Source: Octopus vulgaris (Eukaryota). Taken from it: 64,000 bases of DNA. The stretch spans positions 148,986,001 to 149,050,000 of the forward strand of contig OX597816.1 in the NCBI GenBank assembly GCA_951406725.2, written 5' to 3'. This document shows positions 1 to 64,000 of the stretch, in pieces; the first letter of the stretch is position 1, and each line of letters opens with the position of its first letter. The notes below the pieces were generated by a model. It saw only the letters and a program-made list of their open reading frames with translations, did not search any database and was not told where the DNA came from. The translations under genes and the position numbers were made by a program.

Positions 1-520
1 CTTACAATTTACAATTGATCTGACAGCAGCTTCATTAAATTTGTATTTTTATCATATACATTGATTCCAAAGTTATACTCAATTTATAATGGATAGTGAT
101 CCCTCAACACTGTATAGTGTACATGATACTGTATTACAGGTGTGTATTTCTGTGTTGATGATAATATTAGATAATGAAATACTGAGCATGCTAAGTTACT
201 TGGCTTGCCCACTGATGTTTATCAATTGCACATCTCCTAACCCTGACATGGAGATTCAAGGAAGGATACAAAGTATGACTGAGTCTTAATTCACGATTTT
301 GTTTTCTTAATCAAAATTGTGGACAGGCTGCAGTACTAAAAGTTGACATCACAAGAGACTTCATATCATAAACCTTCTTAATACATTTATCCTACATATA
401 TCCTTGGTCTCTATAATTAATTGCAATATCAATGATCTCACAAATAAATTCTATAAGCTGATCTTTGTTATATTTCTCCTATTGGTGTGTGATGCTTAAA
501 AATGTATACCTGATATCTAC

Positions 521-901
521 CTTGAGACTTGTACGATAAGTATTTGTCCTCTGTTTCTGAGCTTCCAATCTTGCCTGCCTTTGTTCTGGTGTTTCTGCCC
601 GCCGTCTAGCAAGCTCTCTTTGCCTATGATTTCGTAATCTTAATTGCCTTTCTTCTGCAGTTTCATTTTTCCGTCTTTCCTTTACCCTCATAGCATTCCT
701 ATAAGCATTTGTCTTCTGTTTCCGATCTTCTAATCTTGCTTGTCTTTGTTCTGGTGTTTCTGCCCGCCGTCTAGCAATCTGACTTTGCCTATGATTTCGT
801 AATCTTAACTGCCTTTCTTCTGTAGTTTCATTTTTCCGTCTTTCCTTTGCCTTCATAGCACTCCTGGTGAGACGACCCAGTGCTGATACTTTGGGAGGCA
901 T
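521..901 (-). CDS. First coding exon (4 STPR-like 23-aa repeats) of a further STPR-BTB paralog (copy 0); remaining exons lie left of the window
   Basis: ATG at 901, acceptor ttttctag at 914-915, donor AAG|GTAGAT at 521/520. Repeats ETTEERQLRLRNHRQSQIARRRA and ETPEQRQARL. Bases 1-520 are homologous to the intron following this exon in the other copies. Confidence 0.75.
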
Positions 902-2037
902 AACTTCATAACACTAGAAAACAAGACGTCCTATTATCAGAGAACATTGACACATTTTCTAGATATCTAAAACTAAAATTAGTACAATATCTTTTAAACA
1001 TGTTACAAGCAACAAATTATACCAATAATCCTTTCCCAATTATGTCTACAGAAAACTAGTATTTATATGAAGATTCCAACTGAAATCTTAGTGTATGGTC
1101 TTCACATTGCACAATATTGCTCTTTATAAACGGAGTGTAAGGGATTAGCTCCCCTTGAAAACTATTGTAAATTCGCCATTTTACTAGCGATTAAACTTTG
1201 TATATACTAACACGTATTGGGTCCAAAATCTAAACTCCTGACATACATACATACATATATATATATATAAAGCTGCTTTGCTGGAGTTAACGTGAGAAAA
1301 GTAGTAAAATGTGATTTAAAACATTGCCAAGATGGACACATATTTTAGTAATTAGTTCGATTCCAGGTTTGTAGTTTTATATCGAATTTAGAAATATCAG
1401 GGGGTTTTTTATTTAACACGAAGACAATTGGATATTTACCCGATATTTCATTTTAGATCTTTCAACATCACAAGGATACATATGTCAAGGAAATTTAATT
1501 GTAACACAAATTCTGAATTCGACGAAATCAATGAGTATCTACCTTTTAATCTATTCTGGTGATCGCTGCTCGTTTATTTTGTAAATAATGAACAGATTGG
1601 AACGATTGGGTGGTTTACTGATTTTGAAGTCACAGAATAAACTATATATTTTCGTGTTTAATTGAAGCACGTTCATAAATTATTCTTATTGATTCTAATT
1701 TTTATAAAGTCCCTAAGGCTTTGTATTTTCTTCCCAGAAAATTTGTTATAAGAAACAAATCGATTACAGAGTTGTTCTTTCCTAATATTTTTTAAAACGA
1801 ATTTTGCGTAATGAGGAGTTTTTCTAAAATTTTCTATACATTATATTTAATTAGGATATAGTATCACATATATGTAAAAGATAGTTATATGGTATAAATA
1901 TTTACCCATATATTATTCACTAAAGCGCGACAGGCATGATTAACCATTCATCGCAAAAAGAGAAAAACAATATAGGTAAGCAGGAGGAAACAAAAAATTA
2001 TAATATTTAAGATGTGAAAATAATAGAAACAAATTAA

Positions 2038-2110
2038 ACTTACCCGAGAAGGGCCAAAAGTTGGTGCAATGTTAGTTTCCAGAGCCTGCAGGTTCGATAA
2101 CTCACTCACT
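2038..2110 (-). promoter_or_regulatory. Putative non-coding first exon and donor site of copy 0
   Basis: Strong donor CGG|GTAAGT at 2044/2043 in a block conserved upstream of the paralogs; left boundary (TSS) unknown. Confidence 0.45.
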
Positions 2111-2624
2111 TAACTAGCCTCGGAAAAATCTGAATGCCAATGATATTGCCGCTGAGCAAAGCTTCAAATTTCAGTAAAATATAATTTAATGTTAGTTGGT
2201 TTAAAATTATTTACTTTTAAGTAAATATTTATATTCAAGTGAACGAAAATTGAGTGTAATTTCATAATGTAATCTTTGGAAAAGTGGTGACGATATGATT
2301 AACTAACCCAAATTTCCTGATGCAGACCACTATACCTATTGTTATTTGACAATATCAAAACCTGACGGTGCTATTGGTCTCAGGGGATCAGTGGTCGAAT
2401 AGTTGGAGTTAACAACAAACAAGATGAGGACAAATATCTGTCAAATGTAAATAATTCCTCATCTCTTAAATATAGAACCATATTAACCACATCAGTTTCA
2501 ATCAGTCTGACAGAGTTATAGCCTCAAAGATCAAGGACACCGCTTTTCCATTTTCTCACGTAATTTTGCTAAACAAAACTGAAAACATCATAAATCACAT
2601 CTTTACTGGCACTCTGCTGGTTAC

Positions 2625-3180
2625 AAGTAGGGCTCCAGTTGATCAGTTCATCGGATCAACAGAACAGTCTGCACATGAAATTAGCATACAAGTGGCAGAG
2701 CACTCTGCAGACACTCTTTTACTTGTTCCAGTCATTTGACTACTAAGTTACAGAGACATAAACACACCAGTATTAGTTGTCAAACGATGTTGGGTGGGGG
2801 TGAAAAAACACACACACACACGATGAGTTTCTTTCCATCTACCAAATCCACTCACAAGGCTTTGGTCTGCTTAAGGCTATAGTAGAAGACACTTGCCCAA
2901 GGTCCCACTCAGTGGGACTGAACCCAGAACTATGTGGTTGGGAAGCAAGCTTCTTATCATACTTCCACACCTGTGTATCCTTAACATAGTTCTCAGGGAG
3001 ATTCAAAATGACTCAGAATGCAACAAGGCTGGCCCTTTTAAATACAGGTACTACTCATTTTCGCTAGTTAAGTGGTCTGGAGCAACTTGAAATAAAGTAT
3101 CTTGCTCAAAGATACAATGCACCACTAGGAATCAAACTCAGGACCTGAATACCCTAACCACTAAGCCACACACCTTCATC
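2625..3180 (-). mobile_element. Nested tRNA-derived SINE copies
   Basis: Reverse-complement tRNA-like heads (agtgggactgaacccagaac; ggaatcaaactc...accactaagccac) and a body ctaccaaatccactcacaaggctttgg recalled as typical of octopus SINEs. Confidence 0.55.
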
Positions 3181-4475
3181 ACCTGTCTACATCACAACAA
3201 ACATACTATGTGCAACTGAAAGTCTTTGTCAAAATCTACAATCTGAAGAGAATCTTTCTGCATTCAACCTTTAGAATTTAGATCAACCTTCCAGAAACTA
3301 TAGTTAGAATCATCTCATACTTCAATATTTGATTTCCTAAACAGACAGCAGTCATTTTCTTACAGAAACCATGAGCCAGTGACTGACCCTTTCAATTTCC
3401 CATCAAGAAGAAATCATGGATAGTCTTTCAAAAAGTAAAGACTATGAAAACTGTCCTCATTTAGAAAAATTTAGTACACCATTTTCTATGTTTGGAAAGG
3501 ATTGATAGATTAATAAAGAGTTAAGAATATAAATGAAGACATCAATGATTAAGATTAAAATTTCCAAGTATATCCATCCTTTTATTATTAATCAATGGAG
3601 GCTAACTAGCATACAGATCATTGAAGATAATGCTAGATGCATGGGTACAATGACTAATGGTTGGGGGGGGGTATTAATTTTCTGTTTTTGGATGGAAAAA
3701 CTTAGGAAATGAAATATTCAATATTGTAAATAAAAAACTAGAAACAAAACTTGACAATTCAATTTAATTTTTATTTTGTTTCCTTTGTTATTGCCATTTT
3801 GTATGGCCAAGATGTTTTTTTTAATTAGTGCAATTGTCTCACTGATAAAAGCTCTTCTTACTAATCATCGTAACATAAGAGTAGAAAATGTTTTATTTGT
3901 CAGGCACTCTGGAGCAGCTCATTGGTTGTAGAACTTCAGTTTCCACCCACAATAATGTAGTCAGAGACCTAGCACCCTAATATTAGAGCCATTAAGCCTT
4001 CATAATATATTTTATAATGTTGTAAATTCTAAGCATTAGAAGGGTTAGTGTTAGGAAGGACATCCAACCATAGAAACCAAGCCAAAACAGATTATGGAAC
4101 TTGGTGCATCCTCTAGCCTTGCCAGTTCTTCTCAAGCCATCCAACCCTTGCTAGCATGGAAAACAGGCGTTAAATGACGATGATCTGTTTTTATATTAAA
4201 ATAAACAATTTAATACAAATTTATATTGATATGATTTTGATTTTGATTTTTCCAGTTTCAGCTCATGAGCTGTGGCCATGCTGATACATTTTTATTTAAA
4301 TTTATATCAAATAAAAAATATCATCAGTGCCATTTATACATAAGGCTATCTTACCAGATAGAAGCTGTCATCCTAATACTGTTCATAAAACATCTTGTGT
4401 ATAAATATATAAGAAGATATTAGAAGAGCAGGAATACTTGGCAAATTACCCTTAGAAAGTGGAAATATCTGTTAA

Positions 4476-4548
4476 TAAACAGCCATGGGACTCAAACCCA
4501 CATCCCCCAAGACTCCGGCTGAGTGCCTTATCATTAAGCTAAACTATG
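4476..4548 (-). pseudogene. Degenerate tRNA-like sequence (SINE head or tRNA pseudogene)
   Basis: Minus strand reads TAGCTTAATGATAAGGC (A box) ... GTGGGTTTGAGTCCCAT (B box/T arm); other stems are imperfect. Confidence 0.35.
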
Positions 4549-6769
4549 TAGGATAATACTTTATCTTCAATGCACAAGTGCAACAGAGAGTTTCACGGGA
4601 AAGACAAAGTGAGAGAGGGAGAGAGAGAGCCATTGCTTTTTTGATGGCATCTAACAAAAAAAATAAGATAAAGTGGAAGAAGGAAACAGAGAGTTTCATG
4701 GGAAAGACACAGTAAGAGAGGGAGAGAGTAAGTGACTACGTTCATAAAAAATAAATTGTAAAATGTTTTGTTTTTTGTTTTTGAAAGGCACACTATATTT
4801 TATAATCATAGTATATATACTTTCTTACACAACAATTACAATATATTTATTTTAAATCGTTCGTCTTTCTCCCCCATCTCTCTCTCTCACACACATTACT
4901 TTGGGTGCGAAAGAGTTTTGTTTTTATTTTACACTGAGTAAAAAAGTGTTTTGTTGACAACCATTTATTTAACAACAAAGAAACAAAGAGGTGAGTAACA
5001 ATTTGTCAGTGAATTACATAATATAAATGGGTACAATTTGCAAGGCTTCCACCACACCTCACTCCGTTTCACGGACCACAAAAAGGGTTTTGAGGCCAGA
5101 GTAGTTGATTCCATGCAAAAAAAATCGATTTTTTTTCTTAGTGGAAATTATGCTAGTGTTAATCTACAAATTTATCAGCATTTCTTCCATTCATTTCTGT
5201 TTATGAACATGTATGCGTGCACAAAACATGCAATAGGTGTATGTACGTACATGTGTGTTCGTGTCTGTTGCCCATATATATTTATATTATATATATATAT
5301 ATATATATATAATATAACTAATTTCAACGGATTTCACCCAAATTAGTTTGGTTTGAAATAAAAAACTTGATTAGCTTAATAATCGTAACTTAATCCCAGG
5401 CAAGGCCAGGTTATACTGCTAGTGGCTGATATTTGTTATGGTTAAAAGCTATGGTTGAAAATAGATTTTTACCCTATCCACGGGTGCCTCGGGAAAAAAA
5501 TAAGTTGACAAAACCCAGATAGGATGTTGACAAATGTCCTCCTAAAATTTGAGCGACATGTGTGCTAATTTGTAGATGTGCATAAATTACAATCACGTAC
5601 ACACATCCTCCCTTTTATAGATATGATGTGTAATCTGGGTGAAAATCTATAGAGGTGTCTGAGTTAGAGAAAAGAACTGAAACAAGACACTGTCAACCAA
5701 CCAAAACTTTATAAATCAAACTAGCTGCCAAGAATGTCATAATGTGCACCATACTCTATTCAGTTTCCATATGTGTTTAGTCACAGTGGGTCTATCAGCA
5801 GTGTCTCTGAGAACAGTTGAACAGGGAGCTCTGTCACTGATGGAATTCCAATCCAATATAGACCTGAAATTTGTCCAATTGATATTTTCTTTCCTGTCCA
5901 CGAAAATATAGTGCATATATATAGAGAGAGGTTGCTTACATCTGCCTATTATATAAAATTTTGGCTAAAATCTATTGATATACTCAATAAGAATAAGAAT
6001 ATTTCTGTATACGTCACCCGTGTGATGTCTCCATTGAGTTGAAGACAATGGAATGAACACAAACTCCATTGAGATTTTAAACACAAAGATATTTACTTTT
6101 GTCATTAACAAACTATCTTTGTTACTATAAACACTGGAAAAGATATTTACACCAGAATAACACATCATCAATCAGTGTGAAAGAGTAATGCAAGTAGACT
6201 GTCTAGCAGCATGACAAGCATATGTCTCACTGGAAATGATTTAGTTAATTCTTGCAGCTAGCTGGTTTAGCTGAATCATCGACATCACCAGCCATTGATC
6301 TTAATGCAATAGCCACACTACTTGCAGCCAACTGGTTTTAAGGTGTGCACCACTACTACTTGCCAGTGGCAAAAGGAAGCTCTATTTACAGCTATATCTT
6401 TCAAAAACAGTGCTAGATGGAATTGTTAATAAGATCCTGTTTTACAAAACATTTATGACATCATCAGTAACAGAGCAAATCCTGTTCATATAGTTTAGGC
6501 ATCAGATAGAGTGATCCGCATTCAATTTCTAAGTGTGTTGGGACTGCCAAATATTCCTTCTACCACTCTGTAGTACAGAACAGCATTGAAATAAAACACT
6601 GCTGATACAACAATAATTTATTGAGTATATTAAATTCTTAGATATACAAGCTATGGTAATATTTTGTTTGGGTAATCATTCTAGTAAACATAAAAGTTTA
6701 CAGAAGAGTGCCCATGAGGCTAGTTTCGAATATGCTTTAAAAATCCTTAAATAAAGGATGCCCTTAGTA

Positions 6770-7690
6770 ATCTTTCACAAAGATGAAAAAATTGACTGAC
6801 TTTTTAAAGATATTCCTTTCGATGATTGCCCATTTACAGATGCAGAGTATGTGAAAGCATGGACATTCCAGAAGACTGGTGAGATCTGTGGTAAAGATGG
6901 AGTAGTTCTTAGAGTACTGGACTGTGTTTTTCTTGACGGCATTATATTAAGTTACCTAATAAGCAGAGAGAGATTTCTTTCAGTTCTGTTCTTACCAAAA
7001 ACTGTAACAGGATGTATGTCAACTATTTTCAGCCTGTTAAAATCTCTGCTGAAGTTTCAACGGAGCAAATTTCAAGAGTAAAAGACAGCCATAAACAAAT
7101 TTTGGTTCTGAGTAGGATCATCAAACAAGTGAGGAACAGAAAACTCCCAATAATCATAAGTTTCATTGGTTTTAAGAAAGTATTTCTTACACTTCATTGA
7201 GAACTTGTCTGCATTCTGAAAAGTATGACAATCCTGAGAAGCTAGCGCAAGCAATCAACAAGTTATGTATGAAGGCATGAGTGAAGATCAACTTGCTTGA
7301 CAGTGAAATGAATGTCTTCAACAACTTCACCAGTGTGCAGCAGGGAGATAGTCATTCTCCCTCTTTCTCTATTACTATTAGTCAAACATTCACTTGATAA
7401 TTATGTAGAGAAGCACTGAGGCCACACTGCAGTCAAGAAATGGAATTCATTGAGTCAGATATTAGTTGTTGGTCTTGGCTGTGTCAACATCTCACTTGCC
7501 TTACATACTGCTGAGCAAGCTTGTAAAATCCTGCTTCCAGTTAATACAGAATACATAAAAGTAGAACTATTCTTAAAGAAAACCAATGAACTTCAAATAC
7601 CAATGATACAGTCATGAGTAACAGCAATGGAGAAGCCTTCCAGGTAGCAAAGGATTCCAATTCTACAGTGCTTAGATCTCATCTTTGGCG
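6770..7690 (+). mobile_element. Highly degraded LINE reverse transcriptase relic in the 3' flank of copy A (paralogous relics at about 26500-27370, 38515-39430, 55117-56040)
   Basis: Remnant motifs ICGKDG, IIISFIGFKK (cf. FIDFKKAF) and VQQGDSHSPSF (cf. QGD-SP-LF), with many frameshifts. Confidence 0.55.
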
Positions 7691-7992
7691 ACTTCAAGGC
7701 AGCAGCACTGCCACCACCACTGTTATTGTTAAATCATTCAACTCCTAGTAGTACAGAGGTAATAAACGAGGATAACAACAGGTTACATCTAGCAGCAGTA
7801 GTCAACAAACAACAAGTTTATGTAGACAATAATGAAAGAAAAATTTTTCAACAGATTCTCACAAGACAGAAAACTCTTCTGTATTTTTCATTAGAAAATA
7901 AAACAAGGCAGTTATTTCAAAGATTATTTATTACAAAATTAAAGCTCAATTTATCAGTGTGTATGTGTGTGTACTGAAAACTATTTCTGATA

Positions 7993-10900
7993 TCAAGTAA
8001 GACCATCTGTTTTATATAAACCTGTATTTTTGACATTGGTAACTTGTGTTGATGATAATGGTAATCTGTCCCCTTCTGCTGTAAAAAGTCCTACAGGATA
8101 GACATCTTCATTGCTACCACAAATCACATTGTTGTCAATTAACTGAGTTGTTGTTGTTCGATTTAGTGATTTAGAAGAGTCTTCTCTTATGAGTCTTGAT
8201 TCAGAACACAGTTTTTCTTCACTATATGACACAGGAGATAAGTCAGAAACTGGAGAACTTTCAAATACATTACATTTTAATTTGGGTGATGTTCCATATA
8301 TCTTATTTGTTGTTGCTTTGCTATTTGTGGTATCTGAAAATGGTAAGCTAAAATCTGTAGTGGATATAGCTATGGAATTCAAAGGAGTGTTTAGCGCCTG
8401 AGAACTATCAGAAACTGAACTAGATGTTGAAGCTCTTTTATTCATTTGACCATATTTGTCATCATCAGGTCCTACAGGCTCGATTTTTACAGTGGGAAGA
8501 ATATCAGAACCAAATGGAGAGTTGCCACCGTTAGTGTCCAGAGATGCAGCCTCAAACTCTCGCTTAAAGATTCTGACTGTACCTTCTTTAAGCTGTGCTA
8601 ATTCATTCTGGGAAATCTCCTGCTTAATATCCTCAGTAGGAACAGCTGAAATATTAGATGGCATCTGCCGGGAATCATCAAATGCAGTGACTGTCGAAGC
8701 AAGTTGCTGACGTGTTCCACTTTGAAGATGAGCATCACACATATTTTGTAAATCTTTCATGTCTAATTGTTTTGCAATGACTTTTAGCTGTTGTAAAATA
8801 TTAAGATCAAGATCTAATAGTCCAGTATATATGTATTCAGCAAAAGCCATTAAAGCTTCTGTACTAACTACTTCAGGAAATTTTACTTCAAAAACCTGGG
8901 AAGAGATGTATGTACTAAATACTGAGAACAGTTTTGGAGACACAGCAGACAAAACAATTTTATGGACCTGAAATATAGTAAATGATAACAGTATGTTTAC
9001 AGCTTGCCAACAATACATTGATAGACACTTAAGAATCATGTTCATAAAATAGAAAAATGTAAGTTTGTTTTTCCAACTTTTACAAAAGCTACTGACTACC
9101 AAAAGCCATTGGAAGTTCATTTAAACTTCATTTATCTCAGAGAATTATTTCATTAATACTTTAACTAAATCAACTCCATTTTCTTTTCTGTAAAATATTC
9201 TATTGCATTTTAATGACTGAATCATAAAATTTTCTGATAATAATAAGACTCAATTGAATTCTATCTATAACTTCTGATAAAGGCATAAAAAATTTTATGA
9301 CTAATTAATTATAACAGATTTATCTAAAAATTGCACCAGTAAGAAAATACAAATCAACTAGACCTACCTTTAAGAAATATAGAGGGGAGTAGAATAAAGA
9401 ATATTGTGATATTAAGCACATTAGATCTTAAGCATAATCTTTTAGACTTACAAGCTAGATTTTTTAGTTATAATGATGATGACATTAGAAACAGTTTATA
9501 AATATGAAAAAGTTTACAACTGTATACTTACCATCACAGTAGATGAGCCATTGCTAATACTGGCATCACATAATTTCCTACTTCTCCACATAGATGCTAG
9601 GTTAGACATCACATAACGGTGATGACTAGTAACTAGCAATCTTTGTTTCGGTAAATCTGTTATTCTAATTATTGATTTAGATACAGTTGTTTGATTTGGA
9701 TCTTTCACCAGCTTTGATTTGGATGGAGTTATTTGAAATGGTGAAGTCAACACTTGAGCTGGTTTTGTAATATTTTGTGATGCTTGTGCTAAACTTGAAT
9801 CTTGCTGGACTGGCATTTTAGTAGTTAGATGTACACATTTTGAAGTCTTTGGAGATGATAAAGCACTGTCCATTTGCCTAAAATGAAAATTTGCAATTCA
9901 TTGAGAAGAAATATATATAAGAGAAAAACAATAACTCAACAGCATTGTCAAAATACCATTTTAGTTACCACATACCATCTGTCATGTGATTGTTGATTTT
10001 TTAACTTTTGATTCTGCAGGCGTTGCTCCCCAAGGTGCTGTGTTTCATTCTTTTTTTCTTGTATCATTTTCATCTGAGTATTGAGGAAGTGAGGCATGAT
10101 CAAAGAAAGATATAAAGAGATAAAAGAATAAAGATTTCAGTTCATTGGAAATAATTTGAACTATGACGAATTGATAAGTTATTTAATGCAAATGTCAATG
10201 ATAATTAAAAAGCTAACAAATAATATTTAATTTCCACATTGAAACTTTCACTAAGAAAAAATGGAATCTGTCAGCCACGTAAGTATATGGCAAATCCCCA
10301 AAAGCATTCAAAATCAACATGAACAGAGAATCTCTACAGAATTCCAAAATTGAAATGGGAATGGAGTTGGATGTTATACTTATCCTATTCTGAAATCTGA
10401 CATGGTGGTAGATTGTTATAATTTGACTTCAACATCAAATATATAGTAACTGCTGCCACAATTCACACAGACATTCTCTGGTAAATATTTTGCAGAAAAT
10501 TTTTCAACATTGTAATTCCTGATTGAACTTACAATTTACAATTGATCTGACAGCAGCTTCATTAAATTTGTATTTTTATCATATACACGGATTCCAATTT
10601 ATAATGGATAGTGATCCCTCAACACTGTATAGTGTACATGATACTGTATTGCAGGTGTGTATTTCTGTGTTGATGATAATATTAGATAATGAAGTACTGA
10701 GCATGCTTAGTTACTTGACCTGTCTGCTGATGTTTATCAATTGTACAGCTCCTAAACCTGATATGGAGATTCAAGGAAGGTTACAAAGTATGACTGAGCC
10801 TTAATTCATAATTTTATTGAGTTCATTTCTTATGAAAATTGTGGAGAGGCTGCAGTACTAAAAGTTTACATCACAAGAAACCTCATGTTATGAAGCTTCT

Positions 10901-12921
10901 TACGAGGGGTGTATGAAAAGTTTTGAGCCTAACCTAGAAACGGGGCTGCTAGGTAGCTGAAACAATTTTTTCTGGTAAGTACAGTCTTTTGGGAGTATTC
11001 TTGCTCATTTTCATGATTCTGATATTTTAATTTTTTTTGTTACAGATTTTTGAATAAGCAAGTGTCAAGGTTACAAGGAAAATAGAGAAAACTGAGTATC
11101 GTGCTGTCATAAAATACCTTTATTTGAAAGGCATGACTCCATCAGAAATCCATGAAGATATGGTGAGAACCTTAACAGACAGTGCTCCTTGATATGCAAC
11201 AGTCAAACTCTGGGTAAATAAATTCCAGTGTGGCAGGGAGAGTGTGGAAGATGATCCCACACCAGGGAGGCCTCCAACTGCAACCACCGAGGACAACATT
11301 GACCTTGCTCTTGGTATGATAATGCAAGATCATCGAATATCATGTCGTCAGATAGCTGAGAGACTGCGCATCTCAAATGAAAGAGCAGACAACATTGTGA
11401 CAAAAGAACTTGGGTTCTCAAAGGTTTCTGCTAGGTAGATCCCTTGCCTTTTGACTCCTGAACAGAAATGCATCCGGTGCACTTTGTTCATGAGTAATCT
11501 GGAACTGTTTGAAGCCGATGCAAAGAATTTTCTTGCTCGTTTTATTACTATGGACGAAAGTTGGGTTCATCACTACCAGCCTGAAACCAAAGAACAATCA
11601 AAGCAGTGGAAGCATACATCTTCTCCTACCCCAAAGAAGGCCAGGTCATTCTTTCAGCTGGCAAGGTCATGGCATCAGTTTTTTTGGATTCTCAAGGTGT
11701 CTTGCTGATCGATTACCTTGAAAAGGGTCACATCGTGACAGGGATGTATTATTCTCAGCTACTGTAATGCCTCCAGGAAGCAATCAAAGAAAAAAGGCCA
11801 GGAATGCTCACCAGAGGAATCCTTTTTCATCATGACAATGTTCCAGCCCATACCTCAGTGGTTGCCATAGCAACAATTCATGATTGTGGATACGAATTTG
11901 TTCCCCATCTGCCTTATTTGCCAGACTTAGCCCCCTCTGACTTTCATCTATTCCCAAAAATGAAAAAAGCCCTGGCTGGTCGCCATTTTGCCACTGACAA
12001 TGACGTCATAGACACTGTAGGAAGTTTCTTAGAGTCTCAAACAAAACAGTTCCTCTACGCCGGGATAATGGCACTTCAGCACCACTGGAGAAAGTGTTTA
12101 GCCATCAAAGGGGACCATGTTGAAAAATAAATCATCAGAAGTCTTGTACTATGTTTTGTTTTTTTGAGGCTCAAAACCTTTCAGACACCCCTCATAATAC
12201 ATTCATCCTACATATATCTTTGGTCTCTGAAATTAATTGCAATATCAATGATCTCACCAATAAATTCCATAAGCAGATCTTTGTTATATTTCTCCTATAG
12301 GTGTGTGATGCTTAAGAATGTATACCTGATATCTACCTTGAGACTTGTACGATAAGTATTTGTCCTCTGTTTCTGAGCTTCCAATCTTACCTGTCTTTGT
12401 CCTGCTGTTTCAGCCTGCTGACTAACAAATTGTCTTTGCCTTTGGTTTTGTAATCTTAATTGTTTTTCTTCTGTGGTTTCCCTTTTCTGTTTTTCTCTTG
12501 CCTTCTTAGCATGTTTGGTGAGATGGCCCAGTGATGTTAGTTTGGGATGCATAACTTCATTTGGTTGATCTTCATTCATGGAATTTCTTCGCTTTTGAAC
12601 TCTATTTCTCATATTCTGTAGATAAGTTTCCCTCTCCTCAGGATTCATGTTATTTCTTCTCTCCTGATCTTTGTCTCTTTTATTCTGAAGATAAAGTTCT
12701 CTCTCATGTTGGTCCATATTATTTCTTCTTTCACGATCTCTGTTTCTTCTATTCTGAAGATAAAGTTCCCTCTCCTCTTGGTTCATATTACTCCTTATTT
12801 TTTGCATACGTTCTCGAATACGGTCACGGACTGCTTGCCTCTCTTCTGTTGATAACCGCTGCCGTCGTCTTCTCTGTCTTTCTCTTGCTGCCGCTCTTTG
12901 TTGACTTATTCTCTCTTCCAT
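7993..12921 (-). CDS. STPR-repeat/BTB-POZ domain protein, copy A; join(12921-12337,10073-9976,9877-9532,8967-7993), about 667 aa
   Basis: GT-AG junctions with compatible phases (0,2,0) give one open frame. BTB motifs: LASMWRSRKLCDASI..VHKIVLSAVSPKL..AFAEYIYTG..IAKQLDMKDLQNMC. AATAAA on the minus strand about 60 nt after the stop. Confidence 0.85.
10903..12194 (+). mobile_element. Mariner (DD34D) transposon, full length, inactivated, in an intron of copy A
   Basis: About 28-bp TIRs (gaggggtgtatgaaaagttttgagcct), TA duplication at 10901-2 and 12195-6, empty site cttctTAatacat in paralogs. Motifs TMDESWVH, HHDNVPAH, PDLAPSDFHLF, with stops and a frameshift. Confidence 0.93.
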
Positions 12922-14239
12922 TTTTAAGAATAGTTGAATCTGTAAGCGATATAAGAAAAAAGCTCCCTTAGCCTGACAAACGCTGATGGTAAAAGCGTAT
13001 CAATATATAAAATACTAAAGCGAATTATATGTAATCAGTTTTAACTATGCTACAATGAATTTCTTCAGGAATATAATGCAACATTAAAATAGCTTTAGCT
13101 ACACTACATGCTTCCGTAAGAAATCTACTTGTGGAAGTCTACGGTCACATCCCACTATTTTTAATTTTCATAGGCTGTATGCAAATTGTGACCCAAAGAT
13201 AAAATTTGGGAATGTTATGCAAGTTTTTGTTTATTATTGAATATTCTCAATAATTATGAATTATTTCAGATGTATCGTATTTATGTATCCAGTGAAAAAC
13301 AAACAAAAAGAACCTCAAAGCTCCCACCTCCCGGGGATGTTGAAGTGAGCAATGCACAATGTGAAGTCGGTGAACTGTCAAATTGAAAACATAAAATTAT
13401 ATTGTATGAAAATGTATGATTATGTGTAGTATAACACAAAAATTATAAAAATTATTTGATAGTAAAATATGGTCACTATTTAAAGATGATTACATTTTTT
13501 AATGTTTTCCGTGAAGTTTTCACAGGTTGAGGTAGTTTATATAAATCTGTAGAATACGTCAGGTATATTTCATATGATAGATCGAAAGAAAGAGAGTGAA
13601 AGAGAAACAGAGAGAGGGACAGGCATTTATTAATAATATAACTATATATTAGGTTATTGTATGGAAGTATATGGGAAATACATGTTACAGAACTTTCCAA
13701 TATTATAGATAGATAATATATTGTCCTTTTCTTTTTACAAAATCAAGGGAAACAACTCGAATTAAATCCTGACTTATTTCCCTTGGTGTGACAAACACAG
13801 ACGGTATAAGCATATTATAATATAGAAGATGGTCTTCACTTGCACAATATTTGTCTTTTTAAAGGCAGTGTAAGGGATTAGCACTCACTTGCATTAGATT
13901 CAAAATCTGAACTCCTAAATTCGATAAATATATATATATAGCAGGAGTGCCCGGCGTTGCTAGTGGTATGAATGCTTCATCATTCTAAAAACACTTATAT
14001 TCTAGTCTAACAACTAGCGCTACCAAAACTTTTTTGAAAAACATACAGAATTCCATGCCAAAATGTACCAAAATTCACAAAAATATACACAATATTTTTG
14101 AAATGTCACGACCACAAAAATAGAGAAAAATACCAGTTTTTCAACATCTTTGTTCTGGCGAATGGCGTGTTGTTCTTTGTTTTCTGCAGACTGCACAGCA
14201 GCATTTGCTGTAGCATACCTGGCAGCAAAAGTTTTTTCT

Positions 14240-14729
14240 CCACCAGAGTTCTGGACCCTAGCAATGAACTCGTTTGCATACAGCCAATCAGAGCTCACCT
14301 TGTCAAGTTAGCAAGCACACTCTACCAAGTAAATTTAAGACAAACAATGGTGTTGTAAATTGACTGATCACCAAGTTATGCCTGATTTTAGAAGGAGACA
14401 AGTATTAGATAAATTTGCATCTATACCTATTATCAGATTTTGTTAGGGGGCCCCATATGGTAAAGATGTGGGTAGAGGGTGATATGCTAGCAACCCTCTC
14501 CCCTTACTGTTTTAGAAAGTAAACAACACAAATAACTATGCAGAGACAGCCATGGTTGAAACAAGAACAAACATTATTAAAAGAGAAAAGAAGCATCATC
14601 ATTCCTTACCCAAGTGACCTTATCTTATTGCCCATCACTTGTTATGCACACATAAATTATTTTGATAGTTGAGCTCTGATTGGCTGTATGCAAATGAGTT
14701 CATAACTAGGGTCTGGAACTTTCGTGGGA
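14240..14729. mobile_element. MITE-like element with about 55-bp terminal inverted repeats
   Basis: gttctggaccctagcaatgaactcgtttgcatacagccaatcagagctca is inverted at 14670-14722. Confidence 0.6.
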
Positions 14730-16617
14730 TAGATATTTCGCTACCAGGCATGGCGAATGGCAAGATGTTCTTCATTCTCCGCAATTCTTACAGCATTCCT
14801 GGCACAGCAAATGACGCGCTGTTCTTCATTCTTTGCAGTTCATGCAGCAGGGGTTGCTATAACTGTAGCATTCCTGGCATGGTGAATGGCATGCTGTTCT
14901 TTGTTCTCTGCAACTCACACAGCAGCAGTTGCTATAGCATCTTGTATGACAAATAATATGCTGTGACTGAATCAGGTTAGCGTATACTGTAGCTATTAAC
15001 GAAGCATTTCTGATCTGGCGACTGCTATACTGCTCTTTGCTTTCCATGGCTCTTGCGGTGACTGTGCAACCAGCATTTTGTGAATGTCTTCATGCAGTCT
15101 AGTGTGAGGATTCATTTGCTCTCCTTCTCTTCGATGTCTCAACTGCAGCAGTTTTGCAACCAATACGGGCTCTTTTCTTAGGTGGCATTATCTCAGAGTT
15201 TAGAAGCTTCAATTACAAAATGCAGATGTAGCAAAAGTAAATTTAAATACACAGAGGGCAAAAATTTCAGAGGGAGAAAACGAAGAAAATCAGTTGGAAA
15301 CTGCAGAAGTGTTTGGAGAAAAACCCATGTAAAACAGTTTTTCTAGATGGAAGTTAGTGTGTGTGTGAGTGAGTGAGAGAGAGACAGGGTGAAAGAAACA
15401 GACATAGACTAAAAGAGAGGAACTATTACAGAGGGTGAGAGAAAATATCAGTAAGCAACAGAAATAGAGAATGAGATGAGACAGAGAAGAGAGAAACAAA
15501 GAGAGAGAGAAAAGGAAGAGAATCGGTTGAAAATTGCAGAGGTTTTTAGAGAAAAACCCATGTCATCATCATCATTTAGCGTCCACTTTCCATGCTAGCA
15601 TGGGTTGGACAGTTCAACTGGGGTCTGTGAAGCCAGAAGGCTGCATTGGCCCAGTCTGATCTGGCAGTGTTTCTACGGCTGGATGCCCTTCCTAACGCCA
15701 ACCACTCCGTGAGTGTAGTGGGTGCTTTTTAGGTGCCACCCGCAGAGGTGCCAGATGGAGCTGGCAAACGGCCAGGGACGGATGGTGGTTTTTACGTGCG
15801 ACCGGCACGGAGGCCAGTCGGGGTGGCGCTGGCAATGGCCACAATCGGATGGTTCGCTTACTTGTCACCGGCACTGGTATCACAGCTGCAATTTCCATTG
15901 ATGTTGATCGACTTCGATTTTGGTTCTGCTTTCTGATATCTGATTTGATTTGATTTTGATATTGATTTTCACTTGCCTCAACGGGTCTTCACAAGTGGAG
16001 TTTTGTGTCCCAAGAAGGAAAGGTATGTATAAGTCGACTGACTACATACCAGGTAGAGGCCACGGGTTATGGTTTCACTAGTCTTGCCGGGTCTTCTCAC
16101 GCACAACATACTTCCATAGGTCTTGGTCTCTAGTCATTTCCTTGGTGAGACCTAAAGTTCGAAGGTTGTGCTTCACCACCTTGTCCCAGGTTTTCCTGGG
16201 CCTACCTCTTCCACAAGTTCCCTCAACCGCTAGGGTGTGGCACTTTTGCACACAACTATCTTCAGCCATTCTTGTCACATGACCATACCAGCGCAAACGT
16301 CTCTCTTGCACACCACAACTGATGCTTCTTAGGTCCAACTTTTCTCTCAAGGTACTTACACTCTGTCGAGTATGAACACTGACATTACACATCCATCGGA
16401 GCATACTGGCTTCATTTCTTGCAAGCTTACGCATATCCTCAGCAGTCACAGCCCATGTTTCACTACCATGTAGCATGGCTGTTTGTACACATGCATCATA
16501 CAGTCTGCCTTTTACTCTGAGCGAGAGGCCTTTTGTCACCAGCAGGGGTAAGAGCTCTCTGAAATTTGCCCAGGCTATTCTTACTCTAGCAGTTACACTT
16601 TCAGCACACCCACCCCC

Positions 16618-16831
16618 GGGTGCGACCTGCGATCGCGGCTTCGGTTGCATGTATTAGCTCTAGAATTGCCACAGTTATCCACTCTCCTCGCGGTGGAAGA
16701 ATACGGTCCCGAGGATTAGGTCCGGTTCCTGAGCCATTCGCGGTTTCACCATTCGTTTACGGCATGAACTTACACTTGCATGGCTTAAGCTTTGAGACAA
16801 GCATATGACTACTGGCAGGATCAACCAGGTA
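16618..16831 (-). rRNA. 18S rRNA 5'-end fragment (non-functional copy) embedded in the LINE
   Basis: Minus strand from 16831 reads TACCTGGTTGATCCTGCCAGTAGTCATATGCTTGTCTCAAAG..TTAAGCCATGCA..GTGAAACCGCGAATGGCTCA..GGATAACTGTGGCAATTCTAGAGCTAATACATGC, the universal eukaryotic SSU 5' end. Confidence 0.95.
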
Positions 16832-16982
16832 TCACCGACGTTTCAAAAGAACGAAGCGCGGCAGCTCGGGAAGCAGCCGCTGCCGATCGGTAAAAATGAG
16901 AAGAAAAGGAATCGGCGGGCCGAAAACAGAGGCGTGAGCGCTCACGAGTTCGGCCGCCGTTCGTATACGCGCACGCCTCCTT
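16832..16982 (-). other. Probable rDNA 5' external transcribed spacer fragment
   Basis: GC/CpG-rich non-LINE sequence directly upstream of the 18S 5' end. Confidence 0.7.
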
Positions 16983-18425
16983 CTCCAGTTTTTCTCCCTG
17001 GAACGTGGTAGAAGTTGGTCTCTGCACATTTTCAGTGTTTATTGCTCCTGAGCATCTGCCACAAACAAAAACTATTTTCCTAGTTAGCCTTCCTTTGACA
17101 TTGCTGCACCTTTTATGTGTCCATAGCTTACACTTGGTGCATCTTATAGAGTTTCTACCTACACCTTTTCTACAGATCGAGCAGGGCCATCTACCTGAAG
17201 GCGTTTGTGATTGGTCTACCTTCCTACTTATTAGGACTTTGGTTTTGGCTAGGTTGATTCTAAGGCCCTTCGATTCTAAACCTTGCTTCCACACCTGAAA
17301 CTTCTCCAGTTCTGATAGTGACTCAGCAATTAGAGCAAGGTCATCAGCATAGAGGAGCTCCCAGGGACATCCTGTCTTGAATTCCTCCGTTATTGCCTGG
17401 AGGACTATGATAAATAGGAGGTGACTGAGGACTGAACCTTGGTGGACCCCAACCTCTACCCGGAATTCTTCACTGTACTCGTTACCAACCCTCACCTTAC
17501 TAGCAGCGTCTCTGTACATGGCTCGCACAGCTCTCACTAACCATTCGTCTATCCCTAGTTTCCTCATTGACCACCAGATAAGGGATCAGGGGACCCTGTC
17601 GAAGGCTTTCTCCATGTCAACAAAAGCCAGGTACAGGGGCTTATCTTTGACTAGGTATGTAAAATACCATTTTCCTTGTTTCTTGCTTCACGCAGCAGCT
17701 CTGGGCAGAATGTTATAGTTCATTACCATCCTTGGTACATAAGTAATTGTGGGTATGAAGTTTGATGAAAATGCATACGTACTACACACACAGAGACATC
17801 CTTTGTTTTTATATGTGTGTATATATATATATATCATGATGAAGCTTCTTTGCTGGAGTCGACATGAGAAAATAATTAAAATATGATTTTAAACCCTGCC
17901 AAGATTGACCCATACCAATTTAGTAATGAATTTGATTCCAAATTTGTGATTTTGTATCAAATGTAGAAATGTTGATTTTTTCTTTATTTAGCACAAAGAC
18001 AATTGGATATTTTTACAATATTTCATTTTAGATGTATTCTTTAGTTAAGGAATTCAAATTCTGAATTTGATAAAACCACTGTCTTTTAGCCTAATCTGGT
18101 GATGACTTCACGTTTATTTTGTAAATAATGAAAAGATTGGAACAATTGGGTAGTTTACTTATTTTGAAGTCTTAGAATAAACTATATATTTTCGTGTTTC
18201 ATTGAAGCACGTTGTTAAATTATTCTTATTAATTCTTATTTTTATAAAGTCCCTAAGGGTTCGCATTTTCTTCCCAGAAAGTTTATTATAAGAAACAAGT
18301 TCATTACACAGTTATTCATACCTAATATTTTTTTAAAACATATTTTGCGTAATGCCAAGTTTTTCTAAATTTTCTATGCATTATATTTAATTCAGATATA
18401 TCATCACATATGTAGAAGATAGTTA

Positions 18426-19619
18426 TTAGGTTGTCAAGAAAGTTCTTGCGGTTTTTAACCTTTAAATACAGATGCACATATCTCGGCTCAAACAAAACAT
18501 TATTAATCAAAATGAACACCATCCGAATTAACACACTTTTGTCAATGCGAAACAAATGTATTTATGCCAGTAGCATAAAAATCCTGTGTTCTAGTGGCAA
18601 TGAAGTCGTTGAAGGTGTCTTTCGCATCATCTTGATTTTTGAAGCATTTCTCACACAGGAAGTTGTCAAGATGCTTGAAAGAGTGGTAGTTATTAAGCGG
18701 GAGGTCTGGTGAGTATGGCAGATGAGGCAGAGTTTCGTAGCCCAATTCGTTCAACTTCTGCAAGATCAGTTGTGTGACGTGTGGCAGAGCACTGTCATGA
18801 AGAATCGGTCTTTATGCATTTCATCCATTTGCTGACAGTACTTCTCTGCCGGAATGGTTTCGCCTGGATCCAAAAAGCTGTGATAGATGAGACCAGTGGC
18901 AGACCACCAAACAGTCACCATGACCTTCTTTTGGTACAACTTTGGCTTTGGCGGTATCCAACCACTGAGCTGAGCGTTTCTGGTTGTCGTAAAGAAACCA
19001 ATTTCTATCACAAGTCACAATCTGGTTGAGAAATGGATCATTCTTGTTGTGTAAAAGAAGGGAAGACGACACTTCAAAATGGCGGCACTCATTTCTCAAG
19101 TAATTTTGTTTTTCCAGTCTCTTTCAAGTGGTTGGAAATTGTCGTATACGCTACATCTAATTCAGAAGCAAACTCTCGAACAGTTGTGCATGGTTTGGCT
19201 TTAACTAAGGCTCTTAGTTGATCATTGTCAACATTCAATGACCAACCACTATGCTTATCATCTTCAAGACTCTTATCACCACTATGAAATTTCTTGAACC
19301 ACCCTTGTGCTGCACGTTCATTAGTGGTTCCTGGGCCAAACGCATCATTGATATCGCAAGCTGTTTCAGCAGCTTTTTGCCCTAGCTTGAACTGGAATAA
19401 GAAAATTGTGCAATTTTGCTTTTTGTCCATGTTGTATTCAACGTTCTAGAAAATATGGCTTTAGTATTCAAAAAGAAAAAGTGTAACACGATTAGATAGA
19501 GCAAAACACGGGCTTTAAAATGATGTATAAAGTCAAAGTAATTTAACAAAAATTAATTTGAAAATACATCATTTACAACCAAAATTAAAAATTCCGCAAG
19601 AACTTTCTTGACAACCTAA
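18426..19619 (-). mobile_element. Mariner transposon (Hsmar1/cecropia-like), inactivated
   Basis: TIR ttaggttgtcaagaaagttcttgcgg at both ends, TA duplication at 18424-5 and 19620-1, empty site gatagtTAcatgg at about 34584. Motifs WFKKF, IVTCD, KKVMVTVWW, HLPYSPDL. Confidence 0.92.
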
Positions 19620-19790
19620 TACATGGTACTAAAACACAGCAGGCATGATTAATCATTCATTGCAAAAAAAAAAACTAACGGTAAGCAGGAGGAAACAAAA
19701 CAATTATAATATTTATAATGTGAAAATAATAGAACCACGTTAAGTGATTTTCAAGTATTTTGTAATAGCAAAGAGGAGGAAATAAATTAA

Positions 19791-19860
19791 ACTTACCCGA
19801 GAAGGGACAACAATAGATGAAATATTCGTTTCCAGAGCCTCCAGGTTCGATAACTCTCAT
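19791..19860 (-). promoter_or_regulatory. Putative non-coding first exon of copy A (proximal)
   Basis: CGG|GTAAGT at 19797/19796; homologous to 2038-2110. Confidence 0.4.
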
Positions 19861-20911
19861 AAATGTTGAATTAGCTTTTTCAACTAGCCTCTGATAAACC
19901 TCAATAACAATGATATTGCCGTTAAGAAAAGCTTCAAACTTCAGTAAAATATAATTTAATGTTAATGGATTTAAAATTATTCATATTTAAGTAAATATTT
20001 ATATTCAAGTAAAAGAAACCATCAAAATTGAGTGTAATTTCATAATGAAATATTTGGAAAAGTGGTGACGATATGATTAACAGAAATTACTAGATGCAGA
20101 CCACTGTTCCTATTGTTATTTGACAATATAAAAAGCTCAGGGTGCTACTGGTCTCATGTGATCAAAAGAATTTAAAAAATCATAAAAGAACACTTTGAAG
20201 AATGATGTTGTCCTTCAATACAGTATGTCTACAAAGAAAGATGGTTTGGCTAGGACTGGAATATATTTGAACTTACGTCTGCTCAATGTGAGCTTTAAAA
20301 AAACAACTGAGATGGGGCTAATAACACTTCATGCCAGACATATTTCTCTGAACATAGGTGTTGTAAGTATCTTTTAATAGGTACTTGACATTCGAGGTAT
20401 CTTTCAAAATCACGAAGACACGTATATCAAAGAAATTTAACTGTAACACCTCATAATCACAATACGCCCTTTCACCAATAAATTACAAGGTATACGGAGC
20501 AGAAAAATTAAGAGAGATAATGGGTTTTTTTAAATAGTGCTTGCGAGCCCATTACAATATCATATTTAGCACTGCTCTCATTCACTAATGGAATGAGTTA
20601 TGGTTAAAGAAATCCCAATCTTTTTTTCTTTTAAATTACCAGATAATCTATGGCACTTCTTGGACAGTGGGGAGGAATGAAATTTGACCAGGATTTTGCA
20701 AGTAACAGTTCTATCATCTCTTTGGATAATTGTGGTACCAATACATATTATTGGATTAGTTCCCCTTGAACACCACTATGAATTCGCCATTTTACGTGCG
20801 ATTTTATTTTGCATACGCTGAATTACATTGGATTCAAAATCTAAACTCCTAAAATATATATGATGAAGCTTCTTTACTGGATTTAACACGAGAAAATAAA
20901 TAAAATATGAT

Positions 20912-21244
20912 GGTAAATTTATAGTTTCACACCAGACTCGATGTCTGTACTAAATAATTTTGACACCACACATGGACACATACACACAAAAAAACATCGA
21001 ACGTTTTTGGTGAGATTTAAAAGAATGAGTGAAAAGACCTAGTATTCGTCCAAACCATCTACACCAGTACCTAGCCAGGTATTTATTTATCTCTGCTACA
21101 GAAAAAAAAATTGCTACATCAATTTTTTATTGAGGTAGCAAAATTATATACACGATGTCAACTAAGACGATTGCACCCAAAACAATTCTGGGAAGAAATT
21201 ATTGAGTACCGAAATCTAGTCTGGCGTGAAACTATAAATTTACC
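20912..21244. mobile_element. MITE with GG..CC termini
   Basis: ggtaaatttatagtttcacaccagac / gtctggcgtgaaactataaatttacc inverted pair; absent from paralogous blocks. Confidence 0.75.
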
Positions 21245-21931
21245 AATAGACCCAGACCAATGAATTCGATTCCAAATTTGTAGTTTTATATCAAATGTAG
21301 AAATGCCGATTATTTTTTTTATTTCGCACAAATTGGGTATTTTTACGATATTTAATTTCAGATGTATTGTTTAGTTCAGGGATTCAAATTTTGAATTCGA
21401 TAAAAGTAATGTGTATATGCCTTTTAACCTAATCTAATGATCACTACCCGTTAATTTTGGAAATAAAGAACAGATTGGAACGATTGAGCACTTTACTCAT
21501 TTTGGAGTCTTAGAATAAACTATATATTTTTGTGTTTCATTGAAGCATGTTGATAAATTATTCTTATTTTCATAACCTCCCTGCGACTTGGCATTTTCTT
21601 CCCAGAAAGTTTGTAATAAGAAACAATTTGATTACAGAGTTGTTCTTTACTAATATTTTTTGAAACATTTTGCGTAATGCCGAGTTTTTCTGAATTTCCT
21701 ATGCATTATATTTAATTCAGATATCACATACATGTAGAAGATGGTTACAAGGTAAAATGTTATTCACTAAAGCACGGCAGGCATGATTAACCATTCATCG
21801 CAAAAAAAAAAACAATATGGGTAACCAGGGGGAAACAAAAAAAATTATAATATTTAAGAAGTGAAAGTAATAGAACCACGTTAAACGATTTTCGAGTATT
21901 TCATAATAGCAAACCGGTGGAAATAAATTAA

Positions 21932-22000
21932 ACTTACCCGAGAAGGGCCTAACAGTAGGTGCAATGTTCGTTTCCAGAGTCTCCAGGTTCGATAACTCTT
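21932..22000 (-). promoter_or_regulatory. Duplicated putative non-coding first exon upstream of copy A (distal)
   Basis: CGG|GTAAGT at 21938/21937 within a second copy of the upstream block (about 20750-22625). Confidence 0.4.
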
Positions 22001-23202
22001 AATTATTAATGGATTAGCTTTTTCAACTAGCTTCAGATAAACCTCAATGACAATGATATCGCCTCCAAGCAACGCTTCAAAACTTCAGTAAAATATAATT
22101 TAATCGTAATGGATTTAAAATTATTTATATTTTAAGTAAATATTTATATTCAAGTAAAAGAAACCATGAAAATTGGGTGTAATTTCATAATGTAATTTTT
22201 GGAAAAGTGGTGACGTTATGATTAACTAACAGAAAATTTTAGATGCAGACCACTATACCTATTGTTATTTGACACTATAAAAACCCGAGGGTGCTCTTTG
22301 GTCACAGATGATCCCTGGTCAAATAGTTTTGGGGTCAAAAGTGTTCCAAAAGTCATAAAAGGTGAAGGACATTTTGAATAATGTTGCCCTTAAATACGCT
22401 GTCAAAAAAAAAAACAAAAAAAAACTAGAACTGGAATACCTTTGAATCCGCACAATGTGGGCATAGCAAACAAAAAGTTGGGAGGGGTCTTGTAACAACG
22501 CTTCATGCCAGACATGTTTCTAGAACATAGAAGTTGTAAGCATCTTTTAATAGCGACTTGACATTCAAGTTATCTTTCAACATCACAAAGACACATATAT
22601 CAAGGAAATTTAATTGTAACACAAACCTTCAGCCATGAACAACACAACCAAAGCACTGAAAGTAACTATAAATGCTGGACCTCACAATTACTATTTGTCT
22701 CTTAAGCTAAACCTCATTATATCATTGCCAAAACTGCTCTACAAAGACAGTGATTCCTCTTCAAGGTCAGCAAATACTTTAGCTGACCACTTACAAAGCT
22801 TAAGGAAGCCCAACATAGGAGAACTGCTCACAGTTGACATACCAGATATGAAAATCAAATATGTGCAAAATTTAAGTAATTCCATTCAAATTGTTACTTC
22901 CCTGCATTACTCCCAACAGAATTTACTGGGTGCTATTTTCATGCCACCATCAGTAGTTTATAATATTTTATTATGTCCCTTCACATTCCAAATTCAAATC
23001 TCTACTGGGCTGACACTGCATTTCCTCCTTCTAGCATCCGTTTACACCAAAGATGATCCTAAAAGCCCATGACAGAATCACAAGGCATTTCTGTTCACAC
23101 TGCAATTTCATCATCACCTACTGATGATGTGAGAAACTTGTAGTGAGAAACTTGATTCAAACTTCGTTTATTTCACAATGATATTTAATTAATCTCTCTC
23201 TC

Positions 23203-25120
23203 TCTATCTATATATATAACTGAGAATGTGTGTATCACTAAAACTCGAGAACTACCCAACCGATTTCCTTTAAACTTTACACATTCCTTTCTTAGGGTCC
23301 ATGGAGTGTCATGGGCCAAAAAATATTTTCAACTTCTTGCCTAATGCGAGCAAGGAGCAATCTCATAGACTGTTTCAGTATTACATGTCAAAAGTAAAAC
23401 AATAGCATCTCTGTTGTAATGAAATATAATAGTTTCACTTTTAATAGTTTCATTTTTATCACTTTGACTATGTATATATACTTGTTTGTTAAATCGCAGT
23501 ATGTGTATAATGACTAATGCATACATTTTCACAATTCTCAACCGATTTTCCCCAAATCTTACAAATATATTAATTGTGTCCCAAGGATGGTCATGCATTA
23601 TAACATTTTGCCCAGAACTTCCACGAAAATGGACATAGTTTTTTGTATGTAGGATCTTCCATACTTTTTTAATCCGTTTTACAAAAGTGAAAGGGTTTTG
23701 TCTATTCATTTACTCCGACTGTCCACCTGCGCGGTGATCCTGTCAGGAAACAGAATTTGGAAGCTGTCATTTTGTTTTCATGTAAATAAATGTTTATGTT
23801 AATTTAAAAGTTTTATCAAAAAATCTTATTTAGCACAACACGTATTATGTCTCCGGTAATTTTCTTCCATGTAAAAAAATGTTATGTTAATTTAAAAGAT
23901 TTTCCAAATTCGTTAAAGGTACATAGTTTTTTTGTGTGTAGGGTTTTCCATACTTTTTAAAACTTATGTCGTCGTATATGGCATTCTAGAATATTTATGA
24001 CTGTGATTAAATTGACTAGGAACACTGTACGCGATGAATATCCAATACAAAACAATTTTAATTTCAATATTTAAGCTGCATTGACCTTTAGCAAGCTTAC
24101 CTTTACCTATTCTGAGTTACTTGAAAGGTGATGTTCCATTTCCTCTCTTCTATTTGTTAATACCTTTGTTTACCTACCAATGTGCTGTTTCACTTTAAGG
24201 ATGCTTATTTTGCCATCCATTATGAAATTTCGATTGTTGTCCATTGTTTCAAATACGTTTTAGCATTGAAGTTCTAGCCTTGGATCTTTTCGGTTTGAAC
24301 GGCAGTTTTTTCTCGCCGTGTCATATGAAATTGTCATCCATAATTATGACCCTAGTATCGATCTATTGCATTTCAATCTGTTTTAGGGTTAGGGGTGGGG
24401 GGAAGGGTATTTTTTTCCATCAGAAATTTAAATAAACCCAATCTGTTTCTTAAACGAGGGACATATTCATACGGCACAGAATGTTTTCACCTCAATAGAC
24501 GTATTTGATTGGTTGAAATTGCAGAAAAAAAACAACAAATATCTTAAAAACTATAGAATTTTCTCAATAAAGCCAAGAGAAAAAGATGTTTTATAAATAC
24601 ATTCTACCCATATACGAAGTTTAAAATTTTTTAGTTACCTAGAAATTATGTTAAAAACTGCCGTTCAAACCGAAAAGATCCCTAGCCTTTTTTAAACAAT
24701 CACATGATTCGTCCCAAAGAATTAACCTTTAAATAAGTGTTTTGCTACCGCTAGCGAACGTTATACGTATCTTTCAGAAAGCTCCATACCTATTTCATTT
24801 TACGCGGCATTCACTGTTACCTTATGCGCAAGCTATGTGGAAAGACATAATAAAGTGACTTTTGTTAGCTTATAATAGAATCAATAATCACTTGGTACAC
24901 TAAAACCTATTTTCCTTTTCCAGATAATAGAAGCATGCCACCTAAAATGAGAGCACACATTAGCATAAAGTCTTCTGCAGCAGTACTGACAGGCTAAGGA
25001 AACTGAGGACCAGAGGTCCTGCACGAAAAAGCTGCCACTGCTAGAGCTGCAACTACTCCAGAGCAGCATGAAACTTATTGAGTGCGTGCTGCTGATGCAA
25101 GGGCCACAGAAACCCCATAA
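23203..25120 (+). mobile_element. Non-autonomous Helitron-like relic
   Basis: 5' TCTATCTATATATATAA followed by gtgtgt, internal direct repeats, and decayed ORF start MPPKMRAHIS.. ATTPEQHET at 24935; 3' end not identified. Confidence 0.45.
24282..24681. mobile_element. MITE, Merlin-like (GG..CC ends, 8-bp TSD)
   Basis: TIR ggatcttttcggtttgaacggcagtttt; TSD ctagcctt at 24274-81 and 24682-89. Confidence 0.85.
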
Positions 25121-25144
25121 AAGTGTGCTATTCGTCAGGCACGC

Positions 25145-25305
25145 AATGCTGCATCAACCCATTTCTTTGCAAGAAGTACATCCATGCCCCTGACCTCGTC
25201 AGTGTTCCCTGCCCAGAAAATCTTGTACCTGTGTTCTTTGCCTGTGAGGAACCTAGCAGAACCTCCTCTCCATCTTACTTCTTGGAGGCAGCACAAATCA
25301 CCTCT
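25145..25305 (-). mobile_element. RTE LINE apurinic-endonuclease fragment
   Basis: DLCCLQEVRWRGGSARFL..YKIFWAG. Confidence 0.65.
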
Positions 25306-27681
25306 GTTCAAAACTAACCAAAAATTTATTAATCGAACTAGCTGCCAAGAACATGTCATAGTGCGCACCATAGCCTATTCAGTTTCCTTAAGTGTTTAGT
25401 CACAGTGGGTCTATCAGCAGTGTCTCTGTGAACAGTTGAACAGGGAGCTCTGTCACTGATGAAATTCCAATCCAATATGGATCTGAAATTTGTCCAATTG
25501 ATATTTTCTTTCCTGTCACGAAAATATAGTGCATATATATATAGAGAGAGAGAGAGGGTTGCTTACATCTGTCTTTTATATAAAATTTTGGCTAAAGATA
25601 TTTCAAATGTTTAAGAATCATTGTCAATGTTTTAAATGTACACATATACTGATCTAACCTAAGGGCGAATATTTAGTAACACAAAGAGCTATTTTCCAAG
25701 GCATGTGCCACTAAACATTGATATATTCAATAACAAATATTTCTGTACATGAGTTGCCGGGATGATGTCTTCATTGAGCTGAAGACAATGGAAAGAGCAC
25801 AAATTCCATTGAGATTTTCAACACAAAGATATTTATTTTTATCATTAACAAACTAGCTATTGTTGTTACTGCAAACGTTGGAAAAGATATTTACACCATA
25901 TGACCTACATGAAATAATTTGATAATTTCTTGCAGCTAGATGGTTTAACTGAATTATTATTGGCATCACCAGCCATTGGTCTTAATGTTACAGTCACACA
26001 GTTTGCAGCCAACTGGTTTTAAAGTGAGAACCTCTACAGCTTGCCAGTGGCAAAAAAGGCTCTATTTACAACCATATCTTTTGAAGAGAAAACAGTGCTA
26101 GAAGATGGAATTGTTAATAAGATCCTGTTTTGCAAAATATTTGAATGGTCAGTTCCTTAATGATATCATCAATAACAGAGCAAATCGTGTTCATATAGTT
26201 TAATTGTTTTTGCATCAGATACAGTGATCCGCATTCAATTTCTAAGTGTGTTGGGACTGCCAAATATTCCTACTACCACTCTGTAGTACAGAACAGCTCT
26301 GAAATAAAACACTGCTGACACAACAGCAATTTATTGAGTAAATCAAACTCTCAGATGTCATATAAACTCTGGTATTATTTTGTTTGGCTGATCATTCTAA
26401 TAAAGTCAAAAATTTACAGAAAAGAATCCACGAGACTAGTTTAAAATATGTTTTAAAAATCCTTAATTAAAGCATCTCCCCTGTAATCTTTCAACTATCC
26501 TTGACAAAGATGTAGAAATTGACCGACTTTTTAAAGATATTCTTACTGATGATTACCAATTCACAGAGGCAGAATATGTGAAAGCATAGACATTCTTGAA
26601 GACTAGTGAGATCTGTGTTAAACATGGAGTAGCTCCATGAGTAGTGGACTATGTTTTAGTTGATAGCATTGTATTACGTTACAGAGAGAGATCTATTTGT
26701 TCCAAAAACTGTAACAGGATGTATCAACCATTTTCAGCCTGTTAAAACCTCTGCTGGGGTTTCAGCAGAACAAATTTCGAGAGAAACAGACAGCTATAAA
26801 CATATCTTGGTTCTGAGTAGGATCAGCAAAGGAGTGAGGAACAGAAAGCTCCCAATAATCATGAGTTTCATTGGTTTTAAGAAAGTATTTTTTAAAGCTC
26901 ATTGAGAACTTGTCTGTATTCTGAAAAGATATGACAATCCTGTGAAACTAATGCAAGCGATCAACATGTCATGCATGAAGGCTCAAGTGAAGATCAACTT
27001 GCCTGACAGTGAAATGAATGTCTCCAACATCTGCACCGCGGGGAGATAGTCATGCTCCCTCCCTTTCTATTACTCAAACATATTGAAAATTATGTAGAGA
27101 AGCACTGAGGTCACACTGCAGTCAAGAAATGGAGTTTATTATGAGTCAGATATTAGTTGTTAATCTTGGCTGTGTCAATATCTCACTTGCCTTAAATACT
27201 GCTGAGCAAGCTTCAAAATCCTGCTTGCAGTTAATACAGAATACATAAAAGTAGAACTATTCTTAAAGAAAACCACTGATCTGAACTTCAAACACCAATG
27301 ACACAGTCATGGGTAACAGCAATGGAGAAGCCCTCCTGGTAGCAGAAGGATTCCAATTCTACAGGGCTTGGATTTCATCTTTGGCAACTTCTTGGCAGCA
27401 GCACTGCTACCACCACTGTTATTGTTAAATCACCCAACTCCTAATAGTACAAAGGTAATAAATGAGGATAACAACAGGTTACATCTAGCAGCAGTAGTCA
27501 ACAAACAAGTTTATGTAGACAATATTGAAATTTATCAACAATTTATCACAAGACAAAAAACTCTTCTGTATTTTTCATTAGAAAATAAAACAAGGCAGGT
27601 ATTTCAAAAATTATTTATTACAAAACTAAAGTTCAATTTATCAGTGTGTATGTGTCTGTAAACTGAAAACCATTTCTGATA

Positions 27682-30600
27682 TCAAGTAAAACCATCTGTT
27701 TTATATAAACCTGTATTTTTGACATTGGTAACTTGTGTTGATGATAATGGTAATCTGTCCCCTTCTGCTGTAAAAAGTCCTACAGGATAGACACTTTCAC
27801 TGCTACCATAAGTCACATTGTTGTCAATTAACTGAGTTGTTGTTGTCCGATTTAGTGATTTAGAAGAGTCTTCTCTTATGAGTCTAGATTGAGAACACAG
27901 TTTTTCTTCACTATATGACACAGGAGATAAGTCAGAAACTGGAGAACTTTCAAATACATTAGATTTTAATTTGGGTGATGTTCCATGTATCTTATTTGCT
28001 GTTGCTTTGCTATTTGTGGTATCTGAAAATGGTAAGCTAAAATCTGTAGTGGATACAGCTATAGAATTCAAAGGAGTGTTCAGAGTCTGAGAACTATCTG
28101 AAACTGAACTAGATGTTGAAGCTCTTTTATTCATTTGACCATATTCGTTATCATCAGGTCCTACAGGCTCGATTTTTACAGTGGGAAGACTAACAGAACC
28201 AACTGGAGAGTTGCTATCCTTAGTGTCCAGAGATGCAGCCTCAATCTTTTGGTCAAAGAGTCTAACTGTATCTTCTTTAAGTTCTGCTAATTCATTTTGA
28301 GAAACCTCCTGCTGCTTAATATCCTCAGTAGGAACAGCTGAAATATTAGATGGCATCTGCCTGGTATCATCAAATGCAGTGACTGTTGAAGCAATTTGCT
28401 GACGTGCTCCACGCAGAAGATGAACATCACACATATTTTGTAAATCTTTCATGTCTAATTGTTTTGCAATGACTTTTAGCTGTTGTAAAATATTAAGATC
28501 AAGATCTAATAGTCCAGTATACATGTATTCAACAAAAGCCATTAAAGTTTCTGTGCTTACTTCAGGAAATTTCACTTCAAAAAACTGAGAAGAGATGTAT
28601 GTACTAATTACTGAGAACAGTTTTGGAGACACAGCAGACAAAACTATTTTATGGACCTGAAATATAGTAAATGATAACAGTATGTTTATAGCTTGCCAAC
28701 AATAGAATGACAGACACTTAAGAAACATGTTTATAAAGTAGAAAAATGTAGGCTTATGTTTGTCCAATTTCTACAAAACCTATTGACTACCAAAAGTGTC
28801 AACTTCACTTATCTCAAAGAGTCATTTCATTAATACTTTAATTAAATCAACTCCATTTTCTTTTTCTGTAAAATATTCTATTCTATATCAGTAAGCAAAT
28901 GTTTGAGAAAAAGTTATTTTCAATGATTGAATCGTAAAACTAAAGGCTACACCTATGTTTAAGAAATATAGAGGGGAGTAGAATAAAGAATATCTTGATA
29001 TTAAGCACATTAGAAATTAAGCATAATCTTTTAGACTTACAAGCAAAATTTTTTACCTATCATGATGATGTCATTAGAAACAGTTTATAACTGTGAAAAA
29101 GTTTACAACTGTATACTTACCATCACAGTAGATGAGCCATTGCTAATACTAGCATCACATAATTTTCTACTTCTCCACATAGATGCTAGGTTAGACATGA
29201 CATAACGTTGATGACTAGTAACTAGCAATTTTCGTTTCAGAAAATCTTTTTTCCTAATTATTGATTTAGATACAGTTGTTTGATTTGGATTTTTCACCAG
29301 CTTTGATTTGGATGGAGTCATTTGAAATGGTGAAGTCAACACCTGAGCTGGCTTTGTAATATTTTGCGATGCTTGTGCTAAACTTGAATCTTGCTGGACT
29401 GGCATTTTAGTTGGATGTACACATTTTGAAATCTTTGGAGTTGATAAAGCACTGTTCATTTGCCTAAAATGAAAATTTGCAATTAATTCAGAAGAAATGT
29501 ATAAGAGAAAAATAGTAACTCAATAGCATTGTCAAAATACCATTTTAGTCATCACATACCATCTGTCATGTGATTGTTGATTTCTTAACATTTGATTCTT
29601 GTGTTGCTTCTTCAAGTGTTGCTCCCCAAGGTGCTGTATTTCTTTCTTTTTTTCCTGTGTCATTTTCATCTGAGTGTTGAGGAAGTGAGGCACGATCAAA
29701 GAAAGAAATAAAAAGATGAAAGAATAAAGATTTCATTTCAATGGAAATAATTGAGACTGTGATGAATGGATAAGTTATTTTAATGAAAATGTCAATGATA
29801 ACTGAAAATTCTTGTTTATAAGGCTGACAAATAATGCTTAATTTCCATATTGAAACTTCCACTAAGAAAAAATGGAATCTGTCAGTCACATATGTCTATA
29901 GCAAATCTCAAAAGCATTCAAAATCAATCTGAACAAAGAATCTCTACTGAATCCTAAAACTGAAATGAGAATGGAGTTCGATGTTATACTTATCCTATTC
30001 TGAAATCTGACATGATGGTAGCATGTTGTAATTTGACTTCAACATCAAATATATAGTAACTGCTGCCACAATTCACACAGACTTTCTCTGCTAGATTTTT
30101 TGCAGAAAATTTTTCAACATTGTAATTCCTGATTGAATTTACAATTAATTCAGTTGTATTTTTATCATATACATTAATTTCAAAATTATACTCAATTTAT
30201 ATGGATAGTGATTCCTCAACACTTTATAGTGTACATGATACTATATTACAGGTGCATATTTTTGATAATACCAGATAACGAAGTACTGAGCACACTAAGT
30301 TGGCTTGTCCACTGATGTTTATCAGTTGCACAGCTCCTAATCCTGACATGGAGATTCACGGAAGCATACAAAGTATGACTGAGCCTTAATTCATGATTTT
30401 GTTGAGCTCATTTATCATCATCATCATCGTTTAACGTCCGCTTTCCATGCTAGCATGGGTTGGACGGTTCGAACGGGGTCTGAGAAGCCAGGAGGCTGCA
30501 CCAGGCTCCAGTCTGATCTGGCAGTGTTTCTACAGGTGGATGCCCTTCCTAATGCCAACCACTCCGTGAGTGTAGTGGGCACTTTTTAAGTGCCACCAGC

Positions 30601-31080
30601 ACAGGTGCAAGGTGAGGCTGGCAATGGCCACGATCGGTTGGTGCCAATTCTTAATGAAAATTGTGGAGAGGCTGTAATACTAAAAGTTGACATCACAAGA
30701 AACTTCATATCATAAACCTTCTTAATACATTTATCCTACATATATCCTTGGTCTCTGAAATTAATTGCAATATCAATGACCTTGCAAATAAATTCCATAA
30801 GCAGATCTTTGTTATATTTCTCCTATTGGTGTGTGATGCTTAAGAATGTATACCTGATATCTACCTTGAGAGTTGTACGATAAGTTCTTGCCCTCTGTTT
30901 CTGAACTTCTAATCTTGCCTGCCTTTGTTCCACTGTTTCTGCCTGCCGAAGAGCAAATTGTCTTTGCCTCTTATCTTGCAATCTTAATCGTTTTTCTTCT
31001 GTGCTTTCCCTTTTCCGTCTTTCTCTTGCCCTCTGAGCAGATTTGGTGAGACGGCCCAGTGATGATCGTTTGGTACGCAT
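27682..31080 (-). CDS. STPR-repeat/BTB-POZ domain protein, copy B; join(31080-30865,29669-29560,29463-29121,28656-27682), about 547 aa
   Basis: Same splice sites and phases as copy A, open frame, 2 STPR-like repeats plus BTB. Confidence 0.85.
30415..30645 (-). mobile_element. RTE 3'-tail copy / RTE-derived SINE in an intron of copy B
   Basis: Matches 15563-15850; (CAT)n end; empty site at about 42583 in copy C. Confidence 0.85.
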
Positions 31081-31170
31081 AACTTCATTACACTAGAGAA
31101 AAAAATGTCGCATTTAATGAGAACACTGACACACATTTTCTAGACATCCAAAACAAATAGTACAATATCT

Positions 31171-31655
31171 GAAAAGACTTCCACCCATCCCCACCCCAAT
31201 TTTCTCCCAAAGTTGTTTATTTAAAAATAATTTTTTTGCCAAAAACCCCCGTTTTCGGAAAATTGTCAAAAATCGGCATTGTTAATCCCCCACTTCCCCC
31301 CAATTCTTCAATTTTTACTTTTTCCCCCAACACTAACCGTAACTACTAAAATGTTTTAAAATTTTTGTCCAAATCACAATGTCTGTATTTTTCCGCATAT
31401 TTAGAAAAGAGGTTTTATAAAAAATTTTGGAAATTCTCTTCAGAATCATAATCTTCGTACTTTCCTCTATAATTTGATAACAAAAATTATGATAAAAAGT
31501 AAAAAATGAAGGAAATGGGAGTGGGAATTTAAAAATGCCTATTTTTGCCAATTTATTTTGCAGATTCGTATTCCCTTTAGTCGAAAAGGGATTTTGTGTA
31601 GGAAAAAAAAATTAGAAAAAAGGATGGCTGAGGGGAGATGGGCAGAAGTCTTGCC
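31171..31655. mobile_element. MITE with 8-bp TSD (Merlin-like)
   Basis: TIR aagacttc(c/t)(a/g)cccatc; TSD caatatct at 31163-70 and 31656-63; empty site at about 985. Confidence 0.8.
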
Positions 31656-31792
31656 CAATATCTTTTAAACAGAATGTTACAAGCCACCGAGTATACCAAT
31701 AATTCTTTCCTAATTACGTCAACAGAAAACTAGTATTTATATGAAGATTCCAACTAAAATATTAGTATATAGTCTTCACTTTGCACAATATT

Positions 31793-32020
31793 GAAAGCAG
31801 CGAGCTAGTAGAATCGTTAGCACACCGGGTAGAATGCTTCGTGGTATTTCGTCTACGTTCCAAGTTCAATTTCCACCGAGGTCGACTTTGCCTTTCATCC
31901 TTTAGGGGTCGATTAAATAAGTACCAGTCACGCACTGAAGTCGATGTAATCGACTTAATCCCTTTGTCTGTCCTTGTTTGTTCCCTCTATGTTTAGACCC
32001 CATTGGCAACGAAGAAATAT
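31793..32020 (+). mobile_element. tRNA-derived SINE with a Meta-domain-like core
   Basis: gagctagtagaatcgttagc head and core gtcgactttgcctttcatcct..ggggtcgattaaataagtacc; absent from paralogs. Confidence 0.65.
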
Positions 32021-32074
32021 ATATCAGTCTTCATAAACGGAGAGTAATGGATTAGCTCCCCTTGAAAACTATTA

Positions 32075-33330
32075 CTGGGGTTTTCTGAAAATACGCCCAG
32101 GCTGTTAAATGGAAAATACTATTTTATAAAACTATTTTTCGGTTTAAATAACCGCCCACCTATAATAAGCACTCACGGGCACTAATATGGAAGTAAAATA
32201 TTTCACGTAGGAAAAACAAAGATATTCTCAAAAACCAGATTTATTTTATACGATTCCACTGCACTTCTAACGTTTCAGTTATCAGATAATATAGGCATAA
32301 AGAAACTGAAAGAGCTTTAAAAGAAGTAGCATATTAAAAAATATTCTGAAGTTAACAATGGATCTATTAGGAAATATTGAAAATTAAACTGTTGGAAACA
32401 TGAATAGAAGCCTCGTATGAACAAATAATGTCCTTGGGCATTTATGGTAGAATAATAACCGAATAATTTCAAGTTAAATATCACGAATTTCTTCATTTGT
32501 TGCTGGGCCATAATTCACATCAGAGCTAATTTCACTTGTATCTCATCTTCTTCAATTTTATCATTATGTGCATCTGGTGCATTTACCTCAGGGCCAGACA
32601 AAACATCCTGTAAACATGAGTTTAAGAGGCTATGTTCTACAGTCTATCCACGAGGAGCAATTCCACAGCATTCAAAAGCACGCTTTATAGTTTCTTTATT
32701 AAAAGTGGCAACAGCTTGGGTCACAAAGTTCATTATCTCTTGATAAGGTCTTTTGTGATATCCTTCATTTGTATACTCCTTTTTGTCATTTGAAAAACTA
32801 ATTCTCCCATTCAGCACAAAGGGCTTTCTTGAAAGGACCAATAATTGATACATCTAACGGCTGCAAGTAAGATGTTATTTTAGGAGGTATAAGTTTAAGA
32901 ATTGTATTCCTACGTTTGAACACTTCTAGGAGCTCTGTTTTCTTGTGCACTGAGCATCCATCCATGAATAGCACTGAATTTTGAGCATGACATAGTTGTG
33001 CTGTTCTCTGCCCAAACACTTTGTCAGCCCACAGCTGCATGAGTTCATGTGAATGATCCCCCGTTGGAGACTGTTAAGTAAATATTCTTTAAGACATTGA
33101 TTTTAGGCATGTTTTTTCAATCCTTTAAGGATAATCATTGTTTACAACACCTTTCCTGCAGCATTAACACAACACAGCAATAAAACGAGCTTTGGTAGCA
33201 CCACAGTGGCTAGCATCTACATGTTAATTGTCAACAAAGTCTGTGGTTGTTGAACTCAACATGTCAATGTATAGATGTTTCATCCATATTATAAATTTGG
33301 TCAGCATCTTTATCTGCTGTTAATACTGGA
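32075..33330 (-). mobile_element. Pogo/Tigger-like (DDE_1) transposase fragment
   Basis: VLFMDGCSVH..IPPKITSYLQPLDVSIIGPFK, IKRAFECCGI; frameshifted; paralog homology breaks at a TA near 32073. Confidence 0.8.
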
Positions 33331-33470
33331 ATGCTATCTAGACAGTCATTGGCGATTTGTGCCTTTTGTGACGTAACGTCACGGAAGCTATGTTTTGTTG
33401 TTGTTGTTTTTAAAAAAAAAAGAGAAATTGTTCTATCGTCTTCATTAATAAATAAATGTCCAAATATCAG

Positions 33471-34430
33471 GAAAATTGGCGAAGTTTCGCATGTCGTAGA
33501 TCAGATTTCCGTCGATTTCCGTAAAGAACTTTTATTTTTTTACATAAGTAATGAGAGCGAAAGAGACTAAGAGGAAGCGATTTTACGACGAGAAGGTTTC
33601 ACTTTGAAGTCGGCCTGTGTGTGTTTGATGGGGTGTGGGAGACAGACAGTATGTTGTGTAAGTGAAGTGCTTCTGTTAGTGTGTGCGAAGAGACAGAGAG
33701 AGTAATGTGTGAAAGAGAGATATAACTGATTTTTTACTCGGTGTATGTGTATATGTATGTATGCATGTATGTGTGTGTGTGTGTATGTATCTATGTATGT
33801 GTGTGTGTGTATGTATGTATGTATGGCCGATTCATCGTAATTTTTTACTCGGTGTATGTGTATATGTATGTCTGCATGTATGTGTGTGTGTGTGTATCTG
33901 TGTGTGTGTGTGTGTATGTATGTGTGTGTGTGTATGTATGTATGTATGGCCGTGTGTGTGTATGTATGTATGTATGGCCGATTCATAATTTTTTACTCGG
34001 TGTATGTGTATATGTATGTCTGTCTCTTCACACACACTAACAGAAGCACTTCACTTACACAACATACTGTCTGTCTCCCACACCCCATCAAACACACACA
34101 GGCCGACTTCAAAGTGAAACCTTCTCGTCGTAAAATCGCTTCCTCTTAGTCTCTTTCGCTCTCATTACTTATGTAAAAAAATAAAAGTTTTTTACGGAAA
34201 TCGACGGAAATCTGTGCTACTACAACCGAAACTATGCCGGAAAGGCGACTACAACCGAAACTATGCCGGAAAATTTGTACTGCACAGCAGAAGGTAAGTA
34301 TGAAAATAAATATGCAAAAAGTAAAAAATAGGATAAAATATACTATTTCTGAGATATTTCGGGTACACACAAAGTTTTTTACGGAAATCGACGGAAATCT
34401 GTGCTACGACATGCGAAACTTTGCCCAATT
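33471..34430. repeat. Foldback structure: about 200-bp inverted repeats around a (GT/GTAT) minisatellite
   Basis: 33500-33697 is inverted at 34019-34218; 33471-33533 is also inverted at 34372-34430; three atttttactcggtgtatg units lie in the loop. Confidence 0.8.
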
Positions 34431-34765
34431 TTTTTTATTTACCACAAAGACAGTTGGATATTTTTACGATATTTCATTTTAGATGTATTCGTTAGTTAAG
34501 GAATTCAAGTTCTGAATTCGCTGTTTTTCTAGATTTTCTATGCATTATATTTAATTCAGATATAGCATCACATATATGTAGAAGATAGTTACATGGTACA
34601 AATATTATTTACTAAAGCACGGCGGGTATGATTGACCATTCATCGCAAAAAAAAGACAATAGGGTAACTAGGAGGAAACAAAAGAGTTATAATATTTAAG
34701 ATGTGAAAATAATAGAACCACATTAGACGATTTTCGAGTATTTCATAATGATGTAAACAAATTAA

Positions 34766-34835
34766 ACCTACCCGAGAAGGTCCGACAGTAGATGAAATGT
34801 TCGTTTCCAGATCCTCCAGGTTCGATAACTCTCTT
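34766..34835 (-). promoter_or_regulatory. Putative non-coding first exon of copy B
   Basis: CGG|GTAGGT at 34772/34771; homologous block. Confidence 0.4.
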
Positions 34836-35169
34836 AGTTTATATTTTTCTTCAGCACAGAATGTTTTTTTATTTTATTGTGGTGTTATTATATTAGTGCA
34901 CAGTTAGCAGTGAACCACTTCACAGCGTGCGGTTTGCTAATGCCACGCTGTCTGTTTGACTGACATTACCCAACTTTAATTCCAAATAACATTAGATTCT
35001 TTAATTTACTAGATAAACTAATTGGTTGATCGTAATCAAAATTCAGAGTTGTATTGAAACACCAAAATTGAAAGCAATCGGAGCAAAATTAAGGGGGCTC
35101 ATTTTGCGAATGAGAAAGACTAGATCCTTTACCGTTTTACAAACTTAAACTACAAAATTGGACAAAACC

Positions 35170-35778
35170 TTTTCAGTTTGACCAGCAGATTTAAAAAATA
35201 ATTTCTTTGTAACTAAACACTTTTAAACTTCGTATACTGGTAGAATGTGTTACATAAAACATTTTTTCTCTTGGCTTTCTTCAGAAAATTCTGTAGTTTG
35301 TAAGCTATTTGTTGTTAAATTTCTTGCATTTCGGCAATTTCAACCAAGTAATGACGTCTATTGAGGTGAATACAATTTCTGCTGTTGTTTGTCAACAACT
35401 TCCTGCGGTCTCTATTTAGTTTGTCACTGTTATTTATGACATATTTCATATTTCGTACGTTCGTATGAATAAAAGATTGTGGGGGAAGGGTTTCTTTTTT
35501 CTTCTGAAATGTAAATAAACCCATAAGAGCTACACCGCCGGAAGTTCTTGTTGACAAACAACAGCAGAAATTGTATTCACCTCAATAGACGTCATTGATT
35601 GGTTGAAATTGCCGAAATGCAAGAAATTTAACAACAAATAGCTTGCAAACTACAGAATTTTCTCATGAAAGCCAAGAGAAAAAGATGTTTTATGTAACAC
35701 ATTCTACCAGTATACGAAGTTTAAAAGTATTTAGTTACAAAGAAATTATTTTTAAAATCTGCTGGTCAAAGCAAAAAG
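35170..35778. mobile_element. Long-TIR MITE related to the 24282-24681 element
   Basis: About 235-bp inverted repeats at 35170-35403 and 35539-35778; shares cacctcaatagacgt..gattggttgaaattgc with about 24488-24525. Confidence 0.8.
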
Positions 35779-36384
35779 ATACTGCTGTAACGGGAATAGT
35801 CGCTTCTTGCACTTTTAGGGTGCAACTGGTGCTTTCTCTATTTCCATTGCTTAAATTTCCAGATTCTACCAGTCAAAGAACTCAAAACGCAACAGTAAAA
35901 ATATATATTCTTTATTGTTCTTATAACAGTACGAAATAAGGTGTTATTTGGTTCCGCTTGGTATGGATGTGTCAGAGCTGAAACTTTAACGCTTGTAAGA
36001 ATTTTTACAAGTGCAACAGCAAACTTAGCTGGTCTTCTATGGCATCCGTAGGGAGCGAAGATAATGTGGTCTGCAACAATGTCTGGTTGAAAGCCTTCTG
36101 TCTTGTTGCTTACTGCTATGCGTATCCCTGTACCTTGTAAGTAGGCTCTCCCTTGCCTATCAGCTAATGACGCATCAGCAAAATCCCTTTTTCCGGTCTT
36201 CGCGCATGCGCGAGAGGGCTCTTCCCCTCTGCCTTTCCTGAGGACGTTGCGCGCGCGCGCTGTTGGATAGCGTCACTACACTGCAATTGAAAATATTTAA
36301 AAGATAAAAGGGAAAAAAAGAAAAAAACAAAAACAATTTACCACCTTGAGTTGAAAAGTTGGGGGTGCTGGGAAACCTCTCTAA

Positions 36385-37830
36385 TGCCTATTGAGGCACA
36401 CCAGCTGCGTTGCCATGGGTGATGGCAAGGCTGATGCGCTGGAACAGCCAAGTGATCTCACAAGCTTCAACAGTCATGTCTGCAAGGCGAGTTGCCAGTG
36501 AAAACAGGTATCTTGCAGTTAGTGGTGTGACCCCACCAAACATCTCAAACACCACAGGATGGAAAATGTAGCTGGCTGACAGATCGTGGTATTTCAGAAT
36601 TTTCTTCCACTTGGCTGCTGAAGCTGTAGATCTCAACCTGACCACAGCTTCCAGGATGTGAGAAGAAGCAAAGGAGTCGTTAACTGTGACATCTCAGACA
36701 AGGCATCTTCCTAGCGACCAGGGGCACAGGGTGAGGCTGTCACGTCTCTTCCCATCACATCTGGACAATCCAGATGGTGGGGATGTTTGCCCGGGACTAG
36801 TTCCTCTTGAGCATCAAGTTCGACTCTGTATGATGCACGAAGCGACCAGCATTCAGGTGGCTAGAAAGGGCATGGAGGTGTGTGGAGTCGACTCCACAGG
36901 CCACAACAACAGATCAAACCCATGCATATGTCAGCTCCCACTCTGAGGGCAATTGAGACACAAGCTGAGTAGGCCACCAACATTAGCCACAGGGATGGCA
37001 TCAATCCAGTCACCTGAGTATTTGACGCTAGCAGACAGTAAGCGGCATCTAGAAACTTGGTCCGACTGGTTGAAGAGGGAGTCAAAGGTGGCCTTCAAAA
37101 TTATGTTGTCCCAAGCTTTCTGATTCTGACAATCCTCAACCTTCTCAGGAGCAGACAAGCCCAATTCCCTCCATTGTTGGAGAACTTCATCCAACTCTCT
37201 GTTGGAACTGGTCCATGTTGGAGAGGACAGGATGTTGCTCACCAGGGTGGGGCAGGTGGAGGAAAGGAAGCAGCGGAGAGAGAGGGATGAACACTTACAA
37301 AGACCCTGACCTCCAAATTGCTTGGGCAATGCAGCCTGATCGCAGGACCTTGTAGAGACTTACTACATGTGATGGCATTCACCCAGGGTGGGTTGAGCCG
37401 GCTTCTTCTCTGGACCTGACGGCATCACGATCCATGGCGGCCCACGCTCGATGGTCCTGTGTGAGGTCACTGCAGATAGCGAACCATTCGCGGTTCCATC
37501 TGCGCAGACTGACCACCTGCAGAGCTGAGAGTTTGGAGAGGTTCTCCTTTATCGTCATTGCCCAGGTCTTCAGCTGCCCACCTGTGCATTCGCGCCAGCT
37601 GGAAAGTGGAGTGGGAGGAGGACGTCACAAATCAGCTCTCTTTGAACACCGGGCCGCATGGCCGAACCACCTTAAGTGCCATTGTAGAAGCACTGAAGGG
37701 AGAGGTCGGAGATTCAGGCGATGACGAAGACCGACTGTAGGAACCTGATCAATGCGTCAGCAGCGAAAAATGCAGCAGAGACAGACATTGTCGAACACCT
37801 CCAGCCTTCGCTGACCAACTACCCTCATAG
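36385..37830 (-). mobile_element. Degraded non-LTR retrotransposon with restriction-like endonuclease (CRE-like), C-terminal part
   Basis: PKQFGGQG, SGDWIDAIP, DGKRRDSLTLCPW..GRCLV-DVTV, KILKY, HPVVFEMFG, LFQRISLAITHGNAA. Confidence 0.7.
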
Positions 37831-39729
37831 GCCATGCTTCACAACCATAGAGGAAGAAAACATGGATAGTCTTTCAGAAAATAAAGACTATGAAAATTGT
37901 CCTTATTTAGTACATCATTTGCTATGTTTGGAAGGCATTGATAAACTGAGGAGTTAAATATATATATAAAGACATCAATGATTAAGATTAACTTCAGTTT
38001 CCAACCACAATTATGTAGTCAAAGACCTAGCACCCTAATATTAGAGCCATTAAGCCTTCATAATATATTTTGTAATGTTGTAAATTCTAAGCATTAGAAG
38101 GGTCAGTGTTAGGAACGACATCCAGCCATAGAAACCAAGCCAAAACCGATTATTCAACATCCCCAGGCCTTACCAGTTCTTGTCAAGCCATCCCACCCAT
38201 GCTAGCATGGACAACAGGCATTAAATAACAATGATGACGATGATGGTGGTGATCTTTTTGTATATTAAAATAAACAATTTAATACAAATATATATTGATA
38301 TATACATTTTTATGTAAATTTATATCAAATAAAAAATATCTTCAGTGCCATTTATACATAAGGCTATCTTACCAGATAGTGGCTCTCATCCTAATGTTCT
38401 TCATAATACATCTTATATATAAATATGATATTTTTTTAACACAGATTGCCATTTGTCAAAATGTGTATTATACCATACAAATAAGAAGATATTTTTTAGA
38501 ACACTTCTAAAAACAAATGTCAATTATCCTTGACAAAGATAAAGAAATTGACCAAGTTTTTAACGATACTCCTATTGATGATTGCCCATTTACAGAGACA
38601 GAGTACGTGAGAGCATGGACATTCCTAAAGACTGGTGAGAGCTGTGGTAAAGATGGAGTAGTTCTTAGAGTAGTGGACTATGTTTTAGTCGACAGCATTA
38701 TATTAAGTTACCTCAAAAGCAGAGAGGGATCTATTTCAGTTCCATTCTTAGCAAGAACTGTAACAGGATGTATGTCAACCATTTTCAGCCTGTTAAAACC
38801 TCTGCTAAGGTTTTACAGAACAAATTTCAAGAGAAACAGACAGCCATAAACATATCTTGATTCTGAGTAGGATCATGAAATGAGTGAGGAACAGAAAGCT
38901 CCCAATAATCATAAGTTTCATTGGTTTTAAGAAAATATTTCTTACACTTCATTGAGGAGAACTTGTCTTCATTCTGAAAGGTATGACAATCCTGAGAAGC
39001 TATCGCAACCAATCAAGTCATGCATGAAGGCTCAAGTGAAGATCAACTTGCTCGACAATGAAATGAATGTCTCCAACATCTGCACCGCTTATGCAGCAGG
39101 GAGATAGTCATGTTCCCTCCCTCTCTATTAATCAAAGATATTATTGAAAATTATGTAGAGAAGCACTGAGGTTACATGCAGCCAAGAAATGGAATTCATT
39201 ATGAGTCAGATATTAGTTATTGGTCTTGGCTGTGTCAACATCTCACTTCCCTTAAATACTGCTGTAAAATCCCACATGCTGTTAATACTGAATACATAAA
39301 AGTATAACTATTCTTAAAGAAAACCACTGATCTGAACTTCAAACACCAATGATACAGTCATGGGTAACAGCAATGGAGAAGCCCTCCAGGTAGTAAAGGA
39401 TTCCAATTCTACAGCGCTTAGATCTCATCTTTGTTTGGCGACTTCTAGGCAGCAGCACTACCACCACTGGTATTGTTAAATCACCAAACTCCTAGTAGTA
39501 CAAAGGTAATAAATGAGGATAACAACAGGTTACATCTAGCAGCAGTAGTCAATAAAGAACAAGTTTATGTCAACAATATTGAAATTTATCAACAATCTCT
39601 CACAAGACAAAAAACTCTTCTGTATTTTTCATTAGAAAATAAAACAAGGCAGGTATTTCAAAAATTATTTATTACAAAATTAAAGCTCAATTTATCTGTG
39701 TATGTGTGTACTGAAAACTATTTCTGATA

Positions 39730-41822
39730 TCAAGTAAGGCCATCTGTTTTATATAAACCTGTATTTTTGACATTGGTAACTTGTGTTGATGATAATGGTA
39801 ATGTGTCCCCTCCTGCTGTAAAAAGTCCTACAGGATAGACACCTTCATTGCTACCACAAATCACATTGTTGTCAATTAACTGAGTTGTTGTTGTTCGATT
39901 TATTGGCTTAGAAGGGTCTTCTTTTATGAGTCTAGATTGAGAACACAGTTTTTCTTCACTATATGACACAGGAGATAAGTCAGAAACTGAAGAACTTTCA
40001 AATACATTAGATTTTAATTTGGGTGATGTTCCATATATCTTATTTGCTGTTGCTTTGCTATTTGTGGTATCTGAAAATGGTAAGCTAAAATCTGTAGTGG
40101 ATACAGCTATAGAATTCAAAGGAGTGTTTAGTGCCCGAGAACTATCTGAAACTGAACTAGATGTTGAAGCTCTTTTATTCATTTGACCATATTCGTCATC
40201 ATCAGGTCCTACAGGCTCGATTTTTACAGTGGGAAGAATAACAGAACCAACTGGAGAGTTGCCACCGTTAGTGTCCAGAGATGCAGCCTCAATCTTTTGC
40301 TCAAAGAGTCTAACTGTATCTTCTTTAAGTTCTGCTAATTCATTTTGAGAAACCTCCCGCTTAATATCCTCAGTAGGAACAGCTGAAACATCAGATGGCA
40401 TCTGCTTGGTATCATCAAACGCAGTGACTGTTGAAGCAATTTGCTGACGTGCTCCACTCAGAAGATAAGCATCACACATATTTTGCAAGTCTTTCATGTC
40501 TAATTGTTTTGCAATGACTTTTAGCTGTTGTAAAATATTAAGATCAAGATCTAATAGTCCAGTATATATGTATTCAGCAAAAGCCATTAAAGTTTCTGTA
40601 CTAACTACTTCAGGAAATTTCACTTCATAAAACTGAGAAGAGATGTCTGTACTAATTACTGAGAACAGTTTTGGAGACACAGCAGACAAGACTATTTTAT
40701 GGACCTGAAATATAGTAAATGATAACAGTATGTTTATAGCTTGCCAACAATACATAGATTGACACTTAAGAGTCATGTTCATAAAACAGAAAAATGTAAG
40801 TTTGCTTTCCATACTTTTACAAAAGCAATTGACTACCAAAAGTCGTAAGTCACTGGAAGTTGATTTTAAACTTCATTCATTTCAAAGAGTTATTTCATTA
40901 ATACTTTAATTAAATCAACTCCATTTTCTTTTTCTGTAAAATATTCTATTGTATTTCAATGACTGAATCATAAAATTTTCTGATAATAATAAAACTCAAT
41001 TGAATTCTATCTATAACTTCTGATAAAGGCATAAAAGATTTTATGACTAATTTATTATAACAGATTTATCTAAGAATTGCACCAGCAAGAAAATACAAAT
41101 CAACTAGACCTACCTTTAAGAAATATAGAGGGGAGTAGAATAAAGAATATTGTGATATTAAGCACATTAGAAATTAAGCATAATTGTTTAGACTTGCAAG
41201 CAAAATTCTTTGCTTGTCATGATGATGACATTGGAAACAGTTGATAAATGTGAAAAAGTTTACAACTGTATACTTACCATCACAGTAGATGAGCCATTGC
41301 TAATACTGGCATCACATAATTTCCTATTTCTCCACATAGATGCTAGGTTAGACATGACACAATGTTCATGACTAGTAACTAGCAATTTTTGTTTCGGTAA
41401 ATCTGTTCTTCTAATTATTGATTTAGATACAGTTGTTTGATTTGGATATTTCACCAGCTTTGATTTGGATGGAGTTATTTGAAATGGTGAAGTCAACACC
41501 TGAGCTGGCCTTGTAATATTTTGCGATGCTTGTGCTAAACTTGAATCTTGCTGGACTGGCATTTTAGTTGGATGTACACATTTTGAAATCTTTGGAGTTG
41601 ATAAAGCACTGTTCATTTGCCTAAAATGAAAATTTGTAATTAATTCAGAATATATAAAAGAAAAATAGTAACTCAATAGCATTGTCAAAATACCATTTTA
41701 GTCATCACATACCATCTGTGATGTGATTGTTGATTTCTTAACATTTGATTCTCGTGTTGCTTCTTCAAGTGTTGCTCCCCAAGGTGCTGTATTTCTTTCT
41801 TTTTTTCCTGTGTCATTTTCAT
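39730..41822 (-). CDS. BTB-POZ domain protein, copy C, lacking the STPR exon; join(41822-41713,41620-41278,40704-39730), about 475 aa if started at the linker-exon ATG
   Basis: Three downstream exons are intact and in frame, and the linker exon begins ATG AAA ATG. Paralog homology breaks at about 42672 and resumes at about 50413 with no repeat exon between. Confidence 0.75.
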
Positions 41823-42670
41823 CTGAGTGTTGAGGAAGTGAGGCATGATCACAGAAAGAAATAAAAAGATAAAAGAATAAAAATTTCAGTTCAATGGAAA
41901 TAATTTGGACTGTGATGAATGAATAATTTAGGTTAATGAAAATGTCAATGATAACTGAAAATTCCTGTTTGTAAGACTAACAAATATTTGAATTGCCTCA
42001 TTGACACTTTCACTAAGAAAAAATGAAATCTGTCAGTCACATAAGTATATGGCAAATCCCCAAAAGCATTCAAAATCACCTGAACAAAGAATCTCTACTG
42101 AATCCTAAAACTGAAATGAGAATGGAGTTGGATGTTATACTTATTCTATTCTGAAATCTGACATGATGGTAGCATGTTGTAATTTGACTTCAACATCAAA
42201 TATATAGTAACTGCTGCCACAATTCACACAAGACTTTCTCTGGTAGATTTTCTGCAGAAAATTTTTCAACGTTGTAATTCCTGATTGAATTTACAATTGA
42301 TTTAACAGTAGCTTCATTAAATTTGTATTTTTATCATATACATTAATTCCAAAATTATACTCAATTTATAATGGATAGTGATCCCTCAACACTGTATAGT
42401 GTACATGATATTGTATTACAGGTGCATATTTTTGATAATACCAGATAATGAAGTACTGAGCACACTAAGTTACTTGGCTCGTCCACTGATGTTTATCAAT
42501 TGCACAGCTCCTAACCCTGACATGGAGATTCAAGGAAGCATACAAAGTATGACTGAGCCTTAATTCATGATTTTGTTGAGCTCATTCTTAATGAAAATTG
42601 TGGAGAGGCTGTAATACTAAAAGTTGACATCACAAGAAACTGCATATTATGAACCTTCTTAATACATTTA

Positions 42671-45600
42671 TCTATATCTATAAAACAGTCCTTGGATGAA
42701 AATTGTATGCACATTTTGCTTTGATGGTTAATGGCGGCCAAACCGAGGCTTGGATCAAGTTGAAAATTGGCAAGGATACTAAATGCATGGTGAGGATGAG
42801 ACCTGTGATGGTTAAAATTCACAAGCTATAAAGATGTGGTTGCTATGGCAAAAAGAGTGATTTTTTTATCGATTCAAGGGGCCCAGAGCCCCTCTAGGTT
42901 TGTGCGATTGGCTTTAAATGCCCAGTGGCATGCACTGCAGGCTGTTGTGCTTAATAAACATACATTTTGTCACGAAATTCCGGCTACTAGGGAACGATTT
43001 TTCATTGTGAAAAAATGATTGCTTTTTGCCCTCATTTTCTTTTTAATTTCTTACTACTTACATTGTTGGCATTTTCAGAAAAAAAATTATATCTACATGT
43101 AGCCCTTCAGAAGGGCTATCATGCACATTTTTCTTGACGCGAAATCTTGCTTTCAAAGTCAAAAACACTTAACAATTAAACAAAAATGTTGAATATTTTC
43201 TGTCATGTACAGCTTAATATAACATCATCGTTGTGAGCTGCAACTTTGCCACAAGAGAATTATCAATTTTTTTCACGGCTGCATAAACTAATTAAGCCAC
43301 AGTTCTAGCAATCTTATGAAAGCTGCCGATGACATGTGTTTTCTTCATTGAAAAGTCATTTGGATGTAAAATACATGTTTTTTTCAAAAAAAGAGAAAAA
43401 CAAATAATGATCACGTGTTAAAAAAATTGGGGAATCTAATGAGACAAGATTTAAGTCTCAATCTAGAAAGATGTGTTTGCATTGGTCAAAAGAGTACTTT
43501 TTTCGATTTAAGGGGGCTCTCACAACAGCCCAGTGACCGTCATGATATAGTCGCCAGAGTCTTTCACCTCAAATTAAATCTCCTGATGTTCTTGCTGAAA
43601 AAGGAGAAAATCTATGGACCTCTGAATGTATAGATGTATACTGTGGAGTGGCAGAAGCAAGGTCTTTCACACAAACACATTCTCATTTGGTGTAAGGAAA
43701 AAATCAAACCTGCAGATATTGATAGAGTTATCAGTGTTGAGCTTCCAGATCCCACCACTGATCCACAACTTCACAACATTGTTTTGACCAACCTTCTGCA
43801 CGGACCCTGCGGCCCTCTTAACCCCAGAAAAGCATCTATGGAGAACAACAAATGCAGCAAGCAGTACCCCAAGGACTTCGTGAGCGCAACTTGCATAGAA
43901 ACCCACAGCTATCCCATCTACCAATGGCACACTCCAGATTTTGGCAGCATTTCTGTTGAGGTGAGGAAGGACAGTGTCACATACTTCACTGACAACAGCT
44001 GGGTTGTGCCTTACAGGCCCCAACTTGCAAAAATTTTCAATGCACACATCAATGTTGAGAGCTGCACCTCCATCAGGAGCATCAAGTACATCAACAAAGG
44101 CAGTGACATGGTGGTGTTGATGAAGACAGCGGAGTGGATGAAGATGATGTGAAGACAGTGGAGTTGATGAAGATGATGTGAAGACAGCGGAGTTGATGAA
44201 GACAACGTGAAGACAGCGGAGTGGATGAAGACGACATGAAGACAGTGGAATGGAAGGGGTGATGTGAAGACAGCGGAATGGAACGGACGACATGAAGACA
44301 GTGGAGTGGATGAAGACAACGTGAAGACAGTGGAGTGGTTGAAGACGACGTGAAGACAGCGGAGTGGATGAAGACGACGTGAACACAGTGGAATGGTAGG
44401 GGTGACGTGAAGACAGCGGAATGGAACGGACGACATGAAGACAGTGGAGTGGATGAAGACTACATGAAGACAGCGGAGTGAATGAAGATGACATGAAGAC
44501 AGCAGAGTGGATAGAGATGATATTAGACAGGCAGAGGATGAAAGTGAGGAAGAGTGAATGGGAGTTGATTGGAGGGGAAAGTGAATGGATAGGGCGTTGC
44601 GTTGGCTGGCGGCATGTGTGGAGTTGTGTTTGATCATTGAAGTGCTACTTTATAGATGACATTTTTTGTTTTACAAGATTGCTGCAAAACCAACGTACAG
44701 TTAACCATGAGTAAAAACGTCCTGCATCAGGTTTAGTCCAACGACTTGAAGTGATTGACCTTGTGCTTTATTGATACTCATTCCAAAACACACTTTAATT
44801 GGAAATTGTTTGTGTGTAAACTCGAATGGACAGTCGGATGGACTTAGACTTAGGGGAGTTAGCAATTTTGTCATGCCTGCAGATAAGAATGGTTGTGGTG
44901 AGAATGCGAGTGCTGATGGCTGTGATGATAAGTCTTGTTCTGTTGCACAGTTCTGGTGGGTCGATGTTCCTAAGCAGCATAACTGGAGCACCGACTTTGA
45001 GTCTGAGGTCATGGGAAGGAAGCCCGGAAGGTTGTTGGGTGTTGAGGAATTCAGCAGGATAGTTGATAGCGTCATAAGCATTGTTTGTAGTGTCGATGGA
45101 CTTAAATGACACTTTGTTCCCAGGAATGCAGTTGAGGAGTTTTTGATTCATAGTATCGACAGTTGCGTTGTGTGTGGCTAAAATGGCTCGACCTGTAGCC
45201 AGCTGGGATTATGAAAGTTTGCTTCAAGGTCTGGAAAAACTGCCAAGATTAAATCTTCGATGCTTTCAACAAAATTTCCAAAGGGGAGATGAATATGGTC
45301 TGCATCGATGGCAGGTGCAGTTCCGTTTCCAACATTGAGCAGCTGTCTGGAGAATTCTTCAGAATCTGCATCCCCATGCAAATGCACTCTCATGTTGGTG
45401 GTGAGGTGAAGTTTCTCAACATGGCGCCAAAGGTGAGACGATTTGATGCATGCTTTCACTTCATCTGCTCTTGTGCTGCTGGTGATTACAGGAAGTGTCT
45501 GTTGGAAATCTCCAGCCAAAAGTACTGTCACACCACCCATCAGTCTAGCATTTCGACGCAGGTCTTGAAGAGTCCGATCAAAAGCCTCAAAAGCTGACTT

Positions 45601-47900
45601 GTTGCTCATTGTTGCCTCATCCCAAATAATTAGACAGCAATCAGAAAGAAGTTTTCCTCTGGGCATGCCTCAATTTATTCTGCATATAGGATTCTGCATA
45701 TAGGATTCTCCTTTCTTGCAATATCCAATGGCAATTTGAAGGCTGAATGTGCTGTTTTACAGCCATGCAACAAAGTCACTGCAATTCCACTTGATGCAGC
45801 TGCCAAAGCGATTCTCCTGTCTTTTCGCAGTTTTGCAAGTAGAAGGTTGATGACAAATGTTTTGCCTGTGCCACCTGGAGCATCCAAAAAGAAAAGTGTA
45901 CCTTCATTTGAAATGACACTGGAAAAATTCTGTTGTACGCGAATTGCTGTTCAACCAAAAGTTTGGATTCATTTCGAGCCACCATTTTGGTTAATTCTTC
46001 AAGGTTGTAGTACAATTCCGTGATGTATTCTGAATCTAAAATGCCATCTCTGTAGACAGGGTTTGGAATACCGAAATGAGATACACCGTCGAATCCAGCA
46101 GCTCAGAGACGCCTATCGATATAAAGGAGCGCCTCGTTGTAGATTTCATTGTTGTATTCTCTTGCGTGTAGTCTTCACAAGATGTCCTCCGACATGCTGT
46201 TTTTGTGCATTTCCCACAGCTGTAGGGGTTTACTTACATCGCAGAATCACAGCATACTGCAGAACAATCACCGCATCTCCGTCATGCTCCATCGTGAAGC
46301 TGTGTGTATTCAGCAGCTCAGAGCTCCTTTGGTGAGTGCAGATGTAGAGAAGACGTTCGGATTCAATTTTGGCATACATGTCAACAAAGAACTGATTAGT
46401 GACATCTTTGAACCGTAGCAGCTTGTTGAAATCGTTATCCCGAACCATCATTCGGTAGGCATAAAATGCCTTGCAAGAAACTTTTTTGCACAGGAACTCG
46501 AGTTGTTGGGTGTATCCGTTGTATGTGGAAGTGGTAGCCATCGTCACCACGTGGAAACAAGAGTGAATACTGAAGACAGTTGTAGGAGCAGTGGGTTTTG
46601 GAGACAAATGACAATCGGTTACTTCGGTGTTGGAGAACAATGTCGTGGGTGCTGTGTTCTTTGTCAACCATGATGGCTGCAATTTCGCTGGTTGTCGGAG
46701 CGTTGAATCTTCGAGGATGTTCGCCGGCTGGTGTCTTGTCAGCTCAGATGACCAGTTTCATTTCAGGTCTGGAGTCCAAAAATTCAGTAGCAACTTTCAG
46801 ATCGTGGACGTATGGATGGGTTTCATGAAGCATTGTTTGAAGTTCTTCAATGACGCTGCCATTAATGGAGGTATTTCTGCTACATCTAAGGGATGGTTCT
46901 TCTTCATTTCTGCCCATGAAGACTTGCATAAATCTCGGCTCCTCTCCTTGCTGTGGTCGAAGTTTCCAATCAAGTGGTAACACTGGCCTTGAATTTTTTA
47001 AGTGTAAAGTTTTTCTCTGGGCCTGGTTTGATCAGTTCGAGAAGTGCCAGCAACATCTGTGTTGTCGATGTTTGTTCTAGCATTTTGTCCATCCCTAATA
47101 CCGAAAGACGTCATTGCGAAGCAGGAATTGTACTTCTACAAATTCTTGCGAAATAATTTCCCGTGGTCTGAGTTACCGGTGAGAAGATCACAGAGTAATT
47201 GAGGAGGCTCAGCCAGTGGCTCAAGATTAACTTTGGTCCCGGAACAGCAAAGGCCCGGAGTCTCACATTTCCACTTTTTGGCTCCGCAGAAGTTGCACAC
47301 TTTGTCCATCTTTCCAGTAGACACATCAGCTCGACTGGCGTAGTCATAGGCAGGGTCGTAGTTGAAGGCAACCGAGGAAACGAACTGTTGACCAGGAGAA
47401 TTATAATTCATTTTAATAAAAGCATCAATTTAAAAAAAAAAAATAAAGTAGTAACAAATGAAAATTTAGCACAAAAAATGTGGAGGCTTCTAAATAAATG
47501 TTCAAATATAAAAGATACAAATATAGACGGCGAATTAAAATAAAGCACAGTTCAGATATAATAAACGTGCATTAAAAATTGAAATTGCTGTAGGTTAAGT
47601 AATACAGGAACCGAAAAAAGATTGTTCAAATAATCGACCCATGAAATTTGTAGTGTGTTGATTGGGTAAATCGTTTTAGAAAATATTTAATTAAATATTT
47701 ATTTAAAAAATTTTTATTCAAAAAACGTACGTGATAAGCACAAAGCAAATGCTTGATGGCAGGTTCTCTTTTTATTTGCTCCATCGGCGAGTTTTGGGCG
47801 GTTGAGGATTCCAAGGAGTGAGCCTTCATGGAGAAAAGGTGGAAAAAAGCAATGTGCTAAAAAAATTATTATTATCTAGTCAGTTTTTCTCAGTAAATTT
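42671..47900. mobile_element. Rearranged, degraded RepHel Helitron complex
   Basis: TCTATATCTATAAAA 5'-type end at 42671. Plus-strand Rep motifs at 43510-44115 (DIVARVF, VEWQKQGLSHKH, HGPCG, WVVPY, HINVE). Minus-strand Zn-finger (47411-47136, CNFC..CC), YAYRMM/FFVDMYAKIE, and Pif1 helicase (GGTGKT, IIWDEATM, GDFQQTLPV, NMRV, SINKAQGQSL). Confidence 0.9.
44121..44512. repeat. About 29-bp minisatellite, about 13 units
   Basis: Unit gaagacagcggagtggatgaagacgacgt with variants; lies just 3' of the minus-strand helicase. Confidence 0.9.
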
Positions 47901-48415
47901 CAAAAGAACGAAGAGCTCATTTAAATTTAATGTATAAAATATGAATACGTTTTGTTTTTGTAATTGGCAGTTAAAGCATGGAAAAAATGTGCTTTAAGTA
48001 TAGCTTAGAAAAATGGAGAAAAAATAATGAATGAGGGATTATTTTAATGATTTTAATGTTGTCAGTAAAGTAAAATGTAAAAAAATAAATTTTAAAAAAA
48101 GGAATCTGATCACCAGAACGCGAGCGAATAGCCCATATCAGAAGTATTTTTCTTTTAGGTAAAAAGGCTATTTATTAATCAAAAAATTACCCGAGCATGT
48201 GCCTTCCTCTTTCGCAATTTCCTCATTCTAGCTCGGTGGTTTGATAAGTTGGAGCGCTTACGCATAGGCATATTGAAAAGCAAATCTGAAAAATAAAATA
48301 TTTTGAAACCAAAAGATGATTTGATTTACAATGAGAAAAGGAATAAAATAGTTGAGAAGGGATTCAAAATCTGGACTTCGGAATGTATATGTATGTATAT
48401 ATATATATATATATA

Positions 48416-49570
48416 CTAGCTTAAGGTGACCCGCTCTACGCGCGGGTAAGAGTGTGGTTGTTACTTTCTGTTGTAAAAAGCACCATCCGAACGTGGCCGA
48501 TTGCAGCGCCACCTTGACTGGCTTCTGTGCCGGTGGCACGTAAAAAGCACCAACCGATCGTGCCGGCGGCACGAAAAAAGCACCCACTACACTCACAGAG
48601 TGGTTGGCATTAGGAAGGGCATCCACCTGTAGAAACACTGCCAGATCAGACTGGAGCCTGGTGCAGCCTCCTGGCTTCCCAGACCCCTGGTCAAACTGTC
48701 CAACCCGTGCTAGCACGGAAAACGGACGTTAAACGATGATGATGATGATGATGATTCTCCCTCTTTGTTTCTCTCTCACTTTTCCACTCTCTTACTTTTC
48801 TTTTCTCTCGGACTCTCCCTCGCTTTCTCTTACTCTGTATCTTTATCTATCTCTCTCCCATTTATAAACAACAAAAGATCTTGAGTAAGTTGAGAAATAA
48901 AATATTTTGAAAGATCAATCATAAATATCAGGCAGTGACAACGGAAAGGTCTGCTTCAAGGCAGACAGCAAAACACTAACATTTAAAAGGGACAGACGAA
49001 CTTGCAAGCTGAATAAAAATAATAAAATATTGGAAACCAAAGTTTGAAGGGATAAATCTGAGGATAGTAGAGTCACCATGGCTGGCGTTTCTTAACAACA
49101 GACAGCAACGTATTGACAGTTTAATGGCTGGCGTAAAATTTTGAAATTGATGTAAAAGAAAATTCCTAAACACCAAGTTTTGAAGTGATTCTTTCTCACG
49201 ACAATAGACTCACCATGGCAAGCATTCAAAACTTCTTCATCATGGACAGCAACACATTGACGATTAAAAGGCTGGCGCAAATTTTTTAGCCTGATGTAAC
49301 AGAGAATTCCTAAACACCCGCTCCTTTAAATTTTAATCCCCTTCCAGCCCCATTTAGACCCCTTTTCACATTTTGGTTAATATAACCCGATTTCATTCGG
49401 GTCTACTGGGGCCACATTTTATAAGATGAGGAATTTTGTCCTAGAGGTCACGCCTTTCATTTGAGGAAAAAAATAGTTGTCATGCAAGCTTGCCACCACT
49501 TTTAACATAGGTGTGCATATTTTCAGCTCAACCGACCACATAATGCACACATTATATATATATATACGTA

Positions 49571-49604
<34 letters not shown>

Positions 49605-50412
49605 TGTGTGCACGCATTATATATACAAATGTGTACAAATATATATATATATATATATGTATAAATTAAATTAGAGATAAAACCACTAATAGGCAAATCA
49701 AACAGTGAAAAAAATAAACCAAAACATAAAAATAAAAAATATAATATACAAAATATATAAAATATAAAATTGAAAAATTTAAATTATTTAAATATAAAAT
49801 AAAAATTATTAATTTATATTTATAATTTTTAAAAAATATATATAACTATCAAAAAGTATGAAAAAGTTTAATATACATAAATACAGATACACACACACAT
49901 ATAGAAATTAACCCAATAAATATCTGATTCATAATATTTGTTCTCATGATTGTGTGGTGGTGATGGTGGTGACGATGATAATTCTCTCTATGAATGCAGA
50001 CAGACGTAGAGAGAGAGAGTGTGTGAAAGCGCTGTCGAAGGCGGGGAGGGGGGAGATATAGAACGCCATGACACGACGTTATAAAGAGAAAGTGAAGATA
50101 AGGGAGTTAGACGCCGTGAAGCGACGTTATATATAGAAAGTGATGGGAAGGGAGGAAAGAGAGTGGGTGACGGAGGAAGACAAATACATAAAAGAATGAG
50201 AGTAGACTTGTCAAAGTGAGTTTTTGGCCCTAACAACGACACCTTTTAAGATGGGGATTTCTAACCTAGCCCACTAACATCCTCACCTCATTTTACATGT
50301 CCCTATAAAATTTGGAGTCAATCTGACGGGATCTAGTGGCCTTTAACCCGTTCTCAATGCCAAAACCAGACAAACAAACAAACTTTTCGCATTTCAGATT
50401 TATAATATAGAG
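48416..50412 (-). mobile_element. Non-autonomous Helitron with a nested RTE-tail SINE
   Basis: 5' TCTCTATATTATAAA at about 50412; 3' hairpin acccgc..gcgggt followed by CTAG at 48416-19. Confidence 0.7.
48475..48755 (+). mobile_element. RTE 3'-tail copy / SINE
   Basis: aaaagcacccactacactcac..ggacgttaaac(gat)n. Confidence 0.85.
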
Positions 50413-51806
50413 ATATGATGAAGCTTCTTTGCTGGAGTCAACATGAGAAAATAAGTAAAATATAGTTTCAAACCCTGCCAAAATCAACCCATACCATTTT
50501 AGTAATGAGTTCAATTCGAAATTTATGATTTTGTATCAAACTTGACTACCCGTGACCCATTGGGTCACCTGGAAGAGTGTTTCTTCTTTTCCAGTTTATT
50601 TCGCATGCGTTCAACGAAAGTGACATCATGCGTAACAAGGCTCTTTTCCCCCCAGAAAAGGAAAGATTTGGTTGCTACATCTTGCATGCCCTGCTACCAC
50701 GTAACAGGTATTTCGGGTCCTTTGTCGCAAATAGCAGGGCGTACTAGAAATAGAAGCCAAATCTTTGGCGCTGAGATACGTTGAATACACTCGGAAAAAT
50801 ATTAGTAATTGTATTCCCTTGGAGTGATCTTTCGCTTTGACTCTAAGAACTGTCATCCAGATCAACTAGTTTTGTTCGTTAATTTCCGTAAGAAAAGCTA
50901 AAAATATTTTTACTCCGCAGGGGAAAAGGGGGGTTTCTGTAGAAAAAAAAACCGAAAGGGGGTGCGGTCCATGTCCTTTACTTCCGCTCATTTTTGAAAT
51001 CACATTGAGTTAAGTAATTTTTAAATGATTAAAATATTATGTATGTCAAAGAATCGAAATTTTTTTCTTTTTTTTGTTGTTGTTGTTCTTAGAGAGCACG
51101 AACGCTGCGTGTGTATATGTCACAGGTGGCGGACGTGTGTTCGTGTTGCTTTGACACATGACATTCATTATATGTGTGTGTATTCAATGAGCGTAGTCGT
51201 CACGTAAGCCATATTTTTTTGTTTTGTTTTGTTTTCCAAAAACAGAAATTGTTCTAACGTCTTCTTTAATAAATAAAGGTCCAAATATCAGGAAAATTTG
51301 TACTGCCTTGCAGAAGGTAAGTATGAAAATAAATATGCAAAAAGTAAAAAATAGGATAAAATATACTATTTCTGAGATATTTCGGGTACACACAAACATC
51401 TCGGTACTAGTACCAAACATCTCTAGAGTTTTAGTATTATTAAGATGTAGAAATATCAATTTTTTTACTTACCACAAAGACAGTTGGATATTTTTACGAT
51501 ATTTCATTTTAGATGTATTCTTTAGTTAAGGAATTCGCTAAAAGCAATAAGAATCTGTTTTTCTAGATTTTCTATGCATTATATTTAATTAAGATATAGC
51601 ATCACATATATGTAGGCGATAGTTACATGGTACAAATATTATTTACTAAAGCTCGGCAGGCATGATTGACCATTCATCGCAAAAAAAGACAATAGGGTAA
51701 CTAGGATGAAACAAAAGAATTATAATATTTAAGATGTGAAAATAATAGAACCACATTAGACGATTTTCGAGTATTTCATAATAGCAAAGTGATGGAAACA
51801 AATTAA

Positions 51807-51875
51807 ACTTACCCGAGAAGGTCCAACAGTAGATGAAATGAGCGTTTCTAGATCCTCCAGGTTCGATAACTCTCT
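51807..51875 (-). promoter_or_regulatory. Putative non-coding first exon of copy C
   Basis: CGG|GTAAGT at 51813/51812; homologous block retained despite loss of the STPR exon. Confidence 0.4.
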
Positions 51876-51944
51876 TAATTTTTATTTTTTCCTTCAACGC
51901 AGAATTTTTTTTTATTATACTGTTGTTTTATTATATTAGTGCAC

Positions 51945-53800
51945 AATCAACAGTGAACCATGGGAGGGGCAGTGTTGCACCTGCACTCCTCTCCAGGCTG
52001 CTGAGTGTCGGTTGTCGTAGACGGAGGCTGGTGATTGAGCAGCTCGGAGAATTGGTCCTGCCATCGGCCCAGCTGGTCACTGAGGTTGGTAATGACCGTG
52101 CCGTTCCAATCACGGATTTTCTTACTGACACCCGGATTGCTTCGCCAGGCCTGCTTCACCAGTTGGTAAAGCTTGCATGAGTCACCGCATGCGGCTGCTC
52201 TCTCCGTCTGCTCCACAAATGCATGCCAGTGTGCATTTAGATCGGTCCGGATGGCCTGAGAGGCTTGATGTCGTAGATCTCAGAGTTTTAGAGCCCCCTC
52301 GAGCCGATTCACCTCGCCCTCTCCATGAGTTCAAGAGTGTCGCCGGAGATCGAGTCCCTATGACGGCAGTGAGTAGACCCGAGGTGTTTTCGGGCCACCT
52401 CAACTGTCGCCTCCTTCAGTGCACACCACTCCTGCTCCAGCTGCTGTTCCACTACGTCACCAAGCAACTGGAATCAGTTCTGCAGCCCCAACTGGAAACC
52501 ATTGCCAGCATCAAGTTTGAGTTGTGAGATGTTGATTCTCTTGTTGCAGTTAGGAGGAGGTTTCGCCTGCAGCCAACAACAATAAGTTGCCCAAACAAGA
52601 GTATGGTCTGACCCATGCTTGCTGCCCGTATCAGCCCTGCGATATGCACGAGATAGCCCACTGAGATAGCCCAGCGGGACCCGACCAGTATGTAGTCGAT
52701 TTGATTGGCTGTTCTCCCGTCATTGGACCGTCAAGTGACGAGATGGCGCAGAGGATGTTGAAACCGGGTGTTGGTAATGATGAGACGATTGGCATCTGTG
52801 AAGGTTACGAGGCATTCACCATTGTCACAGCGTACACCTAGGGCACGGTGTCCTAGTATATGCCACGCTGTATCATCAGCCGGCCTTGTTTGTGCATTCC
52901 AGTCCCCAGCGACAATGAGAACATCACTGGATGGGATACCATCCACTGCAGCCTGGAGATTGGCATAGAACTGCACCTTGCCCGCATCGTCTGCACTCAG
53001 AGTGGGCGCATAGACAGCAATCACACTGACATTGGAGATTTGATCCCTCAACCAAACCAGCGTGAGTCGGTGTGAGATCAGTTGCCACACCAGCAGAGCT
53101 GCTTGCACGTCAGGGCTGATCCCCACAGCAATCCCATGAAGACTGCTGTTGTCGGTCACGCCACTATGATACAGATGATAACTGACATCCTCGCCCGGCA
53201 CCCTGATAGGTAGACGGCAAACATCAGCAAGTCAGACCTCTGAAAGGCAAGCAACATTCACACAGTACTTGTACAAAGCCTTCATTGATAGCACCTGGAC
53301 ACCGTCACCACGAAGGGCTTTGATGTTCCAGCATGCTACCTTCAGTTTTGTCCTACGTTTAAGGAGTAGGACTACTCCAGGAGTAGTTTGAAGAGCCATA
53401 GCAGTTTGAGGGTTGTTGATTGGTTGCAAGTTTGTAGTAGGTAGATAATTTGTATTCGTATTCATTGCCATGGTTGTAGTAGGATTCATAGAAGTTTTGT
53501 GGGAATATTGAATTCACAAGCGGTCCCTGACATCTTGTATGCATATCCCGAGTGATGGGACACCCTGTTTGCTGCAGAGTCTCAACAGATGCAGGGACAG
53601 AATGACCTCGAAGCTGCCGGTTGTCAATCAGACGCCTCTTGGAATTTTCACCAGAGACCCATTGGCCAGACTGTGGCCCTAATACCGCTCGGTGCCAGAC
53701 TAATCAAAGTTCCCGACAGCATAGCTCTGACACTGCCCGTTTACACCACCCTACTGCTTTGAGGAGGGGTTGGACTTTAGGGTAGAGAGTCTGACATTGA
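51945..53800 (-). mobile_element. Degraded APE-type LINE (RTE-like), 5' part
   Basis: LKVACWNI, VACLSEV, VIAVYAPT, VAGDWNA, TNTRFQH, NQIDYILV; frameshifted. Confidence 0.8.
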
Positions 53801-53817
53801 CTAAGCATTCGAGTCTC

Positions 53818-54665
53818 TCAAAGATTAATTTGTTGAAGCATTGGAGGTACGGTGGGAATCAGTAAGATGAGCTGACTTTGAGTAAATATAGAAAGCTTAG
53901 GGATTGAGAAGTAATTCCTAAGTATGAAAAAATATTGATGGGATTCGATAGCTTCAATATTTTTCAGCAATTGCTCAAGGACAGCCACCTTCGACTGGAA
54001 GATTGACTCAAAGGCAAGGTCAGTGATTAGAATTCCTAGGGAGCACCAAGCCAATGGGGCAGGGACTGCAATGGAAGGGAAGGACTCTGTAAAATGGTGA
54101 ATAGTTGGTTGATGTTTGAGAAGCAGGGTGGTTGAAGATCCAGAACTCAGATTTGGAGATATTTACTTGGAGATCCCAGTGACCAAGCTCCCCAACCGTC
54201 ATGTTAGCAATGACAAAAACCCTGTCAGGAGGTCCCCCAGACAAGCATTGTCAAGATACCAGATGTTGAAGTCTAGCACGATCCCCATCAAGGTGATGTC
54301 ATCAATGCCCAGTGCAAACAGAGTGGGCTTGATTGGGTCACCCTGTTAAACTCCTGAGGTGGGGGCGATGATATGGTCACCAAAAGAGAGATAGGAGGGC
54401 TCCCAATAAGCTGCCATGCAAAGCGGTAGAGTTGTGGGATCTTCTCACTCACTGAGCTAAGGACAGCATCGCGGCTAATGGAGTTGAAGGCATTCTTAAG
54501 GTCAAGTTTGAGGATGACCTTGAGTGACAAGGAGGGCAAGGTGACAGAGACCGATCGTTAGCACACCTTTGCAGTAGATGGCAAAGGGTGCAGGGCTCCA
54601 TTGGGTTTAGTGAGCCCAAATAATTTTACACCAAAGATTATTGAGCAGATATAGGGGAGGACATT
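53818..54665 (-). mobile_element. CRE-like non-LTR reverse transcriptase fragment
   Basis: LKLDLKNAFNSISR, QGDP, WYLDNA, LQVNISKSE, SIPKL. Confidence 0.7.
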
Positions 54666-56349
54666 CACTAATGTTGTAAATTCTAAGCATTAGAAGGGTC
54701 AGTGTTAGGAACGACATCCAGCCATAGAGACCAACCCAAAACCGATTATTCAACATCCCCAGGCCTTACCAGTTCTTGTCAAGCCATCCCACCCATGCTA
54801 GCATGGACAACAGGCATTAAATAACAATGATGATGATGATGGTGGTGATCTTTTTGTATATTAAAATAAACAATTTAATACAAATTTATATTGATATATT
54901 CATTTTCATGTAAATTTATATCAAATAAAAAATATCTTCAGTGCCATTTATACATAAGGCTATCTTACCAGATAGTGGCTCTCATCCTAATGTTCTTCAT
55001 AATACATCTTATATATAAATATGATGATATTTTTTTAACACAGATTGCCATTTGTCAAAATGTGTATTATACCATACAAATAAGAAGATATTTTTTAGAA
55101 CACTTATAAAAAACAAATGTCAATTATCCTTGACAAAGATAAAGAAATTGACCAAGTTTTTAGCGATACTCCTATTGATGATTGCCCATTTACAGAGACA
55201 GAGTATGTGAGAGCATAGACATTCTAGAAGACTGGTGAGAGCTGTGGTAAAGATGGAGTAGATCTTAGAGTAGTGGACTATGTTTTAGTCGACAGCATTA
55301 TATTAAGTTACCTCAAAAGCAGAGAGGGATCTATTTCAGTTCCATTCTTAGCAAGAACTGTAACAGGATGTATGTCTACCATTTTCAGCCTGTTAAAACC
55401 TCTACTAGGGTTTCACAGAACAAATTTCAAGAGAAACAGACAGCCATAAACACATTTTGGTTCTGAGCAGGATCATCAAACAAGTGAGGAACAGAAAGCT
55501 CCCAATAATCATAAGTTTCATTGGTGTTAAGAAAATATTTCTTACACTTCATTGAGGAAAATTTGTCTGCATTCTGAAAAGGTATGACAATCCTAAGAAT
55601 CTAGCACAAGCGACCAAGTAATGCATGAAGGCTCAAGTGAAGATCAACTTGCTCGACAGTGAAATGAATGTCTCCAACATCTACACCGCTTATGCAGCAG
55701 CGAGATAGTCATGTTCCCTCCCTCTCTGTTAATCAAAGATATTATTGAAAATTATGTAGAGAAGCACTGAGGTCACACTGCAGTCAAGAAATGGAATTCA
55801 TTATGAGTCAGATATTAGTTGTTAATCTTGGTTGTGTCTACATCTCACTTGTCTTAAATACTGCTGAGCAAGCTTGTAAAATCCCACATGCGGTTAATAC
55901 AAAATACATAAAAGTATAACTATTCTTAAAGAAAACAACTGATCTGAACTTCAAACACCAATGACACAGTCATGAGTAAAAGCGATGGAGAAGCCTTCCA
56001 GGTAGCAAAGGATTCCAATTCTACAGCGCTTAGATCTCATCTTTGTTTGGTGACTTCAAGGCAGCAGCACTGCTACCACCACTGCTATTGTTAAATCACC
56101 CAACTCCTAGTAGTACAAAGGTAATAAATGAGGATAACAACAGGTTACATCTAGCAGCAGTAGTCAACAAACAAGTTTATGTAGACAATATTGAAATTTA
56201 TCAACAATTTATCACAAGACTGAAAACTCTTCTGTATTTTTCATTAGAAAATAAAACAAGGCAGGTATTTCAAAGATTATTTATTACAAAATTAAAGCTC
56301 AATTTATCAGTGTGTATGTGTGTGTGTGTACTGAAAACTATTTCTGATA

Positions 56350-59300
56350 TCAAGTAAAACCATCTGTTTTATATAAACCTGTATTTTTGACATTGGTAAC
56401 TTGTGTTGATGATAATGGTAATCTGTCCCCTTCTGCTGTAAAAAGTCCTACAGGATAGACACTTTCACTGCTAACACAAGTCACATTGTTGTCAATTGAC
56501 TGAGTTGCTACAGTTCGAGTTAGCGGATTAGAAGTGTCTTCTCTTAAGAGTCTAGATTGAGAACACAGTTTTTCTTCACTATATGACACAGGAGATAAGT
56601 CAGAAACTGGAGAACTTTCAAATACATTAGATTTTAATTTGGGTGATGTTCCATATATCTTATTTATTGTTGCTTTGCTATTTGTGGTATCTGAAAATGG
56701 TAAGCTAAAATCTGTAGTGGACACAGCTATAGAATTCAAGGTAGTGTTCAGAGTCTGAGAACTATCTGAAACTGAACTAGATGTTGAAGCTCTTTTATTC
56801 ATTTGACCATATTCGTCGTCATCAGGCCCTACAGGCTCGATTTTTACAGTGGGAAGAATAACAGAACCAAATGGAGAGTTGCTATCCTTAGTGTCCGGAG
56901 ATGCAGCCTCAATCTTTTGCTCAAAGAATCTAACTGTATCTTCTTTATGTTCTGCTAATTCATTTTGAGAAACCTCCCGTTTAATATCCTCAGTAGGAAC
57001 AGCTGAAACATCAGATGGCATCTGCCTGGTATCATCAAACGCAGTGACTGTTGAAGCAATTTGCTGACGTGCTCCACTCAGAAGATGAGCATCACACATA
57101 TTTTGTAAGTATTTCATGTCTAATTGTTTTGCAATGACTTTTAGCTGTTGTAAAATATTAAGATCAAGATCTAATAGTCCAGTATATATGTATTCAACAA
57201 AAGCCATTAAAGTTTCTGTGCTTACTTCAGGAAATTTCACTTCATAAAACTGAGAAGAGATGTATGTACTAATTACTGAGAACAGTTTTGGAGATACAGC
57301 AGACAAAACTATTTTATGGACCTGAAATAAAGTAAATGATAACAGTATGTTTATAGCTTGCCAACAATAAAATGATACACACTTAAGAAACATGATTATA
57401 AAGTGGAAAAATTTACTACAAAACCTATTGACTACCAAAAGTGTCAAGCCACTGGAAGTTAATTTAAACTTCACTTATCTCAAAGAGTTATTTCATTAAT
57501 GCTTTAATTAAATCAACTCCATTTACTTTTTCTGTAAAATATTCTATTCCGTATTAGTAAGCAAATGTTTCAGAAAAAGTTATTGTCAATGATGGAATCG
57601 TAAAACTAAAGGCTACACCTACCTTTGAGAAATACAGAGAGACTAGCTATTTTGACCCTTAATTCGCTCGGATTTTGGTGGTGGTGTTGTTTTGTGTGTG
57701 TTGTCTCCTTTTCCCTCTCTTCTTTTGTTCGTCTTCTTTGCCTGGTTCTTTTTATTGTCCTCTTCTTTTTCTTATTTAAAAATTTTTTTCTTTGTCTTTA
57801 TCTTCTTGAAAACTAAATTTTCCCCATATTCTTCACAATGGCAACAAAATAGTTGTCGCGAGCGACTTGCAACCCTCCTCACACCATTGCCCACTCCATT
57901 TTACCCCCCCCAGTGTAAATTTTGGTGCCAATCCGACCCCATCTACCGCCACTTAAATCATTCCCATCCCAAAATGAGACAAATAACCAAGAAATCAAAC
58001 AACTTTTTTGCATTTCAGCTTTTTAGATATTGAAGTAGAAGAAAGAATATCTTGATATTAAGCACATTAGACATTATGCATAAATTTTTGGACTTACAAG
58101 CAAAATTCTTTGCTTATCATGATGATGACATTAGAAACAGTCTATAGATGTGAAAAAGTTTACAACTGTATACTTACCATCACAGTAGATGAGCCATTGC
58201 TAATACTAGCATCACATAATTTTCTACTTCTCCACATAGATGCTAGGTTAGACATCACATAACGGTGATGACTAGTAACTAGCAATTTTTGTTTCGGTAA
58301 ATCTGTTTTTCTAATTATTGATTTAGATACAGTTGTTTGATTTGGATCTTTCACCAGCTTTGATTTGGATGGAGTTATTTCAAATGGTGAAGTCAACACC
58401 TGAGCTGGCTTTGTAATATTTTGCGATGCTTGTGCTAAACTTGAATCTTGCTGGACTGGCATTTTAGTTGGATGTACACATTTTGAAGTCTTTGGAGATG
58501 ATAAAGCACTGTCCATTTGCCTAAAATGAAAATTTGTAATTAATTCAGAAGAAATGTATGAGAGAAAAATAGTAACTCAACAGCATTGTCAAAATACCAT
58601 TTTAGTCATCACATACCATCTGTCATGTGATTGTTGATTTCTTAACATTTGATTCTGGTGTTGCTTCTTCAAGTGTTGCTCCTCAAGGTGCTGTATTTTG
58701 TTCTTTTTTTCCTGTATCATTTTTATCTGAGTGTTGAGGAAGTGAGGCACGATCAAAGAAAGAAATAAAAAGATGAAAGACTAATGAATTCATTTAAATG
58801 GAAATAATTGAGACTGTGATGAATGGATAAGTTATTTTAATGAAAATGTCAAAGATAACTGAAAATTCTTGTTTATAAGGCTGACAAATAATGCTTAATT
58901 CCCATATTGAAACTTCCACTAAGAAAAAATGAAATCTGTTAGCCACATAAGTATATGGTAAATCCACAAAAGCATTCAAAATCAATCAGAACAGAGAATC
59001 TCTACAGAATTCCAAAACTGAAATGAGAATGGAGCTGCATGTTATACTTATTCTATTCTGAAATCTGACATGGTGGTAGATTGTTGTAATTTGACTTCAA
59101 CATCAAATATATAGTAACTGCTGCCACAATTCACACAAGACTTTCTCTGGTAGATTTTCTGCAGAAAATTTTTCAACATTATAATTCCTGATTGAGTTTA
59201 CAATTGATTTAACAGTAACTTCATTAAATTTGTATTTTTATCATATACATTGATTCCAAAGTTATATTCAATTTATAATGGATAGTGATTCCTCAACACT

Positions 59301-59960
59301 GTATAGTGTACATGATACTGTATTGCAGGTGTGTATTTCTTTGGTGCTGATAATACCAGATAATGAAGTACTGAGCACACTAAGTTACTTGACCTGCCTG
59401 CTGATGTTTATCGATTGCACAGCTCCTAAACCTGATATGGAGATTCAATGAAGCATACAAAGTATGACTGAGCCTTAATTCATGATTTTGTTCAGGTGCA
59501 AGGCGAGGCTGGCAACGGCCACGATCGGTCGGTGCCAATTCTTAATGAAAATTGTGGAGAGGCTGTAATACTAAAAGTTGACATCACAAGAAACTTCATA
59601 TCATAAACCTTCTTAATACATATATCCTTGGTCGCTGAAATTAATTGCAATATTAATAACCTCGCATATAAATTCCATAAGCAGATCTTTGTTATATTTC
59701 TCCTATTGGTGTGTGATGCTTAAGAATGTATGCCTGATATCTACCTTGAGAGTTGCACGATAAGCTCTTGTCCTCTGTTTCTTAGCTTCTAATCTTGCCT
59801 GCCTTTGTTCCACTGTTTCTGTCTGCCGACAAACCAATTGTCTTTGCCTATGATTTTGTAATCTTAATTGCCTTTCTTCTGTGGTTTCCCTTTGACGTTT
59901 TTCTCTTGCCCTCCTAGCTTCTTTGGTGAGACTGCTCAGTGATGATCGTTTGGGGCGCAT
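56350..59960 (-). CDS. STPR-repeat/BTB-POZ domain protein, copy D; join(59960-59745,58726-58617,58520-58178,57321-56350), about 546 aa
   Basis: Same splice sites and phases, open frame, 2 STPR-like repeats plus BTB. Confidence 0.85.
57643..58033 (-). mobile_element. Short non-autonomous Helitron in the last intron of copy D
   Basis: CTAG at 57643-46; 5' TCAATATCTAAAAAGCTGAAATGC resembles the 50412 end; absent in paralogs. Confidence 0.6.
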
Positions 59961-61189
59961 AATTTCATAACACTAGAAAAAAAATTTCCTTTTTTAAGAG
60001 AACATTGACACACATTTTCTAGATATCTAAAAAAAATTAGTACGATATCTTTTAATCAGAATGTTACAAACAACAAATTATACCAATAATTCTTTCCTAA
60101 TTATGTCTACAGAGAACTAGTATTTATATGGAGATTGCATCTGAAATATTAGTGTATGGTCTTCACTTTATACCTTATTGCTCTTTAGAAAGGCAGTGTA
60201 AGGGATTAGGTCCCCTTGAACACTATTATAAATTGGCCACATTACTTGCGATTTCACATCATATATGCTGACTCACATTGGATTCAAAATCTGAACTGAA
60301 TTTCTGTATATATATATGATGAAGCTTCTTTGCTACAATCAACACGAGAAAATAATTAAAATATGATCTTAAACCCTGCTGAGATTGACCCATACCAATT
60401 TGTGATTTTGTATCAGACTGGACTACCCATGACCCGTTGGGTCACCTGGACAGTCGGAGTTTTCTAGCAACGGATTTGTGTTTCATGGCTTTTTTTCTTC
60501 TCCAGTCTATTTTGCATGCTTTCAACGAATGTGACATATCGTAATCATGCATAAATGATTCCTTTATTCAGAAAAGGAAAGACTTCGCTGCAATTTCTTG
60601 CATGCCCTGGTATCACATAACAAGTATTTCGAGTCCTGTATCGCAAAAAGCTGTCAGTTATAGTACACACATACACACAAGAACAAGCACGCAGTTGACA
60701 AGACTTCCTCATGGAAACTAACAAATATTTTGTTTTCATTCGGTAATACAAAAGAAAAATTAAGATACAATATACTATTTCTGAGATTGTAAAATCCCAC
60801 ATGCGGTTAATAGAGAATACATAAAAGTATAACTATTCTTAAAGAAAACCACTGATCTGAACTTCAAACACCAATGATACAGTCATGGGTAACAGCAATG
60901 GAGAAGCCTTCCAGGTAGCAAAGGATACCAATTCTACAGTGCTTAGATCTCATCTTTCTTTGGCAACTTCAAGGTAGCAGCACTGCCACCACCACTGTTA
61001 TTGTTAAATCACCCAACTCCTAGTAGTACAGAGGTAATAGAAGATGCAGTTATCTTTCAAAATCATGATGATACATATATCAAGGAAATATAAACCTTCT
61101 GCCTAAACAATACATCCTTAACGCGAAAACCCTAACACTAACTACAAAAATTTTTGGAAACTTTTTTCAGAATCATAATCAGTGTGTGT

Positions 61190-61412
61190 GTGTGGCACGT
61201 AAAAAGCACCCACTACACTCACGGAGTGGTTGGCGTTAGAAAGAGCATCCAGCTGTAGAAACTGCCAGATCCGACTGGAGCTAGGTGCAGCCTTCTGGCT
61301 TCCCAGATCCCCGGTCGAACCGTCCAACCCATGTTAGCATGGAGAACGGATGCTAAACGATGACGATATATGTATATATATATATACATATATATATATA
61401 TACATATGTATA

Positions 61413-61444
<32 letters not shown>

Positions 61445-62268
61445 CATATATATACATACATATATATATATACATATATATACATACACTAGCAGTATCG
61501 CCCGGCGTTGCTCGGGTTTGTAAGGGAAATAACTATAAAGCATTTTTAGAGAGTTATAGCCAAAAAATGGGAAAAAAAATTATGGTAAATTTTTTTTTAG
61601 TTAAAAAGGTCGAGTTGCGTCCCCTAGACAGTCTGTGGTTTGTGTTTCTGATTCTCGACCCCATGTCGAATTTATCGATTTTTTTCAGAACTGGGGGAAC
61701 TTTTCAAAATTTTCGCTGCGTTAGTTTTGAATTATGACATTGGGCTATGTGTGTGTCAAGTTTCATCAGAATCGGTTGAAAGCCGTGGTCAGGGTGAGGG
61801 TACAAGCTGACAGACACACAGAAACACACACAGACAAACTGCCGTTTATATATAGAGAGATATATACATGTATGTATATATATATGCATATATATATATA
61901 TATGCATATATATGTATGTATATATATATATGCATATATATGTATGTATATATATATATATGCATATAAAAAGCACATAAAAAGCACCATCCGTTCGTGG
62001 CCGTTTGCCAGCTCTGTCTGGTACCAGTGCGGGTGGCACGTAAAAAGCACGCACTACACTCACGGAGTGGTTGGCGTTAGGAAGGGCATCCAGCCGTAGA
62101 AACACTGCCAGATTTGACTGGGCCTGATGAAGCCTTCTGGCTTCACAGACCCCAGTAGAACCGTCCAACCCATGCTAGCATGGAAAACGGACGCTAAACG
62201 ATGATGATGATGATGATGATATGCATATATATGTATGTATATATATGCATATATATGTATATATATAC

Positions 62269-62328
<60 letters not shown>

Positions 62329-62404
62329 GTATATATATGCATATATATGTATGTATATATATGCATATATATGTATATATATACATATATATGTATATAT
62401 ATAC

Positions 62405-62440
<36 letters not shown>

Positions 62441-62473
62441 GTACGTATATATATGCATATATATGTATGTACA

Positions 62474-62509
<36 letters not shown>

Positions 62510-62786
62510 CACATACATATATATATACATACATATGTATATATACATACATACGTATACATACATACATACGTATACATACATACATACGTATACATAC
62601 ATACATACGTATACATACATATATATATACATACATACATATACATACACATATATATACATACACATATATATACATACACATATATATACATACACAT
62701 ATATACATACATATACATACATACATATACACATACATACATATACACATACATACATATACATACATATATATACATATATATAC

Positions 62787-62832
<46 letters not shown>

Positions 62833-63060
62833 CACGTACTGTGCTGGTGGCACGCACTGTGCCGGTGGCATGTAAAAAGCACCCACTACACTCACGGAGT
62901 GGTTGGCGTTAGGAAGGGCATCCAGCCGTAGAAACATTGCCAGATCAGACTGGGTCTGGTCTGGTGCAGCCTTCTGGCTTCCCAGACCCCAGTTGAACCG
63001 TCCAACCCATGCTAGCATGGAAAGCGGACGCTAAACGATGATGATGATGATGATGATGAT
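61190..63060 (+). repeat. Cluster of three RTE-tail SINE copies (61190-61366, 61968-62219, 62827-63060) separated by TA/TACA microsatellites
   Basis: Each ends ggacgctaaac(gat)n; a compound microsatellite of about 600 bp lies at 62220-62826. Confidence 0.9.
61489..61860 (-). mobile_element. Short non-autonomous Helitron
   Basis: Hairpin cccgagcaacgccggg followed by CTAG at 61489-92; 5' TCTCTCTATATATAAA at about 61860. Confidence 0.75.
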
Positions 63061-63689
63061 ATATATGTATGTATATATATATGTATATGTATATATGTAT
63101 ATATATCAATAATACAGTAATTGTTTCTTATCAGGAACAAAATGTTTAATAGGACTGCTATAGAAGTGCTCAATTAAATGAGACAAATATATTAAACTGT
63201 GGTTGCAGAACAAACAAATACAAGGTCATCCACGTAACATTTCATATCTCGAACATTTAATCACATAATGCTTTTTCTTTCACATAGAATATACATGTAT
63301 AACATCACGGAAGATGAAACACAACTCATCAGTACAAGCATATAAGAAAATACAAGAAAAATGCGTGAATACAGTTCATCTCGGTTAAAAGTTAACGCTT
63401 AATATTTTAGCAATTAAGAAATATATATTTTTTAAAAAACATTACAACACCTAGAATAATAAAAATATAAGAAATATATAGATATATAAAAATACATATA
63501 TAAGTATAGGAAGCATATAAATAAGTAATATATAATATATAAGGTCAGATAAAAGTTCATTGTTTAGAAAAATTTTTTCCGATTCAAAATTACTTTTCAG
63601 ATAAGGGAAACCTATAGTTAAAAGCCAGTGTCCAAGCAAAAATGAAGAAAACATATTTACATTCCCTATGGCCATAGGGAATGTAAATA

Positions 63690-64000
63690 CGGTGGAGGTG
63701 ACTACAGCAGTTGTTTCGGGTCATAAATCTGTATGAGTAGAAGTCCATGCAGGATATTGGCTTGTTGAGATGTTCATTAAGATTTTTGAGGATGTTGCTG
63801 TAGTAGACCAATGTGGTAGTCATCCTCATCGTTAATAAACAGAAGTGGGTATTGGAGTGTATCGTATGATCTGTGTGTTTCACTAATTCGTTGGAGGGTG
63901 GTGTCACGTCGCCTGAGGACAATGTCTCTGGGATTGTGCTGTTCACCGTGAAGGAATACAGCTATTTCATTGCATGTGGGTGCATTGTAATGGCCTGCAT
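63690..64000 (-). mobile_element. Helitron RepHel N-terminal fragment
   Basis: AGHYNAPTCNEIA..RDIVL..ISETHRSYDTLQYPLLF and ISCMDFYSYRFMTR, homologous to about 46430-46720. Confidence 0.8.

What the first reader, a model, noticed from the sequence alone, without database searches (positions are those of the whole stretch)
521..59960. Tandem family of STPR-repeat + BTB/POZ fusion genes
Seen: in A, B and D a basic exon of 23-aa ETxEE/QRxxRL repeats splices in frame (phases 0,2,0) through a 98-110 nt linker exon, which the ORF track misses, into a BTB domain. Exon indels between copies are multiples of 3, implying selection. Established: 23-aa E..RL repeats define the STPR DNA-binding domain (silkworm FMBP-1, human ZNF821), and BTB transcription factors normally have BTB at the N-terminus with zinc fingers C-terminal. 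Inference: this is a lineage-specific, recently expanded family of zinc-finger-less BTB regulators with the reverse architecture. I do not know of a description of this combination.
Basis: partly seen in the sequence, partly recalled or inferred. Interest (0 to 1): 0.88.

Follow-up and report, generated by a model that had tools for sequence, protein, structure and literature searches.

The report
Octopus BTB genes with transposon-derived heads
A row of spliced octopus genes joins a short basic repeat module, likely taken from rolling-circle (Helitron) transposons and predicted to grip DNA, to a BTB protein-pairing domain; they are single-headed daughter copies of a neighbouring gene with about thirty interchangeable heads, so they likely show how new gene regulators are assembled from transposon parts.

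Summary
Copies A, B, D (and Z at the left edge) have open four-exon frames with phases 0, 2, 0. Contigs of probable RNA runs join D's repeat exon to its BTB exons in 3 of 4 runs laid. The 23-residue repeats keep STPR's core residues, but only Z passes the Pfam cut-off, and B and D have just two repeats.

These genes are partial duplicates of a mother gene about 120 kb upstream, which splices about 30 alternative DNA-binding exons (THAP, CENP-B, Psq, FLYWCH, DUF3504 and others) onto one BTB body. This scan found that gene before on other DNA (e1-8668573). Head-before-BTB is therefore the family norm.

STPR heads are likely Helitron 5' ends: clear for neighbour H (87% DNA identity to a dispersed element), only suggestive for the window heads. 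Heads A, D and Z have orthologues in O. bimaculoides, and STPR-BTB also occurs in Argonauta, so the family is not very recent. Amino-acid constraint is seen in BTB, not between paralogous heads. DNA binding and dimerisation are untested. I found no description of STPR-BTB in print. Verdict: new variant of transposase-domain capture.

The parts
521..913 (-). Copy Z head exon: ATG at 901, four ET-type 23-aa repeats in two pairs (165-nt internal duplication), phase-0 donor after 521; its body lies left of the window
   Evidence: Pfam STPRs 29.1 bits; best PDB hit FMBP-1 5d23, E 0.0078. Acceptor at 913 is predicted from sequence.
12337..12939 (-). Copy A head exon: ATG 12921, 195 aa, three 69-nt M-type repeats plus two ET-type repeats; extra in-frame donor at 12391
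   Evidence: annotated as P0035 (donor 12337) and P0003 (donor 12391); orthologue P0005 91%. Acceptor at 12939 is predicted from sequence.
9976..10073 (-). Copy A linker exon (98 nt), homologous to the 3' end of the mother gene's first constant exon
9532..9877 (-). Copy A exon 3, ends in the first part of the BTB domain
7993..8967 (-). Copy A last coding exon: rest of BTB and low-complexity tail
   Evidence: Pfam BTB 36.1 bits
30865..31092 (-). Copy B head exon: ATG 31080, 24-aa Helitron-like leader plus two ET-type repeats
   Evidence: annotated as P0235
27682..29669 (-). Copy B body: exons 29669-29560, 29463-29121, 28656-27682
39730..41822 (-). Copy C body: exons 41822-41713, 41620-41278, 40704-39730; open frame, no STPR exon upstream
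59745..59972 (-). Copy D head exon: ATG 59960, leader plus two ET-type repeats; second donor 11 nt downstream gives a head-only peptide; a non-coding 5' exon lies outside the window at G000:C3:149053239
   Evidence: orthologue P0236 89%
56350..58726 (-). Copy D body: exons 58726-58617, 58520-58178, 57321-56350
   Evidence: all three introns bridged by contigs
58965..59233 (-). Decayed copy of the mother gene's nearest head exon (C2H2-like) in D's intron; also at 42022-42326 (C), 29871-30150 (B), 10260-10535 (A)
   Evidence: 67-69% DNA identity to G000:C3:149174851-149175170; stops and frameshifts
14829..15188 (-). Decayed Helitron 5' end with STPR-type leader, 2.3 kb upstream of A's head
   Evidence: 44% to Helitron L042 N-terminus, E 1e-6
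44700..48271 (-). Decayed Helitron upstream of the headless copy C; annotation splices its first exon onto C's body (unverified)
   Evidence: PIF1 114 bits; P0242 and P0243
63623..64000 (-). Part of a decayed Helitron lying between D's 5' exon and D's head; its N-terminus (G000:C3:149051169) has the leader most like the window heads

Best explanation
These are spliced, single-headed daughter copies of a neighbouring many-headed BTB gene, each joining a basic STPR-like head, likely taken from the front of a Helitron transposase, to a BTB body, and they would work as dimeric DNA-binding regulators. Shown: exon structure, open frames, splicing of D, descent of the body from the mother gene's 3' end (same introns and phases, plus a dead copy of the mother's nearest head exon in each copy). 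Inferred: the Helitron origin of the window heads (about 0.65; shown for neighbour H), and homogenisation of the bodies by gene conversion while the heads stay distinct. Predicted from FMBP-1 and ZBTB proteins, untested: BTB dimerisation would pair two short heads, so that two-repeat heads (B, D) reach the three to four helices that FMBP-1 uses on AT-rich major grooves, and the BTB body would recruit co-regulators, most likely repressors.
For: Mother gene: RefSeq isoforms numbered up to X36 share the body; 22 of 22 distinct head donors mapped in G000 are GT and in phase with the nearest downstream shared exon; Pfam names their domains. Twelve bodies lie in tandem on one strand at C3:148.965-149.173 Mb, five more at 151.27-151.38 Mb. 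Z, A, B, C, D, F and two O. bimaculoides proteins form one clade (100/100). STPR core residues E1, T/S2, R9 and L10 are present in 10 of 10 ET-type repeats, R6 in 8 of 10 (residue roles from PMC4856987). Helitron link: 5 of 6 inspected top STPR loci of the genome are Helitron N-termini. The only non-self hit of D's head is a decayed Helitron (E 0.0085). Window leaders score 16-32.5 against 3 of 3 Helitron leaders (shuffle p <= 0.004). H's head is 87% identical over 1.8 kb to a dispersed copy and 75% to two elements that run on into Helitron Rep sequence. STPRs are reported almost only in HLE1 Helitrons (PMC11417382). Heads pair by orthology across species, bodies B, C, D group by species.
Against: STPR profile scores are under the cut-off for A, B and D, and full-length P0035, P0233 and P0235 get no STPR hit. 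FMBP-1's DNA-contact residues Y16 and R20 are present in 0 and 2 of 10 repeats. B and D have two repeats where three were sufficient in FMBP-1; two were not reported in what I read. dN/dS between paralogous heads is 1.0-1.6, on only 5-7.5 synonymous differences. A profile of the four heads found 9 longer proteins, all of this Octopus family and no Helitron, at E <= 0.01, and the heads have no DNA similarity to the Helitrons tested. The non-Helitron head I1 also scores 22 in the leader test (p 0.001). The runs are RNA by guess only. C has lost its head and F's is truncated.
Confidence: 0.6

Rival explanations
1. The head is mainly a basic nuclear-localisation and general chromatin tether. The proteins act through BTB, as modulators or dominant-negative partners of the mother gene's isoforms or as ubiquitin-ligase adaptors, not as sequence-specific factors.
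For: Two repeats only in B and D, Y16 and R20 mostly absent; dN/dS about 1 in heads but 0.18-0.62 in BTB for 9 of 10 pairs; C keeps an open body without a head; STPR contributes to nuclear localisation in FMBP-1 and ZNF821 (PMC4821344, passages); the best PDB match of the BTB is a Kelch-family BTB (6n34).
Against: Orthologous heads are kept at 89-91% between species, more than the post-BTB tails (81-84%); E1, T/S2, R9, L10 are invariant; nearly all other heads of the family are DNA-binding domains; no BACK or Kelch domain in these proteins.
Confidence: 0.2
2. The window heads descend from the mother gene's own STPR-like cassette (G000:C3:149190032) or another old host STPR exon, not from a separate Helitron capture.
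For: The mother has such a cassette with a phase-0 donor; it is related to the heads of copy I (75% DNA) and of cluster 2 (43% aa, E 8e-4), so STPR heads are old in the family; I1's leader scores 22 against the window leaders; no Helitron hit.
Against: No DNA match between the mother cassette and window heads; the mother cassette's leader scores only 12 (p 0.06); the S-[LI]-G-R-x-T leader at a fixed 16 residues before the first repeat is shared with Helitrons and H; of the heads lying between that cassette and the body, only the nearest left a remnant in the window copies.
Confidence: 0.15
3. The array works as one complex locus: heads and bodies of neighbouring copies are joined by long-range splicing, giving combinatorial isoforms.
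For: Annotated models mix copies: O. bimaculoides LOC106877738 X1 and X2 put A-type and B-type heads on one body; P0243 joins C exons to B's last exon; P0006 has a B-like start on a Z-like head and body.
Against: In one search D's joints all link D's own neighbouring exons, and D has its own 5' exon with no homologue near other copies; 90% identical paralogues easily mislead annotation; the laid stretch held one copy only, so joints between copies could appear only as loose ends.
Confidence: 0.1
4. The copies are redundant duplicates drifting towards loss.
For: dN/dS near 1 outside BTB; heads lost or truncated in C and F; heavy transposon insertion between copies.
Against: 0 stops against 5.4 expected and 4 of 4 in-frame indels, while the co-duplicated C2H2-like exon decayed in every copy; orthologues intact in O. 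bimaculoides; spliced contigs.
Confidence: 0.05

Closest known systems
Host-transposase fusion genes such as KRABINER (Cosby et al., bioRxiv 10.1101/2020.05.07.082677; passages read)
   Same: A transposon DNA-binding domain on its own exon is spliced to a host regulatory domain; fusions start as alternative isoforms and later become the sole product.
   Different: Host domain is BTB and lies C-terminal; donor is likely a Helitron (the words Helitron and BTB occur 0 times in that text); capture is repeated many times in one gene family; binding to the donor transposon is untested here.
STPR proteins: Bombyx FMBP-1 (PDB 5d23; PMC4856987, first fifth of text and passages read; PMC4821344, passages) and human ZNF821; Pfam PF21107
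   Same: 23-residue basic repeats with E1, T/S2, R9, L10.
   Different: Two repeats in B and D instead of four; Y16 absent and R20 rare; N-terminal position with a Helitron-like leader; fused to BTB.
Drosophila mod(mdg4) and lola (BTB type from PMC11426971, abstract and introduction read; their alternative-exon layout and trans-splicing are recalled, from no call)
   Same: One BTB body combined with many alternative DNA-binding exons, true of the mother gene.
   Different: Variable exons are 5' here; BTB is not TTK-type (no FxLRWN motif); no head on the opposite strand among 37 mapped clusters; the window copies carry one head each.
Octopus THAP-BTB and CENP-B-BTB proteins (Mukherjee and Moroz 2023, PMC10027918; passages read)
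   Same: Notes that most Octopus THAP and CENP-B factors carry BTB.
   Different: Counts them as separate genes and treats BTB as the transposon part; 'isoform' and 'alternative' occur 0 times in the main text; STPR and BTB together did not bring the paper up. Supplements not read.
STPRs in HLE1 Helitrons (HELIANO, PMC11417382; passages read)
   Same: STPR is a stable part of HLE1 elements.
   Different: The passages treat it as a domain captured by Helitrons; here the flow is from Helitron to host gene (clear for copy H).

Membership tests
STPR domain (PF21107) | Strict 23-residue basic repeat | tested here: met
   Best lag 23 in 4 of 4 heads, p <= 0.0055; Z has one 32-residue step from an internal duplication
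STPR domain (PF21107) | Glu1, Thr/Ser2, Arg9 in each repeat (PMC4856987) | tested here: met
   10 of 10 ET-type repeats; the pattern that picked them requires E1 and T/S2, so only R9 and L10 are an independent test; A's three extra repeats start with Met
STPR domain (PF21107) | Pfam score over the curated cut-off of 27 bits | tested here: inconclusive
   Z 29.1; D 17.7, B 14.4, A none; relatives P0084 50.1 and P0087 66.1
STPR domain (PF21107) | Three or more tandem repeats and FMBP-1's phosphate contacts Y16 and R20 | tested here: not met
   B and D have two repeats; Y16 0 of 10, R20 2 of 10
STPR domain (PF21107) | Binds AT-rich DNA in the major groove | not testable with these tools
   needs EMSA or SELEX
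BTB/POZ domain | Pfam PF00651 over cut-off, whole domain | tested here: met
   43-48 bits, profile positions 4-106 or 4-108 of 110
BTB/POZ domain | Dimerisation through the N-terminal extension | not tested
   PDB alignments reach the N-terminal region of ZBTB-type BTBs; the complex predictor was not available and the fold job did not finish
ZBTB (BTB-C2H2) transcription factors | N-terminal BTB followed by C2H2 zinc fingers | tested here: not met
   BTB is internal and no finger is found
TTK-type BTB factors (mod(mdg4), lola) | N-terminal FxLRWN motif (PMC11426971) | tested here: not met
   the region reads differently in all copies (alignment)
mod(mdg4)/lola-like variable-exon locus | Many alternative DNA-binding exons on one BTB body | tested here: inconclusive
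   met for the mother gene (22 of 22 donors; annotation-based), not for window copies, which have one head each
Host-transposase fusion gene | The captured domain traces to a transposon family | tested here: inconclusive
   met for copy H; motif-level only for window heads, negative
Host-transposase fusion gene | Fusion made by splicing and transcribed | tested here: met
   D joint in 3 of 4 runs guessed to be RNA
Host-transposase fusion gene | Binds the cognate transposon | not testable with these tools
   needs ChIP or EMSA with Helitron ends

The most novel reading that the evidence does not exclude
The array is a transcription-factor assembly line caught at every stage. A BTB body is duplicated, captures the DNA-binding arm of a Helitron or other DNA transposon as a new first exon (fresh in copy H, old in the window), bodies are homogenised, and loss of an intervening body turns neighbouring genes into alternative heads of one gene, which is how the 30-head mother arose. 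The STPR-BTB proteins would bind Helitron-derived sites genome-wide and serve cephalopods as KRAB-transposase fusions serve tetrapods; Helitrons would be a recurrent source of STPR transcription factors.
Probability: 0.2. Interest if true: 0.85.

Novelty: new variant of a known kind. Interest (0 to 1): 0.62.

Why it matters
Capture of transposase DNA-binding domains is a known route to new transcription factors, documented mostly for cut-and-paste transposons and KRAB in vertebrates. Here the acceptor is a BTB body in cephalopods and one donor is the Helitron STPR arm, with old, young and failed captures side by side on one chromosome. It offers a direct test of whether STPR repeats move from Helitrons into host regulators, and of how a many-headed gene and single-headed daughters interconvert. 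The heads are short and differ between paralogues, so their binding can be measured with simple assays.

Tried and rejected
No listed run is on record as RNA; this is no evidence either way. Protein Atlas on A's head: STPR clusters at ranks 2 and 3 with scores 0.83 and 0.82, under the 0.9 bar, a lead only; structure search TM under 0.4. Search of longer proteins with the four heads gave no Helitron. blastn of heads against 10 loci (nine Helitron-type, one cluster-2 head) gave one irrelevant 27-base hit. The complex prediction for mother BTB with window BTB was not available, and the fold of P0035 had not finished at submission: no structural evidence. Rfam and tRNA scans found nothing. Heads on the opposite strand (mod(mdg4)-type trans-splicing): none among 37 clusters, but the queries were annotated isoforms, which cannot show trans-splicing. 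A further coding exon after the last exon was considered; all annotated proteins end at the same stop. Positive selection on heads: dN/dS 1.0-1.6 cannot be told from neutral; head versus BTB differs in 2 of 3 pairs (p 0.02, 0.04, 0.33). Range outside cephalopods: the one named non-cephalopod mollusc hit that I checked (Lymnaea P0115) has an internal BTB with no Pfam head; 20 of the 150 listed hits were looked up by name, so range is open. Literature: STPR+BTB gave one irrelevant paper; locus identifiers gave none; searches gave no description of this family. The library lacks most subscription papers, and supplements of PMC10027918 and PMC11417382 were not read and may list these accessions.
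Full report
Setting. The window is G000:C3:148986001-149050000. Its BTB exons match annotated Octopus proteins, one at 100% (P0003). I name the copies by position: Y and Z (left), A, B, C, D (window), F, G, H, I, J and M (right).

The observation. The frames are open (A 667, B 547, D 546 aa; Z 624 aa with its body outside the window). C has an open body and no head exon. Exon indels are multiples of 3 in 4 of 4 cases against 11 of 44 outside exons, and 0 stops are seen where 5.4 are expected. Contigs of four runs guessed to be RNA were laid on D: the head-to-linker joint appears in 3 of 4 runs (3 studies), the two later joints in 4 of 4, and a second donor 11 nt downstream in 2 of 4. That donor gives a head-only peptide in all four copies. 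A loose end at D's acceptor maps exactly to a non-coding exon 7.3 kb upstream.

The domains. BTB passes Pfam's cut-off over its whole length and matches Kelch-family and ZBTB-type BTB structures. The heads have a 23-residue period. R9 and L10 are present in 10 of 10 ET-type repeats and R6 in 8, but Y16 in 0 and R20 in 2; Yu et al. (PMC4856987; first fifth of the text and passages) give E1, T/S2, R9 as the conserved core and R6, R9, L10, Y16, R20 as phosphate contacts. Only Z passes the Pfam STPR cut-off, and its best PDB hit is FMBP-1 (E 0.0078). So the heads are STPR-like, short (two repeats in B and D) and diverged.

The mother gene. The closest non-window relatives are isoforms of one gene (O. 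bimaculoides LOC106877732, numbered to X36; O. sinensis LOC115209932) that share a BTB body and differ in the N-terminus. In G000 this gene, M, lies about 120 kb beyond the window on the same strand. Its heads spread over 180 kb. Of 22 distinct head donors mapped from annotated isoforms, 22 are GT and in phase with the nearest downstream shared exon: 10 THAP, 3 CENP-B/Tc5, 3 DUF3504, 2 Psq, 1 FLYWCH, 1 Brinker, and 2 weak hits (HTH, C2H2-like). About eight more candidates show in an ORF scan, one STPR-like. Three mapped THAP heads stop before the last zinc ligand, which a shared exon supplies.

The window genes are daughters of M's 3' end. They keep M's introns and phases; the linker exon matches the end of M's first constant exon; and each copy holds a decayed copy of M's nearest head exon in its intron. 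That dead exon is an internal control: it collected stops and frameshifts while the STPR exon beside it stayed open. Twelve bodies stand in tandem here and five in a second cluster 2.1 Mb away. An STPR-type head lies upstream of 11 of these 17 bodies; for M and one of I's two heads this rests on likeness to cluster-2 heads, not on a period or a Pfam hit. Others carry FLYWCH, CENP-B, THAP or ZSWIM3-type heads. Head-before-BTB is thus the family norm. STPR plus BTB over both cut-offs is annotated in O. vulgaris (P0084) and Argonauta (P0087).

Age and selection. Z, A, B, C, D, F and two O. bimaculoides proteins form one clade (100/100). Heads pair across species (A 89%, D 89%, Z 72%; B unresolved at 71%) more closely than among paralogues (56-71%), whereas bodies B, C and D are 89-91% alike within this genome and D is 85% like its O. 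bimaculoides orthologue. I infer duplication before the species split and later homogenisation of bodies. dN/dS is 0.18-0.62 in BTB for 9 of 10 pairs, about 1 in the flanks and 1.0-1.6 between heads A, B and D, with few synonymous sites.

Where the heads came from. Of 50 genome matches to Pfam STPR I inspected 6: five are N-termini of Helitron transposases and one is a cluster-2 head. HELIANO reports STPRs almost only in HLE1 elements (PMC11417382, passages). Copy H is a clear capture: its head and upstream DNA are 87% identical over 1.8 kb to a dispersed copy and 75% to two elements that continue into Helitron Rep sequence, and it is fused in frame inside BTB exon 3; its expression is unknown and I saw no such fusion among four O. 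bimaculoides isoforms. For the window heads the evidence is weaker: the only non-self genome hit of D's head is a decayed Helitron (E 0.0085), and the 24-residue leader matches 3 of 3 Helitron leaders and H (p <= 0.004) but also I1 (p 0.001). Against it, a database search found no Helitron and there is no DNA match. I put a Helitron origin at about 0.65.

How it likely works. From ZBTB proteins (PMC11426971, introduction) the BTB would dimerise and recruit co-regulators. From FMBP-1, each repeat would lie as one helix over 4 bp of AT-rich major groove. A dimer would bring two short heads together, which could make two-repeat heads sufficient. None of this was tested, and no structure prediction was obtained. 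The main rival is that the head is a nuclear and chromatin tether and the proteins modulate M's isoforms through BTB.

Comparison and verdict. It works like host-transposase fusion genes (bioRxiv 10.1101/2020.05.07.082677, passages), and M resembles mod(mdg4) and lola in reverse (their layout is recalled). It is not a ZBTB or TTK-type family member. Mukherjee and Moroz (PMC10027918, passages) saw THAP and CENP-B with BTB in Octopus but as separate genes. My searches found no account of STPR-BTB proteins or of Helitron arms captured by BTB genes; supplements and subscription papers were not seen.

Noticed in passing
G000:C3:149174839-149354295 (L013-L031): Mother gene with about 30 alternative head exons in four tiers, each splicing to the nearest of four shared acceptors.
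   Followed up: yes
G000:C3:149210897-149227135 and shared exon 149197473 (L015, L017, L018): Split THAP domains: four head exons end just before the last zinc ligand, and the shared exon supplies the His; an unsplit relative sits at 149178040.
   Followed up: partly
L006:9480-9932 (copy H): Helitron 5' end fused in frame inside a BTB exon; a young capture, expression unknown.
   Followed up: partly
P0004, P0029, P0030 (O. bimaculoides): A THAP exon heads two different BTB genes in O. bimaculoides; in G000 it has 23 dispersed matches, many with stops, none at this locus, so it looks like a young transposon captured in that species.
   Followed up: partly
G000:C3:151253200-151382695 (L047-L060): Second cluster on the + strand: five BTB bodies with THAP, Brinker, CENP-B and STPR heads.
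   Followed up: partly
window 59734-59744; also A, B, Z: Conserved second donor 11 nt downstream of the head exon gives a head-only peptide or a decay target; seen in 2 of 4 runs. In D it is a GC donor.
   Followed up: partly
window 12391: A single change in copy A creates a strong in-frame donor that cuts the last repeat short; one annotation uses it (P0003).
   Followed up: partly
window 48191-48271 and G000:C3:149074228-149074323: Related Helitron first exons lie upstream of the two copies that lost their STPR head (C, F); annotations splice them onto the bodies (P0242, P0243, P0002), unverified.
   Followed up: partly
   Followed up: no
window 16081-17585 and 52734-53513: LINE fragments (reverse transcriptase 44.6 bits; endonuclease below cut-off). 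Rfam found nothing at gathering score in the window, so the pre-rRNA noted at 16618-16982 (e1-9582499) is not supported by that scan.
   Followed up: partly
window 19092-19445 and 11193-12127: Mariner-type transposase fragments; the first has a Mos1 HTH (45.6 bits), the second sits in A's first intron and had no Pfam hit (mariner label from motifs, recalled).
   Followed up: no
window 44121-44542 and 14792-14936: A 29-nt tandem array beside the Helitron remnant, and a 75-nt duplication inside the decayed STPR-type Helitron end.
   Followed up: no
P0067, P0125 (unnamed Logan proteins): P0067 has a basic repeat-like head on a family BTB and groups with cuttlefish-type bodies; P0125 has DUF3504 on a more distant BTB. 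Both hint at a wider range.
   Followed up: no

Follow-up and report, generated by a model that had tools for sequence, protein, structure and literature searches.

The window analysed here, 64,000 nucleotides of the Octopus vulgaris genome, contains a tandem array of BTB-domain genes; copies 0–4 are named, and further paralogs lie beyond the window. Copy 1, on the minus strand, starts with a host 5′ exon region (19797..21900, donor at 19797, upper bound approximate) that is specific to the cluster and is not a dispersed repeat. Its coding part comprises a composite repeat-bearing exon, a small coding exon (9976..10073, placed by RNA joints and a frame check), an exon for a linker and the BTB N-half (9532..9877; paralog equivalents end at 29121, 41278, and 58178), and an exon for the BTB C-half, recognized by Pfam, with a low-complexity tail (7993..8967; paralog equivalents start at 28656, 40704, and 57321). 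Once spliced, these exons give an uninterrupted reading frame of 649 or 667 codons. Reads came from four runs that are not recorded as RNA; we treated them as such because GT-AG joints are present in them. The composite exon is joined to the small exon (12391>10073) in all four runs; a second donor at 12337 appears in three, and may reflect paralog reads. A single 836-nt RNA contig links the relic exon described below, the composite exon, the small exon, and the beginning of the BTB exon. In P0001, P0002, P0005, and P0007, Pfam scans found no C2H2 zinc finger after the BTB domain.

The older part of the composite exon, exon A, consists of a leader of 24 residues and two STPR repeats (Pfam PF21107), and is common to copies 0, 1, 2, and 4, all on the minus strand. 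In copy 1 it spans 12337..12561, and use of the donor at 12391 truncates its second repeat. Copy 0 (521..913, acceptor predicted) carries an internal 165-nt duplication and is the only exon A copy above the Pfam STPR cut-off (31 bits, cut-off 27); copies 2 (30865..31092) and 4 (59745..59972) have predicted splice sites. Both repeats keep a 23-residue period with invariant Glu1, Thr/Ser2, and Arg9 in the four paralogs. Described STPR members have three or more tandem repeats; exon A has two only, or, in copy 0, two pairs 32 residues apart. Exon A and the adjoining module B (see below) are present in the O. bimaculoides models P0002 and P0003, and 64 of 72 residues of exon A in copy 4 are identical in P0003. 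Exon A also occurs in O. sinensis, where model P0217 has the N-terminus of copy 0. A single-sequence AlphaFold model of P0005 predicts a long helix with a break at residues 48–49 and is poor elsewhere (mean pLDDT 48.7); the ESM Atlas returned leads under 0.8 only.

The window also contains several pieces of Helitrons. The initial annotation placed two Helitron-like relic starts at 15188 (minus strand) and 24935 (plus strand), and paralleled them with gene exon starts at 901 and 59960 (both minus strand). All four peptide starts lie at these positions, and both relics are the 5′ ends of dispersed Helitron families. The E.EQ..R repeats reported behind them are present, albeit degenerate, and both relics are interrupted by stops and frameshifts. 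The first (14000..15560, minus strand, family of L056/L069) shares 71–87% DNA identity with dispersed copies and is cut on its upstream side by a SINE/RTE-LINE insertion. The 15188 piece has 43 further genome matches, with five of 19 fetched loci continuing into a Helitron zinc-finger/Rep body. The second (24700..25158, plus strand), from a further family, is antisense to the genes and appears in none of the listed splice joints; its piece likewise matches 43 further places in the genome, and in 12 of 14 fetched loci the sequence continues into a Helitron body. A degraded and rearranged Helitron with zinc finger, Rep, and PIF1 (43520..48300, minus strand) lies at the place of copy 3, which is without exon A. 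Another Helitron body (63590..64000, minus strand) has its leader and repeats starting 1.2 kb past the window end, upstream of copy 4. Rep and helicase were found in the dispersed copies L110 and L111 of the relic and module C Helitron families. We rejected an enrichment of Helitrons in the cluster: four body-bearing places in ∼225 kb of cluster versus none in ∼139 kb of flank is a non-significant difference.

Part of the first relic is spliced into copy 1 as an alternative non-coding 5′ exon of 597 nt (14610..15206, minus strand) with GT-AG joints. The joints that include it (19797>15206 and 14610>12939) occur in all four runs, and the joint that skips it (19797>12939) occurs in two. Its acceptor sequence is also found in the dispersed copies L056 and L057, and thus pre-exists in the transposon. 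Its donor at 14610 lies within a nested element (14214..14752, no strand assigned) with inverted ends of ∼86 bp (inverted self-match of 14752–14667 with 14214–14300, 82%). A 29-codon upstream ORF begins within the relic exon at the Helitron ATG (15188), and 18 upstream ATGs in total precede the copy 1 frame when this exon is included.

Helitron sequence also supplies coding residues. Module B (12562..13829, minus strand) is the 5′ end of a second Helitron family, 76–82% identical to L088–L093; it places 1.27 kb of Helitron before the old exon A of copy 1, with the reading frame continuous across the junction. It contains the 5′-TC, a leader region, an acceptor at 12939, an ATG at 12921, and 120 codons with 23-residue repeats. 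The 5′-TC start at 13829 is shared with five dispersed copies of the family, and the 5′ junction falls at the A|T of the empty site, with copies 0 and 4 as reference. The 3′ junction and the 3′ part of the Helitron are deleted in the gene. By tblastn, three of four extended dispersed copies have Rep and helicase downstream; the family encodes a zinc finger, Rep, and PIF1 helicase. The module B acceptor is already present in the dispersed copy L089, and module B is spliced in all four runs. For the opening 120 codons of copy 1, DNA identity thus shows what the initial annotation proposed, namely that a host BTB gene captured a Helitron N-terminus. The module B repeats have a 69-bp period, lack Glu1 and Arg9 of the Glu1, Thr/Ser2, Arg9 pattern, and give no Pfam STPR match; they are a variant repeat at the same position of RepHel.

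A second capture is likewise shown by DNA in a BTB paralog outside the window. Sixty kb past the window end, a third Helitron start is fused to a BTB exon. This module C measures 1.8 kb and is 85–87% identical to dispersed copies, of which five of ten places continue into a Helitron body. It is joined to the BTB N-half within one exon, and RNA contigs cover the fusion in all four runs. The splice joint seen in all four uses an alternative acceptor, after which the frame stops 16 codons on, before the BTB C-half; the full-length joint was found in one run of four and may stem from a paralog. A search gave no named ortholog of module C.

For exon A the comparison rests on protein features. The initial annotation held that many animal Helitron RepHel proteins begin with basic repeats of this kind, and animal Helitron proteins do commonly start with a basic leader and such repeats. 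Of 120 Helitron proteins identified solely through their body, an N-terminal extension is present in 95, and 62 of these 95 have two E[TS]x6R units 23 residues apart; 23 of the 120 carry a precomputed PF21107 annotation. In this genome, 24 of 30 fetched PF21107 loci continue into a Helitron body. The best PDB match of the STPR repeats is FMBP-1 (5d23, E=0.006). We built a leader profile from the 22 residues preceding the first repeat in 39 non-redundant Helitron proteins chosen by body alone. The four exon A leaders score 13.3–16.4 bits on it (shuffle p≤2e-4), the 15188 relic scores 13.0, and non-Helitron STPR proteins (n=8) score 5.7 or less at their first repeat. Among 546 open Met..Glu pairs in 364 kb, seven score at least 5, namely the four exon A starts and three DNA-proven Helitron starts; the 24935 relic is absent from these because its leader carries a stop. 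The Met-to-Glu distance of exon A is 24, and 39 of 60 anchored Helitrons have 24–25, a spacing feature that we define here and that is not taken from print.

The parallel between relic and exon starts therefore exceeds what composition gives, as the leader profile and the 546-site background scan indicate. MP-K-K-R starts are common in nuclear proteins, and the leader likeness could be convergence on a basic N-terminal nuclear signal in R/E-rich sequence. In pairwise leader scoring, copy 2 indeed reaches 53 with both its best Helitron and its best non-Helitron match. However, the shuffles above preserve composition, none of the 546 sites gives an unexplained hit, and convergence leaves the DNA-level matches of modules B and C unexplained. 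We regard it as very improbable.

The donor of exon A left fewer traces. Searching the genome with exon A as protein gave four matches, all in the window, and as DNA ten, all within the cluster; these searches skip common words, so a missing donor is not proof of absence. Comparison with this genome's Helitrons was a check that the initial annotation had proposed; anywhere in the genome outside the cluster, exon A gave neither a DNA nor a protein match, and a Helitron zinc-finger profile found no remnant over the introns after exon A. Neither the 15188 nor the 24935 relic emerges as donor of the repeat exon it was held to parallel, and exon A is without a DNA relative outside the cluster. An R/E-rich Helitron family upstream of copy 3 and of the paralog at +79837 was considered as donor and rejected, its likeness being generic STPR only. 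Since no Helitron family, terminus, or body remnant matched exon A by DNA, its origin is inferred rather than shown; from its sequence features, exon A is likely Helitron-derived.

The alternative is that exon A came from a cellular STPR exon of the ancestral cluster gene. Helitron capture would then be confined to modules B and C, where like was replaced or extended by like. Distant paralogs do have upstream STPR-like ORFs that start differently (window +102068, +136453, +142885, and +203999), and such ORFs also occur in solo genes 2.3 Mb away. The upstream ORFs of the distant paralogs have non-Helitron leaders and, where tested, no dispersed DNA copies. DNA searches with the ORFs at +102068 and +136453 as queries returned no dispersed copies of them; the ORF at +142885 gave a single paralog in the cluster plus two weak matches whose fetched flanks are without a Helitron body. 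The repeats of exon A match Helitron and non-Helitron STPRs equally in pairwise scores. In a FastTree of leader and repeats, the exon A clade adjoins a mostly non-Helitron group at an unsupporting 0.38, and the donor has left no DNA trace. Against this, the leader profile gives the distant ORFs scores of −3 to −14, compared with 13–16 for exon A, which also has the Helitron Met spacing. An exon A profile search of 1.84 billion representatives gave 86 matches, 21 of 84 with a Helitron body and none with BTB, and those covering the leader outside Octopus are mostly Helitron-like starts. The contrast between Helitron and cellular STPRs, posed beforehand as decisive, works in part: the leader discriminates, while the repeats alone do not and their tree is unresolved. 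Nor is it a clean choice, because Helitron repeats are themselves STPRs. We consider a cellular source unlikely.

Conservation bears on whether the fusions matter. Among the four exon A paralogs, at least 73 substitutions have left no stop where 4–5 are expected (P about 0.01). Columns E1/T2/x5/R6/R9/L10 vary at two of 12 positions, versus 16 of 22 elsewhere. Compared with O. bimaculoides, modules A and B are 0.89–0.92 identical, the BTB domain 0.88–0.92, and the tail 0.81–0.84; for copy 1, module B matches at 110 of 119 residues, the BTB C-half at 77 of 84, and the tail at 200 of 238. Since dN/dS among exon A paralogs is about 1 (pN 0.15–0.21, pS 0.10–0.20), we do not claim codon-level purifying selection. 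Nor do we claim positive selection: pN of 0.15–0.21 exceeds the intron divergence of 0.07–0.09 (p 2e-5 to 0.02), yet pS is also elevated, and the greater age of an exon that escaped gene conversion would account for this as well. The dN/dS value, the loss or breakage of exon A in two of six close paralogs, the truncating module C splice, and the many upstream ATGs of the relic exon are all compatible with fusions that are tolerated by-products, arising where Helitrons fall into a redundant, recombining array and are exonised by their own acceptors, with little function beyond perhaps a nuclear signal. However, the frames stay open among the paralogs and in O. bimaculoides, and modules A and B are as conserved as the BTB domain and more so than the tail, which makes the by-product explanation an outside chance.

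We favor, with a probability of about 0.72, the reading that the BTB cluster gained Helitron RepHel N-terminal modules, two of them demonstrated by DNA and the old exon A likely, with predicted DNA binding and nuclear import. The route is shown for copy 1: at an A|T site in the intron that precedes the BTB exons, a Helitron inserted in sense, and the host 5′ exon spliced onto an acceptor carried by the element just ahead of its ATG. Deletion then dropped the zinc finger, Rep, and helicase, so that the repeats read on in frame into the coding sequence that follows. Spliced yet closed by stops, the relic at 15188 shows the first half of this route. In the protein, the basic leader may direct nuclear import. 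The helical 23-residue repeats may occupy the major groove of AT-rich DNA, in the way described for silkworm FMBP-1 (PMC4856987), and BTB dimerisation may double the short repeat array. The outcome would be a small family of regulators of chromatin or transcription that is specific to this lineage.

In ZBTB and Ken-type BTB-zinc-finger factors, as in the cluster proteins, the BTB domain has an N-terminal extension, which is typical of dimerising transcription-factor BTBs. In those factors zinc fingers follow the BTB domain, whereas the cluster proteins have no zinc finger and their putative DNA-binding part is N-terminal to it. The host-transposase fusions KRABINER, SETMAR, and CSB-PGBD3 arose by sense intronic insertion, a transposon-borne acceptor, and in-frame fusion to a host regulatory domain (bioRxiv 10.1101/2020.05.07.082677). 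Copy 1 resembles them in all three respects: it shows in-frame splicing and a pre-existing acceptor, and modules A and B are retained in at least two species. It differs in its donor, a rolling-circle Helitron instead of a cut-and-paste transposase; the preprint nowhere mentions Helitrons. Here, moreover, BTB is the host domain, capture recurs from different families in one cluster, and what was taken is an N-terminal repeat array that now forms the first coding exon.

Other systems share parts of this picture. According to PMC12062965, which mentions neither STPR nor octopus, Caenorhabditis F-box A2 genes also form a multicopy protein-interaction-domain family with a transposon module and Helitrons nearby; there a captured Tc1/mariner HTH acts in protein binding and Helitrons give regulatory DNA only. 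According to PMC4778049, HelibatN3 elements of bats splice into host genes and so give rise to chimeric transcripts, in most cases contributing a new 5′ UTR. This is like the 15188 relic exon, but HelibatN3 spreads a captured host promoter and donor, whereas the octopus protein retains the element's own coding N-terminus. The STPR proteins FMBP-1, ZNF821, CG14440/CG14442, and C05D11.13 share with exon A the 23-residue period, Glu1, Thr/Ser2, and Arg9, as well as Arg6 and Leu10, and the sections of PMC4856987 and PMC4821344 that describe them draw no link to transposons. FMBP-1 has four C-terminal repeats from residue 99, and exon A two from residue 25, behind a Helitron-type leader and before BTB. 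Our literature search found no published case of capture from a Helitron RepHel protein and no publication joining STPR to Helitrons.

A bolder extension, improbable in our estimate, makes the cluster a Helitron-tracking array that takes up and diversifies the DNA-binding front ends of successive invading families, with BTB bringing silencing or competition to Helitron ends; the initial annotation had ventured that the gene might target Helitron-derived sequences. STPR would then be a Helitron domain at root, and its older domestications would include FMBP-1, ZNF821, and the STPR proteins of fly and worm. If true, the array would be a cephalopod parallel of KRAB-transposase fusions.

Helitrons expanded in octopus genomes ∼25 million years ago (PMC13282606). 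Known captures of transposon DNA-binding domains by hosts concern cut-and-paste transposases; here, one cluster holds four stages of Helitron uptake: a non-coding exonisation, a young fusion, a fusion common to species, and an old exon without DNA trace. For the Helitron N-terminus, the comparison yields a candidate DNA-binding module for which FMBP-1 offers a solved structural model, and it makes the origin of STPR transcription factors testable. Octopus genomes would thereby gain a lineage-specific family of predicted regulators.

The BTB gene cluster extends beyond the window (G000:C3:148986001–149050000 in genome numbering), whose named matching proteins come from Octopus vulgaris, O. sinensis and O. 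bimaculoides. Twelve BTB paralogs form a minus-strand tandem array spanning ~210 kb; copies 0–4, within the window, and a paralog at +79837 (plus signs mark positions counted from the window start and lying past its end) make up one clade (100/100). RNA contigs with GT-AG junctions give copy 1, on the minus strand, a host 5′ exon (donor 19797), an optional exon (15206–14610) and exons at 12939–12391, 10073–9976, 9877–9532 and 8967–7993. From the ATG at 12921, the spliced chain reads through 649 codons without a stop (667 via donor 12337) and encodes repeats, linker, BTB domain and low-complexity tail in that order, with no zinc finger found by Pfam scan. Introns and spacers of the window also carry an RTE-type LINE with a SINE, two mariner fragments and a LINE endonuclease fragment (15563–17660; 11768–12130; 19089–19445; 52731–53231). 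Three gene models from two other species (P0001, P0219, P0220) place one copy's first exon on another copy's body, which could reflect cross-copy splicing, gene conversion or read mis-mapping.

The initial annotation proposed that the BTB gene had captured a Helitron N-terminus, and module B of copy 1 is such a capture. Copy 1 departs from the other copies over 13829–12562, a stretch 76–82% identical to dispersed copies; Rep and helicase remains lie downstream in three of the four that were extended. The module begins with TC, as do five dispersed copies, and is inserted where copies 0 and 4 have an empty A|T site. Acceptor 12939 already exists in a dispersed copy (L089), and the Helitron part ends just before the zinc finger, with an in-frame junction to exon A, the older leader and STPR exon. 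The module B repeats have a 23-residue period but lack Glu1 and Arg9. The fusion is also present in O. bimaculoides model P0002, where 110/119 residues are identical, a level similar to that of the BTB C-half (77/84) and above that of the tail (200/238). The event predates the split of the two species, placed at 13.3–33.5 million years (PMC13282606).

STPR is a helical repeat of 23 residues with Glu1, Thr/Ser2 and Arg9 that follows AT-rich DNA along its major groove, each repeat covering 4 bp (PMC4856987); together with a preceding basic stretch it doubles as a nuclear signal (PMC4821344). Copy 0 exon A scores above the Pfam STPRs cut-off, and FMBP-1 is the best PDB match (E = 0.006). Helitron starts account for 24 of 30 fetched PF21107 (STPR) loci in the octopus genome. 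Among 120 Helitron proteins chosen by body only (the best 120 of 389), 95 have an N-extension; 62 of these 95 carry two E[TS]x6R units at a spacing of 23, and 48 open with a basic Met-Pro-type leader. These data confirm the initial annotation's statement that many animal Helitron RepHel proteins start with basic repeats. The link is already implicit in databases: precomputed Pfam annotation puts STPR and Helitron domains together in 23 of the same 120. One young, abundant Helitron family (L002–L029) has a second repeat closely like that of FMBP-1 and, in some copies, open frames of 500–600 codons. Other proteins (P0019, P0020, P0022, P0064, P0090 and more) have leaderless STPR arrays ahead of motifs that we take to be Helentron/Helitron2 N-terminal cysteine domains; on that identity, STPR may head both Helitron groups. 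Prawn and cricket models, together with a model that has an ARF7EP_C domain (P0040, P0088, P0065, P0086), run from a Helitron-type leader and STPR into non-Helitron sequence, and are possibly independent captures or chimeric models. DNA binding by Helraiser requires its N-terminal 489 residues (PMC4778049), a fragment that contains the zinc finger and therefore says nothing of the repeats' own role in transposition.

The peptide starts quoted by the initial annotation all lie where it placed them, and its two 'Helitron-like' relics (15188, minus; 24935, plus) deserve the name, as dispersed copies of both run into Helitron bodies. The 15188 piece has 44 matches including itself, a dispersed family of 68–89% identity with a body following in 5/19 fetched loci; for the 24935 piece (44 matches) the figure is 12/14. 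Neither relic has an intact reading frame. Copy 1 splices in the 15188 relic, with both inclusion joints in 4/4 RNA runs and the skip joint in 2/4. Its acceptor also occurs in dispersed copies, and its donor sits inside a nested element with inverted ends. None of its 18 ATGs opens into the main frame, the Helitron ATG giving 29 codons. This is a non-coding exonisation, which would likely dampen copy 1 translation.

Past the window, a duplicated paralog has a third Helitron start fused to its BTB exon (module C; L042:9932–9480, window +123932, G000:C3:149109932). The 1.8 kb of Helitron is 85–87% identical to L076, L079 and L081, with a body following at 5/10 places of its family, and is joined to the N-half of the BTB inside a single exon, in a duplicate 89–93% identical to its neighbour. 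RNA contigs cover the exon in 4/4 runs. The joint seen in 4/4 runs leads to an alternative acceptor, where the frame stops 16 codons on and truncates the BTB; the BTB-completing joint appears in 1/4 and may come from a paralog. The full protein is present as gene model P0007. Module C is a young Helitron fusion at the DNA level and doubtful as a protein.

Exon A itself, common to copies 0, 1, 2 and 4, is probably also of Helitron origin, a reading to which we give a probability of roughly 80%. Protein and DNA searches of the genome matched only the cluster, and a zinc-finger profile run on the introns that follow the exon picked up no Helitron remnant. The likeness to Helitrons lies in the leader, profiled from the 22 residues preceding repeat 1 in 39 non-redundant Helitron proteins against an R/E/Q-rich background (60/95 N-extended proteins were anchorable; some mis-anchored rows were retained). 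The four exon A leaders score 13.3–16.4, four homologs (O. bimaculoides or unnamed) 8.3–22.5, and Helitrons themselves a leave-one-out median of 8.3. R/E composition alone does not explain this, as composition-keeping shuffles give p ≤ 2e-4. In a small control of eight non-Helitron STPR sequences (mostly unnamed, FMBP-1 and ZNF821 not among them), scores range from −12.4 to 5.7 for repeat 1 and reach at best 7.8 for any repeat. Across 364 kb, 7 of 546 open Met..Glu pairs reach ≥5; four of them start exon A copies, and the other three start proven Helitrons. Exon A has a Met-to-Glu distance of 24, which is also the commonest value in Helitrons (39/60 at 24–25). Among 1.84 billion representatives the exon A profile has 86 matches; outside Octopus, 21/84 carry a Helitron body, many others are fragments, and none has a BTB. 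Against a Helitron origin count the other STPR-like ORFs upstream of distant BTB paralogs, the failure of repeats alone to separate Helitron from non-Helitron STPR, and the repeat phylogeny suggested earlier, which places exon A, by leader and repeats, beside a mostly non-Helitron group (support 0.38).

Three tandem single-ORF genes (L001, L020, L023; G000:C3:151.34–151.37 Mb) encode nothing but STPR repeats behind a GRPRKY-like start, and ORFs resembling them precede distant BTB paralogs at +142885 and +203999. Two other ORFs with basic 23-residue repeats, L040:8071–7649 (+102068) and L044:2453–2154 (+136453), also lie upstream of BTB paralogs; O. bimaculoides model P0009 fuses one of them to BTB, and a genome DNA search found no dispersed copies of either.

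Among paralogs, no other coding part diverges as much as exon A (pN 0.15–0.21, pS 0.10–0.20; introns 0.07–0.09), with dN/dS ~1 (BTB C-half 0.23–0.73). At least 73 substitutions have left no stops where 4–5 are expected (P ~0.01), and variable columns number 2/12 structural, 6/12 groove-facing and 16/22 among the rest. Orthologs retain 64/72 residues; the exon is missing from copy 3 and a broken remnant in the +79837 paralog. We read it as a conserved scaffold whose surfaces differ by paralog rather than as a proven case of adaptive change. Related multi-exon Helitrons (82–84% identical) lie in sense upstream of copy 3 and the +79837 paralog (window 43520–48300; L038/L039, +83000 to +86800), and a short leader-like exon begins near 48271.

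The capture is real, and its nearest known kind is host-transposase fusion (bioRxiv 10.1101/2020.05.07.082677; PMC12062965); the available passages of a further paper on such fusion (bioRxiv 10.1101/2022.12.18.520930) mention neither Helitron nor STPR. By title or abstract, in the main text of openly available papers, we found no paper linking STPR with Helitron and no published capture of a Helitron RepHel by a host gene. The element is seen to have inserted in sense, with its own acceptor used for splicing and with deletion or a cryptic donor, in-frame joining and transcription; the captured module is kept in two species. In the protein, the leader would direct nuclear import and the repeats, by analogy with FMBP-1-type STPR, would contact AT-rich DNA by shape. 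On the FMBP-1 rule, two repeats would span only ~8 bp; BTB dimers would add avidity. Such BTB domains repress through partners, as those of the cluster may. FMBP-1 favours units such as ATAC and ATAT. Because microsatellites of this type abound in the window, predicted binding may extend widely instead of being confined to Helitrons; that cluster proteins target Helitrons is our hypothesis.

What the first reader, a model, noticed from the sequence alone, without database searches (positions are those of the whole stretch)
16618..16982. Pre-rRNA (5'ETS + 18S 5' end) embedded inside an RTE LINE reading frame
Seen: about 365 bp of rDNA-type sequence sits between LINE codons ..FQGEKLE and GGGCAESV.., in the same orientation as the LINE, with no obvious TSD. 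The conserved RTE F.YLG segment expected there is missing, so it is a replacement. Inference: a double template switch during target-primed reverse transcription (LINE RNA to pre-rRNA and back). The ETS part implies unprocessed nucleolar precursor or rDNA as donor. Known LINE chimeras usually carry the cellular RNA at the 5' end, so an internal one is unusual.
Basis: partly seen in the sequence, partly recalled or inferred. Interest (0 to 1): 0.72.

Follow-up and report, generated by a model that had tools for sequence, protein, structure and literature searches.

The report
Ribosomal DNA patch inside octopus retrotransposon
A 370-letter piece of a ribosomal RNA gene replaces a short stretch in the middle of a dead jumping-gene copy in an octopus, most likely as a patch used to repair a later DNA break, which is a known and fairly ordinary kind of genomic scar.

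Summary
Observation confirmed. On the minus strand a 5'-truncated, TSD-flanked Octopus RT-PHD LINE (15560-17660) is split by about 370 bp: about 155 bp of CpG-rich putative 5'ETS plus 18S nt 1-217 (Rfam E 1.4e-27), in LINE sense. It replaces 14 codons (84 of 86 cleanly aligned homologs). There is no TSD or tail of its own. The 3' junction shares GGG with both partners; the 5' junction is blurred and holds a 6-mer repeated from 11 nt upstream. Microdeletion, microhomology and size fit class 2 templated insertions at double-strand breaks. Other dispersed 18S pieces occur in the runs. I favour later break repair (0.55) over a double template switch during integration (0.25). Sense orientation and a wholly transcribed donor are the only points for the switch. 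Two runs carry this LINE's 5' end with its flank, but none of 24 listed pieces spans an rDNA junction, so an assembly artefact is unlikely (0.07), not excluded. Dating was inconclusive. Tripartite and rRNA-LINE chimeras are published; a return to the same LINE was not found in my searches. This scan noted a related 18S-SINE chimera in another genome.

The parts
15560..15563 (.). Target-site duplication of the whole LINE, copy next to the 3' tail (ATGT)
   Evidence: Same 4-mer at 17657-17660; a paralogous uninterrupted site at about 15314-15334 reads through the 4-mer into the A-run that starts the right flank
15564..15575 (-). LINE 3' tail of four trinucleotide repeats, no poly(A)
   Evidence: Sequence; 389-423 contigs per run have loose ends at 15563
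15564..16617 (-). 3' part of the LINE: C-terminal 179 codons (16617-16081) and 3' UTR
   Evidence: 95% to Octopus vulgaris P0126 over 39 aa, 68% to P0003 over 178 aa; 3' end repeated at 5 other places in the window with E below 1e-50
16615..16617 (-). GGG microhomology shared by 18S and LINE at the 3' junction
   Evidence: 18S-bearing contigs of X2 match to 16615 and then run on as rRNA (7 contigs); the LINE needs a Gly codon here, which fixes two of the three G; the third is likely
16615..16831 (-). 18S rRNA nt 1-217, 3'-truncated
   Evidence: Rfam RF01960 from model position 1; alignment with other eukaryotic 18S
16832..16986 (-). Putative 3' end of the 5' external transcribed spacer, 150-155 bp, with a hairpin at 16929-16979
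   Evidence: Adjoins 18S nt 1; GC 0.59, CpG o/e 1.61; inverted repeat I7; paralog X2 record 14 covers 16858-16981 with 8 other letters and 5 gaps. Identity as ETS is inferred
16980..16987 (-). Blurred 5' junction; 16981-16986 repeats a LINE 6-mer lying 11 nt upstream
   Evidence: LINE loose end at 16987 (X3, 17 contigs); 6-mer found in 0.9% of shuffles of the 40 nt upstream, a post hoc test
16987..17658 (-). 5' part of the LINE: second half of RT plus PHD finger, 5'-truncated, one stop codon and a 3-bp deletion
   Evidence: Pfam RVT_1 E 9.8e-12, PHD E 4.3e-05 just under its cut-off; 85% to P0126 over 220 aa; stop; deletion at 17303
17657..17660 (.). Target-site duplication at the 5' truncation, two bases overlapping the LINE
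   Evidence: Family matches to 17658; X3 record 24 (17617-17800) bridges it with 41 letters inside; X2 record 16 starts only 22 letters inside

Best explanation
Two events. First a 5'-truncated RT-PHD LINE was inserted by ordinary target-primed reverse transcription (shown: tail, truncation, 4-bp TSD). Later a double-strand break inside this dead copy lost 42-46 bp and was closed by end joining that captured a 370-bp piece of the rDNA unit spanning the ETS-18S border (shown: deletion, insert, GGG overlap, no TSD or tail; inferred: order of events and pathway). The patch may have been an rDNA fragment or a cDNA of pre-rRNA; the sequence cannot tell. The locus has decayed neutrally since and has no function.
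For: Deletion of 14 codons. 3-nt overlap at one junction and a short locally repeated 6-mer at the other. Class 2 templated insertions are described with microdeletion, microhomology, no TSD and no poly(A), 73-414 bp in experiments (PMC5110952); rDNA is named as a donor in yeast break insertions (PMC11724301). Dispersed rDNA pieces are not rare here: 5 of the 24 listed pieces are other 18S 5' fragments at depth 15-60 with 9-15 differences, and at least two ETS-like paralogs with their own indels appear in all three contig runs, so some will fall into LINEs by chance (inference). Collinear, same-age LINE halves need no special step. The tripartite chimeras in PMC2104539 join three different RNAs, and its fungal junctions showed no microhomology.
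Against: The insert is in LINE sense and lies wholly in the transcribed part of rDNA, as an RNA template predicts (each only about twofold, inference). No allele with this LINE but without the insert was shown. The insert looks aged like the LINE: 2 of 3 listed ETS differences are CpG transitions and an 18S helix has 3 G-U pairs of 5, each U in a TpG, so it is not clearly younger. The repeated 6-mer test is post hoc and other parses of that junction exist.
Confidence: 0.55

Rival explanations
1. One event: during integration the LINE reverse transcriptase left the LINE RNA, copied a pre-rRNA fragment and returned to LINE RNA about 45 nt further upstream (double template switch), or the three RNA pieces were ligated before copying.
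For: Sense orientation; donor within the transcript; one TSD pair around the whole. Double switches are published (PMC2104539). 28S/LINE-1 chimeras have a median rRNA piece of 269 nt and 83% are in sense (bioRxiv 10.1101/2025.02.02.635956). Insert and LINE are aged to a similar order.
Against: Needs a return to the same template almost in register, which none of the passages I read describes; there the RNA sits at the 5' end. The outer TSD says nothing about the insert. Conserved 18S blocks show no clear lesion in 102 nt where 1.9-5.1 are expected at LINE divergence (P of none 0.15-0.006; less telling because these blocks are CpG-poor and 18 nt were my search pattern), a mild lean to a younger insert.
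Confidence: 0.25
2. Later trans-retroposition: a LINE enzyme nicked the existing copy, primed on pre-rRNA through the GGG overlap and integrated a tailless cDNA with a target-site deletion.
For: Tailless retropseudogenes of structured RNAs are primed internally (PMC5322556, passages); 3'-truncated 18S and overlap at the 3' junction fit; sense by chance.
Against: Those elements are defined by 8-35 nt TSDs and were tied to L1; here there is no TSD and a 42-46 bp loss.
Confidence: 0.1
3. Assembly chimera between two high-copy repeats.
For: None of 24 listed pieces (of 347,590) spans either rDNA junction; in X3, which carries the LINE 5' end at this site, no contig depth is left for the window's letters at 16891, 16897 or 16935, and none in X2 at 16935. 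No protein with either junction peptide was found.
Against: The ETS part is not matched by any high-depth contig at 88% likeness (depth 14-191 at 16891 against 40,000-334,000 in the 18S bin), whereas a splice with collapsed present-day rDNA should match it; the insert carries decay marks; by subtraction X2 has depth 52 with the window's letter at 16891 and 94 at 16897, near its single-copy depth of 44. The tool warns that contigs show presence, not absence, and that a filter drops records. The window has no N and resolves four tandem paralogs.
Confidence: 0.07
4. The chimera is a propagated non-autonomous element copied from another locus.
For: It keeps the LINE 3' end needed for mobilisation.
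Against: Total depth over the ETS part equals only a few copies and those seen differ by indels; family contigs run on as intact LINE at 16987.
Confidence: 0.03

Closest known systems
Class 2 templated sequence insertions at double-strand breaks (Onozawa and Aplan, PMC5110952; parts 1-2 of 4 read)
   Same: Distant donor, 73-414 bp range, microdeletion, microhomology, no TSD, no poly(A); donors often transcribed
   Different: Here the donor is the rDNA ETS-18S border, the site is inside a LINE, the host an octopus; germline polymorphism not tested
Tripartite LINE chimeric retrogenes (Gogvadze et al. 2007, PMC2104539; parts 1-3 of 5 read)
   Same: Three same-sense segments inside one TSD pair, LINE at the 3' end
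   Different: Those join three different RNAs; here both outer parts are collinear pieces of one LINE, and one junction has microhomology
[quoted passage not shown]
   Same: rRNA fragment of a few hundred nt fused to a LINE, mostly in sense
   Different: rRNA at the 5' end, mature 28S; the main text has no occurrence of '18S', 'ETS' or 'tripartite'
Tailless retropseudogenes (PMC5322556; passages only)
   Same: 3'-truncated structured RNA copy without tail
   Different: Those have 8-35 nt TSDs; this has a target deletion and a precursor 5' extension
Octopus RTE LINEs such as RTE-2_OV (PMC9115989; passages only)
   Same: Single-ORF octopus LINE with a zinc finger beside RT
   Different: Identity with that family not testable: five motifs were not found in 4 of its 8 supplementary files, the other 4 were not searched; the paper calls its finger C2H2, this one scores as PHD

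Membership tests
Class 2 templated insertion (break-repair patch) | Insert copied from a distant locus | tested here: met
   18S nt 1-217 plus upstream spacer
Class 2 templated insertion (break-repair patch) | No TSD and no poly(A) at the insert | tested here: met
Class 2 templated insertion (break-repair patch) | Microdeletion of the target | tested here: met
   14 codons missing
Class 2 templated insertion (break-repair patch) | Microhomology or added letters at junctions | tested here: met
   GGG overlap at 16615-16617 (two G certain); 5' junction ambiguous
Class 2 templated insertion (break-repair patch) | Pre-insertion allele existed (LINE without insert at this site) | tested here: inconclusive
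   X2 and X3 hold the LINE 5' end; contigs cannot show absence of the insert
Tripartite LINE chimeric retrogene | All parts in the same sense | tested here: met
Tripartite LINE chimeric retrogene | One TSD pair around the whole | tested here: met
   4-bp TSD; shorter than the 10-20 bp in the paper and equally expected if the insert came later
Tripartite LINE chimeric retrogene | 5' part is a copy of a different cellular RNA | tested here: not met
   5' part is the same LINE, collinear
Tripartite LINE chimeric retrogene | All parts inserted at the same time | tested here: inconclusive
   Divergence ranges overlap; no orthologous assemblies available
Tailless retropseudogene | TSD of 8-35 nt around the RNA copy | tested here: not met
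RTE-clade LINE | RT domain; relatives with endonuclease and RT in one frame | tested here: met
   RVT_1; P0007, 57% identical, has endonuclease, RT and PHD in 1071 aa
RTE-clade LINE | Short tandem-repeat 3' tail instead of poly(A) (feature recalled) | tested here: met
   15564-15575
RTE-clade LINE | RT phylogeny places it in RTE | not tested
5' external transcribed spacer | Matches the species' rDNA unit upstream of 18S | tested here: inconclusive
   No cephalopod rDNA in two metagenome scans; only low-depth paralogs laid

The most novel reading that the evidence does not exclude
A LINE reverse transcriptase jumped from its own RNA onto a nucleolar pre-rRNA fragment, copied it to a 5' end 150-155 nt upstream of 18S that marks an unmapped octopus pre-rRNA cut site, and jumped back onto its own RNA almost in register: a LINE-RNA-same-LINE tripartite retrocopy, showing that the enzyme keeps hold of its first template through a detour.
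Probability: 0.2. Interest if true: 0.55.

Novelty: new member of a known kind. Interest (0 to 1): 0.3.

Why it matters
On the favoured reading it is one more germline repair scar and matters little, beyond preserving an older version of the octopus ETS. If instead it was made during integration, it would be a rare fossil of a return template switch and of LINE complexes meeting unprocessed rRNA in an invertebrate. The two readings are cleanly separable by comparing the orthologous locus across Octopus assemblies.

Tried and rejected
No whole genome is held, so no copy search. No second copy of the LINE body lies in the window for a DNA-level empty-site alignment. Two metagenome scans for cephalopod 18S gave 0 and 9 loci; 3 of the 9 were distant eukaryotic 18S at 77-79%, none cephalopod. 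Raw-read run X24 laid only 36 of 12.9 million reads, none on 18S, so it was set aside. Junction-spanning frames: 0 of 4 found by exact look-up; region searches gave 1 of 38 and 7 of 9 candidates, all with the intact LINE segment; this is weak, since such peptides are rarely annotated. Folding of the insert is not better than shuffles (z -1.37). Dating by divergence was inconclusive: only 40 of 123 difference rows were shown and none in the 18S part. Literature searches for a LINE-rRNA-LINE return switch: searches found none; subscription papers and bioRxiv supplements are not covered and may hold such cases. Searches gave nothing useful. Look-ups of earlier findings by sequence, other words and place were empty.

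Full report
Observation. The minus strand carries a LINE frame that ends at FQGEKLE (16983) and resumes at GGGCAESV (16617). Between them Rfam finds eukaryotic SSU rRNA from model position 1 at 16831 (100.1 bits, E 1.4e-27). The best named homologs are Octopus bimaculoides P0002 (84%) and Octopus vulgaris P0126 (85% and 95% to the two halves), so the host is an octopus. Of 120 homologs, 86 aligned to both ends of the gap; 84 have 14 residues there and 2 have 15.

The LINE. It is 5'-truncated in RT, has a PHD-like finger, one stop, a 3-bp deletion, a trinucleotide tail at 15564-15575 and a 4-bp duplication at 15560-15563 and 17657-17660. A paralogous uninterrupted site about 240 bp away shows the same 4-mer once. 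X3 record 24 bridges the 5' end into the flank with 41 letters inside the LINE; X2 record 16 starts 22 letters inside, below the tool's 31-letter bar. So the LINE insertion is real in organism A and probably in B. Of 36 LINE difference rows shown, 32 are majority differences in all three contig runs, 1.9% of 1723 bp. This is a lower bound, since 83 of 123 rows were hidden; counting all 97-103 places gives an upper bound near 6%. At 0.0036 substitutions per site per million years (PMC13282606, passage) that is roughly 5-15 million years (inference). The halves do not differ (2.0% vs 1.6%, p 0.72). The clade name RTE was not tested by a tree.

The insert. Loose ends place the last LINE match at 16987 and the last 18S match at 16615. 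The insert is 369 bp plus a GGG shared with the LINE's glycine codon, and 42-46 bp of LINE are gone. At the 5' junction a 6-mer repeats LINE sequence 11 nt upstream (0.9% of shuffles, post hoc). Short local templated inserts are typical of polymerase theta end joining (recalled), but the junction can also be read as a 2-nt addition or as spacer sequence, so this is weak. The 150-155 bp before 18S are CpG-rich (o/e 1.61) and have low-copy paralogs; I call them ETS by position, without an annotated reference.

Is it real? No listed piece spans either rDNA junction, but only 24 of 347,590 pieces were shown, the tool filters records, and contigs drop rare variants. Against reality: by subtraction X3 has no depth with the window's letters at three ETS sites and X2 none at one. 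For reality: X2 has depth 52 and 94 left at two sites, near its single-copy depth of 44; no high-depth contig covers the ETS part at 88% likeness, which a splice with present-day rDNA should give unless filtered; and the insert shows decay (2 of 3 listed ETS differences are CpG transitions; three G-U pairs in a 5-bp helix, all at TpG, read as decay by inference). I put an artefact at 0.07.

Timing. The ETS part looks old. The conserved 18S blocks differ from both outgroup sequences at 2 of 102 positions, neither a clear lesion (one matches the Rfam consensus, one keeps a GNRA-type loop, recalled); 1.9-5.1 lesions would be expected at LINE divergence. These blocks are CpG-poor and 18 nt were my pattern, so the lean to a younger insert is mild. 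Dating does not decide.

Mechanism. A break in the resident LINE, repaired with a captured rDNA or pre-rRNA-derived patch, explains the deletion, overlap, lack of TSD and tail, size and collinearity. These are the features of class 2 templated insertions (PMC5110952, parts 1-2 of 4), which may be RNA-derived; rDNA is a donor in yeast (PMC11724301, passages). Five of the 24 listed pieces are other low-depth 18S 5' fragments, so such pieces recur in these genomes. The double-switch model has precedent (PMC2104539, parts 1-3 of 5) and gains from sense orientation, but the published cases join three different RNAs and the fungal junctions lacked microhomology. rRNA-LINE chimeras in mammals carry 28S at the 5' end (bioRxiv 10.1101/2025.02.02.635956, passages), and that paper separates sequential from joint insertion by orthologous comparison, the test missing here. 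I assign 0.55 to later break repair, 0.25 to one-event switching or ligation, 0.10 to later tailless retroposition (PMC5322556, passages), 0.07 to artefact and 0.03 to a propagated chimera.

Novelty. Searches found no LINE-pre-rRNA-same-LINE structure, but the library lacks most subscription papers and bioRxiv supplements were closed. An unchecked note of this scan describes an 18S-SINE chimeric retrocopy in another genome; it shows only that similar things turn up. Verdict: real-looking single-locus curiosity, new member of a known kind, interest 0.3; the return-switch reading stays open at 0.2.

Noticed in passing
window 7993-9120, 27682-28770, 39730-40872, 56350-57474 (minus): Four tandem copies of a BTB/POZ-domain gene exon (Pfam BTB), duplicated blocks 87-93% alike; the LINE lies between copies 1 and 2 and is not in the other units.
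   Followed up: partly
window 43634-46757: Helitron remnant: Helitron_like_N (weak) and PIF1 helicase frames, interrupted by a 29-bp tandem array at 44121-44542.
   Followed up: partly
window 52731-53231 (minus): Endonuclease fragment of another LINE (Exo_endo_phos E 1.7e-4).
   Followed up: no
window 30414-30644, 48482-48755, 61192-61425, 61973-62214, 62848-63051: Short copies of this LINE's 3' end, 78-91% alike; depth there is about ten times that of the LINE body, suggesting a SINE that shares the tail.
   Followed up: no
window 16683-16761: One X2 contig of depth 4656 matches 18S on both sides of this stretch but not within it: possibly a second, divergent 18S type at many copies.
   Followed up: no
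window 12295-12999 (minus): 234-codon Arg/Gln/Glu-rich open frame with a 69-bp repeat and no Pfam match, probably part of a repeat.
   Followed up: partly
window 35974-37867 region (tblastn hit 37415-37867, minus): Distant LINE C-terminal match (24%) in a GC-rich stretch at 36-38 kb: another LINE family.
   Followed up: no
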